DNA of 61,359 bases, the filler included. It is 7 parts of 7 records of this genome, joined end to end, with 100 filler letters (N's around TTAATTAATTAA, not from the genome) between each part and the next. Parts side by side here need not be neighbours in the genome. Positions count along the whole stretch, not along the records: positions 20,885 to 33,188 come from SRR7504441_988; positions 33,289 to 48,043 come from SRR7504441_994; positions 48,144 to 52,126 come from SRR7504441_998; positions 52,227 to 56,750 come from SRR7504441_1002; positions 56,851 to 61,359 come from SRR7504441_1009; 2 more parts are not named here. One strand, written 5' to 3'. The position numbers and the translations under genes were made by a program. The notes beneath the pieces were generated by a model. That model was not told the DNA's origin. It ran no database searches and worked only from the letters and a program-made list of their open reading frames with translations. Of the stretch, positions 1 to 61,359 are shown piece by piece (positions within the stretch are counted from its first letter, which is position 1; each line of letters starts with the position of its first letter).

Positions 1-171
1 TGTAGATGTTAGGTTCTAAACTATACGCCGACTATTAATTTTACACCGACTAAAGTTCCTTTTATTAAAGTGATTGTGCGAGTAAATAATTATTAGATAA
101 ATGTGTGGCCTCCATGGACGAGTCCAAAAGTACCTAGGCAATCATATGCATTCATGTGCGTCACAAGACGA

Positions 172-3100
172 TCACACAGAAGCCACAAGTGCTATGCCGT
201 GGCTGTACACCGATTTCGCGTCAACCACTTCGACTTGAATAGTCAATAAAAGATTCTTTCGGCTTGAATCTAAATAAACTGGTAGAGACACCTTCACACT
301 GTCCTTGTTGCCTTGTTGCACCCATCGGAAAGTTGTTTTAGGTATCACTGTGGTGACATCGTCGCTAGCTTGTATTCCTCCACTTGACAAGCTTGCGTTC
401 TCTAAGTTCAAGTCTGACATTGTGAAGCAATCTTCGCCATCAGAATGAGCACCAAGCTGCACCTCAAGTTCAAGCTGCTCCAAAGCCCAGGCATGCTTCT
501 GAGCAGTGACTTGTCGGGTGGCTGTGACAAAGGCTTCAGGTGAGAACAGTCCACCCAACCATACTCCACCAGACGCCACCTTGTCGAGGTTACTTTGAAG
601 AAACTTCAACTGCTCCAACCGCTTCACCAAGTTGGGGAACCATGTCGACATTGCATAGTCAACTGCTGCATACTTACGCCATGGCGCTGGGACTAGTCCC
701 TTGCTTAGCTCGAGGGCAATGTCTCGTATCAGCTGTGATGCCTTGGCGCCCTGGCACAAGGCAGCAACCTCATTGAGATTGCTCACAATTGTTTGTTGCA
801 ACTGGAGGCCAAAGGCGACCTCACGATCTAGGAACCGGGCAATAGGGTTGGACAGATTGTCTGTGGTTGCCTCCATCTTGCAGAGCTCTTTGGGCATCAT
901 TTGAATCCAAGAGTCCACGAAGGGGCTCAATGCCCTCAGCCATGCCGGCTGTGTGTTTTCGTCACTCTCCCCAGCGTTCTCATCTAAGTCATCACCAGCA
1001 TCAACATCGACCACAGGCTGCATCTGCTGCAGATCCTTGATGACTTTCTTGGTGTGGTTTATTGAAAGCATGAGCTCTGCATTCGATGATAGGCCTAGCC
1101 ACGTTGGAGGTTGGTTTTCTGGCAGCGTGTTGATCCATTTCAAAACGTCTGCATGTTTGCTGCTTTCTGGGAGCCTCACAGATTCGCTGCCTACAAGCGA
1201 GAAATCTTCATTGTAAGTCCCAGCATGGAAGTATCGCTCAATGAATGACATCAAAGTCTTTGTGTCGAAGACATTGTCAACTCGTCCACCATAAATTACA
1301 TGACACAGGATTTGACGCAGCGCGTTCCATGGTATCTTTTCAGGCGCAATATTTGAGCGCCCAGCAGCACTCGAATCAATCCAGTAATCGATTGAGTCAA
1401 GGCCATGTCTGACATCATTGTCGCTGAATTCATACCGCTTGGTCCAACCAACTGGACAGTATCTCTTCCGCTCTTGTACAATCGCGTTGAACCATGCCAG
1501 TAGGACGTAGACCCTCCCTCGCTCCGCAGGTGAAGCTTCCATCCGCTCTGCTGGAATGCTGGAAAACGTACGATTCAGTGATGCCTTTACACCCGCTGGT
1601 GGCTCAAATACTAGAGTCTGCGAAATCCGAATGACGTTCCTAGGCACACAAGGATTCATCTCCATTGTGAAGAAAAGTCTAAAGTCTTGATGCTTGTTGA
1701 GCCTGTGAAGCTGTTTTTCAAGACGCATCAGCCACTCAGGCGCGAGATGGATATTCTTGAGAAGCACCCAGGTGCCTGACTTGGCAGCGGCAGACACTGA
1801 CTTCTCTGCCAATTCATAACCTTCAGGTGAACCTAGAGCAATTGCCTTGTATTGTTTATTCAAGTTGAGGGCAAGGTTCTCAACTTTGGAGCTGGCGTCG
1901 TAGCCAGGCATGGAGCAGAGAAGCAACGGTGTGGTCTTATCGCTCTCCTGTGCCACCATTGCACCCAAATCCAATGCAGGGCTGGTCAAGAATTCACTAC
2001 CCATCACTGAAGTCACAAATTCGCTTGCGACAGCATGGAAACGGTCTGGTCGCACTGCTTTGATGAGAAGCATCCGCTTCCACATGACATTTGGCTGCGA
2101 TGCATCAGACAAGATTGACTGTGGAAATGCGGACTCCGCCGTGGCACTCGACAAAAGCTGCTGCCAGCTCTGCGCTTCATCAGTGATTGACTTCTGTAAG
2201 AAACTGAAACCATCCAAGGATGTCAAAAGGGACAACTGGTCACTCTGGTCTTTGGTGAAGAATGATGGTAGAACGAGTGATTTTTGTGCACCAATGTTTG
2301 CTCCAACCAGCAGCGCGTTCACTTCTGCCTCATCAAGATCACGTGGTGTTCCCATGAGACTAATCTGAGAGAGCCTGAGTGCAAAGGTAATACAATCCTG
2401 GTTTTGAATCCCGCGGCTGACTCGACGGAAGACTGTTGTGTAGAGATCACTGGTCAAAATCTCTAAACGTGCTTTGGAATCACTTACACCATCCAGATTT
2501 GAGTTGTTCATAATTACATCATTGAATATCTGGAGGAAAAATTTCAGTGAGAATTGGTAGAAGAAATGAACATCAGCGAGGCTCTCCATTGCAAAGTAGA
2601 TCCGGCTACATGATAGGGCCAGGGGAAGATATACATTGCTCGCCTGCTCAACCTCATCCATGGTAGCCGAGGTCTGTGCAGCCTTCTCCTTGACCTCTGC
2701 AGATTCACGCTTCAATGTCTCCAATGTTGTGATCACATTGTCATCCTCCAGAATATTGCCTTCAGCTTGGTTCAGGGTGTTGAGCAGCGAATCTTCGAGT
2801 TCACGAAGTCGAACCTTGAACTCACCCTGGAGCTTCAGGAGGTCAGAACGTCGTTGGTCTACTTCTGGCTGCTCGACTTTCAAGACCTTGTTGAGGCATT
2901 GGTTCTGCAGTGAGCTTGGCGTTATAGTGAAGTTTACAAAAGTCACTCGGCTGCACAAGTCAGGAGTGAAGTTGAATGTTGGATCTCTCGTGACTAAAAA
3001 CAACTTAAAATCTTGAGAAAAGTCGATGTCTTGATCACCAAGTGAAACCAAAATCCGTCCTCCTGTTTTGTGAAGCTCCTTGTTCAGCACAGTGTTAAGG

Positions 3101-6100
3101 ATAGGATCGATGTTTTCCACATCCTGGATGATGATTGGAGTACCAAAGCGCATTGCACTCTCGAGACTTTTGATGAAAGCGGAGTCGAGGAACGATGTGG
3201 TCACAATCTTTTGATCAGCGTAGGTCTGGGCAAGGAACTCAGTGGCCACACCTGATGGGTCAATGATGAGGGGATATCGATTGTATCTGTTGAGCATGAT
3301 AACATTCTGCTCACAAAGAGTGTCTGCAGGCAGGCTGTTTGCATGCCATGAGACCCTGTCCCCAGGCGATGACAAGTACTCAATAAGTGCCAGCTCCTCT
3401 CTGAACTTGATCCCAGCTTGGAAAAGATGGGCACTCCAACGCTTCAGCAACAGGGATCGTACCATTTCATCGAAATATCCAATGTATGCCATGAAAGCGG
3501 CCGAAAGCAGGACATCACCTGCAACTGTCGACATCTGGCTTTTGAACGACGCACTACCTTCGTCCCACCTCGTGCTTTCCTCGGACAGGGATTTCAGGAG
3601 CTCGCGACATCTATCAACCTTGCTTTTTACGGACTCCAATTCGGTCTTGATTATTTGTGTCTCGTTGATGAGAGCGGCATATTCTTCCTTGTACACTTGG
3701 ATTTGAGCCTCGAGATCTTTCACAGTCACCTCGAGTTCTGCCAGCTGCTTGACAGAGTCTTCGGATGCTGCTGTGAGAGCAGCAACTTGGTCTCGCAGAG
3801 GTTGGACCTTATCCAAGATCTCAGCATAGAAACATTGCGCAGACAACCACTTTGCAAGTGGGCCACAAGCCTTGGACGATTTATTCACTTTTTCAAAAGT
3901 GAAATCCGGGTTGCTCAGATAATTTTTCTTGAGTTTGACACGCACTTTGTCTGTCAAGAGCTCAGTGTCAAAGTTGACGATCCCTTGGATGAACCCATCT
4001 TTACGCATGGTCTGTCGGCAGGTGTCCCATGCTGGTGTGCCTTTCTCCCCGAGGGCAACGCAGACGGCCTCCATTGTCAGCTTTACAAGCTCTGGGGGGT
4101 TGGCAAATCCGCGCACCTCGTCGAGCTGAGTTTTCTTCACATTGCTCACTGCTTCTTTAGCCTCAATGAGTGCTGGCTCTGCTTCGCCCAGCTCCTCATT
4201 TGCAAGGTCACGCTGCGTTTGGATCTCTTCGTTTGACTTCTTGACCTCCTCTGACAACTGCAGTGCCTCTTCTTTCTTCTGTGATGCCTCTTGCTGCTTC
4301 TGCACCATCTCCTTCAATTTCTCCTCGGCAATCTGATTCTTTTGTTGAAGCTCTTCGTTCTTTGCCTTCAGCTTTTCCTGCATTTCTGCAACACTGGTCT
4401 CCGTTTCCTTCAGCTTTTGAAGGCCATGATTCAAATGAAGCTGCTGATCCTCAAGCTCAGAACGTTTCTCGTGAAAGAGAGAAACGTACTGGTTTATGAA
4501 ATCGAGGTAGTGTCGTGGTGTCACATAGTTAATTCTCCCTTGCTGTTTCTGTAGGCTGATTGATATTTGCTCCACTGCCTGATGAACAAATACCATGCAG
4601 TCAGCAAGGGCTGTGTGAGCATCTACATCTGTAGCCTCTGACACATCTTCGATGTCCAATTTCTTGGTAAGCTCAAAGGCCACCTGGTTGTAGGCCTCTG
4701 GCGACCAGTCTCCAAACCAATCAATGACACAACGATTGAACAATGCTGGTGAACTAGATGTGCGATTATGGAATTCTGGATTTGCAGGATTCATTGTAAA
4801 GACAATGTGGAGATTACACTGAACCTGTCGAATGAAGCGCTTGTACAATTCCTCCTCTGTGTCCAACATGAGACCATCGCGACTTGCAGCTTCCTTGCAC
4901 TGGTGCATCAGCCCAGTCCACTCCTCACCATCAAACAGACCAGGAACTTCACCACTGGCTAGCAGGGCATTCATCAGCTCTAAGAAGGAGCTTTTCATGA
5001 TGTTCCCTTCATCAAAGATGAAACAGATCTTCTCTGCTTTACATCCTGACCTCTTCATGACAGTACGCAAATCGGCTTCGAAATCTGCAATTGAATACTT
5101 TCGTGTCATTTTGATCTGGAACACTGATAGTCCATTCATCCATGCTACAAACCTCGAGAGTACGGTCTTCCCAGCACCACTAACGCCAATCAGCAAGCAA
5201 TGCCCAAGAGGCTGGCGCAGCACTCGGTCGATGCGTAAAATATGGTCAAGCACGTCATCAAATACCACGAGGGGGACATTAAGCTCTTCCTCATAGAACA
5301 CACGAAGCCTGGCCTTTACAAATTCACGGAGTTCCTCTTGTTCAACTTCAGCATAGTCCTTGGTCAAGAACGTTGAGTAGATGATAGGTTTCTTGAGAGC
5401 TTCTTGCAAATTGCATGAAGTAAAGTGCTTCCGTGCTACTGAATCAATCAAGTCGATCACCCACTCACGCTCATGTGTTCCAACCAATCGATCATGGAAA
5501 AGTCGGAGACCCTCGTGCACTATCAACCTAACTAGCTGCTCTTGTGACATAGTCTCCAAAGGAGTGATGGCTTCAAGAAGTGCCCGAATCCATCTTGTGA
5601 GTTCCCGAGGTGAGAATATGTAGTGGGGTTGCATATCTGCAGTAAACCTCTTTTTGTTGCTTTCGAAGATTTCAACCATTGCGTCTGTGACATTCTCAGC
5701 ATATCCCCGAAGTGCTGGAACCAAACGGAGAATGGAGCGATTGAATGTTCCGTAGATGATCTTCAGAGACTCCTCTGCAGGGAAGTCAACCATGAGCAGA
5801 AGCACATGCCGCAAGAAGCGGTGGGATAGCGCTACACGTCCAGCATCTGTGGGTGGATTGCATGCCCCCACAAACTGTACGTTTTCCAGCCGCACCCAGC
5901 TGAGATCGCTCGCACGCCAGTAGCCACCGGCCTCTGTCAGCTGACGAATGAAGGCAATTACATGCTGAGTACCATAACTGTCATTCTCTGGCAAATTGAT
6001 TTCATCACAGAAGATGACCAGCCATCGTCCAAGTTGGACTGGGCGACACACTAAGCCCTTGGGTGTGCGTTTCACTTCACAGTACTGCTCAAGCGTCTTG

Positions 6101-6976
6101 ATGATCAGCTCTGGTCCGGTGCCACTAGAAAAGTTGAGTGCAACCATTTCGAAATCCGGCAGTACCTTGAGTGTTGCAGTCATAGTCATGGACTTACCTG
6201 AGCCAGGTGGTCCACACAGAATGACTGGCTGATGTTCTGAAATGGCAGAATGTAGCACTTCCTCGTGCCGCACGGTGTCCACAGTTGTGATGACAACGTC
6301 TGATGCCCCTGCTTTGTGTGACTCGACCTCTATTGACGGCACCTGTTTATTCCACAGGCTCCAGTCTCCGTCTTCGATACGAACCTCGTAATCCATCAGG
6401 GGCGGCCCAGGATTGGGTGGCATCGGGATCATTGCAGCGAGGGTGGTCAGGTGCTCGCCAAATTTGACACGGTGTTCGTTGTCCATGCTTCCTCCCATAC
6501 CCCACAGGAGTGCAAACACGAGCCGTTTTGAAATGTAGCTGTTCATGAGGTCGTGTTGCAGAGGAAAATCTTCGTGACAAGCGTTATAATCCAATATGAG
6601 CCGGATACCTTTGTTAACAAGGGCAAAAGTGGACTGCAGAGCACGCATGGCAGTGAAATCCATGACGTGAGGAAGTGTTCCCGCAAATTGCAGAGCACGC
6701 TCAATAAGACCATTAGCTCCAGCAAACTGGCCAAGGACTTCAGCACACTGACTTTGTGCAAGTATTGCTGGAGATACCACCTTTTCTTCTTGGTCATTGG
6801 ACTCTTGCTCCTCCTCAAGGTCAAGACGATTGGCTAAGGGTTCACAGAGCTCATCTAGCGACTCCATCGACAGTCTGCTCAGATAATTACGTACAATCAG
6901 TTCTGTTGTTATTGTCTCTTCACTGAACCAGGCCATGCCACAGCGGCTGACTGTGGCAAGGGTGGCATACTTGAGG
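172..6976 (-). CDS. DYNC1H1: Cytoplasmic dynein-1 heavy chain, C-terminal ~2270 aa (end of AAA2 through AAA6, stalk, C-terminal domain); 5'-truncated at the contig edge, no introns in this part
   Basis: AAA3 P-loop CGPPGSGKSMT and AAA4 LIGVSGAGKTVLSRFVAWMNGLSVFQIK are typical of cytoplasmic dynein-1. Also FCDEINLP, NPPTDAGR, stalk coiled coil, PLIIDPSG. The frame is open to the contig end (LKYATLATVSRCGMAWFSEE). Confidence 0.96.
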
Positions 6977-7076
6977 NNNNNNNNNNNNNNNNNNNNNNNN
7001 NNNNNNNNNNNNNNNNNNNNTTAATTAATTAANNNNNNNNNNNNNNNNNNNNNNNNNNNNNNNNNNNNNNNNNNNN
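6977..7076. other. Artificial contig spacer (N44-TTAATTAATTAA-N44)
   Basis: 100-nt N linker whose core gives stops in all six frames; it recurs identically six times. Confidence 0.99.
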
Positions 7077-7350
7077 CCGCCTCCTCGTGCTTGGCCAGCT
7101 TCCGCACCAGCTCCTCCACCTCCTCCGAGCCCGGCGACCGCGGGTTCTCGCCACGCAGCTGGGCCAGATTGCCCATGTGCCGGGACTTCGCCGCATCCAG
7201 CTCGTCCGCGTGCCGCTCCACCGCCACCTTGAGCTCCCTCTCGGCCTTCCTAGCCGCCTTCTTCCAGAGAATAACATCGTTGTTGGCGGCGGCCAGGTCC
7301 TCGTTGGACTGGGCGAGAGCGGTCCGCAACCGCCTCAGCTGCTCGTCCAT
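7077..7350 (-). CDS. Coiled-coil protein, 5' fragment (runs off the contig)
   Basis: MDEQLRRLRTALAQSNEDLAAANNDVILWKKAARKAERELK heptad pattern; divergent from the protease gene. Confidence 0.55.
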
Positions 7351-7537
7351 CAGGGACCACCGCTTGCCCGATCACCCGGCCGCCCGACAAACCTCCCGGC
7401 GCTGTCCCTGCGAAGCTGCCCTGCTGCTGCCCTACTGCCACGCTCAGCGATCCGTCACGGCACTCGCGGCAACGGCAAAGCTGGCCTTCGAAGCAGCTCA
7501 GGCCTTGCAAGGCAACCCTCCCACTCTGGGCCTTGCG

Positions 7538-9154
7538 ATGGGAGGAGCGCGGTTGCTGCTTTGTCTAGCAGTGGCCGCCACAGCCGGGGTGTTTCTCCCG
7601 GGCTCGGCCGCCCCGGCGGAGAGCGTCGAGGCGCTATACGCCGCCTGGGCCCGAAGGTTCCAGGTGCCCCCCGCCGCCGACGGGCAGGAGCAGGCGGCCC
7701 GGCTCGCAGCGTTCCGGGCGACTCTAGCCCGGCTCAAAACCGCCAACCGGTCGGCCGAGAGCCTCAATGGCCTGGCCGCGATGGACTCGGCGGCGTTTGA
7801 CCTGCGAAACGCGTACAACGCCTCGGGCGGCCTGTACCCGGCCGGTCTGCTCCGGCCCGGGCTCCTCACGGACCCTGCTAGTCCGCCGGGGCCTCCCCAC
7901 CCGCCAGGGCCGCCGGGCCGGGCGCCCAAGGAATGGGACTGGCGGGACCACGATGCGGTAACCGCGATCAAAGACCAAGACCAGTGCGGGGCGTGCTGGG
8001 CGGTCGCGGCAGTCGAAGTGATTGAGTCGGCTGCGGCCATTCAGTCGGCCCTGCGGCCCGAGGGCTCGCGGCTGGAGGCGTACAGTGTGCAGGAGCTGGT
8101 CTCATGCGACGAGCTCAATAATGGGTGCAAGGGCGGGAACACGCAGAGAGCGCGAGAGTTTCTGATGCAGCATGGGTTGATGACGGAGCAAGCCTACCCG
8201 TGGCAGGGCAAAGTGCCGGCCCCGGCCTGCCTGGGCATGGTCCCGCGCCAGGTGCAGGTGCTCGGTATGTCCGAGCTCTCGACGCCGGACGGCAGAGTGC
8301 TGCCAGAAGCCGCCTGGCCAGGGTATCTACACCGGCAAGGACCTCTGGCCGTGGCGGTCGATGCGAGGGAGTGGCAAGACTACTCGGGCGGGATGCTCGA
8401 CTCGACGAGCTGCGGCACGATACAGGCAGGGCCCAACCACGCTGTCGTGCTCGTTGGGTACGGAACTGATGCCGACGGGCGGGACTACTGGCTCGTCCGG
8501 AATAGTTGGGGCACTCACTGGGGAATCAACGGATATGCACTTATCCCTCGCGGCAGGGGATGCTTCGAGATCACCTTCCAAGCGCCGGTGACCTTCTCAG
8601 TGGTGTCCGAGCGGGAACCGCCGCATCCGTCTGAGTGCGATAAGTTCAGTTCTTGTGACCAGTGCGTGCAGCAGCCTGAATGCGGGTTCTGCGCTCACAC
8701 GGGCGAGTGCAGTCACGGGAACGTGAGCCACCCAAGCGCGGGCGGCTGCTCGAGCGAGTGGCTTTATGACTCGTGCCCGAGTTGCCCAGCTGAACACCAG
8801 CACGATAAAGGCTTCTCTCTCACCATACTTCTGATTATCTCGATAGCAGCACTCCTCTGTGGCATCGCCATCGGGCTGATGATTGGCGCATGCATTTACA
8901 AGTGCGCCAAGAATCGACAGCAGCCGAGTGTGCGAGTCGTGCCGCCCGAGCATGAATACTCTTTCCTGGCCCAGCACAGGACCAACCAGGGGCCTTTTGA
9001 GGCCTTCATCCCACAAGGCATGCCTTCTCACCACCCCAATGGAGTCGTCACAGATTACTACAACGGGACTGCCCGGGCCGAACCGGTGATAGGTCAAGCT
9101 CCCCGCACAGTACCCTGCGCCCGAGTGGCGCCCAAGGAACCAGATACACCTTAA
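7538..9154 (+). CDS. Papain-family (C1A) cysteine protease with signal peptide, short prodomain, PSI-like Cys-rich domain, one TM helix and a cytoplasmic tail
   Basis: Signal MGGARLLLCLAVAATAG (ATG 7538); WDWRDHDAVTAIKDQDQCGACWA (catalytic Cys), NHAVVLVGYG (His), VRNSWG (Asn); CDKFSSCDQCVQQPECGFC..C..C..W..SCP (PSI-like); TM FSLTILLIISIAALLCGIAIGLMIGACIY. Confidence 0.9.
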   Translation: MGGARLLLCLAVAATAGVFLPGSAAPAESVEALYAAWARRFQVPPAADGQEQAARLAAFRATLARLKTANRSAESLNGLAAMDSAAFDLRNAYNASGGLYPAGLLRPGLLTDPASPPGPPHPPGPPGRAPKEWDWRDHDAVTAIKDQDQCGACWAVAAVEVIESAAAIQSALRPEGSRLEAYSVQELVSCDELNNGCKGGNTQRAREFLMQHGLMTEQAYPWQGKVPAPACLGMVPRQVQVLGMSELSTPDGRVLPEAAWPGYLHRQGPLAVAVDAREWQDYSGGMLDSTSCGTIQAGPNHAVVLVGYGTDADGRDYWLVRNSWGTHWGINGYALIPRGRGCFEITFQAPVTFSVVSEREPPHPSECDKFSSCDQCVQQPECGFCAHTGECSHGNVSHPSAGGCSSEWLYDSCPSCPAEHQHDKGFSLTILLIISIAALLCGIAIGLMIGACIYKCAKNRQQPSVRVVPPEHEYSFLAQHRTNQGPFEAFIPQGMPSHHPNGVVTDYYNGTARAEPVIGQAPRTVPCARVAPKEPDTP

Positions 9155-9334
9155 TAAGTACAAAGAACAGGACTCCGTACGTCATGAATCATTTGTAAAT
9201 CATTCGTATAGTCTCGTCGCACTGGGAGGAATATGAGTGTTTACTAGACTTGTATTTATCCTCGAATGTGTATATATACATGTAAGTCTCAAAGGCGTGC
9301 CTATAGATGCATGAATTGCACTCGCTAAAATCAA

Positions 9335-11251
9335 TCATTGATCATGACGTGGTGTGAGTGTCAGCTCCTTGATCGCGATCCCCCTCGTGGAATTCCTCCG
9401 TGCGAATTGCAGCCAATTGGTGCCGCTGGCCAGCTTGACCTCAATTGGCTCGGTCCAATTCCAATAACCCGTAGTGTAGTGCACGGGAACTTCGGCCTCC
9501 AGCATTGCGCCGCTCCGATTGCGCCGCTGGGTGGAGATGGCGAGCTGCAGGTCTTGATTGACATGCCAAGTGGAGAACTGGAGACTCAGGGAGGCCGTGC
9601 CCGCTGAGCCCACCTCAACCACATACTCAAAGTCAAACCCAGCAGCTGCGCTCTCCTGTTGTGAGGACGGCTTGGCGTACATGCAGGATGAGCAGAGCTG
9701 CTGGGCACACGGGGGGGCGGTTTCGTCAAAGCTCTTCATCACAGCAGCATTCCGTGTGAACTGGGCAGCTGCAGCAGGAATGTTGATTGTCCCGTCTGGA
9801 CTAATGGTGATGTTGGGCTTGGCGCACTTCTGGCCCCACCTCTCGACGAACGCGCCCACTTTTGTCGAGATCAGAGATGGCCCCACCTCGCGAGATGGCG
9901 GCGCCGAGCCCTGGGCACTCACCACCAGCTTCTTCTTGTAAAGCATGAGCGCCCCCCAGAGCCCGCCTTGCCCGTATCCTTGGCTCGTCCGCGGGGACCA
10001 GGTCCGGCCCACCGGTGGCTCCCCCCTTGCCAGCGCCAGCCACTGTCCCCGGAGCACTTGTTGGAATGACGAGCGATTCTCCCTGCAGCTGGCGTCCAGC
10101 ACAAAGTCTGGCCCGCCCTGCGTGCTTTCACCGTTCTCGGACCACCAGCTGTGGCTCCAGTCAGCACCGAGCAGCGTGGCCCAGCCGGCCTCGGGAGACC
10201 AGGTCGCCATGCACGCATGCCCCGGCTGCTTCACACCCCAAACGGGCAAACCAAACGCCCGCCGCGCAAACCTCCCAAACCAGGCCCTCGGCCCGCACTC
10301 GCCGCCTGCGGCCGGGATCTGAGAGTAATTGTGCGGATCGCCCAGCCAGCTCGAATGGCCGTACTGCACATCAGTGCGGGCAGCCATCGCGTACCGCCAG
10401 ATGCTGTTGCTCGATCCAAAGCCTCCAATATGGTCGGGACGCGTATGGCCGAGAGTATCTCTCATCCAAGCAAGCTCCTGATTGAGTGCCGGCGAGCTGA
10501 CCACGTGCCGGCACTCGAACCCAGTGAGAACCTGAAAGGCCGGGTCCAGCTCGCCCGCCCGGTAAGCGCTCGAGTAGTGATTGTACCGCTCGATCGGATC
10601 TATCTGCTGGTCCACGTTCATGTAACTGACCGGCGTTGCAAACTCGAGCGCGATCCCCAGTGCCAGCCGGCGGAGCACAGACTCCGGGGCGCGGTCGTCC
10701 CACGGCGAGCCGGTCGGCCGGCGGTCCTGAGTGGTGCCGTTGAGCAGGCGGTCCAAAATGAGCATCGCCTGCCCAAACTGCCCTCCGCTGGCCCCGCCGG
10801 CCACTAGCATGTCTCGCATCAGAATCGGGTCCTGGAGCAGCTTGTCCACCAGGCTCTCCTGGGCCGCCGCCGTCGCCGCGAACGCGGCCAGGCCGGTCGA
10901 CTGCACGAGCACGGCGCAGCGGGCTAGGTGGAAATCCAGGCCGCCCAGCTCGAAGCTGTCGGGTAGCGACAGGAAACCGGCCGCCTCGGATAGCAGTCGC
11001 TCGGCGGCCCGAAGCACTGGGCCTTCGTCGCTGCTGGCGTTGCCGTCGAAGCTCCGGTACGCGCTGACGAAGGCGTCGGCCTCGCTCGTGGCCAGGGCGG
11101 GGGCCTGCGCGAGCACGTGGGCGCAGCTCTGGTTGCGCAGGGCGGCGTAGGCCCGCTCGAGCTGCTGGCACTTGGTCGTGTCGCAGGGGCCGCTCGCCGC
11201 GAGGAGGGCGCAGTGGGCAAGCACCAGCCCAACACCGCGCCACATCATCAT
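9335..11251 (-). CDS. Secreted protein with a transglutaminase-like Cys/His core and a C-terminal CBM6/CBM35-like beta-sandwich
   Basis: Signal MMMWRGVGLVLAHCALLAAS; core GGECGPRAWFGRFARRAFGLPVWGVKQPGHA; C-terminus YTTGYWNWTEPIEVKLASGTNWLQF...GIAIKELTL. Intronless. The ORF-track start at 11551 overlaps the next gene and is unlikely. Confidence 0.7.
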   Translation of the reverse strand: MMMWRGVGLVLAHCALLAASGPCDTTKCQQLERAYAALRNQSCAHVLAQAPALATSEADAFVSAYRSFDGNASSDEGPVLRAAERLLSEAAGFLSLPDSFELGGLDFHLARCAVLVQSTGLAAFAATAAAQESLVDKLLQDPILMRDMLVAGGASGGQFGQAMLILDRLLNGTTQDRRPTGSPWDDRAPESVLRRLALGIALEFATPVSYMNVDQQIDPIERYNHYSSAYRAGELDPAFQVLTGFECRHVVSSPALNQELAWMRDTLGHTRPDHIGGFGSSNSIWRYAMAARTDVQYGHSSWLGDPHNYSQIPAAGGECGPRAWFGRFARRAFGLPVWGVKQPGHACMATWSPEAGWATLLGADWSHSWWSENGESTQGGPDFVLDASCRENRSSFQQVLRGQWLALARGEPPVGRTWSPRTSQGYGQGGLWGALMLYKKKLVVSAQGSAPPSREVGPSLISTKVGAFVERWGQKCAKPNITISPDGTINIPAAAAQFTRNAAVMKSFDETAPPCAQQLCSSCMYAKPSSQQESAAAGFDFEYVVEVGSAGTASLSLQFSTWHVNQDLQLAISTQRRNRSGAMLEAEVPVHYTTGYWNWTEPIEVKLASGTNWLQFARRNSTRGIAIKELTLTPRHDQ

Positions 11252-11285
11252 GCTGCGCTTGTGTGTGCGAAGGGCGCGGCCGTCG

Positions 11286-12357
11286 ATGTCAGGGTGGGAG
11301 CCGCTGACGGCAGACGGTCCGGCGGGGTGGGGTCCCTCGGTGCTGCTCTGGCGGCTGCGGCTGCTGGGGCTGGCGCCGTCTGGCCCGGCCGTTAGGCTGG
11401 CGGCGGGCGGGCTGCTGGTTTTCTCTCTATGCACTCTCGCCATCAAGGTCGCCCAGGTGCCCGCGCCACCCGCTGCCACGCTGAGCCCTCTCCGTGCAGC
11501 TGGGCCAGGACGATGATAACCTGGACAGATACATGGACGGGCTGGCCGCACTCCCGGCAGCCGCAGGGCTGGTGGCCTGGTGGTTCGCCTGGTGCGTGGT
11601 CCAGCCAGACATCTACGGCCGGGCGCTCCCGCCGGCGGCCGGGCCGCGGCTGAGCGGGACGGAGATGGCGATGACGGCGAGCAGCGGGATGCTCACTGTG
11701 TGTCTGGCCGTGGGTGGCTGGGAGCGGGGCCATTCGCTCGGAGAGCGGATGGCGCTGCTGGTGCTGTTCCTGCTCCTGTCGACGGTAGTGACGCTGCCTC
11801 AGATCGCCGTGATCGGTCTGCTTCAGCTGCGCTGCGTGGGGTGCGAGCAGAAGCTTGATGAGCACGTGGCCTGCCCTGGGCCGCTGCGCCCGCTGCATGC
11901 GCGAGTGGAGGCAGCTGCCAGGGAGTGGAGGGCGTACTTGGCCTGCAGCAGCTCAGTCTGTGCTGCCACTGTTGTGCTGAACGCGCTGCTGGTGCTCTTG
12001 GCGGACAACAAAGACAGCCCCGACGGGCACAACGCAGTCCGGGCAATACCGCTGGTCGGCTTTTCGGTCTTCTTTACTGTGGTGCTCTTAGCGCAGCTAG
12101 TGCCTGTGGCACTGCTAAATCGGAGGCTGCTTACATCCCCGGAGAAGGCTGTTTTAGACCTGGATGAGGCTGACTCGGCTGAATGCGGCGATCGTATGAT
12201 GCTCAAGCTGCTTGCCCTGCGCGCTTGCCCTCCGCGTTTCCGGATTCTTGGGTTTGCGATCATGCCATCGACACTGGTAAAGGCTTTCATCAGCATTTTG
12301 AGCGGTAACATATTGGCGTTGGTTTACTCAAGCATCAAAGGATCGTTGCATTATTAG
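11286..12357 (+). CDS. Seven-TM protein resembling gustatory-receptor-like (GRL/7TMIC) ion channels; exons 11286-11456 and 11500-12357, 342 aa
   Basis: 43-nt GT-AG intron at 11457-11499 with GCTGAG branch motif; N-terminal LLWRLRLLGLAP; six hydrophobic helices, a long loop between TM4 and TM5, and a split last helix PPRFRILGFAIMPSTLVKAFISILSGNILALVY. Confidence 0.6.
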
Positions 12358-12486
12358 CGATTAAAAGTAGCGTGTATTACCACTACTATTACCACGACAT
12401 ACGCAGTAATTACGAACGATGTTGTCTGCACGCGACGCGTCCCCCCTTTGGTTTGTGCCCGTCGGCTATACTTGTAAATGTATCGC

Positions 12487-13510
12487 CTACCTGCCCAGCA
12501 AGTCTTCATCGTCGCTGCTGATGGGTTTGCACTTCGAATTCAACTGCGGAGACGGGGATGGAGTCCTCGCCTTCTGACTGCGGAATTCTGCCCCTGCCCC
12601 TGAGACGCCAAGCGTGCCCGGCCGCACCAAGCTCTGCTGCCCTCCTTTCAGCAACAGCTTTCTCCCGTTCGAGCTGCGCGATTCGTTCCTTGGCCTCCCT
12701 AAGCTCGTCCATGGCAGCCACCTCCTGAGCCTGATCGGAGCCTAGAGCTTCTTCGCAGGTTTCTCCTTCTGCTGCCCCCTTGTCCTTCTTCTTCTTCTTC
12801 TTCTTCCCAGACTTCTTGCTGGGCTCGACCGCGGGTGGCCCGAGGCACATCTCGTCCCATTCTTTCTCTTTGGCCCTCACATTCGCGGCTTTCTCCGAGT
12901 TTTCTATGTCAACCAGCAGCGCCTGGCAGAGCACCTCGAGCGAGCGGGCCGCCGCGTCGGGGCTGGTTAGGAAGATCTCTATAATCCGCTTGTGCTTCAC
13001 TTGACTCCTCCGCCGGCCTCGGCTGCCCTTGCGTGGTATCGTCAGAGTATTGGAAGAGTCTTGTGGGTCGACATAGACCAGGCTGTCTTCGGCCAGGATT
13101 ATCTGAAGCACCCGCTTGTTCTTGTCCGGGCCCTGTCCGTCCGAGCTGCCCTCGGGCCGGCTGGGTCGGCTCACCCAGCCCGCGATGGCGAACGGCGAGA
13201 GGACCTCGATCGGAGCCTCGTCCTTCTTGCGCCAGGGGCTCGACGGCATGCAATTGTAGATCTCGGCGTGGCTCTTCGTGACCCTGTCCGGAGCTCGCCC
13301 CGGCGGGACCGGCACGCCACACCTCAGCAGGACCGCTGTGTCTTCGTCCAGCTTCTGGGTGGAGTCATGCCGAATCCTGCCATAGTAGTCGTGCGGCTGG
13401 TCCACTCGGAGGGTCGGGCTGTCCGGGATGGGTAGATCATACCCGGCCGGGATGGACCCGTTCCCCCTGTGGGGTGGCCCCTTGTTCCCCCCGTTCCCCC
13501 CGTTCCCCAT
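12487..13510 (-). CDS. Hypothetical protein with a Lys-rich (NLS-like) segment and C-terminal coiled coil; probable ~40-nt intron near 12590-12630
   Basis: Long ORF 12506-13510 with SKKSGKKKKKKKDK and ELREAKERIAQLEREK; a GTGCGG...GGGCAG intron gives an alternative end ...SSDDEDLLGR*. Start is uncertain. Confidence 0.55.
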
Positions 13511-14036
13511 ATTGAGTGAAGGTGCGCCTCAGGAGCTCGGATGCCACCCGTTCAAGAGCGCCACCCAGTTCAATCAGGCCCAACCGACACCTTGGATCGT
13601 GTTGGATGGACTCGAAACCTGCTCGGTAGAACATGGATGATGCGTATTCGAATACGGGCCCGGGGCAGTAGTATTCTACTCTTCTGCTCAATCTAGATCT
13701 CGATATTTATCCAATTATAACTGCATTTAGATTCTGAGAGGCCGAGAGGCTTAGGTCGATCGATCTTCCAAGATTTGTTCCGGCCCGAACACGCCGAACA
13801 AGTAATTAATTTAGTAGGCGTCGCTGAGCTTGGGTGCATGCGAGCAGGAGCAGTGCCCGTATCCGGACGCGATGATCTAAGACATAGCTGTTGGTACGGC
13901 GCGCAGCGCGCACCGCAATGTATTGTCATCGGAGTGATCGAGTGATCGGACTGATCACGTGATCAGATGGCCACGGACGGCTGTGACGCACTAAAAACGG
14001 AAAAGATCGCCGCCCGGGCGCGAACCGGACGAGAAG

Positions 14037-14777
14037 ATGGCAGAAGAAGGACAGGCGTTCCTGGTGGAAAACAAGGAGAAGGACGGAGTGATCACTCTGC
14101 CCTCAGGACTGCAGTACAAAGTGCTGGAGGAGGGCGGTGGACTTCAGCATCCGACAGTCGACTCACCCTGTGAGTGCCACTACGCCGGGCGGTTGCTCGA
14201 TGGGACCGAGTTTGACTCTTCCTACAAGCGAGGCGCCCCGACCACCTTCGCACCCAACCAGGTGATCAAGGGCTGGACGGAGGCGATGCAGCTGATGGTG
14301 GTGGGCGACAAATGGGAGATGTACATTCCTATGGAGCTGGCCTACGGCCCCAACGGCAAGCCACCGACGATCCCACCGGCTGCTACCCTCATCTTCGTGG
14401 TGAGGCACACGCCCTGGGCTGTGGGGCCCTGACGCGTCTGTGCGGTGTCGCAGATGGAAATCGTGAAGATCAAGGGCAGCAAGGTCAACAAGGTGATAGA
14501 GTTCCCGGAGTGGAGCCCAGAGGAGCTCGAGCTCTGGCAAGACAAGGACGAGGCGGCTTGCCAGCAATGGCGCGAGGCCAAGTCCACCAAGTGGGAGGCC
14601 GGCGATGAGAAGCTCACCGCGACGTACGCTACCCGGGAGGAGCTGGACGCGTGGCTGGACAAGCAGTGCCTCGCCTCCAAGAATAACTCTTTGTGGAAGC
14701 GGACCCGGGCTGCAATGAAGAAAGCAAACGCAGATGTAGCAGAGGCGGCTGAGGAGTGCTGCAGCGCAGGCAAATGA
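14037..14777 (+). CDS. FKBP-type peptidyl-prolyl isomerase (Mip/FkpA-like N-segment) with a ~100-aa helical C-terminal extension; intron 14400-14453
   Basis: FLVENKEKDGVITLPSGLQYKVL, HYAGRLLDGTEFDSSYKRG, VIKGWTEAMQLMVVGDKWEMYIP.ELAYG, IPPAATLIFV|MEIVKI joined across a 54-nt GTGAGG...CTGAC...GCAG intron. Confidence 0.92.
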
Positions 14778-15277
14778 GGTTAGTCGGCCGAACAGCCCTG
14801 CCCTGCTCGATCCTAGACTCATAACAGACAACATTAGCGCCAAATGATAGTGGCATCGCACGAGCCCGCGAGGGAAGCATGCTACCTGAACGCTCTCAAT
14901 TAATTAAAAGTTATGTAGCAAGTTTACGAATAGGTACTTGTACTCAGAATCGCCAGTTGTCAGTCTCTGATCCAGCCTCTATAAAGGCTCGGAAATCGAA
15001 AATGTCAAAAGTTAGTCAAAAGTCTCACCAATTTATTACGTCGTTATACTCGTACTTGTACACATGAAATGCATGTGTCGTGGTGAACTCCTGAGCACTA
15101 AACCCGTGCTAAACTGTACTTTATGTCCGTGCTTCACGATTTAATCAAGACGTATACGTAGTCTCTTAATTATTGATTAATATTATGCTCATCCCCGCGG
15201 AGCCAGATCTGATGTGGATTATCAGCGAAATCCATGCTTACACTGCAGACCTTGTCGAATCTTCACACCCAGTTCGT

Positions 15278-18200
15278 TCAGCACGCGGCCTGAAGCCCGC
15301 GCGAGTACTGAGGGCTGTTAAACAGCTCGAAGGCCTCATTGAACTCGGTGGCGGCCGTGCTGAAGTAGGGCGCTAGCTCCTTCATCTCAGGTGCGTGCTC
15401 TCCAATCTGTTGCAGACTGGAGGCTGTTGCCTTGAGGATCCCACCAAAAGTCTTGAGGTTCTCATAGCAGGTGGCCTCGGAGATGCAGTTGCCGCGGAAC
15501 AGCTCGCGCTTCTGGCCATGCTTACAGAAGTCCAAGATGTAAGAGTTGAGCGGCTTCTGCTCCCTCGGCATGAACGCTGGAATCATTGAGCTCTGGATCG
15601 CAAGGTCGGTGTGGCAGCACAGCGCCAGCTCTTCAGCAGAGGCAAACTCGTCACTGCCGCCGCTCAGAGCCACGAACGGCGAGCACACGGCCGGTTTGAC
15701 GGCGACGACGCCACTCGGCACCACTGCAGCGCTGGCCGACTGGCCGCAGTCGGGGAGGTGAGTGAAGGGCATGCTGCAGCTGGACGCCACTTGACTGGCC
15801 TCACACTCGAGCCTGAGCGAGTGCACGAATGTGCCCAGGCAGTCGCTCTCTAGCTCGCTCAGAATCTGGGCAATCCACTCTGGCATCGGATCCATGAGCA
15901 CAAGGGACGGTCCCTGGTGCCCTTCGACTTCAATCTGCTCAACCAGCGACGGGTGGAGCTCCACTTTGCAGAACAGGTAGCTCAACACACGGACTATCTC
16001 CCAGGTCGGCCGACGGGCCACAGCGAGCAGCTGATGGAAGGCGCCAGACTGCAGCAGCCGGACCAGCCCAATGTTGGCAGGTTCAGTCCAAAACAGATGG
16101 GTGGCCAACCCAGCCAAACCGATTGGCACTCCGCTAATCGGGTCCACCATCCCCAGCTGCACCAGAGTGCGGACCACAGCACTGAAGATCAAGCGGGCCT
16201 GGCGCTGGTGGTTCTCGTCGATGTGGCACATCAGAGACGCCTCGAGCACCCGCAGCGAGTTAGCCAGCACCCCTTGCTGGACCGCGTTTGGCGCAGCATA
16301 CCGGCTGCGGCTGTCGGTCAGTTCAGCCTGGAGCAGGAGCAGCCGAAGCACTCGTGTCATTGTGATAGGGAACCGGCCGCGCAGCCGCGGGACCGGTGCT
16401 AGTAGAAGCCGCTTGGATCGGCTAAATGGGATTCCGAAGAAAACAATCTCGCCAGTCGGGTCGAAGCCGCGACGGCCAGCACGACCGCTCATTTGCCGGA
16501 ATTGCAGCGCATTGAGGAAGACAGACTCGCCCGCAAACACCACAGCTTTGCATGGCATATGAATACCGTATGCAAGAGTACCGGTGGCAACAACAACCTT
16601 CAGGTGCTTCTCCCTAAAGAGGATCTCGACAGCTTGACGGTACTTCGTGGGCAACCCGCTGTGGTGGATACCGATGCCACGCCTCATGGCGCGCACATAA
16701 ATGCTCGAGTCCTCCATCCGAAGGCTACGGATCGTTTGTTGCAGGCCTTCTTCACTGATGCGGTCCTGGGCAAGAGTGAATGTGAAATCCGGATCGGGCA
16801 AGTCTGGGTTGGCACTGAATGTGTGCCCATCGATCTTTATGAACTGCTGCTGCCTAACTGGGCTGTCGTACTGCGACTGCAAGTCGTCGTCGTCATCTTT
16901 CTTATTCCGAGCAGCTCGCTCAGCTGCTTTCTGAGCTTGCTGGTTCTCCTTCTCTAGCCGTTGGTTGATGCTTTGCAGCTGGTCGGCATACACACTCCGC
17001 CGTTCTGCCTCTGCGCGTTCGAGGTCTTCAAGAGCTCGAGTCAGGAGCCGCATGCACCCAGAGCGATCGAAGTTGAAGACAAGCACAGGCAAGCTCCCGC
17101 GATCCCTCAGAGAGTGGAGCAGAGGCGAGAAGTTGTCGCAGAGCGTCTCCATCTTTGTCGTACTTGTGTCGACACCGTCGACTGAACCCCTGAACTGCGA
17201 CAGGACTCCCTCAAAGAGCTCCGGTCTATCCTTTGCCCATGATTGCAGTGTGCCCTTGATCCTCCTCTCGTAGGCACGTGTCTCCGGATGAATAATCCTA
17301 GTCTTGTTTGAAAAGTATTCCTCCGGAGCGGCCCAGCTAAGTTGAGACATCCTCTCGGATCGCTCTGGTTCCTCCAGGTGCTCCACCGAGGTACACATGG
17401 CATCATACACAGCTATGCTCTCAGCAGGTGCGAAAGTGACAGGACCCCACCCGTTCGTTGTCACAATGGCAGTGGTGACAGTAGTGATCGGGTGCAGCGG
17501 GACCATCTTTTGATAGTCGGCGCATTCAGGGTCACATGGATAACACTTGTAATGCAGATCAGACCACCTTTCAGTGTGCACAATCTGTGCCACATGGTAG
17601 TGCTCTTCGGGCTTGAGTGTGTCATTTTCCATGTCCTGTTGTCGCTGCATGTGCTTGCTGAATTGCATCCATCCGTGGAATTCCTCGACGTTGCCGATTG
17701 TGGCCGACAAGGCCAACATTGGGCAGGGCATGTACAGCATAGTGCGCTCCAAGACTCCGCCGTCTGCTTCTGAAACGCAGTGGACCTCATCGAAAATACC
17801 TGTCCTGTCTTTAGAACACGAGCCACCACGGGCAGCACTCACAGTATTTAATGTGATCCACCCAGGCGCGATTGGCGGGGCTCAGCACGAGGATCTCCAG
17901 GCAAGCGGGCACAGTAATGAGCACTCGACAGCTCATAGGGCGGTAGCGGTAGTCTCTGGTGAAGACGCCAAACACTGTGCCAAAGTCCTTGTAGACTTGA
18001 GCTTGGACTTGGTTGACAAGCGCCTTAGTAGGAAGCACAAAGACTGCCACAGCGTGCTCATCCTCGCTTTGGAGCACTTGCTGAATCACCTGTCACAGAG
18101 GCTCAGATCGCAGGGAGATCCTGGAGGACATACATAGGAGGCGATGAAAGTCTTGCCACTGGATGTGGGGGCACAGATGAGTGCAGATGAGCCAGCATCG

Positions 18201-20760
18201 ACAGTGTCCAGCAGGTTACGCTGCCAGTCATCCGGACGGAAACTCTGTACGCGCTGGTCTTGGGTCGAGTTTGTGTTCCTTGGCAGCAGGTGGGCCATGT
18301 GCTCCAGCTGAAATCGCTGAATGCTGCAGCCAACGTCGCACGCCTGTGATGGAAGGTTGGGAATGCCATGCTTGGGGTTCCGCGGTGATGGGGCTGGTAA
18401 GCCAGTGATGTCTGTGGCAAAACCAAGCACCGAGAGGGCATCGCAGGCATGTGTGAGCGGCACAGGCTCTTTGAGCATCTGGTCGATTGAAGTTGCGGCC
18501 TCAATCACCAGTTGAACAATCTCAACTGCGCGATTGATGGCAGGGGTCTGTGCAGAATCGTGCACAGACGCGGCCCAGGCTTGAACGAGGATGCTGATGT
18601 GGAAGCAGAACTTCTTTATGCGCACTTCAGTCGAGCAAAAGTCCGCCATCAGCACGTGGATCATCTTGAGCTTCTCGTCCAACTGGTCGGCTGGCTTGAT
18701 GGCCTGGATCTTTGTGTGAGCCGACCTGTATCGCTCCAGTTCCTTGGTGGCATTGCGCTGCATATCGGCGACCTCCTTCTCCTTGAGGATTTTGGCAGCC
18801 TTGCTTGATGTCTTCTTGCCCTTCTCGCTTGCCTTGTCTTTCTTCCCGACCACCTTCTTCTTGTGATAGATGGCACCAAACAGCGTATCGGCCTGCTTCT
18901 TGATTGCACGCATCAGCAATTGGTCCCCCCGCGCTCGGTTCACTTCAAGCCAGGCGTGGATCTGCTCTCTCAGCTTGCGCTTCATTCCCGGCACCTCCTT
19001 GGCTTTTGACCACTGCTTCTCAGTGAATTGGATCTCATTAAGCTTCCTAGCAAGCGTCTTCTTCTGGTGCCGCCGCAAGGCCCAGCTGCCGTCGCTGAGC
19101 AGCTCCTCAAAGCTTTGGTCCTGCCCCAGGCCAGTCAGCACCCGCCAACCAGCCCACTCACCGCCGCCTGACGCGAGTCCTCTGCAGTCAGCTCAGCCTT
19201 GGAGTGCGTGTAGAAGGCAGGCTCCAGCGGCACTTGCAGTGGCAGATCTGTGTGCCAATGCGAATTCTCATGGAACTGGCCAGGGACCTCAGCGGCTGGC
19301 TCAGTGGCTGTGACATCGTTGGCTGCCTCAGCATTGTCGGTAGACTCCTTCTCCTCCTCCTCCTCATCGTCATTTTCCCAGTCGTCAGCCACGTCATCAT
19401 CATCGTCATCCTCCCAGGATTCTTTCACGTCATCGTCGTCCTCCCAAGAATCAGCCACGCCACCATCGTCGGCTTTCTCTTCCGCCTCGCCTGGTGCAGC
19501 CTCCTCAGCAGGAGCCGGCTCGGCAGCACAAGGTGCCGCCCGTGGTTCTAGGCGGAGATACGAGTCAATCAGAGCGTTGCTGGGCAGAGCCAGCGTAGCC
19601 AGCTCCTCCTCGGGCTCGGCGGTTGGTTCTTCGTCCACTGGTGCCTTGGCGTCGCCAGCGGTGCATTTCTCGCCACTCTCGAGGATGGTGGCCACCGCCT
19701 CCCAGCAGTGCTGAGCAGAGTCAGATCGAGCAAATGCTGCATTGAGAGCCTCTTCGGACATGCCGGCAAACCCAAAGAAGGCACGGCCGTCGAACAGGTC
19801 CACGCTGCATCCGGAGGCAGGCGACTGCTCTATGAGGCTGAGCAGGTACAGTACGACCCCATGTGCAAAGCCGACTGCGTAATCTCTGAAAGCCTGCACG
19901 AACTCAGTTTTGAACGCAAACGCGCGCTGAGCAAGTCCAGCCTGCTCAATGCAGACCGCGTGCATGACGAATGCGCGGGCCAGGTGGTTTGTCGTTTCGC
20001 CCAGCTGATTGAGCATCGAGGCCACAGCGCACGCCACCAGCTGGAGCCTTGGCGAGAGCCGGCTGTCCGGAGTGTATGCCAGCGGGTCGGCAATCGGCAG
20101 CTGGGGCAGTATCTCGAACAGGTATTGGACGAACGGGCTCGTGTTGCTTGTCTCGACCTTTTTCTTCTTCCGAGTGGCAAAGCCCTCGATCCGGTCATCG
20201 TTAAACGAGAGGCCCTCAACAAACACGCACGTGACGCCCAGCTCGTAGATGCAGTGCGATAGGAAGGTCCGGAGCAGCAGCTGGAGGTATCCCTCGGCCT
20301 GCTCAGCGTCCGAGAGCAGCAGAAAAATTGGAGCGGTCTCGTGCACGAATTCTCGCCAATTCGGATCACAGCAAGAGCTGAACTCAAGGTGCAGCTTGCC
20401 CTGCCGTTGGTCAGCCATCGCCTGCTGCAGGTCTTGGATCAGAGTGGTCCGGAGCAGCAGCTGGACGGGATCCTGCCCATAAAGCGCCGAATTGGACTCA
20501 AAGAAAACGATGTGGTACGGTGCGCCGGTGGTTGCAAGCTGATCAATCAGCTTGTTGAACAGATAGGCCGCGTGCAGCGGCTGCCCGCCGTGCGACTTGT
20601 CCAGTCGCGCGTCCCGCAACACGTGGCACAGCAGCGCGTCAGCATCAACAATAAACGGCTCGGTCGTGTCAGACAGAAGCTCGATTAACCTGGGTCTGCT
20701 GTGCCTGTAAACCTTGGCTACCAGGTCACGGGTCCGGACGCACTCAGCCGGCACCGCCAT
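15278..20760 (-). CDS. DDX60: DDX60-like Ski2-family DEVH-box RNA helicase (~1780 aa), three GT-AG introns of ~41-44 nt
   Basis: N-terminal FIVDADALL..GGQPLHAAYL (DDX60 N-domain), FQLEHMAHLLPR, FRPDDWQRNLLD, APTSSGKTFIASY, LPTKALVNQV, YC|IFDEVH, LALSATIGN, RGIGIHHSGLP, ATGTLAYGIHMP, QMSGRAGRRGFD. Confidence 0.9.
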
Positions 20761-20784
20761 TACCTCTACAGGGGCTGGCTGGCC

Positions 20785-20884
20785 NNNNNNNNNNNNNNNN
20801 NNNNNNNNNNNNNNNNNNNNNNNNNNNNTTAATTAATTAANNNNNNNNNNNNNNNNNNNNNNNNNNNNNNNNNNNNNNNNNNNN
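20785..20884. other. Artificial contig spacer
   Basis: N44-TTAATTAATTAA-N44. Confidence 0.99.
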
Positions 20885-21184
20885 GGCACCGGCGGCGAGC
20901 CCGCTCCCACCCGATCGACCGACCGACCGCCAGAAGCGCCTTGAGCGGCTCGAGCGCCTCGCGCCACGGACTGGCCTGTCCAGCCACCTCAGCGGCCCGG
21001 CCGGCAAGGCATGGGCGCCCGGCCGGCGGTTTGGCCCGAGCGGATCGCCCGCTTCACCCGCGCCTCGTCCAGCTGGTCCCGCCTGATTGCCATGGATGTT
21101 GTTGCAACTGTTCGCTGCCGTTGCGCGTGGTCCCAACTGCCAGGCCTCGGCGGCTGCAGGGGCACGTCTGCTGGACAGCGCGGG

Positions 21185-22568
21185 ATGGGGGACCACGTCC
21201 TCCGAGTAGGCTCTCCAGGAGGCCAACACGATGTCAACATCGTGCTGCTCGGCGACACCGGTGTGGGCAAGGCGCCTGCCCGCCACCGCCCACCGCCGAC
21301 CGGCCCGGGCAGACCAGCCTGCTCTACCGCTTCCGCCGGGATTCATTCAACGAGAAGGTGGCCACCCGGCCTGGCCGAGCTGACCGGGCTGGGCAGGAGC
21401 GGGCCAGCCTGAAGATCGAGACGGTGCGCCACGCTGGCGGCTGCCGGCTGAGCCGAGGGGCAGGTCGAGCACCAACTGGCGGACCCGGTCGGCTGCCCAG
21501 GGGCCGGTGCCGGGGCTCAGCCTGGGCCAGGAGAAGAAGCTCCAGCTGACCTCGACCCAGATGACCGCGCTGGGCGGGGAGGCCGTGCTGCTTAGGATTG
21601 TGTGTTCACGGCTGGCGCTCGGCTGACTGGTGCGGCAGAGCGACGTGGCGGGAGGGATCGGCGTGACGGCATCGGATAAGATTTCGTACCTAAAGCAGGC
21701 CGGTGTGGGGGGAGTGATGCTCGTGTTCGATGGGTCCAGGCCCTGGAGCGACTCCGTGGTGCGCCCGGGCTCCCGACGGCTATGGGAGCTCGGGTCAGGC
21801 GTCTCTTCTCAAATGGCAGACGAAATTTATAGAGAAACACGCCCCACAGGCTCGGCCGGCTGGCGTGCGGCTGGAGCCAGGGGCAGGCGGCGGTCCTGGT
21901 TCTGGCAAATAAGACCGCCGGCGAGCAGGTGCCGAGCCGGCCCGGTGCTGCTACTTCTCAGGCCTGGCCCAGGAGAGCTCCGGCCAGCGGCGGGGCGGCA
22001 AGTTGTTTGTTTTCAGCGACGGCCAGGCAGACTGCTCCCGTCGGAAGTAGCTCAGTCGAGGGCCGGCAGGACTTTGTGCAGCGCTGGAACGAGGACCGGG
22101 CCGACAAGGAGGCGCTGCGGCGCAAGTCTAGTGGGATCGTGCTTAGGAATACACTCGAGGAAAACCCGGCAGCGCCAGGTACTCTACCCTAGCCCTGCCT
22201 GGTTATAGGGATGCGCGCAGTTGAGTTCTTGACTGCGAGTGCCAAGACCGGTGTCCACGTTTCAAAGGTGAGAGCTTTGTGCATAGCTCTTGAACGAGTG
22301 TGGCAGGCGTTTCACCAGCTGGCTTCGGCGGTCATGCAGCGCAGGCTGGGCGGCAGTCGATGGAGCGGTCAATCTCGCCCGGTCGACTGGCCTGACACGT
22401 GGTTGACAGAGCCAGCTCAACCGATGGAGGTGGACACGATACAGCGGCCAGTGCCGGATGGGCTGGCGGCTGGCAAGGTCGGTTCCTGCAGGTACAGATG
22501 GTCATCTTGTGTGGCAGGGAGACGACAAGGGCGAGGATGCATGCTGCGCCAAGTGCGCGCTGATGTGA
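21185..22568 (+). CDS. Divergent Ras-superfamily (Rab-like) small GTPase with C-terminal CC and CaaX (CALM); ~13 introns of 37-44 nt, three of them GC-AG
   Basis: Spliced model gives IVLLGDTGVGK|TSLLYRF (G1), LLRI|SDVAGG (G3), GVMLVFDGS, AVLVLANKTA (G4), FLTASAKTG.HVSK|AFHQLA (G5), DACCAKCALM*. Start codon is tentative. Confidence 0.8.
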
Positions 22569-22827
22569 TCAACGAGGCGGTTCGTGACCATGGGCGGCTG
22601 ACTGGTTGCTAAACTCAATCTTAGTTACTTACTTCAAATGCATGTTGTGATTGAATAGATCCAACGCATTTGTGAGTGCGTTCCCGAGAGATCCGATCAT
22701 CTCTCAAAGATTGTGTGTGCACGAGTTTGTGATTACAAGCATGCGTCTATAGAAATTTGATTTACGCTCCCGTCCCTAAAGAGTAAACTTGACATGTACT
22801 AGTATTATTAACTGTGTGATACCGTAG

Positions 22828-23643
22828 CTATCTTCGGCCTGCCCCCGTCGAGCCCATAGATCTTGTCGATGACCCAAAGCTTTGGCTACCCCCTGCAGTT
22901 GCCGCACGCTGCCTCAAGTTGTAGAGCCCATCCTACAAAATAGGCCTCAGGCCAGCACCGGTCGCCCGCCCACCGCGGAGCCACGCGCCACCACGGGAGC
23001 ATTGCCCGGGTGCCAGCCCTTCGACGGTTGCACCGCGCGGCCAACTTGTAGTTCCCTGCCGCACTCGCCCCCTTCAGGTCCTTCTCGAACCCCTGCCCAC
23101 CCCAGTCAACAGAGCCGGCAGGCGGTCAGAGGGTCGAACCGATTTGTCAGTGGCTGCAGCGGTCAGAAGCTCCCTAATCCGACCCACCGACCCAGCTGCC
23201 TGCCGGCTGAAGCCCTTTGACGGGGCCAACTGTTTGAGCTTCCCCAGCTGCTTGCTCAACTCCTCGCCCCGCCCAAAATCGTGCGCATTCGCCGCCTCCT
23301 GCCGCGCCCGCTCGGCGATCACCGCGTAGCCTCGCCGGAACTGGAGCAGCCGCTGCCCGGCCGCAGCCGCCTCGTCGAAGTCCCTCTCCAGCAGCGCGGC
23401 GGTCCGTTGCTCACTCAGCGCGGTCAGCTTTTGGTCGAGCTCTGGGCCGTCCAGCAGCGCCGCCGGCTGCTCCTGCTGGACCACGAACTGGGGCTCCTCC
23501 TCCTCCTCCTGGACTGGCTCCTCCTGGACTGGCTCCTCCTCAAACTGGTCGTCGGCGTACTCGACCTCCTCAACAGGCTCGTCCTGCACCGACCCGGCCG
23601 GCGAAGTCTCCCAGGTGGCGTCCTCGCCCACCTCCTCGGCCAT
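22828..23643 (-). CDS. Hypothetical protein: acidic N-terminus plus short helical repeats resembling UVR domains; spliced 3' end
   Basis: MAEEVGEDATW..., EEEPVQEEPVQEEEEE; repeats ALLERDFDEAAAA, AANAHDFGRGEEL, ASAAGNYKLAARC. The 3' exon structure is uncertain. Confidence 0.5.
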
Positions 23644-23889
23644 ATGAATATTCCCAAAGATAACCACGTCGTGGACTGCAGGGGTCCCCGCGCCGGCTCG
23701 TGACGTACTCGTAGCTCGAGTGCTCACTCCGCCTCGGGGACAAGCTAAACCGGGCATGCCAATGAAATGACATGAGTCGCCAGTGGTAATTTCAACAAGG
23801 TTTAATTGAGTTTAATAACGTTTGGTCACCGGTAATTACTCGTACAGGTAATATTGCGGCCAAGCGCGCAAGCTAGACGCAAGGCCCCG

Positions 23890-26750
23890 TCACTCTTCCT
23901 CGTTGGGCGGGCCTGGCTCGGCATCCTCGAAATTTGCTTGCTCCGGCTCGGCGCTCGCCGGCTCGACTTCCTCGCCAATGTTCTGGGCGGCTGTCACGTC
24001 GGATCCGAGCTCCTGGGCATAGTCCGCCCGGAGCTGCATCGCACGAGAGTCGACCTCAATCCTGTACTGAACATCCCGCAGCTCCTTCTCCAGCTGCTCC
24101 GTATTGGTCTGCAACCAGCACATGAATCACCAGCCTCCGGCCAGGGCTCACCTTAAGCTGCTCTTCCAGTAGCTTCTTCTCCTCGGAGGCCGCCTCCCTG
24201 GCGGCTGTATGCTTCTCCAGAACAGCATCCACCGTCTCCTTCTCAGCCGCCACAACCTTGGCACAAGCTTGCAGCAGGGCAAACTTGCACTTCTGCTCAG
24301 GTGAGCCTGCCCATCCTTGTGAGCCAGCCGCTGCTGCACAGCCGCACCCTCGAGCTCGAGCAGCTGCTGCTTAGCCGCAACGCGCGCCTCCTCCTTGGCA
24401 TTCAGCACCTGCCCGCCCCCACTCAGCGCCCGAGTAGTGACGGTCTCGCACCTGCTGCTCGTCGTCAATCTGCTCCGCAATGTCTTCCGCCCGGCCCTTG
24501 GACACAAGATTGTGGTTGCTTAGCGCGTTCTGCTTAACCATCAGCTCCTGCCGCACTCGAGTCAGGCAATGCCCAGTATATAGCGGTGAGTGCCTGTGAG
24601 TTCTTGACCATCTCTTGATCTAGCTTCTTGATCCGCTCACCAACCGACTTAGTCTCCTCGAGCAGGATGTCCAGGCAGGCCTGCTTCTGCTGCTTCTGGG
24701 TGGTCTGACTCCTCAGCTGCTCCTCTGACAGCTCGAGCTCTGTCTTAACCTACCAGCCCCGCTTGCCGCCCGATCTGCTGATTGTCCGGAATACCTTTGC
24801 GGAGTACTCGTCCGTCCGAGCGGAAGTGGTCACTTGGGCGTTCATAGCCGACCGGATGTTCTTGAGCTGCTCCACGAATTCAGACTCCGCCTTCTGCATA
24901 CTCTGCAGCAGCGTGTCGCGCTGCTCGGTCGCCTTCGCCACCTCCTGCTGCTCCACATCGTTCTGCCCCTGTGGCCCGTCAGCCCCTGCTAGCTACACAA
25001 GGGCCACCCTGGTCCGACTCAACTCACTGTCGAGCAGCTCGATCAGTTTACCGCTCCCGTCACCGGATGCAGTGTTCCTTAGTGCCGATACCCCCATCTC
25101 ATGGCTCGACCGAAGCTGTGCCATCTCCTCCTGAGCACCCAGCGCAGCCTCCGCCTGCACGACAGCCTCAACGCCCACCACGGCTTGGGCCAGACCTCGT
25201 GCAGCCGGCCCCGGAGCTCAGACTGTACCCGGTCGTTCTGCTCGATCACCTCCTTCTCCTGGGCCTCGAGATTGTCTATCTTTAGTCGGTCAGACTCTCT
25301 GGTCTGGGCGAGCTCCATCGAGTCTTTAACCATGTTTTGGTGGAAGGCCGATATGTTAACCGCCTCTGCCTCGTTTTCCTCGATCGCTGCCTGGAGCTCC
25401 TCGATCTGCCCAGCGAGTCAGCCTGTCACACACAATGCGACGCACGTCGGCAGCGAGCGACTCCTTCATCGCAGTCAGGTGCTCTTTCAGCTTCGAGTTG
25501 GCTGCGCCGCGCCTGCGCCAACCCGTCACCGCAGCCGGTCCCTCTGCACCGCACCGCTCGGCCGCATCGATCTCCACTTGGACGTCCAGCCCCGCCTGCT
25601 TGTCCTCCTTGGCCTGGTCCTCCTGCTGGCACTTAAGCTCCTTCAGGCTCTCCCTGATCCGAACTATATTCTTCTCCACGTCCGCCAGCTCAGACTCGAG
25701 CCGTCCTGTCGGCCTGTGCATACGCCGCTTCTCCTGCTCGAACTCGGTGGCAAAGTCCGACGAGACGCCCGAGAGCTTCAACACATACGTCTGCACGCAG
25801 TTGCAAAGCTCTGTCTGGGCCGACACGCCGCTGTCCGCTTCCACAATCTTCTTTGACAGTTCCGTCGAGACCTGCCTCGCCGCTCAGACCCACGGAGCGT
25901 GCGTGCCCGGCACCTCGGTCAGCTTGCTGTCTATCTCGGTGCGCTTCGTCTCCATCGCCGATAGACCTTTGGCCTGGTCACTCAGCACCCCGCTCACGTT
26001 GACCAGCTTGGCCGCCCCAAGCTTGCCCGCCTCGGCCATCGCCTGCCGCCGCAGCGACGAGATCATCTGGCCGTCCCCGGTGCTGCTCAGCTCTGAAGGC
26101 GTCAGGCCTGACTCAAACGACTCGATGACTGCAGAATCCGGGTACAGCTGCTGGCCCTTGGCCAGGAAGGTGTCGACAGGGTCGCTGGAGGCGACCGTGT
26201 CGTTCTCCAGCAGCGCCTGCAAGTAGTCGTTCAGGCCGAGCATTCGCTCCCGCACGACTGCCGCGTCCGTGGAGGACCCGAACAGCTTTTTCCCCGGCAG
26301 CTTGGCTTGGGTGTGCGGCCCGACTATCTTGTGCAGGGTCTCGAACTCAGAGTAGCGTTTGTGTACCGTCCAGCTCGACGACTTGTTGGACATGCCGATT
26401 CTGAACACTGTGAACCGGTTGTTTTTAATCGACACGTTCATCGCGCCGGCTATCCCGGCCTGCAGCCCGGCCTTGTGCCCCTTGAGCACCCGGGAGAGCA
26501 CGAACCGGGTGGCCAGGTGTTTGGGCTGAGCCTTGAGGTAGGTCATCATGTCCTCGTGCGACTGGTTGGGGCAATCGTTGATCTTCTCGATCACGTCCCC
26601 CTTGCACACGCCGGCCCGGTCGGCGTTCTTATCCGGGACCACGTCCTTGATCACGCACCGGCCGTTCCGCTGGCTGAATCCGATCCCAAAGGGCCGCATC
26701 AGCGACACCTCCACAAGCTCCTTGGCCGCCGCTGTGCCGTCGTCCGTCAT
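23890..26750 (-). CDS. PDZ + PX domain protein with a long C-terminal coiled coil (sorting-nexin-like); ~10 short introns
   Basis: PDZ: RPFGIGF..VIKDVVPDKNADRAGVCKGDVIEKIND. PX: FTVFRI..WTVHKRYSEFETLHK..LPGKKLFG..VVRERMLGLNDYLQALL. The downstream coiled-coil ORF pieces join via ~39-50-nt introns. Confidence 0.8.
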
Positions 26751-26855
26751 GGCAGTACACTGCTACCGACGCTCGCGTGTCGCAGGTGCGCTGGGCGTGG
26801 GCAGATGTAACCTAACGGAAAAACAGACCCAGGGGGTGTCACCAGTCCGTGCAGC

Positions 26856-27899
26856 ATGGTCGGCCTGCGGCGGGGTCCTGCATGGGCTGTGCTCCTGCTC
26901 CTGCTCGCCCTGCGTCCCTGCAGCGCAATGCCAGCCAGTTCTGGTGTTGCAATCGATTGGAGCCGGACGCTCGCTGTGACACAGACAGTGCCCACCTGCC
27001 AAGTGGTGGTCGAGCCCCCGCTGTGGCCAACCTCGGACGTGCGTGAGACACAGCTGCACTGGCTCGCCGAGCTCGGGCCCGAGGCGTCCCCCGTCTTCTG
27101 GCAGAGCTGGTTCATCTATCCCAAAACAGGGGTCGCTGAGCTGTCCCCGGGTAACTGGGACTTTGACCAGATCACCCCGCTACTCCAGGACATGCTCCGC
27201 GCCACCCGAGGGAGAGAGCTAGTCTTCCAGTTCGGCACCGTGCCCAGCTGGCTCCAAAACGGGCCCACGGGACTACGGCGCTGGGACTACGGCGTCCAGG
27301 CGTGGAATGCCACGCAGACGTGGGGGTACAACTATCTGCCGGGCCCACCGGATAGCTATTCAAACCCGATCTTCCGAAACCTGAGCCAAGTCGGGGAATA
27401 CTATGCCAATTTGATCTCGTACTACACGGCTGGCGGCTTCACCGATGCCAAAACCGGCAAGCGCTACAACGGCTTCCGCTACAACATCCCCTGGTTCGAG
27501 TTTGGTAATGAAATGGAATACAAGCAGACGCCGGCGGTCTTTACGCAGCAGCACGACGTGGTGGCGGCTGCCGTTGCGAAGGTCGCCCCGGGCATGAAAT
27601 TCCTCGGGCTCGGGCTCGGCCAGAACTACTACTCGAAAACCAACTTGTCCTACTTTGATTATTTCCTGGACTCCTCCAACCACGCTCCCGGCGCCCCCCG
27701 CCTGCTGCTGCTGGTGAACAAGCGTATGGAGCCCTCGAGCCCAATTGTTATCGGGGAGGATTGGGGCTGTGTAGAGAGTATTGACGGGAAGAGCCCGTGG
27801 GCGGCGCCGACCCGCACAGCACCGCCGGCTGCCGGGGCTGTGACGCTAGGATCATTTGGGGTGGCCATCCTCTCCGAAGCGCCGTGCGAAGCGCTGTAG
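26856..27899 (+). CDS. Secreted GH39-like (clan GH-A) glycoside hydrolase, apparently lacking the second half of the barrel
   Basis: Signal peptide; VAIDWSRTLAVTQTVPTCQVVVEPPL, YPKTGVAEL, WDFDQITP, FGTVPSW, YYANLISYYTAGGFTD, WFEFGNE (acid/base NE), MKFLGLGL, YFLDSSNHAPGAP followed directly by LLLVNKR. Confidence 0.65.
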   Translation: MVGLRRGPAWAVLLLLLALRPCSAMPASSGVAIDWSRTLAVTQTVPTCQVVVEPPLWPTSDVRETQLHWLAELGPEASPVFWQSWFIYPKTGVAELSPGNWDFDQITPLLQDMLRATRGRELVFQFGTVPSWLQNGPTGLRRWDYGVQAWNATQTWGYNYLPGPPDSYSNPIFRNLSQVGEYYANLISYYTAGGFTDAKTGKRYNGFRYNIPWFEFGNEMEYKQTPAVFTQQHDVVAAAVAKVAPGMKFLGLGLGQNYYSKTNLSYFDYFLDSSNHAPGAPRLLLLVNKRMEPSSPIVIGEDWGCVESIDGKSPWAAPTRTAPPAAGAVTLGSFGVAILSEAPCEAL

Positions 27900-28153
27900 G
27901 GTTAACCAGATGTACGAGTACGAGTACGAGCACTGTACGTACGGCAACTAGTAGTGTTCATACGTACCAAGTGCTCATATGTAGTACGTATACGCAGTAC
28001 GAGTGAACGATCGCGAGTACTTACACGGACCTCGAGGATTTAATATCTGTGATTTACAACAAGATTTAGATTAAAGTTATTCGGTCTACGATTAGTGCAA
28101 CTACTGCAGTGTGTGCCCCTGCGGAATGTATGCGGAATTATGCGGAATGCGGG

Positions 28154-28861
28154 TCATGCCGACCGGGTGGCCGAGTCATCGCCGTTTTTACTCGTATGCA
28201 GGAACTTCACCAGCTCTTTCTCGACCTGTAGCACCTTGGCCTCCCAGGTCTTCCTGCTCCGCTCCATCTCCATGATCAAACGCACCTCCCGGAACTGCCC
28301 GAGCGCCCCCTCCCAGCGGCACCAGCCCCACCACAGCCGGTCTCGCCGCCACACAGCCCATTGGCTATTCACCCACACCCCAAGCCGCCGACAGACCGCC
28401 CCACCCCGGCCGGCCGCGCCCCGCCAGCGCGCCACCACTGTCTGCAGCTGCTGCCGGCGCACCGCCACCCCGGACAGCGCCAGCAGCCCGACCATGCGCG
28501 CAGCGCACCCTGGCTCGGGCGAGCTGCGGCGCGGCTGGCGGAGCAGCCACTGGCCAAACTCTTCGAACCGCCCGTCCCCGCGCCCGGCGCTGAGCTGGGC
28601 GATGACTCCGGCCAGCGCCGGGAGGGTGGGGTACGGGGTCGGGACCAGCGGGGCCTGGGCTAGGTACTGGGCCAGGTCGGAGGCCCCGAGCTCAGCGGCG
28701 TACAGGTAGACTCGGAAGAGCCGGTGCAAGGCCGGGTGCTGCCGGAGCTCCGGCGGGGCGGTGGGGAGCTCGGCGATCGGGTCGAGCTGCTTGGGGCTCT
28801 CGGCCGGCCCCTTCTGCAGGCTGCTCCAAGGCTGGATCCGCTTCCACGGTGCCTGTCGCAT
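28154..28861 (-). CDS. Hypothetical protein (Trp-spaced helical segment, C-terminal coiled coil)
   Basis: Part of ORF 28154-29287; the ATG at 28861 avoids overlap with the + strand gene and gives a 93-bp divergent spacer. Confidence 0.4.
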   Translation of the reverse strand: MRQAPWKRIQPWSSLQKGPAESPKQLDPIAELPTAPPELRQHPALHRLFRVYLYAAELGASDLAQYLAQAPLVPTPYPTLPALAGVIAQLSAGRGDGRFEEFGQWLLRQPRRSSPEPGCAARMVGLLALSGVAVRRQQLQTVVARWRGAAGRGGAVCRRLGVWVNSQWAVWRRDRLWWGWCRWEGALGQFREVRLIMEMERSRKTWEAKVLQVEKELVKFLHTSKNGDDSATRSA

Positions 28862-28954
28862 AGCTACTTCATCCTCGTCTGTGACGCCATACTTGGTACT
28901 CGTCAACTTGAACTTGAAGAGTTCCTCCGCGGCCCTTCTCTCGGTGCGGTAGGG

Positions 28955-30620
28955 ATGGCTGCAGTTGGCTTCCTCAGGAACTGGCCCGAGTGGCTGGTGC
29001 CCGCGCCCGACCCGCAGCCCGGGCTCGAGCTCTTCTTCCCGCGCTCGGCCCTGCTGGACGACTCCGAGCACAGCCACTGGCGCCCGCGCCGCTGCTGCCC
29101 GGCCGAGGTCACCCTGGACCTCAAGGCAGCCCCCCCCCCCCTCTCTCCCAGCCAGCGGGGGGCAGGCGGTGGCCGAGCTGAGCCAGATGGCCCTCCAGGT
29201 CTCGTCCGCCGGCTCGCTGGACTGCAAGTGGGCCATCCGGTGCGCAGACCGGCTGGCCGCGGAGTTCGGCCAAACCAGCTGGCGCACCGTCCAGGCCGGC
29301 GATCAGCTGCCGCCTGATCCGACCGCTGCGGCGGGTGGCGAACCGGCAGCACTGAGCTGGCGGACGCTGCGGTGGGAGCCGCCGGTTGAGGCTAGGTTCT
29401 GGCAGCTGACCTTGGAGGCGGCGGGGGCTGGGCTGAGGGCCCACCAGCTCCAATTATTTGGACGGGTCACCGGCCCTGGGCCGCCTCTGGGCATCACGGG
29501 GCCTACTGGGCGGACACTCCCTAAGCTTCAAGATGAGCTGATCGAGATGATGATGGCGCCAGAGGGCCAGCCAGCCAGTGGCGAGTGGACCAGGGTATAC
29601 TGCCAGCTGCCCCGCAGCGCAATCGGCTGTGACGCCGAGCTGGTCCTGCTCGACAGCCCGGCGGCTGACGCCGAGACGAGGCTGCGGATGCCGCTGGAAG
29701 ATGCAGAGTGCGCCTGAGCGGGTGCCTGGCTGAAGGCCTGGCAGGTTCCGTCGATGCAATAATTGGTTCGGGCCTAGCTCAGTGCAGCTGACCAGCCGGA
29801 GCACACAGCAGAGTGTGCTGCTCAGGCCAGTGGTCAGGCCCAGACCCACCCCGCGCCCGGAGCCCGAACGTTCCACGCGAGAGACACCGGCCGCTGCGCC
29901 ACCTGAAACGTCTCCGGTGTCCGTGCTCTGGCAGCTAAGCGCCGAGGGGCTGGGCAGGCTGTGGGAGCCGTTCAGTCGGACCAATCCCCGCGGCACGCCC
30001 GCGAGAACCTGCACTGCAGTCTACTCAAGGCTGGCCGCGGGGTGGCTCGAACGTGAGGTGGCTGCAGGTGGTCCAACGGCAATCGCGGCAGCTCACCGGG
30101 TCGAAGTGGGGCCCCCCGCAAGCGCACTGGCGGGTGCCGAGTTGGACCAACGACTTGAACCAGGAAGTGGCGCCGGACAATGCGCAGACCCCGGATAGAG
30201 TTGTGTGCAGCTCGGTGCACACTGCTCCTGCTTGGGCGTTACCGGCGGAGCAGGACCGACAGTGGGTTGGGGAGTGGCAGTGTGGGCAGTGGGAGTACGC
30301 AGAGGAGTTTAGCAAGCCGCCGTCCAAGTGGTCGCCCAGCAACACGTTCTGGACACGGGTCCGCCGTCGGCACTGGACCAGGAACACGATGCCCCGGGAG
30401 GATTTCGATAGCGAGAGCGAGAGTGGAGAGCTGCCTGAGGTATTGGAGGTGCTTGCCGATGCGCTGACTAGCGGGGCAGCACGGGATGATGCCTGTGTCG
30501 CTTAGCCCGAGGACCCCACAGGCCCGGCTGCCAGCGCAGCGTGACTGCCGTGGGTGTGTTAGTGGCTGCACGGTAGGTGGCTCGATCGGCGTGTGCTAAG
30601 CCTAAGTGCAGGTGAGTTGA
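28955..30620 (+). CDS. Multi-exon protein: discoidin/F5-8C-like domain, PH-like segment, dysferlin (DysF) domain, C-terminal CaaX (CTVS)
   Basis: LLDDSEHSHWRP..EVTLDLK|AVAELSQMALQ..WRTV..PPVEARFWQLTLE..HQLQLFG (discoidin-like); QWVGEWQCGQWEYAEEF..W..TRVRRRHWTR (DysF); final GTAGGT...CTAAG..GCAG intron gives ...DCRGCVSGCT|VS*. Middle exons are not fully resolved. Confidence 0.6.
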
Positions 30621-30793
30621 TGGTAAGCAAGCTTATAAATGGCTATATCATGGCCTATTTATGCGGCTCGAGGACTCATTGTCGGGGACCGAGAGGTAGT
30701 CAGCGCTAGTTTAGAATTAAAATTACATGTAATGATCACTAATACCTGTTGACTACGGTACATTTAAGTACAACTAAAGACCAGACCTCGGTG

Positions 30794-32009
30794 CTATGAC
30801 GAGGTTAGCGCGTCATACAGCCTCCTCTTAGTGTCGCTCGCCGCCTTGCGGCTCCGTGGGCTCCCGCCTGTTCTAATACTATTCCTCTCACGCGCCTACC
30901 CCCTTGGATCAGCCCAGTCCCGGCCCAGGCAGGCACCCGCATTGTCTCCTTGAAGATCTGCTTTATCTTGGCCTCGTCGCTGGCCTCCGCAAACCTCGGG
31001 AACGCCTCCGGTGGCCTAAACCTGCCACACGCTGAGCCACTGGCTCAGCTCAAGCCATGCCTGCCAGATCGCGTGTGCTTCTCGATTACCTCCGACATGC
31101 CCTTGTACTTGCCGCACGCGGTCCAGTTGTATCCCTCCCGCAGGCACTCGGATCGCCACTGCTTCCGCCCGTCCGGCTTTGCAAGCACAGTAACTCTAGG
31201 CTGGGAGAGGGGATCGTTCTGCATGCTAGCGTATCGTATAGGGTACCTGCCCATAGGTCAGCCGACCAGTCGCTGTGTCGACGCACCGGTCATCTTTAAT
31301 CCTCTCGGCCATCGGGCACAGCTTGCCATTCTCAGCCATGTAGGGCTCTGGGTCATACTGCTCTGTCCTGATTGATACCTGCACTGTCGACTCAGCTGCA
31401 GCCAGCCCCCCTCGCACCGTCGGCGACGACTGCTTCACTGTCCGCGACGGCGCCGAAAACCCCGGGTGGCTCAACTCGCGCGTCTCGGGCCGCAGAATCG
31501 GCGGGGCCTTTGGAGAGCGCACTAGGGACACCGGCTTGGCAGAAACCTCTCGCTCGCGCGCCGGCGGGGGTTCCAACAGCTCTGGCGAACTCTCCTCCAC
31601 CGGGGGCGCCTCCACCGGCGGCGGCTCGTCGCTCTCTCCGGGCCCCACCCACCTGCCGCGAGCGTGGGCGGGCCGGCCGGGCAGGGCACGTACAGGTAGA
31701 TTCCGCCGCCCCGTCGCTGCAGGTCGATCTTTGTGTCGGTGAGGAAACAGTTGACCGCTGGGTTACCGTCCCTGGCCAGCCGGGTCAGCCGCTGGCCGCT
31801 GGGCCGGGCGCCTGCCGTCCAGCTGCGACACCACGAAGCCCTGCAGCGACTGGGAGGGCAGCTCGAGCTTATCTGCGATCTGGGCGAGGGGTCAGCGGCG
31901 GCCGGAGGGGGCAGCGAGCCTGCTTGTAGAGCTCGCGGTAGGTGCAATCATTGTCTACGCTGAGCAGGAACTTCTTGCCCCCTAGCTCGGTGAGCAGTTG
32001 CAGCAGCAT
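30794..32009 (-). CDS. Hypothetical protein with a ubiquitin-like N-terminal domain and Pro/Glu-rich linker; ~7 introns, three GC-AG
   Basis: MLLQLLTELGGKKFLLSVDNDCTYRELYKQ|IADKLELPSQSL (beta-grasp-like pattern). The frame is continuous only after removing introns at 31880-31919, 31772-31811 and 31022-31060 (GC-AG) plus four GT-AG introns. Confidence 0.65.
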
Positions 32010-32124
32010 TGTCGCGACAAAAACGGCGAGTCGCCCCTCTGGCCTGACCCTGCTGGCCCTGGTGCAGCCGCCAACGGCGAAAACGGCACCAGGGGCTGCG
32101 TTGGGCCTTGCGTTGGGACAGGGG

Positions 32125-33036
32125 ATGGGTCGGGGGGGCTCGTACACGCGGTACAAGTACGACAACTGGATCGAGTTTGAGACTGGCACCGGCTGCCCGG
32201 ACTTCCCATGCGCGTGCAGCTACGTCGGCTGCCACCGGCTTCACGTCGGCTGCTGCGCGGCCACCTTCACCTGCATGCAGAAGGGTTGCACCTGCATGGC
32301 GTGCAACATGGAACACGACTGCTGCATCAAATGCAACCAGTGGGGAGGGTTCGTCCACCGGCCGCTCTTCTGCCTGCTCGGCGGGCTGTGTGGCGCGCTG
32401 CTCGATGCCACCGTTAACCTCGGCTACCTAGCGCTCTTCGGCTGCTTCTGGTGCCCTACCAGTCCCACCGCTCGCAGCTCCTGCGGCTTCCTGGGCTGCT
32501 TCCCGTCGGTGCGCGGCTCGCCCACCGGCGTAGGCCTGACCGGACGGCTGCAGCAATACCAGGCCCAGTTTCGCAAGGTGGGCCAGGAGTGCGAGGACTA
32601 CACCGAGAAGGTTTATGTTAAGGACTACCTCACCGACGCGCTGGGCAACAAGATCCAGCGCGGCGGGCACTACGAGGACAGGACCAGGACACGCGTGCTG
32701 CGCTCCTGGGATGAGGACGAGATCGAGGGCCGCGACTGGGCGATCAACAGCTGCAGTACCTGCCTGCATGCGGCGTTTTGCGTGTACTCGGTGGAGGGCA
32801 GGGCGAAGACCTTACCGTTCTGCTGCTTCGAGCCCGAGCCCTGCCGGCTGACCGAAGTCCCTGATGCCCAAGAGCCACAGGCGCGCCATGACAACCCGGT
32901 TCAAGACTTGCAACCAAGCTTGGACGAGCAGCAGGCCCCGCAGCCGGCGTCGACAGGAGGCGGGGAGGTGACTCTGTCTGCTAGTGCGATACACGCGCCG
33001 CCGCCGCCGCCCCGGGACCACGCGGTGCCGCACTAG
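32125..33036 (+). CDS. Cysteine-rich, probably membrane-associated hypothetical protein
   Basis: ATG 32125 (MGRGGS...); dense C, CC and CxxC motifs; hydrophobic LFCLLGGLCGALLDATVNLGYLALFGCFWC; Pro-rich tail; strong GC3 coding bias. Confidence 0.7.
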   Translation: MGRGGSYTRYKYDNWIEFETGTGCPDFPCACSYVGCHRLHVGCCAATFTCMQKGCTCMACNMEHDCCIKCNQWGGFVHRPLFCLLGGLCGALLDATVNLGYLALFGCFWCPTSPTARSSCGFLGCFPSVRGSPTGVGLTGRLQQYQAQFRKVGQECEDYTEKVYVKDYLTDALGNKIQRGGHYEDRTRTRVLRSWDEDEIEGRDWAINSCSTCLHAAFCVYSVEGRAKTLPFCCFEPEPCRLTEVPDAQEPQARHDNPVQDLQPSLDEQQAPQPASTGGGEVTLSASAIHAPPPPPRDHAVPH

Positions 33037-33188
33037 CACATTTAGGTCACAATAGTACGGCTACAGTGTATATTTTACATGCAAGTGCAAGTACACGTTA
33101 TAGTGCCTTCCGTGAGTACCCAAGTAACCTCGTAACCTATTGGATCCCCGTCGCCTCCGTCAACGCCGCCGCTATCTCGGAGTGGCCC

Positions 33189-33288
33189 NNNNNNNNNNNN
33201 NNNNNNNNNNNNNNNNNNNNNNNNNNNNNNNNTTAATTAATTAANNNNNNNNNNNNNNNNNNNNNNNNNNNNNNNNNNNNNNNNNNNN
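33189..33288. other. Artificial contig spacer
   Basis: N44-TTAATTAATTAA-N44. Confidence 0.99.
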
Positions 33289-36200
33289 CAATTCATTCTG
33301 GAATCGAACAAAAGCTACCAGGATTACGGAGCTTAGTTCAAGGACTACACTCCATATTAAGGCACAATGTCTCTCTGAACTTACCTGATTGCCAAGAATG
33401 GTCTTCAAAACCGCTATCTGGCTTGGAAGGCCTAAACAGTAAGCTACCTGATCAAGGCTTCACAGCAGTTGTGCTCGCCAATATCAGGGGAGCAGCTGGT
33501 ATAAGCATAAGCATTGATGAGGAACTTACAGCCGCAGGAGTAGATTCCTTATCGACGATTGAACTCCGGGGAAATTTACAGCGTGATCTAGGCATTCAGT
33601 TGCCATCCACATTCAGTGTCGACTATCCCACTGTCCGAGAGCTAGTGGCTTTCCTGCAGTCTGTGCTTGCTGCTGGTTCAGTACCAGAGCAAACTAATAG
33701 ACTTGCGCCTGTTCTTATGCCCACTCCCTCCAATGACACAATTTCTGCTCAAACGGACGTGACAGCTGAAGCTGCTCCTGATGCTGGCGGCCGGGTTCAA
33801 GATGCTGCTTTGCTCTGGACGACCCTGTGCAACGCCAAGTGTCAAATGACCATGCAGAGTAGGCAGTACAGCATGGCCCGAATTCACAAACGAGCGGAGG
33901 AATTCATGAAGACTGTTCGGATACTGAGAGAGAGGCATTCCATACGCAGGACCAGTTGTGCCATTCCGTGCTTCTCATATGGCATCACAAAGAAGGATGC
34001 CAGTCTCTGCACAATCATGGGGCTCGCATGCCAACTGCCGTCTGAAGTCAACCAACCGCCTGAAATGTGGGCAGCTCTGTGTTCAGAAGAATGTTTCATT
34101 TGTAGAAGCGGACCCTCTCGCTGGCAGGATGCCTGTTCTCAGGCAAACACTTCGTCAAAGTTTGCAGGTGCATTCCTGGCAAATCTGCAGAGGACAACCT
34201 TGTCCTTGCTGGATTCAGGGTTGCCGGTAGATCCACACATACATGTCCTTCTTCAAGTCGTTGATCAAGCCATTTCTGAATCAGGCTGGGATTACAGATC
34301 CGCAAGAGAGTGCACCGGGGTCTTTACTGCTATTGACACAACCAGTCTGATCATTGAAATGCCGTCTTTTGCGGTGTCCAGGGCTGTTGCATCAGCGTTT
34401 TGCATTGAAAGTGCTTTTGCGTCCAACGTGTGCAACCTCGAAGCAGCTTGCTCTTCTGGCTATCTTGCCTCATGCGAGGCACTTAAGCATGTCACAAATG
34501 GGCTGTGTGAATACGCAATTCTTGGCGGAACAAATCTATTGCTAGAGCCAAGCAAATACTTGAGGACTTTTGAGGGCGGCCTAATCTCCCCAACAGGCAT
34601 TATGAGGCCATACGATGCTCATTCAGATGGGATTGTGATGGGAGAAGCTGCTGGCGCGATCATCTTCGAGAGAAGTAGGCAGTCTGTGAGTGCATATGGC
34701 GGGGTGCGAGGCTGGGCAACAACGCCGACAAGCCCATTACTACCAGTAGGCTGTACAGACCCTGCAGCCATAGCGAAGGTGGCAACTGCCGCACTTTTCA
34801 AAGCAGGTTTGCATCCAAAGCATCTTGCCCTTGTGCACATGCACGCGACGGGGAATTCGGCATGCGACTTACCTGAGGTTGCAGGCATTTTAGATGCATT
34901 AACCTCGACTGACCGAAATAACCCACCAGCTCTCACCAATCATAAGGCTACGTTTGGACACAGCTTGGATGCCGCCGGAATTGTAGCACTAGTGAGCACA
35001 ACAATGAATATGCAGCACAGGATGGTGCCAATTCATGTAAATATCATGAGCCTAGACAGTTTAATTCGATGTGAAACGACGATGTTGTTGCCATCCACAC
35101 ATGTACACCATTTCAAAAGCAATAGCTACTTTTGCGGAGGGATCAGCGGGACATCAGTGAGTGGGGACAACATACACCTGATACTGTGTAATACCGATTC
35201 AATTGCTGAAAGGGTGCATGTGACGACCAAATCATCAACAGCGCCCGCTGAAATTGTGCCAGAATGCACTCTCTCCACCACAGCACAAGCACCAATTTCT
35301 TCTCTGCAGCGGATTACTACAGCTCTGAAAGGGCTGTTCTGCACTTTGATGCCATGCGATCTACGAGATGTGAATGACGACGACGACTTGACACGGCTCT
35401 CATCTCGTAACATGGTCATTCTCTTGATGAAGCTTTCGAAACAGATAGACATGAGGCTGTCTATGACGCTCATCTTCAATCACCGAACGATTCGCGAGGC
35501 GGCTTTATTCATCAGTAATCAACTTACCGGCAAAGACGACCTGATAGAGCTCAAGCCGAGCATGGATGCACCCGGGGTGAGAGCGCCTCAGCAACTCAAG
35601 TTGGATCCAGATATCATTGCATCACTCGTGCATCAAACTGGTCGCACTGCAAATAATCATTCACTCTATAGTCGCATGGCTGGTCCATGTTTAGTCACAG
35701 GAGCGACAGGCTGCATTGGCCAGGAACTCTTCAATGAACTTCTGATTTCCCGGCAAACGAACGACAGAATCTATGTTTTGATTCGTGCAGCGGATAAGAT
35801 GACAGCCTATGAGCGGCTGAAGAGCGTGCTCAGCGACCGCCTCAGTCAGCTGCCAGATTGCGTCGTGCCAGTTGTGGGCGACGTATCTGCACCTAAATTT
35901 GGTGTAGCAAAGGAGCTGTACAACACCCTGGCCAAATGCGTGAAGGTCGTGTATCATTTCGCCGCCCAAGTAGACCACATTAGTCCATACGACAAGCTGG
36001 AGGAAGCCAATGTCGGCGGTGCCCTAAGTGTAATCCGTTTTGCTACCACAGGGTGCCTTAAGCATATCCATTTTGCATCCACTATTGCTACCACTGGTAT
36101 TGAGAATGGCATCACTAGTGATGACTGTCGTGGAGCACTGGACGACATGGAGACAGGCTACTCTCAGACGAAGTGGGTTGCTGAAAGTCTGATGTTGCAA

Positions 36201-38588
36201 GCAATGAAGCTCGGCGCCCCAATAATGGTGTATCGAATCGGTCTGGTCACCGGTCGGATGGACAATGCAGTTCACAGAAACCTGAATGATGTAGGATGCC
36301 GGTTTGTGAAGAGCTGCATCCAGGTTAGAAAGTTTCCTTGCCTCCTGGACCAGCGTGGAATCCCATTACCGTGCATACCGGTCGACCTCGCTGTGAAGGT
36401 AATCTGTTGGGTAGCACAGCATCCAAAAGAGGTTCATGGCCGTTGCATGAACATGGTCCATCCTTGCGCTTTTGACATGGCAGCTGTTCGAGACTCGCTT
36501 ACAGAATATGGCTACAGCATCACAGACTGCTCAATCGGAGAATGGTATGCAGAACTTCAGGATTCGGATTCAGATAATGCCATGCTTGAGTACATGCCGG
36601 CAGTCGACGAACGGATGAGTGAGTGGCTAATTGGGCCCGATAACCTGGAGACATGGCTAGAAGAGAAGACTGTCATCCAATGGGATTGTTCAGCCCTAAT
36701 GCACGTTTTGAGCCGAATGAGAATCCATTGCGATTCACTCGATTATTTGTTGCCTCGATATCTCGAATACTTCGTATCAATCGGGTTCTTGCCCCCACCA
36801 GATGGCCCAGGGGTTGCACCCAAGAGAAGATCAGCAGTTGTTCAAATATCACGCTACATAGCCAGTATACCAGCTAAGATGCGGAACATGCACACCACAG
36901 CAATTCTGAACTCGCTGCATTTCCGTCAAGCGCCAAGAGCTCCTCTTGCGCAGCAAATAAAGATTGCATCACTTGGTTCACTATATTGTCAGCATAATAA
37001 GGTATCAAAGCAAATTATTCAACACTTTCGCAATGTCCATGCAGACGGCCGTTACTTGTGGCCCCGGCACCGCACTGGTGGCATCATTCAAAGCGACATG
37101 GAAAAGCAGCTTTGTTATCCATTGAGTATCTCAAGAGCAAAGGACCAGTACATTTGGGACGAAGACAATAATCAGATGGTGGATCTCTTGATGGGCTATG
37201 GCGCCTGCTTTTATGGGCACTCGCCTGATTTCATAGCTGAACCAGTGGCTCAGAAAGTTATAAACGGGTTTGCTGTTGGTACTGATTTCAAATTAGCCGG
37301 CGAGGTAGCACAACTGATATGCAAATTGACTGGGATGCAACGGATCTTCTTCACCAACTCTGGCACAGAAGCAGTCATGGTTGCAATTAGGCTTGCTCGT
37401 TGCTACACTCTACGTCCAAAGGTGATACTATGTAATGGACACTATCATGGATGGTCTGATACCAGCCAGCATGTTGGTGCCTATTACCAAGGAATGGCTT
37501 CCGCACCTCTGGTTCGCGGTGTTCCCCCAGATGCATCTGTCCAAGTGGTCAACTTTGGATCCGACGAGGTTTTTGATTTACTACAAGAATCCGGGAACGG
37601 CGTGGCAGCAGTGATCGTAGAACCTGTGCCTGGAGGGAGCTGCGTGGTCGATCCGCAGTTCTTGATGAGATTGCGTGATGCATGTACCCAACATAACGTC
37701 CTTCTGATATTTGACGAGGTTTATCAAGGCTTTAGATGTCACGTTGGCGGCGCACAGGCTTACTTTGGTATCCGTGCAGATTTGGTGTCATATGGCAAAA
37801 TACCTGGTGGCGGCTACCCTTTTGGAGCTGTTGCTGGTTCGCATGATTTAATGAAGTATATTGACGGAGGGAACTACCAATTTGACGATGTGGATTCTAA
37901 GCCCGTACAGGGTGATATAACCTTTGTAGCTGGGACATTCTGCAAACATCCTATCATGCTGACAGCTGCATCTGCCATTCTCAAACGCTTTACTGAACGA
38001 GGTAATCGTGATCATCAGAAGCTGAACCAGAAAGTGAACCGCCTGTGTCTCAAAGCCAACAAGTTCTTTGCAAGCCACAATTTCCCAGTACACCTGGTGT
38101 GGTTTGCAACATCTGCAACTTTGGTGGGCAAGAACTCAGTCTCAGATGGCTATTCAGTCAACGACCCGAACTGCTATTTAGCCGAATTCTTTGCGCAATA
38201 TCTGCATGTGAAAGGGGTTTACGTACCAGACCATCTCAGGATGATATTCTCGGTTGCTCATAGCGATGCCGACTATGCCCATATTTTGAGTGCACTCACC
38301 TACGGAGCGTGTGAGCTCTTCTCTCCCCTTGGAGAGCTGAACACGCGGAGTTGTCTTCTTGGGAGTTTGACCTGGGAAGAGGTCGAAGATTGTGTTGTCA
38401 CACCAGACGATGAAATCGTAGCCAAGTTAGATGAACTCGTCCCGGATGTTCCAGAGCTGGATCCACCTAGGAGTCCAAACCGAGAAAGGAATCCCCCAGA
38501 GCCGGATATGACGAGAACTCCGAGTCCCTTGATATTGTGTGAGTACTCGTACGAAGACGATGTTAACACTACATCAGACGTCCCTTGA
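33289..38588 (+). CDS. Type I polyketide synthase, C-terminal part: ACP - KS - ACP-like - thioester reductase (R) - class III aminotransferase; 5'-truncated, intronless
   Basis: ACP GVDSLSTIELR..YPTVREL; KS triad EAACSSG / HMHATGN / KATFGHS; second ACP-like DDDLTRLSSRNMV..IFNHRTIRE; R domain LVTGATGCIG, VYHFAAQV, GYSQTKWVAE, YRIGLVTG; aminotransferase FTNSGTEA, YHGW, LIFDEVYQGFR, YGKIPGGG, AGTFCKHP. The frame is open from 33291 with no upstream stop. Confidence 0.92.
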
Positions 38589-39030
38589 TTAAGACATCTA
38601 TAAAGAGAAATATAATATAATAATGTCATGATTCTTAGAAGTCCCTACATGATGACATCTGATGTACGTAATACTCGTACTGTAAAAATTGAATGTTCCA
38701 CTGTAACAACGCATGCAACAACAATTAATTACGCACATGTACATGTATTAGCTTAGTACTAGGTTATTATGTGGGGCTCCGAAGTCCTTCTAAACTGTAC
38801 TTTATATACGCAGTGTACAGCAGTACTCGCGATCGTAGAGTACGTACAATCAATTGCAGCGATGTCACGAAGTATAAAGACAAACAATTTCAAATTCCAG
38901 CCTAGCTCCTGCCACGTACTGGCAGAGAACAAGAGCATCATTGACGCACATGAGATTGACTGCTTAATTGTTGGAAGTAGTTACTTACACTACATAGCCA
39001 GTACCGAGTAGCGTGACAATCACTCAGCAA

Positions 39031-39503
39031 TCACTCCTTCTTGTGGGGCGCGCTCTTGCCATCAAAGAGCAGAGCGACCGCGGCTAGGGCAGTGAGCACG
39101 ACGATCGGTATGGTATCTCTTTGCATTTTGTCGACCATCACCTGGCGACCGAGCCAGTCAGCCGCAGCGCCGGCCGGCATCGCACCGCCGGCAGCTGACC
39201 AGCCAGGATTTCGTGAGCCGAGTAGGAGATCATAATGCCGCCCCAGACCAGGGTCATTCTCAGCGCGAACTCCACGTAGCCATAGACCAGCGATAGAATG
39301 TTGAGCGCGGCCAGCAGGCACACGTAGCACCCGAGCGCTCGGCAGAGCAGGATGCACATCATCTGGGCGTCCGGCGAGGCCTCAGCGAAGAGTGGCGCGG
39401 GAAAGAACTCGTCCAGCGCCGCCCGCGTGTTCAGCGCGTACATCGGCCCCGACACCGAGAACAGCAGGGCGTTGATCCCGATTGACACGGTGCCGAGCTT
39501 CAT
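39031..39503 (-). CDS. Small four-TM membrane protein of unknown function; one 44-nt intron
   Basis: MKLGTVSIGINALLFSVSGPMYAL, CILLCRALGCYVCLLAALNILSLV, ...LPA|VMVDK..IPIVVLTALAAVALLF; intron GTGCGA...CTGAC...CCAG. Confidence 0.7.
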
Positions 39504-39511
39504 GCTCAATG

Positions 39512-39527
39512 CCGTTATTCGCAACGG
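39512..39527. promoter_or_regulatory. Pair of oppositely oriented YAACGG (Myb-type) motifs in a divergent promoter; example of a recurring element
   Basis: CCGTTA at 39512-39517 and CAACGG at 39522-39527; the same motif occurs upstream of genes at 7470, 21118, 26813, 32072, 41719, 43041, 44741 and 47362. Confidence 0.5.
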
Positions 39528-39608
39528 AAAGACAACTTCTACGTAAGCAGATCAGGGGTTGAAGAAGGATAGAAGAAGGAGCTGCTAGTGCATGTGGAAG
39601 AGTGTAAG

Positions 39609-39821
39609 ATGAAGCCGCCGGCCATTATAATGCCAGGCAGACGCAAGCGACTAGCAGCGCTGCACGAGGCAGCTGCGATCGCTAACAGGCCAATTACTTC
39701 TTTGTCAAAAGTGGAGCTCACGTCCAACCATGGTCCAACGCTTTTCAGCCACACCAAGTGCCGTGAGCAGTATGTGGGCAGAGATCGAGGTAACTGGTTC
39801 ACTAATTATAACGTAGGTTAG
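39609..39821 (+). CDS. Possible 70-aa small protein
   Basis: MKPPAIIMPGRRKRLAAL...; it fits the genome's pattern of a ~105-bp divergent spacer carrying YAACGG and converges on the GH35 gene. No recognisable motif. Confidence 0.3.
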   Translation: MKPPAIIMPGRRKRLAALHEAAAIANRPITSLSKVELTSNHGPTLFSHTKCREQYVGRDRGNWFTNYNVG

Positions 39822-39874
39822 TCACCGTCCCGCGGTCGACTCCGCACTCTTAATGAACATGCACCTCAACGTCC

Positions 39875-41713
39875 TCAAGCGTAGCTATAGTCGGGCTTAT
39901 CTTCTAGTCGGACGATTGCGCTCCGCGGTGCCTTGTCAAGTTCCAACACCAACAGCTCGTTGGTTCCGACTTGGAGAATAGGTCCTGGTACAAACAGTGC
40001 AAACTGTGGACCGATGGCCCAGTATCGCCCAAGAGGCTCACCGTTCACCCACACTCTGCCCTTGCTCCAGCCGCGCATGTTGACATAGGTGTCTGCCACC
40101 CTTTCAAGCACCTGGAAAGTGCCACGGAAGAAGACCGGAGGCTGTGGAGTAGCGCCACCAGTGCTGAATTGCAGCTGAGTGAGCTGGACAGTTTCCAAAG
40201 GGAGCGTCGACAGCTTCCAGCCGAGCAGCGGCTGTCCATCGATTGTCATGTTGCCCAGCCCCTTTGGGTCCCACATGTCGCCCTTCCCGACGTTGATCCG
40301 GCCTTCAAAGTCGATTATGATAGATAGCCTCTGGCCTCCCGCCGGCAGCTCTACTGGCACAGGGGCGGAGCGGTTCACAACTGCCACTCGCAGATCGTCC
40401 ACTAGCACGGTCGCGCGGTCGCGTGGGTAGTCTTCGAACGCGATGGTGCTCCCCGCAGGCCTCGGTCTCGTGTAGAGCGCCAGCCCGTACGACTGCCCCG
40501 CTTGCTCGACCATCCACGGGGCTCCGGTGCAAGCTTTAACCGAAGTGACCAGCGAGCTCAACCCAGCAAGCAGGCTGACAGACTCACGCAGCAGCACTGG
40601 CCCAAAGTCTCGCCGGGCCGGCAGCACTGGCTCTGCAGGGAGCGGGTCTGACGAGTGCTGTGCGAGCACTTGTCGAATAGCTGTAAACTTATCGCCATCG
40701 GTGCCTATGCCGTGCTCGCCACCCTCGGCGATTGGCGCGTTGAAATCATAGCTGGTCAGATCGGAGAGCAGCCCCGAATGCTTGCCGTTGGCCCCGGCCC
40801 ACCGACCACTCGTCCCGCCGTGGGCCATGTACATGTTGAAACTCGCACCGATCTGAAGGATTCCGTGCAGGCTCTGGGCGTACCTCGTGCCGTTGGTGCG
40901 GGTCAGTGGCACGCCCCAGTGTGACATTCCGCCCGAGTATGACTCGGAGACGAAGCAAGGCGCAGGACCCGGCCGATTGGCTTGCTCCTCGGCTGTGCAA
41001 TTGAGCACCATATCACCACTTACATAGACCGCGCCGCCCGTGAGGGTGCCAGAGCGCAGATTGATGCGATCTGTAGTGTATATGGCCACATCACCGAGCT
41101 CCTGCCTGGCAGAGGCCACCAAGTATTCGATATACTCTCGATCTTGCCTGCTGTTGACTGTATCGCCATACGCCGCGTACTCGTTCTCGACCTGCACCAT
41201 CACCACAGGCCCTCCCGACGAGTAAACCAGCGGCCTCACGCGCGGCAGCAACTCGCGTCGCCAGAATCGGTCCACTGCAGCCATGAACTGCGTGCTGTTG
41301 GTCCGCAGGTCCGCCGGCCCCAGTCGGCCGTCGAGCAGCCAGGCCGGCAGCCCGCCGAGGTCCCATTCGCCACACATATACGGCCCGGATCGGAGCAGCA
41401 CCAGCAGCCGGGCGCTCTGGGCGGCCAGCAGGAATTGCGTCAGGTTGCGCTGGCCGGAGAAGTCAGGCCGGCCCTCGGTCTCTTCGTGGAAGTTCCAAGG
41501 CACGTAGGTGGCCACCGCATTGAGGCCGAGCGCGCGCAGCCGCGCCAGCCGGTCTGGCCAGTAGTCAGGGTGCACGCGGCTGTAGTGCATCTCGCCCGAG
41601 CGGAGCTGCACAGGCTTGCCGTCGAGCACGAACTGGGTACCTGCCAGTACGAACGACCGGCCCGTCGAGACCTCAGCGGTACTGGCGAGCACCAGCGCCA
41701 GGAGGAGCCGCAT
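39875..41713 (-). CDS. GH35 beta-galactosidase (GLB1-like), secreted or lysosomal
   Basis: Signal MRLLLALVLASTA; SGEMHYSRV, GLNAVATYVPWNFHE, LRSGPYMCGEWDLGGLPAWL, GGPVVMVQVENEY, SESYSG, FNMYMAHGGT, LTSYDFNAPIAE, KGRVWVNG..LGRYWAIGPQ. Confidence 0.95.
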   Translation of the reverse strand: MRLLLALVLASTAEVSTGRSFVLAGTQFVLDGKPVQLRSGEMHYSRVHPDYWPDRLARLRALGLNAVATYVPWNFHEETEGRPDFSGQRNLTQFLLAAQSARLLVLLRSGPYMCGEWDLGGLPAWLLDGRLGPADLRTNSTQFMAAVDRFWRRELLPRVRPLVYSSGGPVVMVQVENEYAAYGDTVNSRQDREYIEYLVASARQELGDVAIYTTDRINLRSGTLTGGAVYVSGDMVLNCTAEEQANRPGPAPCFVSESYSGGMSHWGVPLTRTNGTRYAQSLHGILQIGASFNMYMAHGGTSGRWAGANGKHSGLLSDLTSYDFNAPIAEGGEHGIGTDGDKFTAIRQVLAQHSSDPLPAEPVLPARRDFGPVLLRESVSLLAGLSSLVTSVKACTGAPWMVEQAGQSYGLALYTRPRPAGSTIAFEDYPRDRATVLVDDLRVAVVNRSAPVPVELPAGGQRLSIIIDFEGRINVGKGDMWDPKGLGNMTIDGQPLLGWKLSTLPLETVQLTQLQFSTGGATPQPPVFFRGTFQVLERVADTYVNMRGWSKGRVWVNGEPLGRYWAIGPQFALFVPGPILQVGTNELLVLELDKAPRSAIVRLEDKPDYSYA

Positions 41714-41993
41714 TAGAACCGTTGCCCTCGGGCCGGACGGCGGCCAGGTACAGTCCGACCTGCGTGGCAGCAGGTCGCCTGGGCCGTCAGCTGGCCGTTA
41801 GATTGTAGCAAGTGTAGAGTCTAGGAGACGTACGAGTAGATCTACGTGTACGTGTATTTACCAAGTTTACTGCGTACGTACAGTACTTAGCTAGGGCAGT
41901 AACACGACATGGAGAGAGAGAGCCGGTTCAAATCTATTTAAACTTAGGATTTAAATCGAATTGAAGAGTTATGACACGTGGCTAATTGCCCCA

Positions 41994-43008
41994 CTAGGTA
42001 GTCGGCGTACATGGAGCGGGGCTGTTGAAATCATAGCTAGCGTCGCTCCACATGAGCTCGCGCTGGCTCAGCTCGACGCCCCGCTCGCACAGCTCGTGCA
42101 GCTCGCGTTGCAGTTGTAGCTCGCGAGCTACTCCCCGCCGGATCGCCTCGGTCCGCTGGCTGATCAGCTCTTCTTGGCTCTCTGGCGTGGGCACCCGATC
42201 AAGCTCATCGAGTAGCTGCTTCAGCTCTATGATAAGCTCGTTATCCGGTAACCGGGACAGCTCTGCTGCCCCGAACCCGCGAGCTGGGCCGGGCCCGGGC
42301 TGCGGCGGCGCGGCGGCTAGCCGTTGGTGCAGGATGAGCTCGAACAGCTCGACCGGAAGCTGGCTGATCTGTGCCCTTAGGTCCCGCCAGCGACAGCCGG
42401 GCCCCACCGCTGCCCGTCGCCACCGGGCAACCACACGCCGGGACAGCCAACGCTGGAGCGCGCGGTTGTCACCGGACCTAGTCGCCCGTTGCCACGCGAG
42501 CAGCCTCTTACGGCAACCTCGGTTCTCGGACCAGGCGGCAGCGAGTTGCCGGGCGCACCAGGCACCTCTAGCCCGGTACTGGCACACTCGCAGCCCGGCG
42601 ATCCCGCGGAGCAGCCCTGCCCCCGCTGCAGCAGCGCCGTGGCAGGGCGTCACCAGAGTTTTGCCAGAATGCGGTGGCCAGACCGATGGCTATCTCCGCT
42701 TGTACTGCCTCCCCCGCCTTGAACGGCACGTGCACCCTGGCTTCAACGGCGGCTGTTGAAGCCTCCAGTTCCTTCTTCAGCGAGTGAACAGTGTCGGTGG
42801 CCTTCCTGTCTGCTGCCTCCAGCTCCTGCTTCACTGACTGGACAGCCTCCAGTTGTCCCTGCCTGCCCATCGCCTGTCGGTACGCATCGATCATCACCCT
42901 CTTCGCGACGGCCACTTCCACCAGGGGCTGCGTCAAGGCGCCACTTTCGGCCGCAGCCGCAGCCTCGGTTAGCCGGGCGCGCCAAGCCCGCCCCGCGGCG
43001 CCGCTCAT
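41994..43008 (-). CDS. Hypothetical coiled-coil protein with Trp/Arg-spaced helical repeats; at least one 37-nt intron
   Basis: ORFs 42568-43059 and 41994-42653 join via GTGACG...GGGCAG; LEAVQSVKQELEAADRK and LIIELKQLLDELD heptads. Confidence 0.5.
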
Positions 43009-43164
43009 GGCCAGTGGCTGCTCAGCCTCTCTGCGTGAAACCGTTGCGGACAATCCCAAACCGTCGTTCGCAGGGAGTGCACCTCACTCGTCAGGGAGAG
43101 TGCAGCACACCCTAGCACTCACCTGCTCAGGCGGCCTTGTGGGGACGTCCGTGGCCTCGTGAAC

Positions 43165-43932
43165 ATGCCCGGGGCGCTCGCCTCCCCGGCCGGTAAGCCC
43201 GAGCTGTGGCTGGCCGGCCACCCAGCAGCTAGCCAGTTCTGCTCGTTGTCGACGGCGCTCTGCCTCTCCCTGGGCTACGCCGGGCTCTGCCTGGTCGGCA
43301 AGAAGGCCATGGAGTCGAGGGAGCCGATGGCGCTCAAGTCGCTCAAACTGGTGTACAACCTCACCCAAGTCGTCGTCTGTGCGACCACCTTCCTTCACCT
43401 TCTGCCGCTGATCACTTCGAGCCCGTACGGTGTAGGGACTGTGCCGACGGCCGAGTTCGAGAAATGGGTGTTTGTGTACTACTGCTGCAAGATCCTAGAC
43501 TTCGCCGACACGGCCTTCATGGTGCTGGGGAAGAAGCACAAGCAGGTCTCACTACTGCACGTCTGGCATCACGGCTCGATTGTCCCGCTGTTCGGCTACT
43601 ACTTATCGACCGGCCGCGGGGGTGGGATGATCGCACTACTGCCCCTCTTCAACTCGCTGATCCACGTGTTGATGTACGGGCACTATCTGGTTACTAGCTT
43701 TGTCAAGTTTGGCCCGAGGCACCCATACAACACACATTGGAAACCTCTGCTCACCGGCAGCCAGATGGGACATCACGTGCTTTGCATTATCTACATGCTG
43801 AGCAACTATGCAGCCGGCAACCCCGAGTGCACCTGGGGCGTGTGTAGTGCTGGAATAGCGTGGGGCTTGTCAATCTTGGGGCTGTTTGCGAAGTTCTATG
43901 TCGATTCCTACATGAATGGTAAACACAAATAA
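43165..43932 (+). CDS. ELO-family fatty-acid elongase (GNS1/SUR4), possibly a PUFA elongase
   Basis: VYNLTQV, YYCCKILDFADTAFMVLGKK..QVSLLHVWHH, FNSLIHVLMYGHY, WKPLLTGSQM, LFAKFYVDSY, C-terminal KHK. Confidence 0.95.
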   Translation: MPGALASPAGKPELWLAGHPAASQFCSLSTALCLSLGYAGLCLVGKKAMESREPMALKSLKLVYNLTQVVVCATTFLHLLPLITSSPYGVGTVPTAEFEKWVFVYYCCKILDFADTAFMVLGKKHKQVSLLHVWHHGSIVPLFGYYLSTGRGGGMIALLPLFNSLIHVLMYGHYLVTSFVKFGPRHPYNTHWKPLLTGSQMGHHVLCIIYMLSNYAAGNPECTWGVCSAGIAWGLSILGLFAKFYVDSYMNGKHK

Positions 43933-44157
43933 ACAATTGCATGTAATGTTATAATCGAACACCGACGCGCATCAGAAAATTGACTATTTATCCGAGCTTC
44001 ATCGTGCTGCTACTATATCGCCGGCTGGTCATGGTGCGTACATGGTACGCGTCGAGTGCAATATCTCTTTAATATAATAATCTAACATTACTATCAAAAT
44101 GCTGAGGGCCAGAGGTTGCTCTATATTTTCGGTCGGGTTATCGTCAGTTAGGTTGCC

Positions 44158-44705
44158 TCATAAGCTGCGCGGCTTCTTTCTATTGTGCCGTGAGAAGAGC
44201 CCACCCGCCTGCCGCCCCGGCTGGCCGCTCGGCCAGCTCAGTCCGGGCGCCTTCCTGGGCACTTTGCGCGGGCCGCTCTCGGTCGGGGCGGTGGCGGACT
44301 CCTCGTCGCTCTCCGCAAACTCCTCCATCGTCTCCTTGATCTTTTGCTGCCTTTCGCTCTCCCGCTGTGCCGCCAGGTGCCTGGCCTTCCGTTTCTTGTC
44401 CGCCTCATCACGCGCGCGCTGCCTCCAGCTGGCAGCCGCCCAGGCCGGGGGTCGCCTCCTGCCGCTCTGCCTCCTTGGCTGACCAGCGCTCGAACGAGGC
44501 CTCCTTGGCCTCCCTGATGACCTGCCGCCCGCCGGTGGGCGCCCGGTGGCCGAGGCCGCCACGCCTCCTTGTCCTCGTCCTTGAGGGTGCGGTTGTCCTT
44601 ATCCAGAAAGTCCGTGGTACCGCCCAACCCCTCGCCCGTCAGCTGGAAGTGCGTTGTCGGGTCCTCCGCCCCCTCTCCCGGACCCTGTCCGATCAGAAAC
44701 TCCAT
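44158..44705 (-). CDS. Small charged hypothetical protein; two GC-AG introns (44522-44564, 44419-44455)
   Basis: MEFLIGQG..LKDEDKE|VIREAKEASFERWSAKEAERQE|RARDEADKKRKARHLAAQRESERQQKIKETMEEF; the frame is continuous after these two splices. Confidence 0.6.
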
Positions 44706-44763
44706 GCGGGCGGCTCGACAGTGGGGCCAGTGGCGGATTCCAACGGAACCTCGTTCGGAGACG

Positions 44764-45957
44764 ATGGCTTTTGTGCATTTCCGCCCGCTTCTTGCCGTGC
44801 TGGTGTGCGTCGGACTGCTGGCCGGGGCGGCGCCGAGCGCCAGCGGCACTCCGCTCTACCTCGGCCCCGGCGGGTGCGATGTGTCTGACACCAAGTGCGT
44901 CCCACCCCCGCCGCTGGCCGCCCGGTCGATCGCCGGGTACAACTGGGACGGCCGGGCTGGGCTCCGGGCCATCGGCTCGTGGGACACCGGGGGCGCGCCG
45001 ACTTGGCTGCACCGGGCCGGCCAATGCCTGCTTGCCACCCTGTCGGACATCAACATGGTGGCAAGCTACCGGATTGGGTCCGGGGGCCAACTGGCCCTGG
45101 TCTCGAACGTGTCCTCGCTCGGAGTGAGCCCGGTCTACCTGGACAGCATAGGCAAGCTGGTGGTGACGGCCAACTACCACGGTCCCGACGACACCACCCA
45201 GCCTGCCGGGGCCGGGGTCGCATCTCTGCTCCTCCAGGACGACTGCCAGCTCGCCTCGGGCGCCGCGATCGGCATCCGAGGGAGCGGTCCGAACAAGGCC
45301 CGACAGGGGGCAAGCCACGTGCACAGCGTGGTTCTGGACCAGGCCGCCGGGCTGGACGTCGACGGGAAGGCGACCTTCTTCGCGTGCGACCTTGGAGGCG
45401 ATGCTGTGTACACGTTCAGCGCAGACGCGAGCAGCGGCAAGCTGGAGCAACGGTACAAGGCGGTGATGGCGGCTGGGAGCGGACCGCGGCACATCGCGGT
45501 GCACCCGTCGCTGCGCATGCTGTACGTGATCTACGAGATGGGCAATACGGTCACCGCGCACTCAATCAACGCGACCGGAGGACTCACACAGGTGCAGGGG
45601 CCCTTGCCAACAATCCACTTTTCGGGGTTTTCGAAAGCGGCGGAGATTCTCATCAGCCCGGACGGCGATGCGCTCTTTGCAACAAACCGCGGCTACAGTG
45701 GCGCAGCGGCCAACACCATTGCCACGTTCAGCATTGGCAGCGATGGCCGGCTCACAGCCAGTGGCTCGGTGAATTCGGGCGTGAGCTTCGGCCGGGGGGC
45801 TGAGCTGGCCCCGGGCGGCAAGAAGCTGCTGGTGGCTGGCCAGAGCTCGGGCAACTTGGTCTCACTGGACGTGCACGAGAGCAAGCTGGGCGAGGCGGTG
45901 GTGCTGGGCAGTGGCATGGCCACTCCGACCTCGATTGCGTTCGGGCCGAGCCCGTGA
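44764..45957 (+). CDS. Secreted beta-propeller lactonase (6-phosphogluconolactonase Pgl/YbhE, cycloisomerase-2 family)
   Basis: Signal MAFVHFRPLLAVLVCVGLLAGAAPS; VTANYHG, GSGPNKARQGASHVHSV, CDLGGDAV, GSGPRHIAVHP, YVIYEMGNTV, AEILISPDGDALFATNRG, LLVAGQSSG. Confidence 0.9.
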   Translation: MAFVHFRPLLAVLVCVGLLAGAAPSASGTPLYLGPGGCDVSDTKCVPPPPLAARSIAGYNWDGRAGLRAIGSWDTGGAPTWLHRAGQCLLATLSDINMVASYRIGSGGQLALVSNVSSLGVSPVYLDSIGKLVVTANYHGPDDTTQPAGAGVASLLLQDDCQLASGAAIGIRGSGPNKARQGASHVHSVVLDQAAGLDVDGKATFFACDLGGDAVYTFSADASSGKLEQRYKAVMAAGSGPRHIAVHPSLRMLYVIYEMGNTVTAHSINATGGLTQVQGPLPTIHFSGFSKAAEILISPDGDALFATNRGYSGAAANTIATFSIGSDGRLTASGSVNSGVSFGRGAELAPGGKKLLVAGQSSGNLVSLDVHESKLGEAVVLGSGMATPTSIAFGPSP

Positions 45958-46189
45958 GCATTTTTCACCACCGGATGGCACGCACGGCAAGCTTCTCCAC
46001 GGCGTCTTCGTTCATTTGTAGTAGATACTGATCCTAATATTGATCGCACATGTGGCATGCATGCCATGATGCATGCAGTATCAATAAAACGAGTTACAAA
46101 TACGTAGAAGTAAGTTGTACTCGTATTAAGGCTTGTGAAGCCGTAAATGAGGGCATTGCCGAAGTGACGCCATATTTATTTAGAGGCAC

Positions 46190-47316
46190 TCAAGCAGGAT
46201 CATATCTTCGAACGCATATCATAGTCCTTTCACAACTAGTGTTCCCGAAAAGCCAAACCACCCTAAAGCGCTCAAACCAAGGCTCCAGAATCGCCTGGGT
46301 GTCCTCGGCCCACTTCTGCACCCCAGCTAACGGCAGCCGCTTGGGCAGTTTCATTGTGAGTACCAGCGGCGAGCCCGGCTCTAGAATTTCGGCCAGCGGA
46401 ACCAGCATGTCCCTGGCCGTGTCCCGCGGATCGCGGTTCACGTCGCACACAAGCAGCGTGGCCCTCGGCAGCCCGGCCACCTCTTGCGCCGGCAGTTGCA
46501 CGTGCGTCACGTTCTCTAGCCCCGCCACATCGGGGTGCAGCTCGCCGGGATCGATCGCAGTGACCAGCTCGAACCCCTCTGTCTGCGCCAGGAACCTTGT
46601 CCACCCGCCTGGGGCCGCCCCCACGTCCACGGCGTGCTGCCGCACAATCTGCCGCCCAGCTCGCGAGGCGGGCTGGCTGAGGGGCACCGGAGCGCCCTCT
46701 TGCTGCAGGCTTTGCATAGCCTCCCGCATCTTATACTCGGCATGGTTCAGCCCGACCAGACCGGCAGCCGGAGCCCGCTGACCGGCCATGCAGTGCTGCT
46801 CGTACTGGGCCGCGGTCCAGACGCCCACGGCCCAGCACTCAGGCCCAACCTCGTGCAGCGGTATCAAGCTGAGGATATGCTCAAACGACTGCGGCGCCAG
46901 GCTAGCCGCGCAGCTCGCAAGCAGCCCGGATTCTTCCATCCAGTCCTGGATCCGCTCCTGCAGCTGCCGGGTGTCGCAGTGCACTCGGATCCTCGAACCG
47001 TGCAGCCGACCGCGCAGCTCGGCTTCCACCACCTGCGCCGGCTCAGCTCACAGCCGGCAGACTCGCACGCCTGCTCCATACTGCCACTGACCCGACGGTC
47101 GCACGCGAGCAGCTTCGTGCACGTGCGTGAGAACCCGGCGCGCTGGCTCAGCTCGGCGAGGACGGCCAGGGGGCATTCGCCGGTGCTGGCCCACACAAAG
47201 CTTTGCTCCGGCCGGGTGGTGACTCGGCTGAGGGCCGGAGATGCCGCCAGGAAGGTGTGGTACCGGGCGGTGCAGTTCGGCACCGATAGCACGCCGATAC
47301 AGCCCGACTGCTCCAT
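46190..47316 (-). CDS. FtsJ/RrmJ-fold 2'-O-ribose methyltransferase (RlmM/YgdE-like); GC-AG intron 47033-47070
   Basis: AEYKMREA, AVDVGAAPGGWT, VTAIDPGEL, LLVCDVN, VLTMKLP, FGNTSCERT supply the K-D-K-E tetrad. Confidence 0.85.
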
Positions 47317-47415
47317 TGGGTTGCACCCGCGTTCCGGACTTCGACGCCCGGTTCGCTACATCCGTTATCGCGATCGCAGCTGCAAAGCCATTTTGGTCGG
47401 GGACCCGAGGCAAGC

Positions 47416-48043
47416 ATGGACAGATTGATGACCGCAGTCAACCAGGCGTGCACTTGGGTGGCCGGGCCTGCGAGCGGGCTGTGGCCAGGCGGACGAGCCT
47501 GCGGTGCGCCGGCTGCTCGAGGGTGGGCTGTCGGTGGCTGGGCAGCTGCCGGCGGACCAGGAGAGGCTCGGCCATGGCCAAACTGCTGGTGCGGGCTTTC
47601 TGGCCTGGCGGGGTAAGTGCTGGTGAGGTGAGCGAGTTTGGGGCCGATCCTTCCATTACTAAGAACTGGGGAGATAGCGTGCTGCACTGGGCAGCGGCCG
47701 AGGGACAGCCCCGTATGGTATGGCTGCCGGCCGACAAACTGGAGCTGAGAGCAGGTGAGAATGCTGGTCGAAGAGCTAGGAGCCGACCCAAATCTGCCCA
47801 ACCAATCGGGAATGACCCCGGTGGCCCAAGACCACGGCTGGGCTGACCGGGTCAGGTGCACACTGCGGCCTACTACGGCCAATTTGAAGCGCTGCGGGTG
47901 CTCGTGGATGAATTGGGGGGCGACCTGAGTGCCAGGCAACGTCCAAGGAGGCGGGTCTGAGTGGTCAGAACAGGACGCATGCTGGTTGCTCACCATTAGA
48001 CATGAGCTTGATCGAGGACCCGGAGGACGCTGCGCTTAACCAG
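47416..48043 (+). CDS. Ankyrin-repeat protein, multi-exon, probably 3'-truncated
   Basis: MDRLMTAVNQ|ADEPAVRRLLE, EFGADPSITKNWGDSVLHWAAAEGQ, VHTAAYYGQFEALRVLVDELGGDLSAR. Confidence 0.75.
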
Positions 48044-48143
48044 NNNNNNNNNNNNNNNNNNNNNNNNNNNNNNNNNNNNNNNNNNNNTTAATTAATTAAN
48101 NNNNNNNNNNNNNNNNNNNNNNNNNNNNNNNNNNNNNNNNNNN
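48044..48143. other. Artificial contig spacer
   Basis: N44-TTAATTAATTAA-N44. Confidence 0.99.
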
Positions 48144-51100
48144 CCCGGATGAGGGCTGGCAGACCCCGTCAGAGCTGGTAGCAGCTCAATCCAGCGAGCA
48201 GGACAGCCGAGTGGCTCAGCTGCAGGCAGGAGCCGCCCAGAGCAAGCATGCGGCCAGAGTGGCGGAGCTGGAGGCCGAGCTGAGCATGGCTGAGCTGAAG
48301 CACAGCACCAGCATCCAGCAGCTCCGGCTCCAGTTCGCGGAGGTCGAGAAGGATTACGAGCTCCGACTGGACCGGCTCCAACGGGCACAACAGACCGGGA
48401 CGGAGGCTTATGACGTCACTTTGGGAGACTTGAGCGCGACTGAGGACCGGCTGCGCAAGCTCAACGAGGAACTGGCCCAGACCCAGCGGCAGATGCTCGC
48501 CACGCCGGAGAAGCACAAGCGGAGGGCGCTCCGGCGGCGGTGCAAGGAGCTGGACTTGCTGCTAGGGAACGAGCACGAGGAGTACCGCGAGCGGAAGAGC
48601 GGCTCGCGCTCCAGCACGCCAGTGAGCTCGCCGGTGCACTCGAGGTCAGTCTCCCCTGCCAAACCGTCCCCGAGCAAGCTCTTAAAGGCCTCGGACTCGA
48701 TCCGATCCGAGCCAGAGCGCGAGGAGCCGGCGAGTGCGGCGGCTGGGCCTCTTGAACTGGAAGCAGCGATGAACAATCTCGAATCGGAGCTGGCTGGCGG
48801 GCTCCAGAAGGACGTTGAGTGGACCAGCCGGCTGGAGGAGCTGGAGCACGTGGTGTGTGTGCTCAGAGAGCAACTAAGCAGGGCCGCCCAGATAGAAGCA
48901 TGCCTGAAGGAGGAGCTCCAGACCGCGCTCCAGCAGTCAGTTGGCATGACAGCGGACGCGGGCAAGATCAAGCAGCTCGAAGTGTCCCTTTCTGAAGAGC
49001 GGGACAGGTCAGCGGGGCTTGAGCGCGAGTTGGATGCGTTGCTGGACCATGTGCAGGATGCTTTGGACAAGGAGTGCGTGGAGAAGGGCGAGCTGCACAA
49101 GAGCTTGGCAGACAAATCTGGGCTCATCCAAAAATTGGAGCAAACTGTCGAACTGAGCGAATCTAGGCATGTGCAACGGGCCCGCGAGGACGAGCGGCGT
49201 ATACACGATCTCGAGGACGCCCTGCTCAAGATGACGGAACAGAATGATCGGCTGCAGGTTGAGCAGCGGCAGCAGGGCAAGAGAGACAAGTCTGAGTTCG
49301 AGGGGACGCTCAGGCTGAACCAGGAGGCGCTGGCTCACGCAGCGTGCACATCAGACCAAGCAGCAGCCGAGCTGGCGGCCATGGAGGCCGAGCATGCTGC
49401 AGTGGCAGCCCGACACAGCGCGCAGGTGGACGGACTCTTGCTCCAACTCAAGCAGTCGCGAGAAGAGAAGGAGAATTCGCTGTTGGACTTGAGTGGCGAG
49501 AAGGAGGATGCCGAGCAGCTTCGCTTGGATCTGAAGGAGAGCCGAGCGGCTTTGGATGCGCAGACACAGAGAGTGCGGCAACTGGAGGGGACTGTTGCTG
49601 ATATGGAAGCTAAGTACGGAGGGTCGCTCGACACGGCGAGTACTAAGGCGGAGCTGCGGGATCAAGTCATTGTTCAGCTCCAGGAGCAGTTGAGCGCTTC
49701 AGAGAAGATGAAAGACGGCTTGAAGACAGAATTGCAGCGGATGCTCGAGGAGTCGATGTCATCCGAAGTCAAGCGTTCGTCTGATGTGAGTCAACTAGAG
49801 ACAATCAAGGCCGAGCTCGAATCCAAGCTGCATACAATGGACGGTCGCGTGCAGGAAGCGCTGGCCAAAGAGGCTGAGTTGTTGAACGAGGTGGCGACTA
49901 GAGACGAGGCACTCCTCCTCTCATCAAGTAGGGTGAGTCAGCTGGAGCAGATGGTGGCTGCCAGGGAGGCACAGCTCTCGTCTCAGGCGAGCGACGACAG
50001 ATTGCTTGTGCAGGCCCTGCAGCAGGAGCTGAGCCAAGCGCAAGAGGAGCAGAAGAGGCTAGTCACGGCTGCGCACGGCGATAAGCATCAGATGACCAAG
50101 GAGAAGTACGAGTTCAAGGAAAAGGCGCTGATCAAAGAGGAGGCCCTCGCCCAGGCTTCGGCCAGAGTTGGCGAGCTTGAGCAAGCAATCACTATCATGG
50201 AAGCCAGCTTTACTTCCAAGTTGAGTGAGGAGCGGCGCCGAGCGCAAGAGCTCGAGGCCAACTTGAGCCGCGTGACAGAGGAGAAGCAGGCTGCAATCGA
50301 CCAGAAGCAGAGCGCTCTGATGGAGCTCTCTGGGCAGCTTCACGGGGAGAAGGCCGAGCTAGAAACCCGTCTCAGCGAGCTCGAATCGGAGCTCGCCAAA
50401 TCTCGTGGCCAGAATGACGAACTGGCAGCGGCAAATCCGATTCACGAGCAGCGGCTGGCTGAGCGGGAGTGTCGTGTGCGCGAGCTCGAAGCCGAGAACA
50501 GAGACCTGTGTGAGAAGGCGAAGCTGGCGATTGGAGTGCAGGATGGGCTGAAGCAGGAGCTGAAGGAGGCCTGGAATCGCACCGTGTCCTTGCAAGCTGA
50601 CCAGGATGGCCAAACTGAGCATCTCCGCCAGGACCTGGCAGAGGCAATGCGAGTGGCAAACGAGTTCAAGATGCAGCTGGACCGTAGGATGGACGCTGAG
50701 AAAGAGGCGTCTCTGCAGGCCAAGAGCGAGCTCAAACACGCCACTGACAAGACCGAGACGCAGCAGGCTGAATTTGAGAGCTTGCTCGCAACAGAGCGGG
50801 CGCGTGTGGCGACTCTTGAGCAAGATGCCAGCCGGCTCGCTTCTGAGGTTGCACGGCTGAAAGCGTCGAGTGTCAAGAATCTGGAGTGGGCCAAGCACGA
50901 GATCTCGGACAGGGATGAGGCCCTGGTGGCCGCAGCCAGCAAACAGGCAGCTGCGGCCAGCAAGGAGGCCGAGCTATCAGATGCGCTGGCAGCAGCAGAG
51001 GGCAGGTTTGCAGCTCGGCTGGAAGAGCAGCAGAGCCACCTCTTGGCACTCGAGCAGGAGCTGCACGGATCCAAACTGGCGTGCATGTCCGAGCAGGAGC

Positions 51101-51930
51101 TGCGCGGGGTGTATGTGCAGGCAGCAACAGGCACGCAGCAGCAGTGGGCTGCGGAGCGACGGCAGTTGGAGGAGTCACTCTCTGAATGCCGTGCCTCACT
51201 AGCCGCCGAGAAGGCCGAGCGGGCTGCGGTTCAGATGCAGTTGGACGAGCTCAACGCCCAGTGCGAGCGTGTGATGGCGAGTGAGCAGCACGAGCTGGAC
51301 CAGCGGCTCGATAGAATCTCGGAGCGGCACAGGGAGGACAGGCTCGAGCTGGAGGCCGCGGTCCAGTCTCACCGGGCCGACCTGGACCAGAGCACCCAGC
51401 ACGCCAAGTCGCTTGAGGTGGAGCTGGTGCTACTCAAGAAGCTGGCGGATGCCGGGGCGGAGGACGTGCTGGTCGACCGGCTGGCGGCGGCAGTCGAGCC
51501 GATTGAGGCGGCCTCGAGTAAACAGTTTGATGACGATGTTTCGAGGCTGAAGCAGCTCCTGTTAGAGCACAGCACGTCGCATCAGAAGAGCGAAGCCAAC
51601 GCCGACTTGGCAAGGCAGCTGGCTAGCCTGGAGAGCAAGTGCGATGGGCTCAACAAGGAAGTGGACCGCTGGAAGGCGCTCGCAGTCGACCCGACCAGCC
51701 CAGAGCATGCTGACAGCGGGGCGAGGCTCGACCAGCCCGAATCTCGGCATGTTGCAGCACCTGAGCCACCCACCCGCAGGCTGGTCATTGATCAAGCGGG
51801 CGACGGGCCGTCTTCGCCCCCGGGGAAGCTGTATCATAGTAAAATCAGCCTAGCGAGGCCGTCAACAGCCCCTACGATTCATAGAAGTGTAGTGCCAAAC
51901 AGCCGAGCTAGAGGCATGTTTTTGGTATGA
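48144..51930 (+). CDS. Large coiled-coil protein (>1240 aa), probably 5'-truncated
   Basis: Uninterrupted E/L/Q/A-rich heptad ORF with a Ser/Pro-rich insert (SRSSTPVSSPVHSRSVSPAKPSP); no globular domain recognised. Confidence 0.85.
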
Positions 51931-52126
51931 CACTCGTTCAATTACATGTAAAATTGCCATTATTAGATCTATCTATGTTGACCGAGAGCTGCCTATAATT
52001 ATCTTCCCCAGAGGGGTGGTTACTTGCAGTATCGCCTGCAGTATCACCGCAAATATGCTCAGTCAGTATCCCTGCAGTATCAAGCCAGTTTCTCCTGAAC
52101 GTATCAAATCCCTTATAACCCCGACG

Positions 52127-52226
52127 NNNNNNNNNNNNNNNNNNNNNNNNNNNNNNNNNNNNNNNNNNNNTTAATTAATTAANNNNNNNNNNNNNNNNNN
52201 NNNNNNNNNNNNNNNNNNNNNNNNNN
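52127..52226. other. Artificial contig spacer
   Basis: N44-TTAATTAATTAA-N44. Confidence 0.99.
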
Positions 52227-52308
52227 CGACGACGACGACGACGACGATGACGACGAGGATGACGAGGATGAGGAGGATGAGGATGATGATGATGAGGAGG
52301 ATGACGAG
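52227..52308 (+). repeat. Low-complexity (GAC/GAT/GAG)n coding repeat
   Basis: GACGACGAC...GATGATGATGAGGAGGATGAC; probably the cause of the contig break. Confidence 0.85.
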
Positions 52309-54503
52309 CCCAAGCCCAAGACGCGAGCAGGGGCAAACAACAAACCTGCTGACACACTGCGCCGACCGCCAGGCGCCGAGCCGGATAAGCCGGCGGCAAA
52401 GCCACTTCCAAAGCCAGCCGCCAAGCCTGCGACGAGCAGCGCTGACAGACCGCGTAGATCGAGCAAGCCTGATAAGCCAGCAGACGTGATGCGCAAGCCG
52501 GGCACACAAGCAGCTGAGCCGAGTGAGCACGGCAAGTCAAAGTCAAAGAAGAAAGACAAGCAGAAGAAGAACAAGAAGGACAAGGACCCAGCCGCGCCCG
52601 TGCCTAAATGGGTCGAATTTGAAGGTGCTGCTGCGGTTGCGCCTCGTGGTTAGCTGTGTGTGCAGGCACGGTGAGGTCCGCCTACGAGGTGGCTCTGGGC
52701 AAGCTGTACGATGTGGAGAGCCCGCACCAGCCGGAGCTGATCAAGTTCATCCAGAACGAGGAGCTCGCCCGCAACCAGGCCTTCCAGGCGGCAGCCGATG
52801 GCGAGGAGTCTGCCAAGGCTTATTCTGTCAAGGCCAAGGGGATGATTAACAACTTGATCTCTCGGCTGAGTGAGTTCGTATCGTCCGACTCCAAATTCTA
52901 CCAGGACGCCACCCGATGCCTCTCCGAGTACATGTCCACTCTGGGGCACCACGGCAACCTGGCCGCTGCGCACAATGCGCCGGTGGTGGTGGAGGATTCC
53001 GCAATGAAGACGACTGTGCAGCCGGCTTCGGCGGCCGGGCAGGCCGAGATAAAACAAGTGGCCGACGAGAACAAAGTGCTGCGCGAGCAGGTGGGCGCGC
53101 TGCAGACGCTGGTCAATCAGGTGGATGGCTCCAAGGCGATGCTTTCTGCGCAGATTGAAGAGATGCGCCAGACCAGCCAAGACGCTCTCCAGGCGCAGGG
53201 CGACACCCAGACGGCCGTGCTGCAGCTGCAGGTGGCCAACGCCAACGCAGTTGAGCAGAGCCTGCGCAGCCAGCTCGAGGAGTATTCGGCTCAGCATGCC
53301 AAGCTGGCTGAGGAGGCCGAGAACATGGCGAAGCTTAAGAAGCAGCTCGCTGAAGCCAAGCACAAAGAGGCAGAGCTCAAGAAACACGCGGCCGAGCTGC
53401 GCGAGCAGAAGAATACAATAGAGAAGACTCTGTGCGGCGACCTGGAAGCGGCCGTCAGCCGCGAGAAGCAGGCCGTGGAGGAGTTGGCTGGCTTCACGGA
53501 GCACGACGGGCTGGCTAATAAGCTTTACTCGCGGCTAGCCTCGTTCGCTGCGGCTGAGCGGACACTCAAGCGAGAGTTGGACGAGGCGGTTTGGCGGTGC
53601 GAGGAGCTCGGGATGCAGAGCGAGGACCAGACCCAGGCGGTGCTGTACGAGAAGCTGGCGGCCGCGGCAGATAAGGAGCACCAACTGCGAAATGAGCTGC
53701 AGCAGCAGGTCCAGGCAAATGAGGAGCTCAAGCTCGAGCATGCGGAGCGCGAGAAGGAGCTGACCGAGCGGATAGGGGCTGTTAGAGTCGAGCTTGACGC
53801 CGAGCTAGAGGCTTTGAAACAGGAGCTGGCCAGTGTGAGGCAGCAGTGCGCCACGGCAGAGCAGTGTGAAGAGGCTGCCAAGCAGATGCGGCTGGATGCT
53901 GAGACGGAATCGCAGCAGCAGCTGGCAGCCATGAAGCAGGAGCTGCTCGATAGAGCGCGCGAGCTGTCTGAGGCTAAGAAGTCGAGGCTAGCCGAGCAGC
54001 ATGAGAACCGAGAGGCTAGCGCGGCCCAGGGCGAACAGTTGCAGAAGAAAGTAGATGCTGCTGAGAAGCGGGCCCAGGACGCGTCTGCTGAGTGCGAGCA
54101 GCTGCGGAAGCAACTGGAGGATGCGGCCAAGGCCGCGGCAGAGCAGCAGGTGCTGTTGGAGCAGGCGCAGGAGGCAATGACGCAGCTCAAAGAGGAGCAC
54201 GCGGCTAGTGTACAGGCGGAGGTGGCGGTGGAGGCCGAAGAGCAAGAGGCAGCAGGGGAACGGGGTGCTCCAGAGGTGAGCGGTGCGAGGGAGCAAGAAC
54301 TGCTCGAGCAACTAAAAGCAGCGCAGCAACAGGCAGCAGAATGGAAGGCGGCCAAGGAGGAGGCCGAGGCCTCGCTCAGTGCACAGATTGCTCAAGCGTC
54401 CGAGGCTGAATCGCAGCTACAGACACAATTAGATAAATCAGTGAAGAAAGAAGAGCAACTAAGGACGCAGATGAGGATGATGCAAAAGTTATCAAAATCA
54501 TGA
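52227..54503 (+). CDS. Protein with a poly-D/E tract, Lys-rich segment and long coiled coil; 5'-truncated; 41-nt intron at ~52625-52665
   Basis: GAC/GAT/GAG run at the contig start, KSKSKKKDKQKKNKKDKD, then PKWVEFE-G|TVRSAYEVALGK joining ORF 52656-54503. Confidence 0.8.
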
Positions 54504-54731
54504 CAATTTCAGACGAGCAGCCAAAGACAATTATCCCATAGATACTAGCCGTCAATAAATCTCTATGCTCACCGAGCTGCTCATGAATATTAACAAGCTA
54601 TGCATAATTTTATAGATACGAGTATAGATTTTACATCCATTCATTTACAATGAGCAAACAACTGGTCTCGGAACATTTGTCGTTTCCTCCTTCGTGTCCC
54701 TTGTTCTTCTTATAACCGCTTTGCATCAACT

Positions 54732-56747
54732 TTACGCAGCAGCCTTGCGGGCATAGTATTTATCAAGAGTCTTCTTCTTCATCTTGAGCAGATCTTTCCT
54801 GTTGAAGACGCGCATGATCTCCCAGCCGATGTCCAGCGACGCAAAGATGTCCCGGTACTCGTATGGGCCCTGGGACACAAACTTCTCCAGGAACTGCTCG
54901 TTAAAGTCCAGGTGCAGCCTGTCCTTGTCCGAGAGCGACTCCTCTCCGATCACAGCCTTCATCCCCTCGGTGTCTTGGCCCACGGCGTACAGAGCGTAGA
55001 TCTGGTTGCACACCTGCCACCCAGCTGGCCACAGCCCCATGCCATCAAGCTCACCTCGCCGTGGTCGGCCCGGGTGAACTTGCGCTCCTTTGTCTCCCCA
55101 ATTCCGCTCTTCATTAGACGTGAGAGAGACGGCAGGATGTCGATCGGAGGGTAGATGCCGCGCATGTGCAGCTTACGCGAGACAGAGATCTGGCCCTCGG
55201 TAATGTAGCCGGTCAAGTCCGGAATCGGGTGGGTCAGGTCGTCATTTGGCATAGAGATGATCGGAATCTGGGTGATAGAACCCTCGCGGCCGTCCACACG
55301 GCCAGCGCGCTCGTAGATCGTGGCAAGGTCGGTGTACATGTAGCCAGGGTATCCACGGCGTCCCGGCACTTCCTCGCGCGCGGCCGACACCTCACGGAGA
55401 GAGTCGGCGTAGGAGGTCATGTCAGTGAGGATGCACAGCACGTGCCGACCGCAGTCATACGCCAGGTACTCCGCAGTTGTGAGAGCGATCCGAGGGGTGA
55501 TGATACGCTCGATGGTCGGGTCCATAGCCTGGCCAGCCATGCTCAGCCCGGCTCAAGCGGCACGCGCACAAGGTTGAGGAACATGACAAGCGTCTCAAGG
55601 GCGCCGTTGCATTCAAAGTCCTGGACCAAAATCTCAGCCACCACACAAACCAGGCCAGATACCTGCTTGAAGAACCGAGCCGTCTCTGTGGTGGTACCCA
55701 TCGCCCCGAAGACAATAGCGAAATCCGATTTCTTGGGCGCGTCGCCGGGCTGGGTCACAAGACCGGCCGACCGGCAAATCTGGGCGGCAATGTCGTTGTG
55801 TGGGAGACCAGCTCCTGAGAAGAGCGGAATCTTCTGGCCGCGGACAACGGACATCATGGTGTCAATGGTGGAGACGCCGGTCTGGATCATGTCCTCTGGG
55901 TACTCGCGGGCAAACGGGTTGATTGGTTGTCCTGCACAAAGAATATCACAAGAGAGCGCAGGATCCAAGATGGCATCACAGCGACTGATTGGGACCAAAG
56001 CCAGATCGACAATAGCAAGGGAGGCTGACTATGTTGGGAGGCTGGGATCTTAGACAGGCAATGGCGGGCAGGCTAAGATCTCAGGCAGGCAAGGGCTTAA
56101 ACCGAGCCACTCAAGAGACCGCAACAACCCAGACCCAATCCCCAAGCTACTGACCGTTGACATCTAGGAAGTCGTCGGCGATCACTGGCGGGCCGTTGTC
56201 CACTGGGATGCCAGCGCCGTTGAAGATCCGGCCAAGCATCTCTTCGGAGACCGGCACCCGCAGGACTTCGCCAGAGAACGTGACGGTGGTGTCCCTGTTA
56301 TCGATGCCTTGGGTGCCCTCGAAGACCTGAACCCAAGGCGTCAGCGTCAAGCCGTCCAGCGGCCGGGCCATTCTGACCTGCACCACGGCGTTGTTGCCTT
56401 CCACCTCGAGCACTTGACCACGGCGGCCACGGCCGTCGCCCAGAGTGAGCGACACGATCTCGCCGTATTGCGGGTTCTGGCCCCACCGGCTCCGCGGGCC
56501 ATGCATTGGCGGGCTGCGGGCACCTTGATCCCTTGCAGAATCACCAGCGGGCCCTTGACGCTCTCAATGGTGTGGTATTCTGTGCAGCGGCACACGAGTC
56601 AGACGCCAGCCGGACGTTGGCCGGGCGCGGGGTGGACGGACCGACGCGGGGCTCGATCACGAAGTCGCGCTGCATTGCGGCCAGGTGGGCCTTCATCTCG
56701 GCCTCCAACGAGCTGGTGGCGCCCGAGAGGAGGTTCGGTTCCGCCAT
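54732..56747 (-). CDS. ATP6V1B: V-type H+-ATPase subunit B, 7 GT-AG introns
   Basis: [138 protein letters not shown]. Confidence 0.97.
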
Positions 56748-56750
56748 CGC

Positions 56751-56850
56751 NNNNNNNNNNNNNNNNNNNNNNNNNNNNNNNNNNNNNNNNNNNNTTAATT
56801 AATTAANNNNNNNNNNNNNNNNNNNNNNNNNNNNNNNNNNNNNNNNNNNN
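56751..56850. other. Artificial contig spacer
   Basis: N44-TTAATTAATTAA-N44. Confidence 0.99.
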
Positions 56851-56932
56851 TATTCTCACTCTATGCTGGTCCAGCCCGTACTCGCAAGAGATTCACAGAC
56901 CGACCACCTGGATACAAATGCTCGGTTGACGC

Positions 56933-59900
56933 ATGGCAGCGGAATCTGAGCTGCAGATAGGCCAGCGGGTGGAGGCCAACGGCCCCGGCCGGCTGGGCAC
57001 CATCGCCTTCACCGGGATGACCAAGTTTGCGAGCGGGGTCTGGATCGGAGTCATCCTGGACGCCCCGGGTCCCCCGCCGCCGCCGCGCACTGGCTCAGCC
57101 CATGCTCCAGATGGTAAGAACGATGGGAGCGTCAACGGCCACTCGTACTTCAGCTGCGAGCCCAAGCACGGCGTATTCGTCCGGTCCAGCCAGATCAAGC
57201 TGCTCGAGGTGCGCCTCCGCCCCCAGCCCCCGCCAAGCTCAGCCGCAGGAGTCGGCCGGGCAAGCCGAGCCAGCCGAGCCGGCGGCCGAGCCCGAGGACG
57301 TGAAGTCCAAGTACGCCAACAAGGTGCGGCAAAAGAAGCTGGCGCTGGCCGAGCGCCGCAAGGAAATCTCCAAACAGGAGGAGATCCGCGAGAAGAAACG
57401 AGGTGCCCAGGGTGAGGGTGCGGAGCCAGCCGCCGGATGCAGACGAGCCGGAGGAGCCCGCTGCCGAAGAGACCAAGGCAAACACAACCGTCTCCAAGCC
57501 GCGCCGAAGCTCAGTTGAGGCTGCCGAATCGAAGCAGCCGATGGATGATCGGTCCGCCGTGCTGGAGAAGCAACTCACAGAGGCCAAGGCACTTGTGTGG
57601 CAAGCTCGGGTCGAGCTGGTCGGGGCAGGCGGGGCGAGAGGCCGCGATTGGCAAGATGAAGGAGGCAATCAAAGAGAGAGATGCCGCGCGCAGCTCATCA
57701 TGTGTTGCTGAAAAGGAGGTGCGGGCGTGCACCAAAGAGTGGGCTGAGTGGAAAGGACAGTTGGAGAGCTGCAAAGCCAAGCTGGGCCAGATCGAGCAAT
57801 CGCAGGCCAAGTTCGAGGAGGAGAAGCAGGAGCTGGCCGACTTGGTGGAGAGCCTGACTATGGACGTGGAGATGGAGCGCGACGAGAAGGAACTACTTGA
57901 GGAGAAGGTCGGGCGTGCAGACGGTCCGGCTGAGGCTCCGGCAGGCGGCTGAGCTCGAGCTGCGGGTGGCTGAGCTGGAGGGCGACATTGAGTCCTACCT
58001 GGAGGCCAAAGAGCAGCCAAACAGCACGGGAGGGGATGAGCTGAGGCTAGTAACTGACCAGAATGAGAAACTCAAGGACGCACTGCAGCGGCTGCACGAG
58101 GCAACGCTGGTGCAGCAGAACAGGATAAAAGAGCTCGAACGCGACAATAAGACCATTGAGGGCCTGCAGCAGCAGGTGGGCGCCTAAAGCCGCAGCCGAT
58201 TCAGCCGGGCCTCCAGGTGATTGATCTGACAAAGAAAGCCAAGAAGGTGGACGGCCTGACAGCCGAGCTTGAAGAGCTCAAACAAGCCCTGGACGAAGCC
58301 AGCGAGTTCGGTGAGTTTGCCGAGGAGCTGACTGAGAAGAATCTCAAGCTGAGCGAGCAAGTGAGCGAACTCAAGGAGCAGGCAGCTAGTCTGACGATAA
58401 CTAGACTCAGAAAGGCTTTCACAGGTCGACTTTTACGAGGAAATGAAAGAAGCTGCGGAGGAGGTAGAGCAGGCCCAGCTAGAAGAGATCCGGGAGCTGC
58501 AGGTGGGCGGCGGCACGCGAGCGGCTGAGTCTGTGCAGGTTGAGCTGAGTGAGAGGGAGGGGCTCGAGCAGAATTCTGTGGTTGCGATGCAGCAAATGAA
58601 GGCTCGGGTGGAGGAGCTCGACCAGAAGAACGAGCAGCTGCGAGCCGCCCTCAAGAGCTCGCAGGACAAGCTGGGCGAGCAAGGGGTGGATGCTATCATG
58701 CAGGTACATCTATCTGATTCAGAGCACTTGAGTGTGTCCTAAACCTAACCGTGGATTGGCAGGAGTGTGCTCAGGTCTCTGAAGCAGAGCAGCAGGAGAT
58801 CCGGGCCCGGAAGTTCGATGAGCAGAAACACGCTGACGAAGTCGCTACCTCTAAACTTGAGCTCAGCATGGCGCTGGCTTCTTCTCAAGTGCTGCAGGCT
58901 CGTGAGAAATGCCTTGCCGCAATGGTGAATAGCGAGGCTGATTTGCGTTCGATTGATACTATTGCCCACCTCACCTCGATCAAATTCAATGGCGAGCTGG
59001 TCGAGGCCGGCCTCAGGTGCGCTCACTGCGGACGCTGCAGTGCTGACATGGCATTGCAATGCCCTGCAGACAGCAAGTTGGATGTATTGCTGCATCTGGC
59101 GAAATGGCCGAGCTCGAGGTTTGCGTCAAAGTGCAAGTCGCCATCTCCGATCTAATCGGCACTGCTGAAAGTATCTTAGATGCTATGAAGCAGACTGAGA
59201 CAGTAACACAGAATTTTCAATAACCTCAGATCACTGATCAAGCCTTTGTGGTGTACAGGTCTTCCTGAAGCTCGGTGAGCGCCATCGCGATGTAAAGCTA
59301 GTTGCTGCCACTGTTGATCAGCTTCTTGCTGACATGAAGCGAGGAGAGGTGACCTGTGTGTACGCTGCCTGGTGTTGAATCGCCTGGTGGTAGCTGCCAA
59401 GGCTGGAGTCTGCTCTGGAGCTGGTGCACAAGCTGACGGGCATCCAGTCATCGGAGTCCCTAACCGAGCTCGACTACCTGCCCGGAGTGCTGACAAGCGC
59501 CACCCGCAAATTAGTAGCTAAAGCATACCTCCTGAGCGCTGCTGGTGCCCAAATCAAGTCAATAGGTGAGCAGCCCACACGCCCTCTGGATGGCCATACT
59601 CGCGGCAATTGGTTGGCGCAACTTATCCGTGTGTCAGGCAACTCGGCCGTGGTTTTGCGAGCTTCGAGTGTGATTGTGGCGCATGCTCAGTCAATGACTC
59701 AAGCTGCCGACCGCGTTCTGACCAAAGTCAAGGCACAGGGCCCGCAAATACTTCCTGTGGGTGCGTCTACAGCGCTCTTGCATTGGGGTGATTTGCACTG
59801 TTGCTTTAGATGCGGTTCAGAAGAGCAATATACTCGGCGCTCTAGATGGTGTAGCAAGTCAGGCAGACCGCATCATGCGCTCGCTGGATCAATCTGAATG

Positions 59901-61250
59901 GGATACATCAAAGGTTGAAGTATTCCTGGGGGAAGTTGGCATGGATCTAGAGAAAGCAGAGGTCTCTCAAGATTCCAGCCCAGAGTGTGTGGACGCTCAG
60001 CTGGATGCAGCTGCTGGCAAGCTGCGTGTGTTTGGCAGCCAGCTGGTCGAAACCCCTTCTCCAAGCGCAGACGGAGACGACAAGCCGTCATGGGTCAAAC
60101 GTGGATTGGCACATTGCGAAGCCGTCGAGTTAAGCACTCAATTTTCTGACAAATATGCAGTTGCAGAAAATGAGCTCAAGAGCCTCAAGACTGCAGTGAA
60201 ACGCGGGGAGAAGGTCAAACCTGAGAATAAAGAAGCTGTTGAACTGAGCATGCCCTGATGCAGGACTTGGAGGATGCCAATGCTAAGGTCCAGGTTTTGA
60301 GCCGACGGCTTGAAGACAAGACTGCTGAGATCACTAGCTACAAGAGCAAAGTGGAAGAGTTGAGCAAGCAGGAAGAGACGTACCAAAAGGCAATGGATGT
60401 ACTTCAGGACTCGCTGGAGGAGCAAAAGAACAAGAAGAACGCAGCGCAAGAGAAGCTGAATACACTGGAGGCGGAGATGGTCACACGGGCTCTGACAGCC
60501 CCTGCAGCCGGCAGCATCACCGAGGTGGTCCCCTGATCCCCATAGATAGTTGTGATCTTGATTCGACGACTGCAGGCAAACGTAGCATTTGGCAGTGCGG
60601 ATACATCCACGCTGCAACTGACAATCCAGTCTCTGTGCAAGTTGAATCAATCTCTTCGGTCCAAGCTGCTTGCCAAGCGAGTGAGCGAGATTACCCAGCC
60701 CAACAAGCCACAAGTTCCAAACCAGACTCACACTCGCCTGTCGGATTCGGTGCGCGCCTTGGGGCGAGAGGCAACCAATTTAATGGCTGCTCCCAAAGTA
60801 GTCTCGATTGTAAACAAAGAAGAAGCCTCAAGTTTGACTTCCCCAGGGCAACGCTGGAGGCAGGCGAATGCACAGGTCCACAAAGCACAGTACCGGTGCT
60901 CACCCGAGCCAATCAATCGACTAATGGCTGGTCTTTCAGCTGCCGGGAGTTGAGATCGCAGCTGCAACGGGAATACCTAAAGAAGCACCCAGGAGCGGCT
61001 GCTAAGACCGACTTTGGACTGTTTCCGAATCGGCAAGTTGCCTCGCAGGTGACTCGAACCACCGGGATGGTCTGTTTGGCTGATTCCTGTGTGCATTTAG
61101 ATCTTCCAGGAGCCGGCGGACAATTCTTCCTACATCAAGTGTGCGCGAGTTGTACTTTCTGAGAAGAACAGCAACGCTACACCTTCTCAAAAAGCATATC
61201 TAGACACAACCCAGTTCCTCATGTTTCACAATGCAGTTGTCGCTCAATAG
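56933..61250 (+). CDS. DCTN1: Dynactin subunit 1 (p150Glued): CAP-Gly, coiled coils, C-terminal domain; many short introns
   Basis: CAP-Gly GTIAFTGMTKFASGVWIGVILDAP|DGKNDGSVNGHSYFSCEPKHGVFVR; ELADLVESLTMDVEM, QNEKLKDALQRL, LKQALDEA..AEELTEKNLKL, HPGAAAKTDFGLFP, terminal LDTTQFLMFHNAVVAQ*. Confidence 0.9.
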
Positions 61251-61359
61251 TACTGAACTATCTATAAAGACTCAATTCACTTTATTGGTGCGAGTAAACT
61301 ATTTAAAATGTTAGGTTCTCTTCTTTTTTCAAGTGTAGCTAGAGCACCTAGTGATTGAT

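What the first reader, a model, noticed from the sequence alone, without database searches (positions are those of the whole stretch)
21272..58424. Frequent GC-AG introns with no intronic donor consensus: possible length- and exon-AG-defined splicing
Seen in sequence: frames or conserved motifs are restored by GC-donor introns at 21272-21312 (splits the P-loop GVGK|T), 21850-21886, 22027-22069, 29126-29165, 31880-31919(-), 31772-31811(-), 31022-31060(-), 44522-44564(-), 44419-44455(-), 47033-47070(-) and 58382-58424. The last gives a gapless match to p150 [25 protein letters not shown] as I recall the human sequence. All are 37-43 nt and all follow exonic AG. Their first six bases vary freely: GCGCCT, GCTCGG, GCAGAC, GCAGCC, GCTCGC, GCGCCC, GCATGG, GCGTGG, GCGACC, GCGTGC, GCAGCT. 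GT donors are also degenerate (GTCCCC, GTGCCC, GTGGCC). The 3' ends are G-rich (GGCAG) without a pyrimidine tract, often with CTGAC/CTGAG just upstream. Established knowledge: GC-AG introns are about 1% in most eukaryotes and usually need a near-perfect AG|GCAAGT. Inference: U1/U6 pairing is relaxed or altered, and U5-exon contacts plus intron length select the sites.
Basis: partly seen in the sequence, partly recalled or inferred. Interest (0 to 1): 0.75.

Follow-up and report, generated by a model that had tools for sequence, protein, structure and literature searches.

The report
Tiny introns, some starting with GC
This GC-rich marine protist breaks its genes with very short introns, and roughly one in ten to one in five starts with GC instead of the usual GT, a real habit that is already known from other GC-rich plankton.

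Summary
All 11 segments sit at the stated coordinates, begin with GC, end with AG, are 37-43 nt long and follow exonic AG.

Evidence for the 11 claims:
- One (58382-58424) is placed by transcript-like homologues and by a solved dynactin fragment.
- One (21272-21312) is forced by the P-loop motif.
- The other nine rest on reading frame and on signals they share with GT introns.

I found two more homology-placed GC-AG introns, at 57589-57628 and 24548-24593.

How frequent GC donors are:
- Among 35 homology-placed introns in three genes, 3 start with GC (9%).
- Model-based counts suggest about 15-25%.

A gene parser whose splice signals were trained only on GT introns recovers 13 of 13 GC sites exactly.

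GT donors are degenerate too. Past +3, no position carries more than 0.3 bit.

The mechanistic reading, altered U1/U6 pairing, could not be tested. The window holds no snRNA gene, no genome is held, and no RNA run was listed.

Abundant GC-AG introns are already in print for Emiliania huxleyi, Aureococcus and Micromonas pusilla. In the last two the U1 5' end is canonical.

This scan reported the same habit three times on other pieces of this genome. It is a new member of a known kind, useful mainly for gene prediction.

The parts
58382..58424 (+).
   Evidence: Boundary enumeration without any splice-site rule, scored against the transcript-like homologues P0001/P0002, puts GC..AG in the top-scoring set. 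The in-frame GT alternative (64 nt) would delete 7 residues that are present in both homologues and in solved dynactin 4rfx_A.
57589..57628 (+).
   Evidence: Co-optimal in the enumeration, giving a gapless alignment to P0001/P0002. The GT alternative 6 nt downstream (34 nt) scores more than 15 points lower.
24548..24593 (-).
   Evidence: It is the only G[TC]..AG solution within 40 points of the best score against four homologues (332 against a best of 344). The better-scoring options have non-canonical ends. An X1 DNA contig runs through it without gaps.
21272..21312 (+). Claimed GC-AG intron (41 nt) splitting the P-loop GVGK|T of a Rab-like GTPase
   Evidence: The exon end aligns to the P-loop of Rab-26 and REM2 as the two top PDB hits, though E is about 1 and not significant. 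The in-frame GT alternatives remove the Walker A lysine or more. Recovered exactly by the GT-trained parser.
21850..21886 (+). Claimed GC-AG intron (37 nt), Rab-like gene
   Evidence: Recovered exactly. Acceptor score at the 93rd percentile. There is no homologue evidence. The one GT inside the segment that keeps the frame would leave a 22-nt intron (read directly).
22027..22069 (+). Claimed GC-AG intron (43 nt), Rab-like gene
   Evidence: Recovered exactly. Acceptor score at the 98th percentile, with CTCAG 15 nt from the 3' end. No homologue evidence.
29126..29165 (+). Claimed GC-AG intron (40 nt) in an unnamed gene
   Evidence: Recovered by three parser versions. Acceptor score at the 99th percentile. 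The only homologue found (P0006, E=4.9e-5) does not resolve the junction, and other boundaries score as well or better.
31880..31919 (-). Claimed GC-AG intron (40 nt), N-terminal part of an unnamed gene
   Evidence: Recovered. CTGAC lies 12 nt from the 3' end. No homologue was found and single exons give no Pfam hit.
31772..31811 (-). Claimed GC-AG intron (40 nt), same gene
   Evidence: Recovered. CTGAC lies 13 nt from the 3' end. Acceptor score only at the 84th percentile.
31022..31060 (-). Claimed GC-AG intron (39 nt), same gene
   Evidence: Recovered. Acceptor score at the 99th percentile. At 39 nt the length alone does not shift the frame.
44522..44564 (-). Claimed GC-AG intron (43 nt) in a small charged protein gene
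   Evidence: Recovered by the signal-aware parser. A frame-compatible GT alternative exists (49 nt), and the simpler parsers chose it or a nearby boundary instead (the 49-nt GT; a shifted GC donor with the same acceptor). Unresolved.
44419..44455 (-). Claimed GC-AG intron (37 nt), same gene
   Evidence: Recovered. Acceptor score only at the 70th percentile and no branch-like motif.
47033..47070 (-). Claimed GC-AG intron (38 nt) upstream of an FtsJ-like methyltransferase exon
   Evidence: Recovered. CTGAG lies 10 nt from the 3' end. The scan for related loci found none.
56933..61250 (+). Dynactin p150 gene with 18 introns (16 GT, 2 GC)
   Evidence: CAP-Gly Pfam hit. Homologues P0001/P0002 cover the whole protein. 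Alignment resolves 13 of the 18 junctions. The other 5 were assigned to the best option of typical length, all GT.
54735..56750 (-). V-ATPase subunit B gene with 7 GT-AG introns and no GC intron
   Evidence: Consecutive open frames match consecutive parts of PF02874, PF00006 and PF22919. Two in-frame introns show up as 14- and 17-residue insertions against solved V-ATPase B. The other five were placed from the frames and from family knowledge that I recalled.
23890..26750 (-). PDZ-PX gene with 10 introns (9 GT, 1 GC)
   Evidence: Pfam PX and PDZ hits. Homologues P0003, P0004, P0013, P0022 and P0023. Junction enumeration.

Best explanation
These are ordinary introns of the major (U2-type) spliceosome in a GC-rich protist that uses very short introns, mostly 36-60 nt. 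The 5' splice site carries little information inside the intron. It is read mainly from the exon end (A at -2, G at -1), the G at +1, a pyrimidine at +2, and a preference for G, C or A at +3. The other signals are CAG|G at the 3' end and a loose CTRAS-like branch motif. The whole intron is recognised as one short unit. Because U1 pairing past +3 contributes little in any intron here, a T-to-C change at +2 costs one base pair and is tolerated when the exon ends in AG. GC-biased composition then lets such donors accumulate to roughly 10-20% of introns. Shown: the segments, their boundaries at three sites, the shared acceptor signature and the degenerate donors. Inferred: which snRNA contacts are used, and that GC pressure is the cause.
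For: - Three GC-AG introns are placed by homologues whose uninterrupted open frames fill their contigs. One of them is also placed by a solved dynactin fragment.
- Their lengths (43, 40 and 46 nt) would shift the frame of conserved downstream exons if the segments were kept.
- A parser with donor, acceptor and length models trained only on 32 GT introns recovers 13 of 13 GC sites exactly.
- 11 of 13 exceed the 90th percentile of random AG|GC..AG segments on the GT-trained acceptor matrix. Branch-like motifs occur in 7 of 13 GC and 14 of 23 GT introns, against 26% of random segments.
- In the AG|XY decoy test, GC gives 10 introns against 0-5 for the decoys.
- In 31 GT donors, -2 is A in 22, -1 is G in 28, and +3 is G 20, C 7, A 4, T 0. 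Positions +4 to +6 carry at most 0.28 bit each.
- All 13 GC donors follow AG.
- There is no excess secondary structure: mean z is -0.12 for GC introns and 0.16 for GT introns.
- Published precedent in GC-rich protists: E. huxleyi has 56-65% GC donors, some checked by RT-PCR (PMC4028052, passages read). Aureococcus has 39.6% and M. pusilla 22.2%, both with a canonical U1 5' end (PMC3033335, passages read).
Against: - No RNA from this organism was seen.
- Ten of the 11 claimed sites lack homologue support. One search found no homologue, one found only a distant one that does not resolve the junction, and two metagenome scans found no relatives.
- 44522-44564 has a competing GT solution.
- The V-ATPase B gene has 0 GC among 7 introns, and the homology-placed fraction is only 3 of 35. 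So 'frequent' may mean about 9% rather than 25%.
- Two decoy controls discriminate poorly.
- The link to GC content is unclear. Claimed-only GC introns are 80% G+C, but the three homology-placed ones are 56%, against 65% for GT introns.
Confidence: 0.75

Rival explanations
1. The spliceosome of this lineage has relaxed or altered U1/U6 recognition of the intron side. Sites are then chosen by U5 contacts with the exon AG together with a fixed intron length.
For: Intronic donor positions +4 to +6 carry almost no information in GT or GC introns, and all 13 GC donors follow AG.
Against: No snRNA or spliceosomal protein of this genome could be examined. GT introns of 36-72 nt and one of 223 nt are spliced in the same genes, so length is not fixed. 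In Aureococcus and M. pusilla, abundant GC-AG introns coexist with a canonical U1 5' end (PMC3033335; analogy only).
Confidence: 0.12
2. GC-AG introns are real here but rarer than claimed. Several of the ten claims without homologue support would then be mis-placed, with the cell using a nearby GT donor, other boundaries or a different gene model. The true share would be about 9% or less.
For: Only 3 of 35 homology-placed introns are GC. Many open-frame alternatives exist at each site. A GT alternative competes at 44522. The parser also further GC introns at background level, one of which (60825-60863) lies inside an exon that homologues show to be continuous. Decoy donors give comparable raw counts.
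Against: All 11 claims are recovered at exact coordinates by a GT-trained model. Most GT alternatives give introns of atypical length or remove conserved residues. Acceptor scores match those of GT introns.
Confidence: 0.25
3. The segments are not introns. They would be assembly insertions or deletions, or coding sequence that is retained.
For: None found. No RNA was available to exclude retention directly.
Against: The segments are 37-46 nt long with defined AG|GC...CAG ends, not single-base errors. Keeping them would shift the frame of exons conserved in homologues. A DNA contig from run X1 covers 24385-24634 without gaps, though X1 may be the source sample.
Confidence: 0.02
4. They are non-conventional introns of the euglenid kind, removed with the help of base pairing between the intron ends and not by standard splice signals.
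For: The borders are degenerate on the intron side.
Against: The ends are uniformly GC..AG after exon AG. Folding energy is no lower than in shuffled sequences (mean z -0.12, 13 introns). The acceptor signature is the same as in GT introns.
Confidence: 0.02

Closest known systems
Emiliania huxleyi nuclear introns (Feldmesser et al. 2014, PMC4028052; passages read)
   Same: A GC-rich marine protist in which GC-AG is a major donor class, the acceptor stays AG, and the habit misleads GT-based gene prediction. The authors attribute it to high genomic G+C.
   Different: There GC is the majority: 56% of 241 curated junctions, and 61-65% in other sets. Here it is a minority, 3 of 35 homology-placed. 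In the passages I read I saw no statement on intron length or on donor consensus beyond the dinucleotide.
Aureococcus anophagefferens and Micromonas pusilla introns (Iwata and Gotoh 2011, PMC3033335; passages read)
   Same: Exceptionally high GC-AG shares (39.6% and 22.2%) in genomes of 66-70% G+C. Aureococcus has the largest 'information deficit' of splice signals among 61 species. The same paper finds intron length informative in protists.
   Different: Both are algae from other lineages. Their U1 5' ends were checked and are canonical, which could not be done here. The paper saw no length difference between GT and GC introns within a species.
GC-AG introns of vertebrates and plants (about 1%), said to need a strong consensus at the other donor positions (recalled; the 1.3% average is in PMC3033335)
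   Same: The same termini and, presumably, the same major spliceosome. Compensation appears on the exon side, with AG at the exon end in 13 of 13.
   Different: There is no intronic consensus here: positions +3 to +6 vary freely. The frequency is about ten times higher or more.
Short-intron 'intron definition' with length as a signal (Lim and Burge 2001, recalled; the method is cited in PMC3033335)
   Same: Narrow length distribution, weak individual signals, and recognition of the intron as one unit.
   Different: This is a general concept and not a family. Introns here are unusually short (median 43 nt) and G-rich at the 3' end, with no pyrimidine tract.

Membership tests
Major (U2-type) spliceosomal GC-AG introns | Intron begins with GC and ends with AG | tested here: met
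   13 of 13 sites
Major (U2-type) spliceosomal GC-AG introns | Removal restores the reading frame and a gapless match to homologous proteins | tested here: inconclusive
   Met for 3 sites: 58382, 57589 and 24548. A motif argument supports 21272. For the other 9 there is no usable homologue.
Major (U2-type) spliceosomal GC-AG introns | Same acceptor and branch signals as the GT-AG introns of the same genome | tested here: met
   11 of 13 lie above the 90th percentile on a GT-trained acceptor matrix. A branch-like motif occurs in 7 of 13 GC and 14 of 23 GT introns, against 26% of random segments.
Major (U2-type) spliceosomal GC-AG introns | Excised from RNA at exactly these junctions | not testable with these tools
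   No RNA holder was listed. The only run, X1, is DNA contigs.
Major (U2-type) spliceosomal GC-AG introns | Strong consensus at the remaining donor positions (AG|GCAAGT type) | tested here: not met
   The exon AG is met in 13 of 13, but +3 to +6 carry 0.04-0.61 bit per position. The feature is recalled from vertebrate data and may not define the class in protists.
Minor (U12-type) introns | Donor of the [AG]TATCC type with a TCCTTAAC-like branch site | tested here: not met
   None of the 13 donor hexamers has that form. The motif itself is as quoted in PMC3033335.
Euglenid-type non-conventional introns | Variable borders, with stable pairing bringing the intron ends together | tested here: not met
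   The borders are uniform. Folding z-scores are near zero (mean -0.12).

The most novel reading that the evidence does not exclude
In this lineage the 5' splice site would be a minimal code: exon AG, then G, then a pyrimidine, read with almost no pairing to the intron beyond +3, and with intron size of about 40 nt as a co-signal. This would go with a change in U1, U6, U5 or the U1 snRNP proteins. GC and GT donors would then be near-equivalent by design, not merely tolerated variants.
Probability: 0.1. Interest if true: 0.6.

Novelty: new member of a known kind. Interest (0 to 1): 0.3.

Why it matters
The main value is practical. Gene finders that expect GT donors, longer introns or pyrimidine tracts will mis-annotate this organism. 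Many of its introns are also in frame and free of stop codons (36, 42 and 51 nt), so open-frame logic does not see them. Biologically, this adds one more GC-rich marine lineage to the short list with abundant GC-AG introns, which supports the view that composition drives the habit. It offers a natural test of how little intron-side information a 5' splice site needs, but only once RNA data and the snRNA genes are in hand.

Tried and rejected
- Whole genome: none is held for this window, so no genome-wide census and no snRNA search were possible.
- RNA evidence: no RNA holder was listed. The one run, X1, is DNA at low depth, with short contigs about 98-99% alike.
- Rfam on the window: 0 matches at gathering score.
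- Homologue search for the gene carrying the claims at 31022, 31772 and 31880: nothing found.
- Metagenome scans for relatives of p150 (low-complexity patterns) and of the methyltransferase exon: no relatives.
- Representative search for the 29126 gene: one distant hit, P0006, which does not resolve the junction.
- Single exons of the Rab-like gene and of the 31880 gene against Pfam at E up to 10: no hits. My impression that the latter begins with a ubiquitin-like domain is recalled and untested.
- PDB search with the second and third Rab-like exons read through the in-frame intron between them: uninformative.
- PDB search with the exon after 58424: uninformative.
- Parser with a plain second donor dinucleotide: not discriminating.
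- Iterating the signal-aware parser drifts upward, from 18 to 32 GC calls, and over-predicts on antisense strands. I therefore did not use it as a census.
- Cluster look-up for organism names of the homologues: none carry a name. The telonemid label in earlier notes of this scan was not tested here.

Full report
**What the window is.** It is 61 kb of a eukaryotic nuclear genome. G+C runs from 47 to 69% in 2-kb bins. There are six pairs of 44-base masked runs. No whole genome is held for it. Earlier notes of this scan place 33 other windows in the same genome and call the organism a marine protist, probably a telonemid. Three follow-ups on other pieces already reported tiny introns with many GC donors. 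I did not test the taxon.

**The observation.** Each begins with GC, ends with AG, is 37-43 nt long and follows exonic AG. The first six bases are as listed.

**Why frame restoration is not enough.** In this GC-rich DNA many frames stay open, and each site has many in-frame GT or GC alternatives. I wrote a simple gene parser (three-periodic Markov coding model, introns of 30-65 nt ending in AG). Allowed GT plus any one other dinucleotide, it called 26 GC introns but also 8-23 decoy introns. Sharper evidence was needed.

**Homology-placed introns.**

*Dynactin p150 (56933-61250, + strand).*
- One exon of this gene found two proteins of 1146 and 1159 residues, 61-62% identical to that exon. Their open frames fill contigs of 3.5-3.7 kb, so they look like transcripts of relatives.
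- I enumerated every donor and acceptor position around each junction, with no splice-site rule, and scored the resulting peptide against both homologues.
- The gene has 18 introns. Alignment resolves 13 junctions: 11 GT-AG and 2 GC-AG.
- The other 5 junctions lie in poorly conserved stretches. I assigned them to the best option of typical length, which was GT in every case.
- Both have in-frame GT alternatives (64 nt and 34 nt). Both alternatives lose.
- For 58382, the seven residues the GT alternative would delete are present in both homologues. They also align to a solved dynactin fragment, 4rfx_A, right up to the exon end (E=0.005).

*PDZ-PX gene (23890-26750, - strand).*
- Homologues are 72-74% identical, with full-length members of their cluster.
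- They place 10 introns: 9 GT and 1 GC, at 24548-24593.

*V-ATPase subunit B gene (54735-56750, - strand).*
- It has 7 introns, all GT.
- Two of them are in frame and appear as 14- and 17-residue insertions against solved V-ATPase B.
- The other five follow from the order of Pfam matches across frames and from my reading of the frames.

*Total.* 3 of 35 homology-placed introns are GC (8.6%). By my own arithmetic the Wilson interval is about 3-22%.

**Signals.** In 31 GT donors, -2 is A in 22, -1 is G in 28, and +3 is G 20, C 7, A 4, T 0. Positions +4 to +6 carry at most 0.28 bit each. Acceptors are CAG in 27 of 31 and TAG in 4. A G follows in 20 of 31. The preceding dozen bases are G- and T-rich, not a pyrimidine tract.

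All 13 GC donors follow AG, against 21 of 31 GT donors (p=0.02).

**Tests of the claims that lack homologues.**
1. With the exon context fixed as AG|XY, the parser AG|GC introns (score gain 15.8). The 14 decoys give 0-5 introns and gains of at most 8.5. Seven of the 11 claims are recovered, and the Rab-like gene is missed altogether.
2. An acceptor matrix trained on 23 GT introns puts 11 of the 13 GC candidates above the 90th percentile of 1514 random AG|GC...AG segments. Their mean score is close to the leave-one-out mean for GT introns.
3. A parser whose donor, acceptor and length models come only from 32 GT introns, with GC allowed at a prior of 0.1, returns all 13 sites at exact coordinates. 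It also rebuilds the Rab-like gene with 11 introns, 3 of them GC.
4. That parser also other GC introns. At least one is false: 60825-60863 lies inside an exon that the homologues show to be continuous.
5. In the matching decoy run GC has the largest score gain (73.1, against at most 45.1), but its raw count per dinucleotide is not exceptional. Part of the decoy calls sit on the acceptors of the 13 sites, for example 7 of 19 for CA. Without those calls, 3 to 12 remain for each of the eight decoys checked.

My reading is that about 13 GC-AG introns in this window are real, or mostly real, and that further calls are noise.

**Site by site.**
- 58382: placed by homology.
- 21272: forced by the Walker A motif. 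The exon end is the P-loop in the two best, though non-significant, PDB hits, and the GT alternatives delete the lysine.
- 29126: plausible, but the only homologue is too distant to decide.
- 44522: competes with a 49-nt GT intron.
- 44419 and 31772: the weakest acceptor scores.
- The remainder rest on frame plus signals.

**Mechanism.** Nothing suggests anything other than the major spliceosome working in intron-definition mode.
- Termini are uniform.
- Acceptor and branch features are shared with GT introns.
- There is no folding signal.
- None of the donors has the U12 form.

That the exon AG makes up for the lost pair at +2 follows from established U1-donor pairing, and it is inference here. 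Altered snRNAs could not be checked. In the published cases most like this one, Aureococcus and Micromonas pusilla, the U1 5' end is canonical, and the authors call the origin of abundant GC-AG introns an enigma (PMC3033335).

Length is a soft signal. GT introns of 36-72 nt and one of 223 nt occur in the same genes.

**What is known.**
- Emiliania huxleyi: 56% of 241 curated junctions are GC-AG, and 61-65% in RNA-based sets. Some were confirmed by RT-PCR (PMC4028052, passages read).
- Aureococcus 39.6%, M. pusilla 22.2%, Chlorella sp. 7.7%. The authors link this to G+C (PMC3033335, passages read).
- A correlation between genomic and splice-site G+C has been reported across kingdoms (PMC7072748, passages read).
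- For telonemids I found no paper on splice sites. Two searches turned up only listings. A 2026 preprint reports first genomic data for the group, and the passages I read do not mention donor types.

**Verdict.** This is a new member of a known kind, already noted three times by this scan on other DNA of the same genome.

Noticed in passing
window 57069-57110, 58503-58538, 56327-56377(-), 55621-55662(-), 25513-25554(-): Several introns are multiples of three (36, 42, 51 nt) and contain no stop codon. They read through as plausible peptide insertions and are invisible to open-frame logic. Homologues or solved structures expose them as 12-17-residue insertions.
   Followed up: yes
window 1-6000 and about 33300-39800: Two stretches of 47-51% G+C in a window that is otherwise 55-69% G+C. 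Their open frames of 80 residues or more gave no Pfam match (30 frames from these two stretches and their edges scanned). The parsers call few or no genes there. They could be repeats, mobile DNA or foreign DNA.
   Followed up: partly
window 6977-7076, 20785-20884, 33189-33288, 48044-48143, 52127-52226, 56751-56850: Six pairs of 44-base N runs, each pair separated by 12 bases. The regular form suggests masking, not assembly gaps. The last pair cuts the 5' end of the V-ATPase B gene.
   Followed up: no
window 27065-27155: One low-depth DNA contig of run X1 skips 89 bases here (ends GC..AA, only 21 letters on the shorter side). It may be a strain deletion or an assembly artefact. It lies in an intronless-looking exon of the gene at 26856-27899.
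   Followed up: no
window 55932-56154 (-): The V-ATPase B gene holds one 223-nt intron that is more AT-rich, among six introns of 41-62 nt. The spliceosome here therefore also handles introns five times the usual size.
   Followed up: partly
window 21185-22400 (+): This Rab-like GTPase gene is cut into about 12 very short exons (9-40 codons). As far as I could read it, the usual DTAGQ switch II motif appears degenerate. It may be a divergent or catalytically altered Rab-like protein.
   Followed up: no
window 15278-20784 (-): A large DDX60-like helicase gene (PIN-like DDX60 domain, DEAD and Helicase_C hits) with only a few introns. Next to it are intron-free GH35 beta-galactosidase, lactonase and ELO genes. 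Intron density differs strongly between neighbouring genes.
   Followed up: no

Follow-up and report, generated by a model that had tools for sequence, protein, structure and literature searches.

A PKS polypeptide, probably eukaryotic, that ends in a fused thioester reductase and aminotransferase

The chemistry of thioester reduction and transamination is well known. PigE of the prodigiosin pathway in Serratia is described as carrying an N-terminal thioester reductase and a C-terminal class-III transaminase and as converting a thioester via the aldehyde to the amine (PMC8341465). PtTamH of the tambjamine YP1 pathway, also a natural fusion of transaminase and thioester reductase, is reported to form an amine from an acyl chain bound to ACP (PMC9594044). 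CpkC of the coelimycin pathway is described as a type I PKS with an SDR-type reductase as its last domain, whose aldehyde product is transaminated (PMC5365063); in this and related actinobacterial routes, the transaminase is a separate protein (CpkG). The zeamine (Zmn10-14) and fabclavine (FclC-G) pathways are reported to use an aminotransferase (AMT) in a PKS-like system with an NADH thioester reductase; beta-keto thioesters are aminated, and the chain is reductively released and then transaminated (PMC5811116, PMC9113149). Among eukaryotes, TgPKS2 of Toxoplasma is described as a type I PKS with a terminal KS-TR (bioRxiv 10.1101/2023.05.23.541938), and PKZILLA-2 of Prymnesium as a trans-AT-type line with six in-line MycA-like AMTs that ends in a TE (bioRxiv 10.1101/2024.01.29.577497). 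The accounts cited here describe neither of these two proteins as combining a thioester reductase (R) and an AMT.

The window analyzed here, a stretch of 61,359 nucleotides joined from contigs, contains a PKS frame with the domain order ACP, ketosynthase (KS), atypical ACP, SDR-type R and class-III AMT. All its parts are members of known families. Undescribed so far are a PKS polypeptide that terminates in fused R and AMT, and the occurrence of this fusion in eukaryotes. This arrangement should yield a nitrogen-bearing polyketide. According to its published description, PigE shares the pairing of reductase and class-III transaminase but is a stand-alone two-domain protein without PKS domains, and its transaminase belongs to the terminal-alkylamine type (PMC8341465); compared on that basis, it is a functional analogue and not a homologue of the fusion. 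PtTamH differs in having the transaminase before the reductase, an AAR-like reductase and an omega-transaminase, and in being a stand-alone bacterial enzyme (PMC9594044). The reductase in the window belongs to NAD_binding_4/TIGR01746 and is thus set apart from the PigE/TamH family, by published features rather than by sequences. CpkC and its relatives differ in their separate transaminase and in being bacterial, and the zeamine and fabclavine systems in their separate reductase and their iterative, PUFA-synthase-like, bacterial synthase. The earlier note on this DNA had held that routes combining an R domain with a transaminase use a stand-alone transaminase; this statement was too strong, since the fused reductase-transaminases PigE and TamH have already been characterized (PMC8341465, PMC9594044).

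Domain composition of the PKS fragment

The target contig spans positions 33289-48043, base 33289 being its first base, and is preceded by an artificial spacer found six times in the window. The PKS frame begins at the N's of this spacer, with the first whole codon at 33291 and the stop codon at 38586-38588, and its stop-free product has 1765 aa. The first Met is aa 143. Because the contig end cuts the frame and ACP1 precedes this Met, the gene is 5'-truncated. The domain calls of the earlier note (ACP 33460-33670, KS 34010-35190, ACP-like 35310-35525, R 35690-36800, AMT 37110-38310) were reproduced with Pfam and NCBIfam, and the catalytic residues that it had described as intact were found as motifs in KS, R and AMT (Table 1).

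Table 1. Features of the PKS frame and its surroundings, in positions of the window
Feature	Position	Residues	Strand	Basis
Artificial 100-base spacer (44 N, TTAATTAATTAA, 44 N) between two contigs	33189..33288		.	Sequence inspection
PKS ORF, 5'-truncated, intronless, open at contig start	33291..38588		+	Stop-to-stop frame
ACP1, carrier of the preceding module	33486..33656	aa 66-122	+	Pfam PP-binding, 43.9 bits, E 3e-11
Ketosynthase	34014..35045	aa 242-585	+	Pfam ketoacyl-synt 86.1 bits, Ketoacyl-synt_C 61.1 bits
ACP2, atypical carrier domain	35322..35507	aa 678-739	+	Pfam PP-binding, 28.7 bits, E 1.6e-6, cut-off 20.8
SDR-type thioester reductase including C-terminal substrate subdomain	35691..36791	aa 801-1167	+	NCBIfam TIGR01746
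R-AMT linker and AMT N-terminal extension	36792..37115		+	Alignment; conserved in two eukaryotic homologues
Class-III PLP aminotransferase, in-line MycA type	37116..38300	aa 1276-1670	+	NCBIfam GSA-aminomutase-like models
Acidic, Pro-rich C-terminal tail, no family match, unconserved in homologues	38301..38585		+	
Convergent neighbor, small membrane protein gene, spliced	38788..39507		-	RNA contigs

Searching the 1765 aa with Pfam gave no match to the AT (Acyl_transf_1), KR, DH, ER, C or TE families at E <= 0.01. The earlier description of an AT-less PKS therefore holds for the part visible on the contig, and for that part only. An AT may lie upstream, because the 5' end of the gene is cut by the contig end; a single N-terminal AT has been reported for haptophyte PKSs (PMC7073580). 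A scan of 35 further ORFs, out of 75 with a length of at least 170 aa, returned no AT or PPTase match.

Motif reading places Ser86 of ACP1 within GVDSL. Both Pfam models of the KS score above their cut-offs, and the triad is intact (Cys387 in ACSSG, His518 in HATGN, His557 in FGHS), so that by fold and Cys-His-His residues the domain would count as an elongating ketosynthase of a type I PKS. It is divergent, with 22-30% identity to any fetched KS (BLAST). It is followed by neither an AT nor a KS-AT linker domain, and only about 90 aa separate it from ACP2. In place of the G-x-(D/H)-S-L of carrier proteins, ACP2 reads RLSSRN; the candidate attachment residue, S705, fits only in a gapless register read by eye, and the MAFFT alignment is one column off. 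We infer, with reserve, that the KS is active and that ACP2 is used. The opposite case, in which ACP2 is not phosphopantetheinylated or the KS is non-elongating, would accord with the atypical ACP2 motif, with the low KS scores and with the reported in vitro inactivity of the terminal KS that precedes the TR in the apicomplexan TgPKS2 (bioRxiv 10.1101/2023.05.23.541938). Against it, homologues with 58-71% identity keep all catalytic residues. Taken jointly with a mis-assembled contig, which is considered below, an inactive module is improbable.

The R domain scores 214.4 bits against TIGR01746 (cut-off, 213.35) and matches Pfam NAD_binding_4 at aa 802-1038 (E 2.3e-50). Its motifs, GATGCIG (804-810), Thr931, and Tyr957 with Lys961, align to TGATGFLG, ST and YxxxK of MxaA, and the match to the MxaA structure 4u7w (E 1.2e-37) covers residues 5-375 of 380. 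Score, nucleotide motif, Thr/Tyr/Lys residues and substrate subdomain all point to an SDR-type thioester reductase. The corresponding triad of TgTR is described as Asn-Tyr-Lys, versus Thr-Tyr-Lys here.

The AMT matches Pfam Aminotran_3 at aa 1277-1569 (E 1.5e-43) and contains Asp1475 and Lys1503 (in YGKIPGGG). Its best solved match is the aminotransferase domain of MycA (6kfm; E 1.4e-75, 258 bits, 444 residues), which bears out the earlier suggestion of a likeness to the embedded MycA/McyE type. This match covers the whole domain including the N-terminal extension, which aligns from residue 17 of 6kfm and is conserved in the eukaryotic homologues; both the Asp and the PLP Lys are present, the latter aligning with the Lys of MycA YGKIIGGG. 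The best GSA aminomutase reached 168 bits, and the omega-transaminases among the matches listed reached at most 81 bits. With its class-III fold, its PLP Lys and its closest relatives MycA, ItuA and McyE, the domain is assigned to the in-line MycA type. In MycA, ItuA, McyE and puwainaphycin-type modules, as here, the module of the AMT contains KS and ACP but no KR; the position of the AMT differs, since the MycA-type AMT directly follows the ACP and precedes a C domain, whereas here R intervenes and the AMT ends the protein. An identity with HemL (glutamate-1-semialdehyde aminomutase) was rejected, the score against TIGR00713 (225.5 bits) being far under the cut-off of 527.3. The GntE model of NCBIfam gave a clear match (2.3e-49). 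GntE acts on an aldehyde.

Relatives of the reductase-aminotransferase fusion

The R-AMT junction was also found in two homologous fragments (P0001 and P0002; eukaryote or environmental), the 58-71% identical homologues mentioned above. The junction is hence no assembly artifact, which answers the concern about a chimera raised in the earlier note so far as it touched this junction, and all three eukaryotic sequences keep R ahead of the AMT.

Searching 1.84 billion representatives with the AMT yielded 30,680 proteins at E <= 0.001, and the best 150 of these, with lengths of 552 to 6,958 residues, were examined (BLAST). The AMT stood before a C domain in 98 of them, before R in 6 and after R in 2; another 19 had it at the C-terminal end, 23 were classed as other, and 2 were mixed, the 19 and the 23 being rows without a context call. 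Among the fetched proteins, 122 of 187 AMT matches preceded a C domain, in agreement with the normal placement that the earlier note had given for embedded AMTs. It had also taken the architecture to be rare, and with two cases of R then AMT among the best 150 of 30,680 matches, one of them myxobacterial, the order is indeed rare but not unique.

Uncharacterized bacterial modules share adjacent PP-binding, NAD_binding_4 and Aminotran_3 domains with the PKS of the window. Six bacterial proteins (P0125, P0127, P0128, P0130, P0131 and P0179; P0127 is from a Streptomyces) have the AMT directly followed by R at the protein end. In the long ones, P0125, P0127, P0130 and P0131, the last module reads KS-...-AMT-R without AT or KR, the same domain set as in the window with the last two domains swapped. 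P0129 (Minicystis MAG) has ACP-R-AMT, the order of the window. The AMT domains of these bacterial AMT-R and R-AMT proteins are 35-40% identical to that of the window, and the literature search on such modules returned no paper.

The AMTs of the bacterial AMT-R proteins form one clade (SH-aLRT 100), as do their R domains (SH-aLRT 99). The eukaryotic AMTs form a clade of their own with a stem of 1.47 changes per column, and the stem of the eukaryotic R clade is comparable (1.04). P0129 lies outside the eukaryotic clade in both trees; a single origin of P0129 and the eukaryotic fusion would nevertheless not be contradicted by strongly supported branches. It is somewhat doubtful that marine protists hold their own lineage of R-AMT termination modules, fused independently of the bacterial ones, in which the aldehyde passes straight from R to AMT. 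If they do, the polyketide would leave as a primary amine. No other PKS would have offered an in-line "release and aminate" didomain before, and such modules would be a candidate origin for the terminal amines found in algal polyketides. Should ACP-R-AMT work alone, it would be a compact, self-contained unit that makes amines or amino alcohols from acyl chains bound to a carrier, and a sequence handle for finding producers of amino-polyketides in marine plankton data.

Amination and release of the chain

We tentatively regard the polypeptide as the final module of a larger type I PKS of a marine microbial eukaryote, in which beta-amination precedes reductive release. ACP1 would hand over a chain built upstream, and the KS would condense it with malonyl-ACP2, ACP2 having been loaded by an AT whose coding sequence lies further upstream or elsewhere. 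Because KR, DH and ER are absent from the module, ACP2 would bear a beta-keto thioester, and the AMT would be offered exactly the substrate of the MycA type. The AMT would then aminate this, with the chain still bound to ACP2, to the beta-amino thioester. Using NAD(P)H, R would free the chain as a 3-amino aldehyde or, if it reduced a second time, as a 3-amino alcohol. The order of R and AMT in the polypeptide says nothing of the order of the reactions, because both follow their ACP. Sequence alone fixes no site of amination; we infer site, order of steps and number of hydride transfers from domain content, and beta-amination is slightly favored because the AMT is closest to the MycA type, whose domains aminate beta-keto thioesters bound to ACP, and no other beta-processing domain is present in the module. 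Beta-keto amination by such AMT domains is described for the PKS-like systems of zeamine and fabclavine (PMC5811116, PMC9113149) and has been proposed for the haptophyte PKZILLA-2 (bioRxiv 10.1101/2024.01.29.577497).

Several observations count against beta-amination: R precedes the AMT in the three eukaryotic sequences, as in PigE; the AMT matches GntE; the attachment motif of ACP2 is atypical and the KS very divergent; and the bacterial AMT-R modules are uncharacterized in the literature searched. Beta-amino aldehydes are chemically labile. The long stem of the AMT clade could mean a changed substrate.

A slightly less probable reading is that R first frees the chain as an aldehyde and that the fused AMT transaminates the free or channeled aldehyde to a terminal primary amine, as in the routes of PigE, TamH and CpkC-TR/CpkG. 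This would give a polyketide 1-amine, 3-oxo unless processed in trans. In the window, P0001 and P0002, R comes before the AMT, which fits this reading, as PigE, with the same order, is reported to perform both steps (PMC8341465), and TamH to couple both within one protein (PMC9594044); this argument loses its force because bacterial modules of the same domain set have the AMT before R. Thioester reduction with transamination is described as general in actinobacterial polyketide alkaloids (PMC5365063), but the characterized aldehyde transaminases of such routes are omega-transaminases, which score far under MycA here. The PigE and TamH reductases, moreover, are described as acyl-ACP-reductase-like with a catalytic Cys and not as SDR-type (PMC8341465, PMC9594044). 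The affinity of the AMT to the MycA type leaves an aldehyde substrate possible, because the zeamine AMT, which has been likened to those of mycosubtilin and microcystin, is proposed to aminate a released aldehyde (PMC5811116). The AMT is also GSA-aminomutase-like, and GluTR is reported to pass its aldehyde directly to GSAM (PMC8341465). The long stem of the AMT clade is in line with aldehyde amination. Counting against it, release ahead of amination would produce a reactive 3-oxo aldehyde, because the module lacks a KR. Thus the earlier proposal, release as an aldehyde with amination in cis, is one of two readings; beta-keto amination fits at least as well, because of the missing beta-processing domains, the family affinity of the AMT and the bacterial KS-ACP-AMT-R modules.

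It is very improbable that the AMT aminates both the beta-keto thioester and the aldehyde after release, which would give a 1,3-diamine end. The domain set permits this, and both activities have been proposed for one AMT domain, that of Zmn12 in zeamine assembly (PMC5811116); the dual role is itself only a proposal in that precedent.

Host and gene context

The eukaryotic origin of the PKS is well supported. In codon use, the PKS agrees with a gene for a dynein heavy chain that lies on a different contig of the window (r 0.63), so the owner is a eukaryote whether or not the contig is correctly joined. A mis-assembled join to GC-rich neighbors from another organism, the second form of the improbable misreading mentioned above, would fit the PKS GC of 0.49 and GC3 of 0.48 versus GC3 of 0.69-0.84 in seven GC-rich genes, of which three lie on the target contig and four on other contigs of the window. 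Codon use of these genes is uncorrelated with that of the PKS (r from -0.09 to 0.25), and no contig among four runs crosses 38585-38787. The architecture is independent of the neighbors, however, because it lies inside one uninterrupted frame, and in three runs (X1, X2 and X4) parts of the PKS and parts of the neighbors are both covered by contigs with at least 95% identity. The convergent neighboring gene contains a 44-nt GT-AG intron at about 39142-39185, with the same joint in RNA contigs of three runs (X2, X3 and X4), and this spliced gene marks that side of the contig as eukaryotic.

Domain organization and catalytic residues

Analysis of the polyketide synthase (PKS) frame with Pfam revealed two acyl carrier domains (ACP1 and ACP2), a ketosynthase (KS), an SDR-type thioester reductase (R) and a class III PLP aminotransferase (AMT), and no further Pfam family at E <= 0.01 within the 1765 residues of the protein (see the table below). 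Ketoreductase, dehydratase and enoylreductase domains were all absent from the visible PKS module. The frame begins at the very first base of contig 33289-48043 and runs from the preceding spacer to a stop codon at 38586-38588, with residues counted from 33291. Because it is open to the contig end and ACP1 lies upstream of the first methionine (residue 143), the gene is 5'-truncated. The claim of the earlier note that the synthase has no AT domain therefore holds for the visible part only, where none was found in 1765 residues. Among the 75 window ORFs of >=170 aa, 35 were scanned with Pfam and gave no match to an AT or a PPTase; the 40 ORFs left out were overlapping or antisense frames.

Motif reading revealed the attachment residue of ACP1 (Ser86), the complete KS triad (Cys387, His518 and His557), the R motifs GATGCIG, Thr931, Tyr957 and Lys961, and the AMT catalytic residues Asp1475 and Lys1503. 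In ACP2, RLSSRN stands in place of the carrier-protein motif G-x-(D/H)-S-L; S705 occupies the attachment position in the gapless register and lies one column off in the MAFFT alignment. The R domain narrowly exceeded the curated cut-off for the TIGR01746 thioester-reductase model (214.4 versus 213.35; aa 801-1167; NCBIfam). Its alignment to the MxaA reductase of known structure (E 1.2e-37) spanned the full length of R, C-terminal substrate subdomain included, and brought the motifs into register. A nonreductive R* (Dieckmann) domain was ruled out, since the tyrosine, the lysine and the nucleotide motif of R are intact. The AMT matched glutamate-1-semialdehyde aminomutase models over aa 1276-1670 (NCBIfam), with scores so far under their cut-offs, that of HemL included, that HemL itself was ruled out. 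An AlphaFold2 model of R-AMT, generated from a 4-row alignment, was unusable (mean pLDDT, 40.6). The domain architecture described in the earlier note, including its intact Cys-His-His triad, was thus confirmed by Pfam, NCBIfam and motif reading, and its coordinates lay within a few dozen bases of the Pfam and NCBIfam placements.

Features of the PKS protein and of the window (aa, residues of the PKS protein; other positions are nucleotides of the window)
Feature	Position	Strand	Remarks
ACP1, PP-binding	aa 66-122		Pfam
KS, ketoacyl-synt N and C	aa 242-585		Pfam
ACP2, second PP-binding domain	aa 678-739		28.7 bits, E 1.6e-6, cut-off 20.8, scanned alone
R, NAD_binding_4	aa 802-1038		Pfam, E 2.3e-50
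AMT, Aminotran_3	aa 1277-1569		Pfam, E 1.5e-43
Dynein heavy chain motor region	175-6975	-	2267 aa, intron-free frame open at contig end
DDX60-type PIN-like domain and helicase C-terminal domain	15281-20784	-	two adjacent frames
Small membrane-protein gene	38788-39507	-	convergent with PKS, 200 bases past PKS stop
GH35 beta-galactosidase	39878-41797	-	signal-like N-terminus
ELO fatty-acid elongase	43039-43929	+
Lactonase-type seven-bladed propeller	44521-45954	+
FtsJ-like methyltransferase	46193-47047	-
Open frame	48145-51927	+	1261 aa, no Pfam match; GC and AT skew of the contig strongly positive
Spacers	6977-7076, 20785-20884, 33189-33288, 48044-48143, 52127-52226, 56751-56850		44 N, TTAATTAATTAA, 44 N

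Integrity of the R-AMT junction and origin of the gene

The stretch that holds the R-AMT junction (36843-37444) was covered by no contig of the four public sequencing runs compared with the window. A search with R-AMT as the query returned two proteins with both families among the 120 matches listed, from 305. P0001 (851 aa) derives from a transcriptome record of a eukaryote, labelled Telonema subtile, and P0002 (845 aa) is encoded on a 3668-bp environmental contig. Both begin inside the reductase and continue via a linker into the aminotransferase, in the order found in the PKS. Their identity to the window PKS is 58-61% in R and 70-71% in AMT; every catalytic residue that they cover is retained, and the N-terminal extension of the AMT is conserved too. 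These independent homologous sequences indicate that the junction is real and, since they share it, that the fusion is a trait of a small family present in at least three different organisms. Searches for full-length relatives among proteins of 970-3089 aa and 3090-5000 aa gave single-domain matches only, none covering more than about 36% of the query. One scan of metagenome contigs gave a single weak locus, an R-domain match with 28% identity. The ESM Atlas contained no cluster at 0.9; the best, at 0.83, was a bacterial SDR-aminotransferase cluster of a different kind.

Six identical 100-base spacers divide the window into seven artificially joined contigs, so genes on either side of a spacer are not neighbours. 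Within the PKS contig, the small membrane-protein gene contains a GC-rich GT-AG intron of 44 nt on the minus strand (about 39142-39185), and these 44 bases are missing from RNA contigs of three runs, which come from two studies. Relative to the window, two of these three runs carry a 7-base insertion (GTACCTG) after 38976. The GH35, ELO, propeller and FtsJ-like genes each form a single frame with a GC content of >0.58. These genes lie in the right-hand part of the contig, which is eukaryotic. The join between the PKS and its neighbour (38585-38787) was bridged by no contig of the four public runs, so a mis-join could lie at that site. Taken as a whole, we consider it unlikely that the locus is inactive or misassembled.

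The PKS has a GC content of 0.49 and a GC3 of 0.48. The dynein heavy chain gene (GC, 0.49; GC3, 0.52) is the sole other gene of the window with such composition and codon use (r 0.63 with the PKS). Seven GC-rich genes, three on the PKS contig and four elsewhere in the window, have GC3 values of 0.69-0.84, and their codon use is essentially uncorrelated with that of the PKS. Two metatranscriptome runs, including a poly(A)-selected one, yielded contigs 95-100% identical to parts of R and AMT, and both runs also contain the spliced neighbour gene. One DNA run contains pieces of the PKS together with pieces of the GH35 gene, and the closest bacterial proteins reach about 30-42% identity at most in any PKS domain. 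The dynein-like codon use, the RNA and DNA contigs and the low bacterial identity argue that the PKS is eukaryotic whether or not the neighbour join is genuine. Bacterial contamination as its source was rejected, in part because of the codon use shared with a eukaryotic dynein gene.

The genes of the window thus fall into two codon-usage classes, the PKS and dynein genes (GC3, 0.48-0.52) versus the seven others (0.69-0.84). Possible causes are a genome of mixed composition, a compartment low in GC, or the presence of two organisms in a single assembly or bin. The two adjacent DDX60-type frames probably belong to one DDX60-like helicase gene that an intron or a frame change interrupts.

Related architectures and published systems

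The frequency of this domain order, which the earlier note had left to a survey of architectures, was assessed among AMT homologues (30,680 proteins at E <= 0.001; HMMER, 1.84 billion cluster representatives); the context of the best 150 of these was determined by local BLAST. In 98 of the 150, AMT was followed by a C domain, and in 6 directly by R; AMT stood at the C-terminal end in 19, and the rest were other (23) or mixed (2). R preceded AMT in two, P0002 and P0129, the latter a partial ACP-R-AMT protein from a Minicystis MAG. The R-then-AMT order thus appears rare among the closest relatives, i.e., the best 150 of 30,680. The six proteins with AMT directly before R (P0125, P0127, P0128, P0130, P0131 and P0179) are bacterial hybrid synthases ending in AMT-R, for which no publication was found. 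In the four long ones, the last module is KS-...-AMT-R without AT or KR; the order in P0127 (Streptomyces) is C-A-PCP-KS-AT-KR-ACP-KS-ACP-AMT-R. Pfam scanning of 15 of the 16 proteins with two matching stretches (the sixteenth was too long) revealed, besides P0129 and the six AMT-R proteins, six with AMT, a C domain, further modules and R at the far end, and two with tandem AMTs without R. P0121, of 1065 aa, from a record labelled Trimastix marina transcriptome, is made up solely of two MycA-like aminotransferase domains in tandem; P0122 likewise has two AMT domains in a row.

The AMT tree comprised the query, all 9 proteins with R beside AMT, 32 random AMT-before-C proteins and 18 others; the R tree was built without P0002, whose R match is <250 aa. 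The three eukaryotic AMTs grouped together as one clade (SH-aLRT, 100) whose stem is long (1.47). The AMT-R group was a single clade in both trees, and P0129 was placed elsewhere among bacterial sequences in both; the eukaryotic R lineage sits in a polytomy. These were quick IQ-TREE analyses with no outgroup and a long-branch warning, and the origin is not readable from either. On these trees, the R-then-AMT order probably arose more than once, a single origin being also compatible with the strongly supported branches.

The earlier note took such routes to rely on a stand-alone transaminase, a premise that is incomplete, since single-polypeptide fusions have been described. PigE is described as performing thioester reduction and aldehyde transamination in one polypeptide, reductase first (PMC8341465), and PtTamH as performing both steps in one protein with the opposite domain order (PMC9594044). 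As published, both pair an acyl-ACP-reductase-like domain bearing a catalytic Cys with an omega-transaminase, whereas the window PKS pairs an SDR with a MycA-type domain; on these descriptions they are analogues, not relatives, of R-AMT. Among eukaryotic synthases, PKZILLA-2 of Prymnesium is reported to have six in-line AMT domains and a TE at the end (bioRxiv 10.1101/2024.01.29.577497), and TgPKS2 of Toxoplasma to end in KS-TR, with the TR active and the terminal KS inactive in vitro (bioRxiv 10.1101/2023.05.23.541938). No published description of a PKS ending in R-AMT or AMT-R was found for any organism in a search that most subscription journals lay outside, and this silence is weak evidence of absence. 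The fusion has bacterial counterparts that are uncharacterised, and functional analogues that have been characterised; what appears to be new, as judged from domain assignments, is a eukaryotic, PKS-embedded fusion of a predicted SDR thioester reductase with an aminotransferase of the in-line type.

Amination before or after release

After the last condensation, ACP2 would bear a beta-keto thioester. We tentatively prefer a reading in which AMT would act on this thioester as the beta-processing domain of the module, as in MycA, and R would then free the chain as a 3-amino aldehyde or alcohol. This preference is based on the score of AMT, which is much nearer to the ACP-dependent domain of MycA (258 bits) than to aminomutases (168) or omega-transaminases (<=81), and on the module, which would supply the exact MycA substrate. 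A further basis is that, in bacterial terminal modules composed of the same domains, AMT stands before R, which shows that the two post-ACP domains can exchange places.

The proposal of the earlier note, aldehyde release by R followed by amination in cis to a terminal amine, is a credible but slightly less probable alternative, ranked second. It agrees with the conserved R-then-AMT order, with the PigE precedent as described (PMC8341465) and with the long branch that leads to the eukaryotic AMTs, but the AMT is MycA-like and far from omega-transaminases. Published accounts of zeamine and fabclavine describe both chemistries: an AMT domain, likened to those of mycosubtilin and microcystin, aminates beta-keto thioesters, and a separate thioester reductase releases the chain, after which the aldehyde is transaminated (PMC5811116, PMC9113149). 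For zeamine, one AMT domain was proposed for both aminations (PMC5811116, PMC9113149). Its proposed acceptance of an aldehyde also speaks for amination after release (PMC5811116). That the AMT of the window performs both aminations is considered very improbable.
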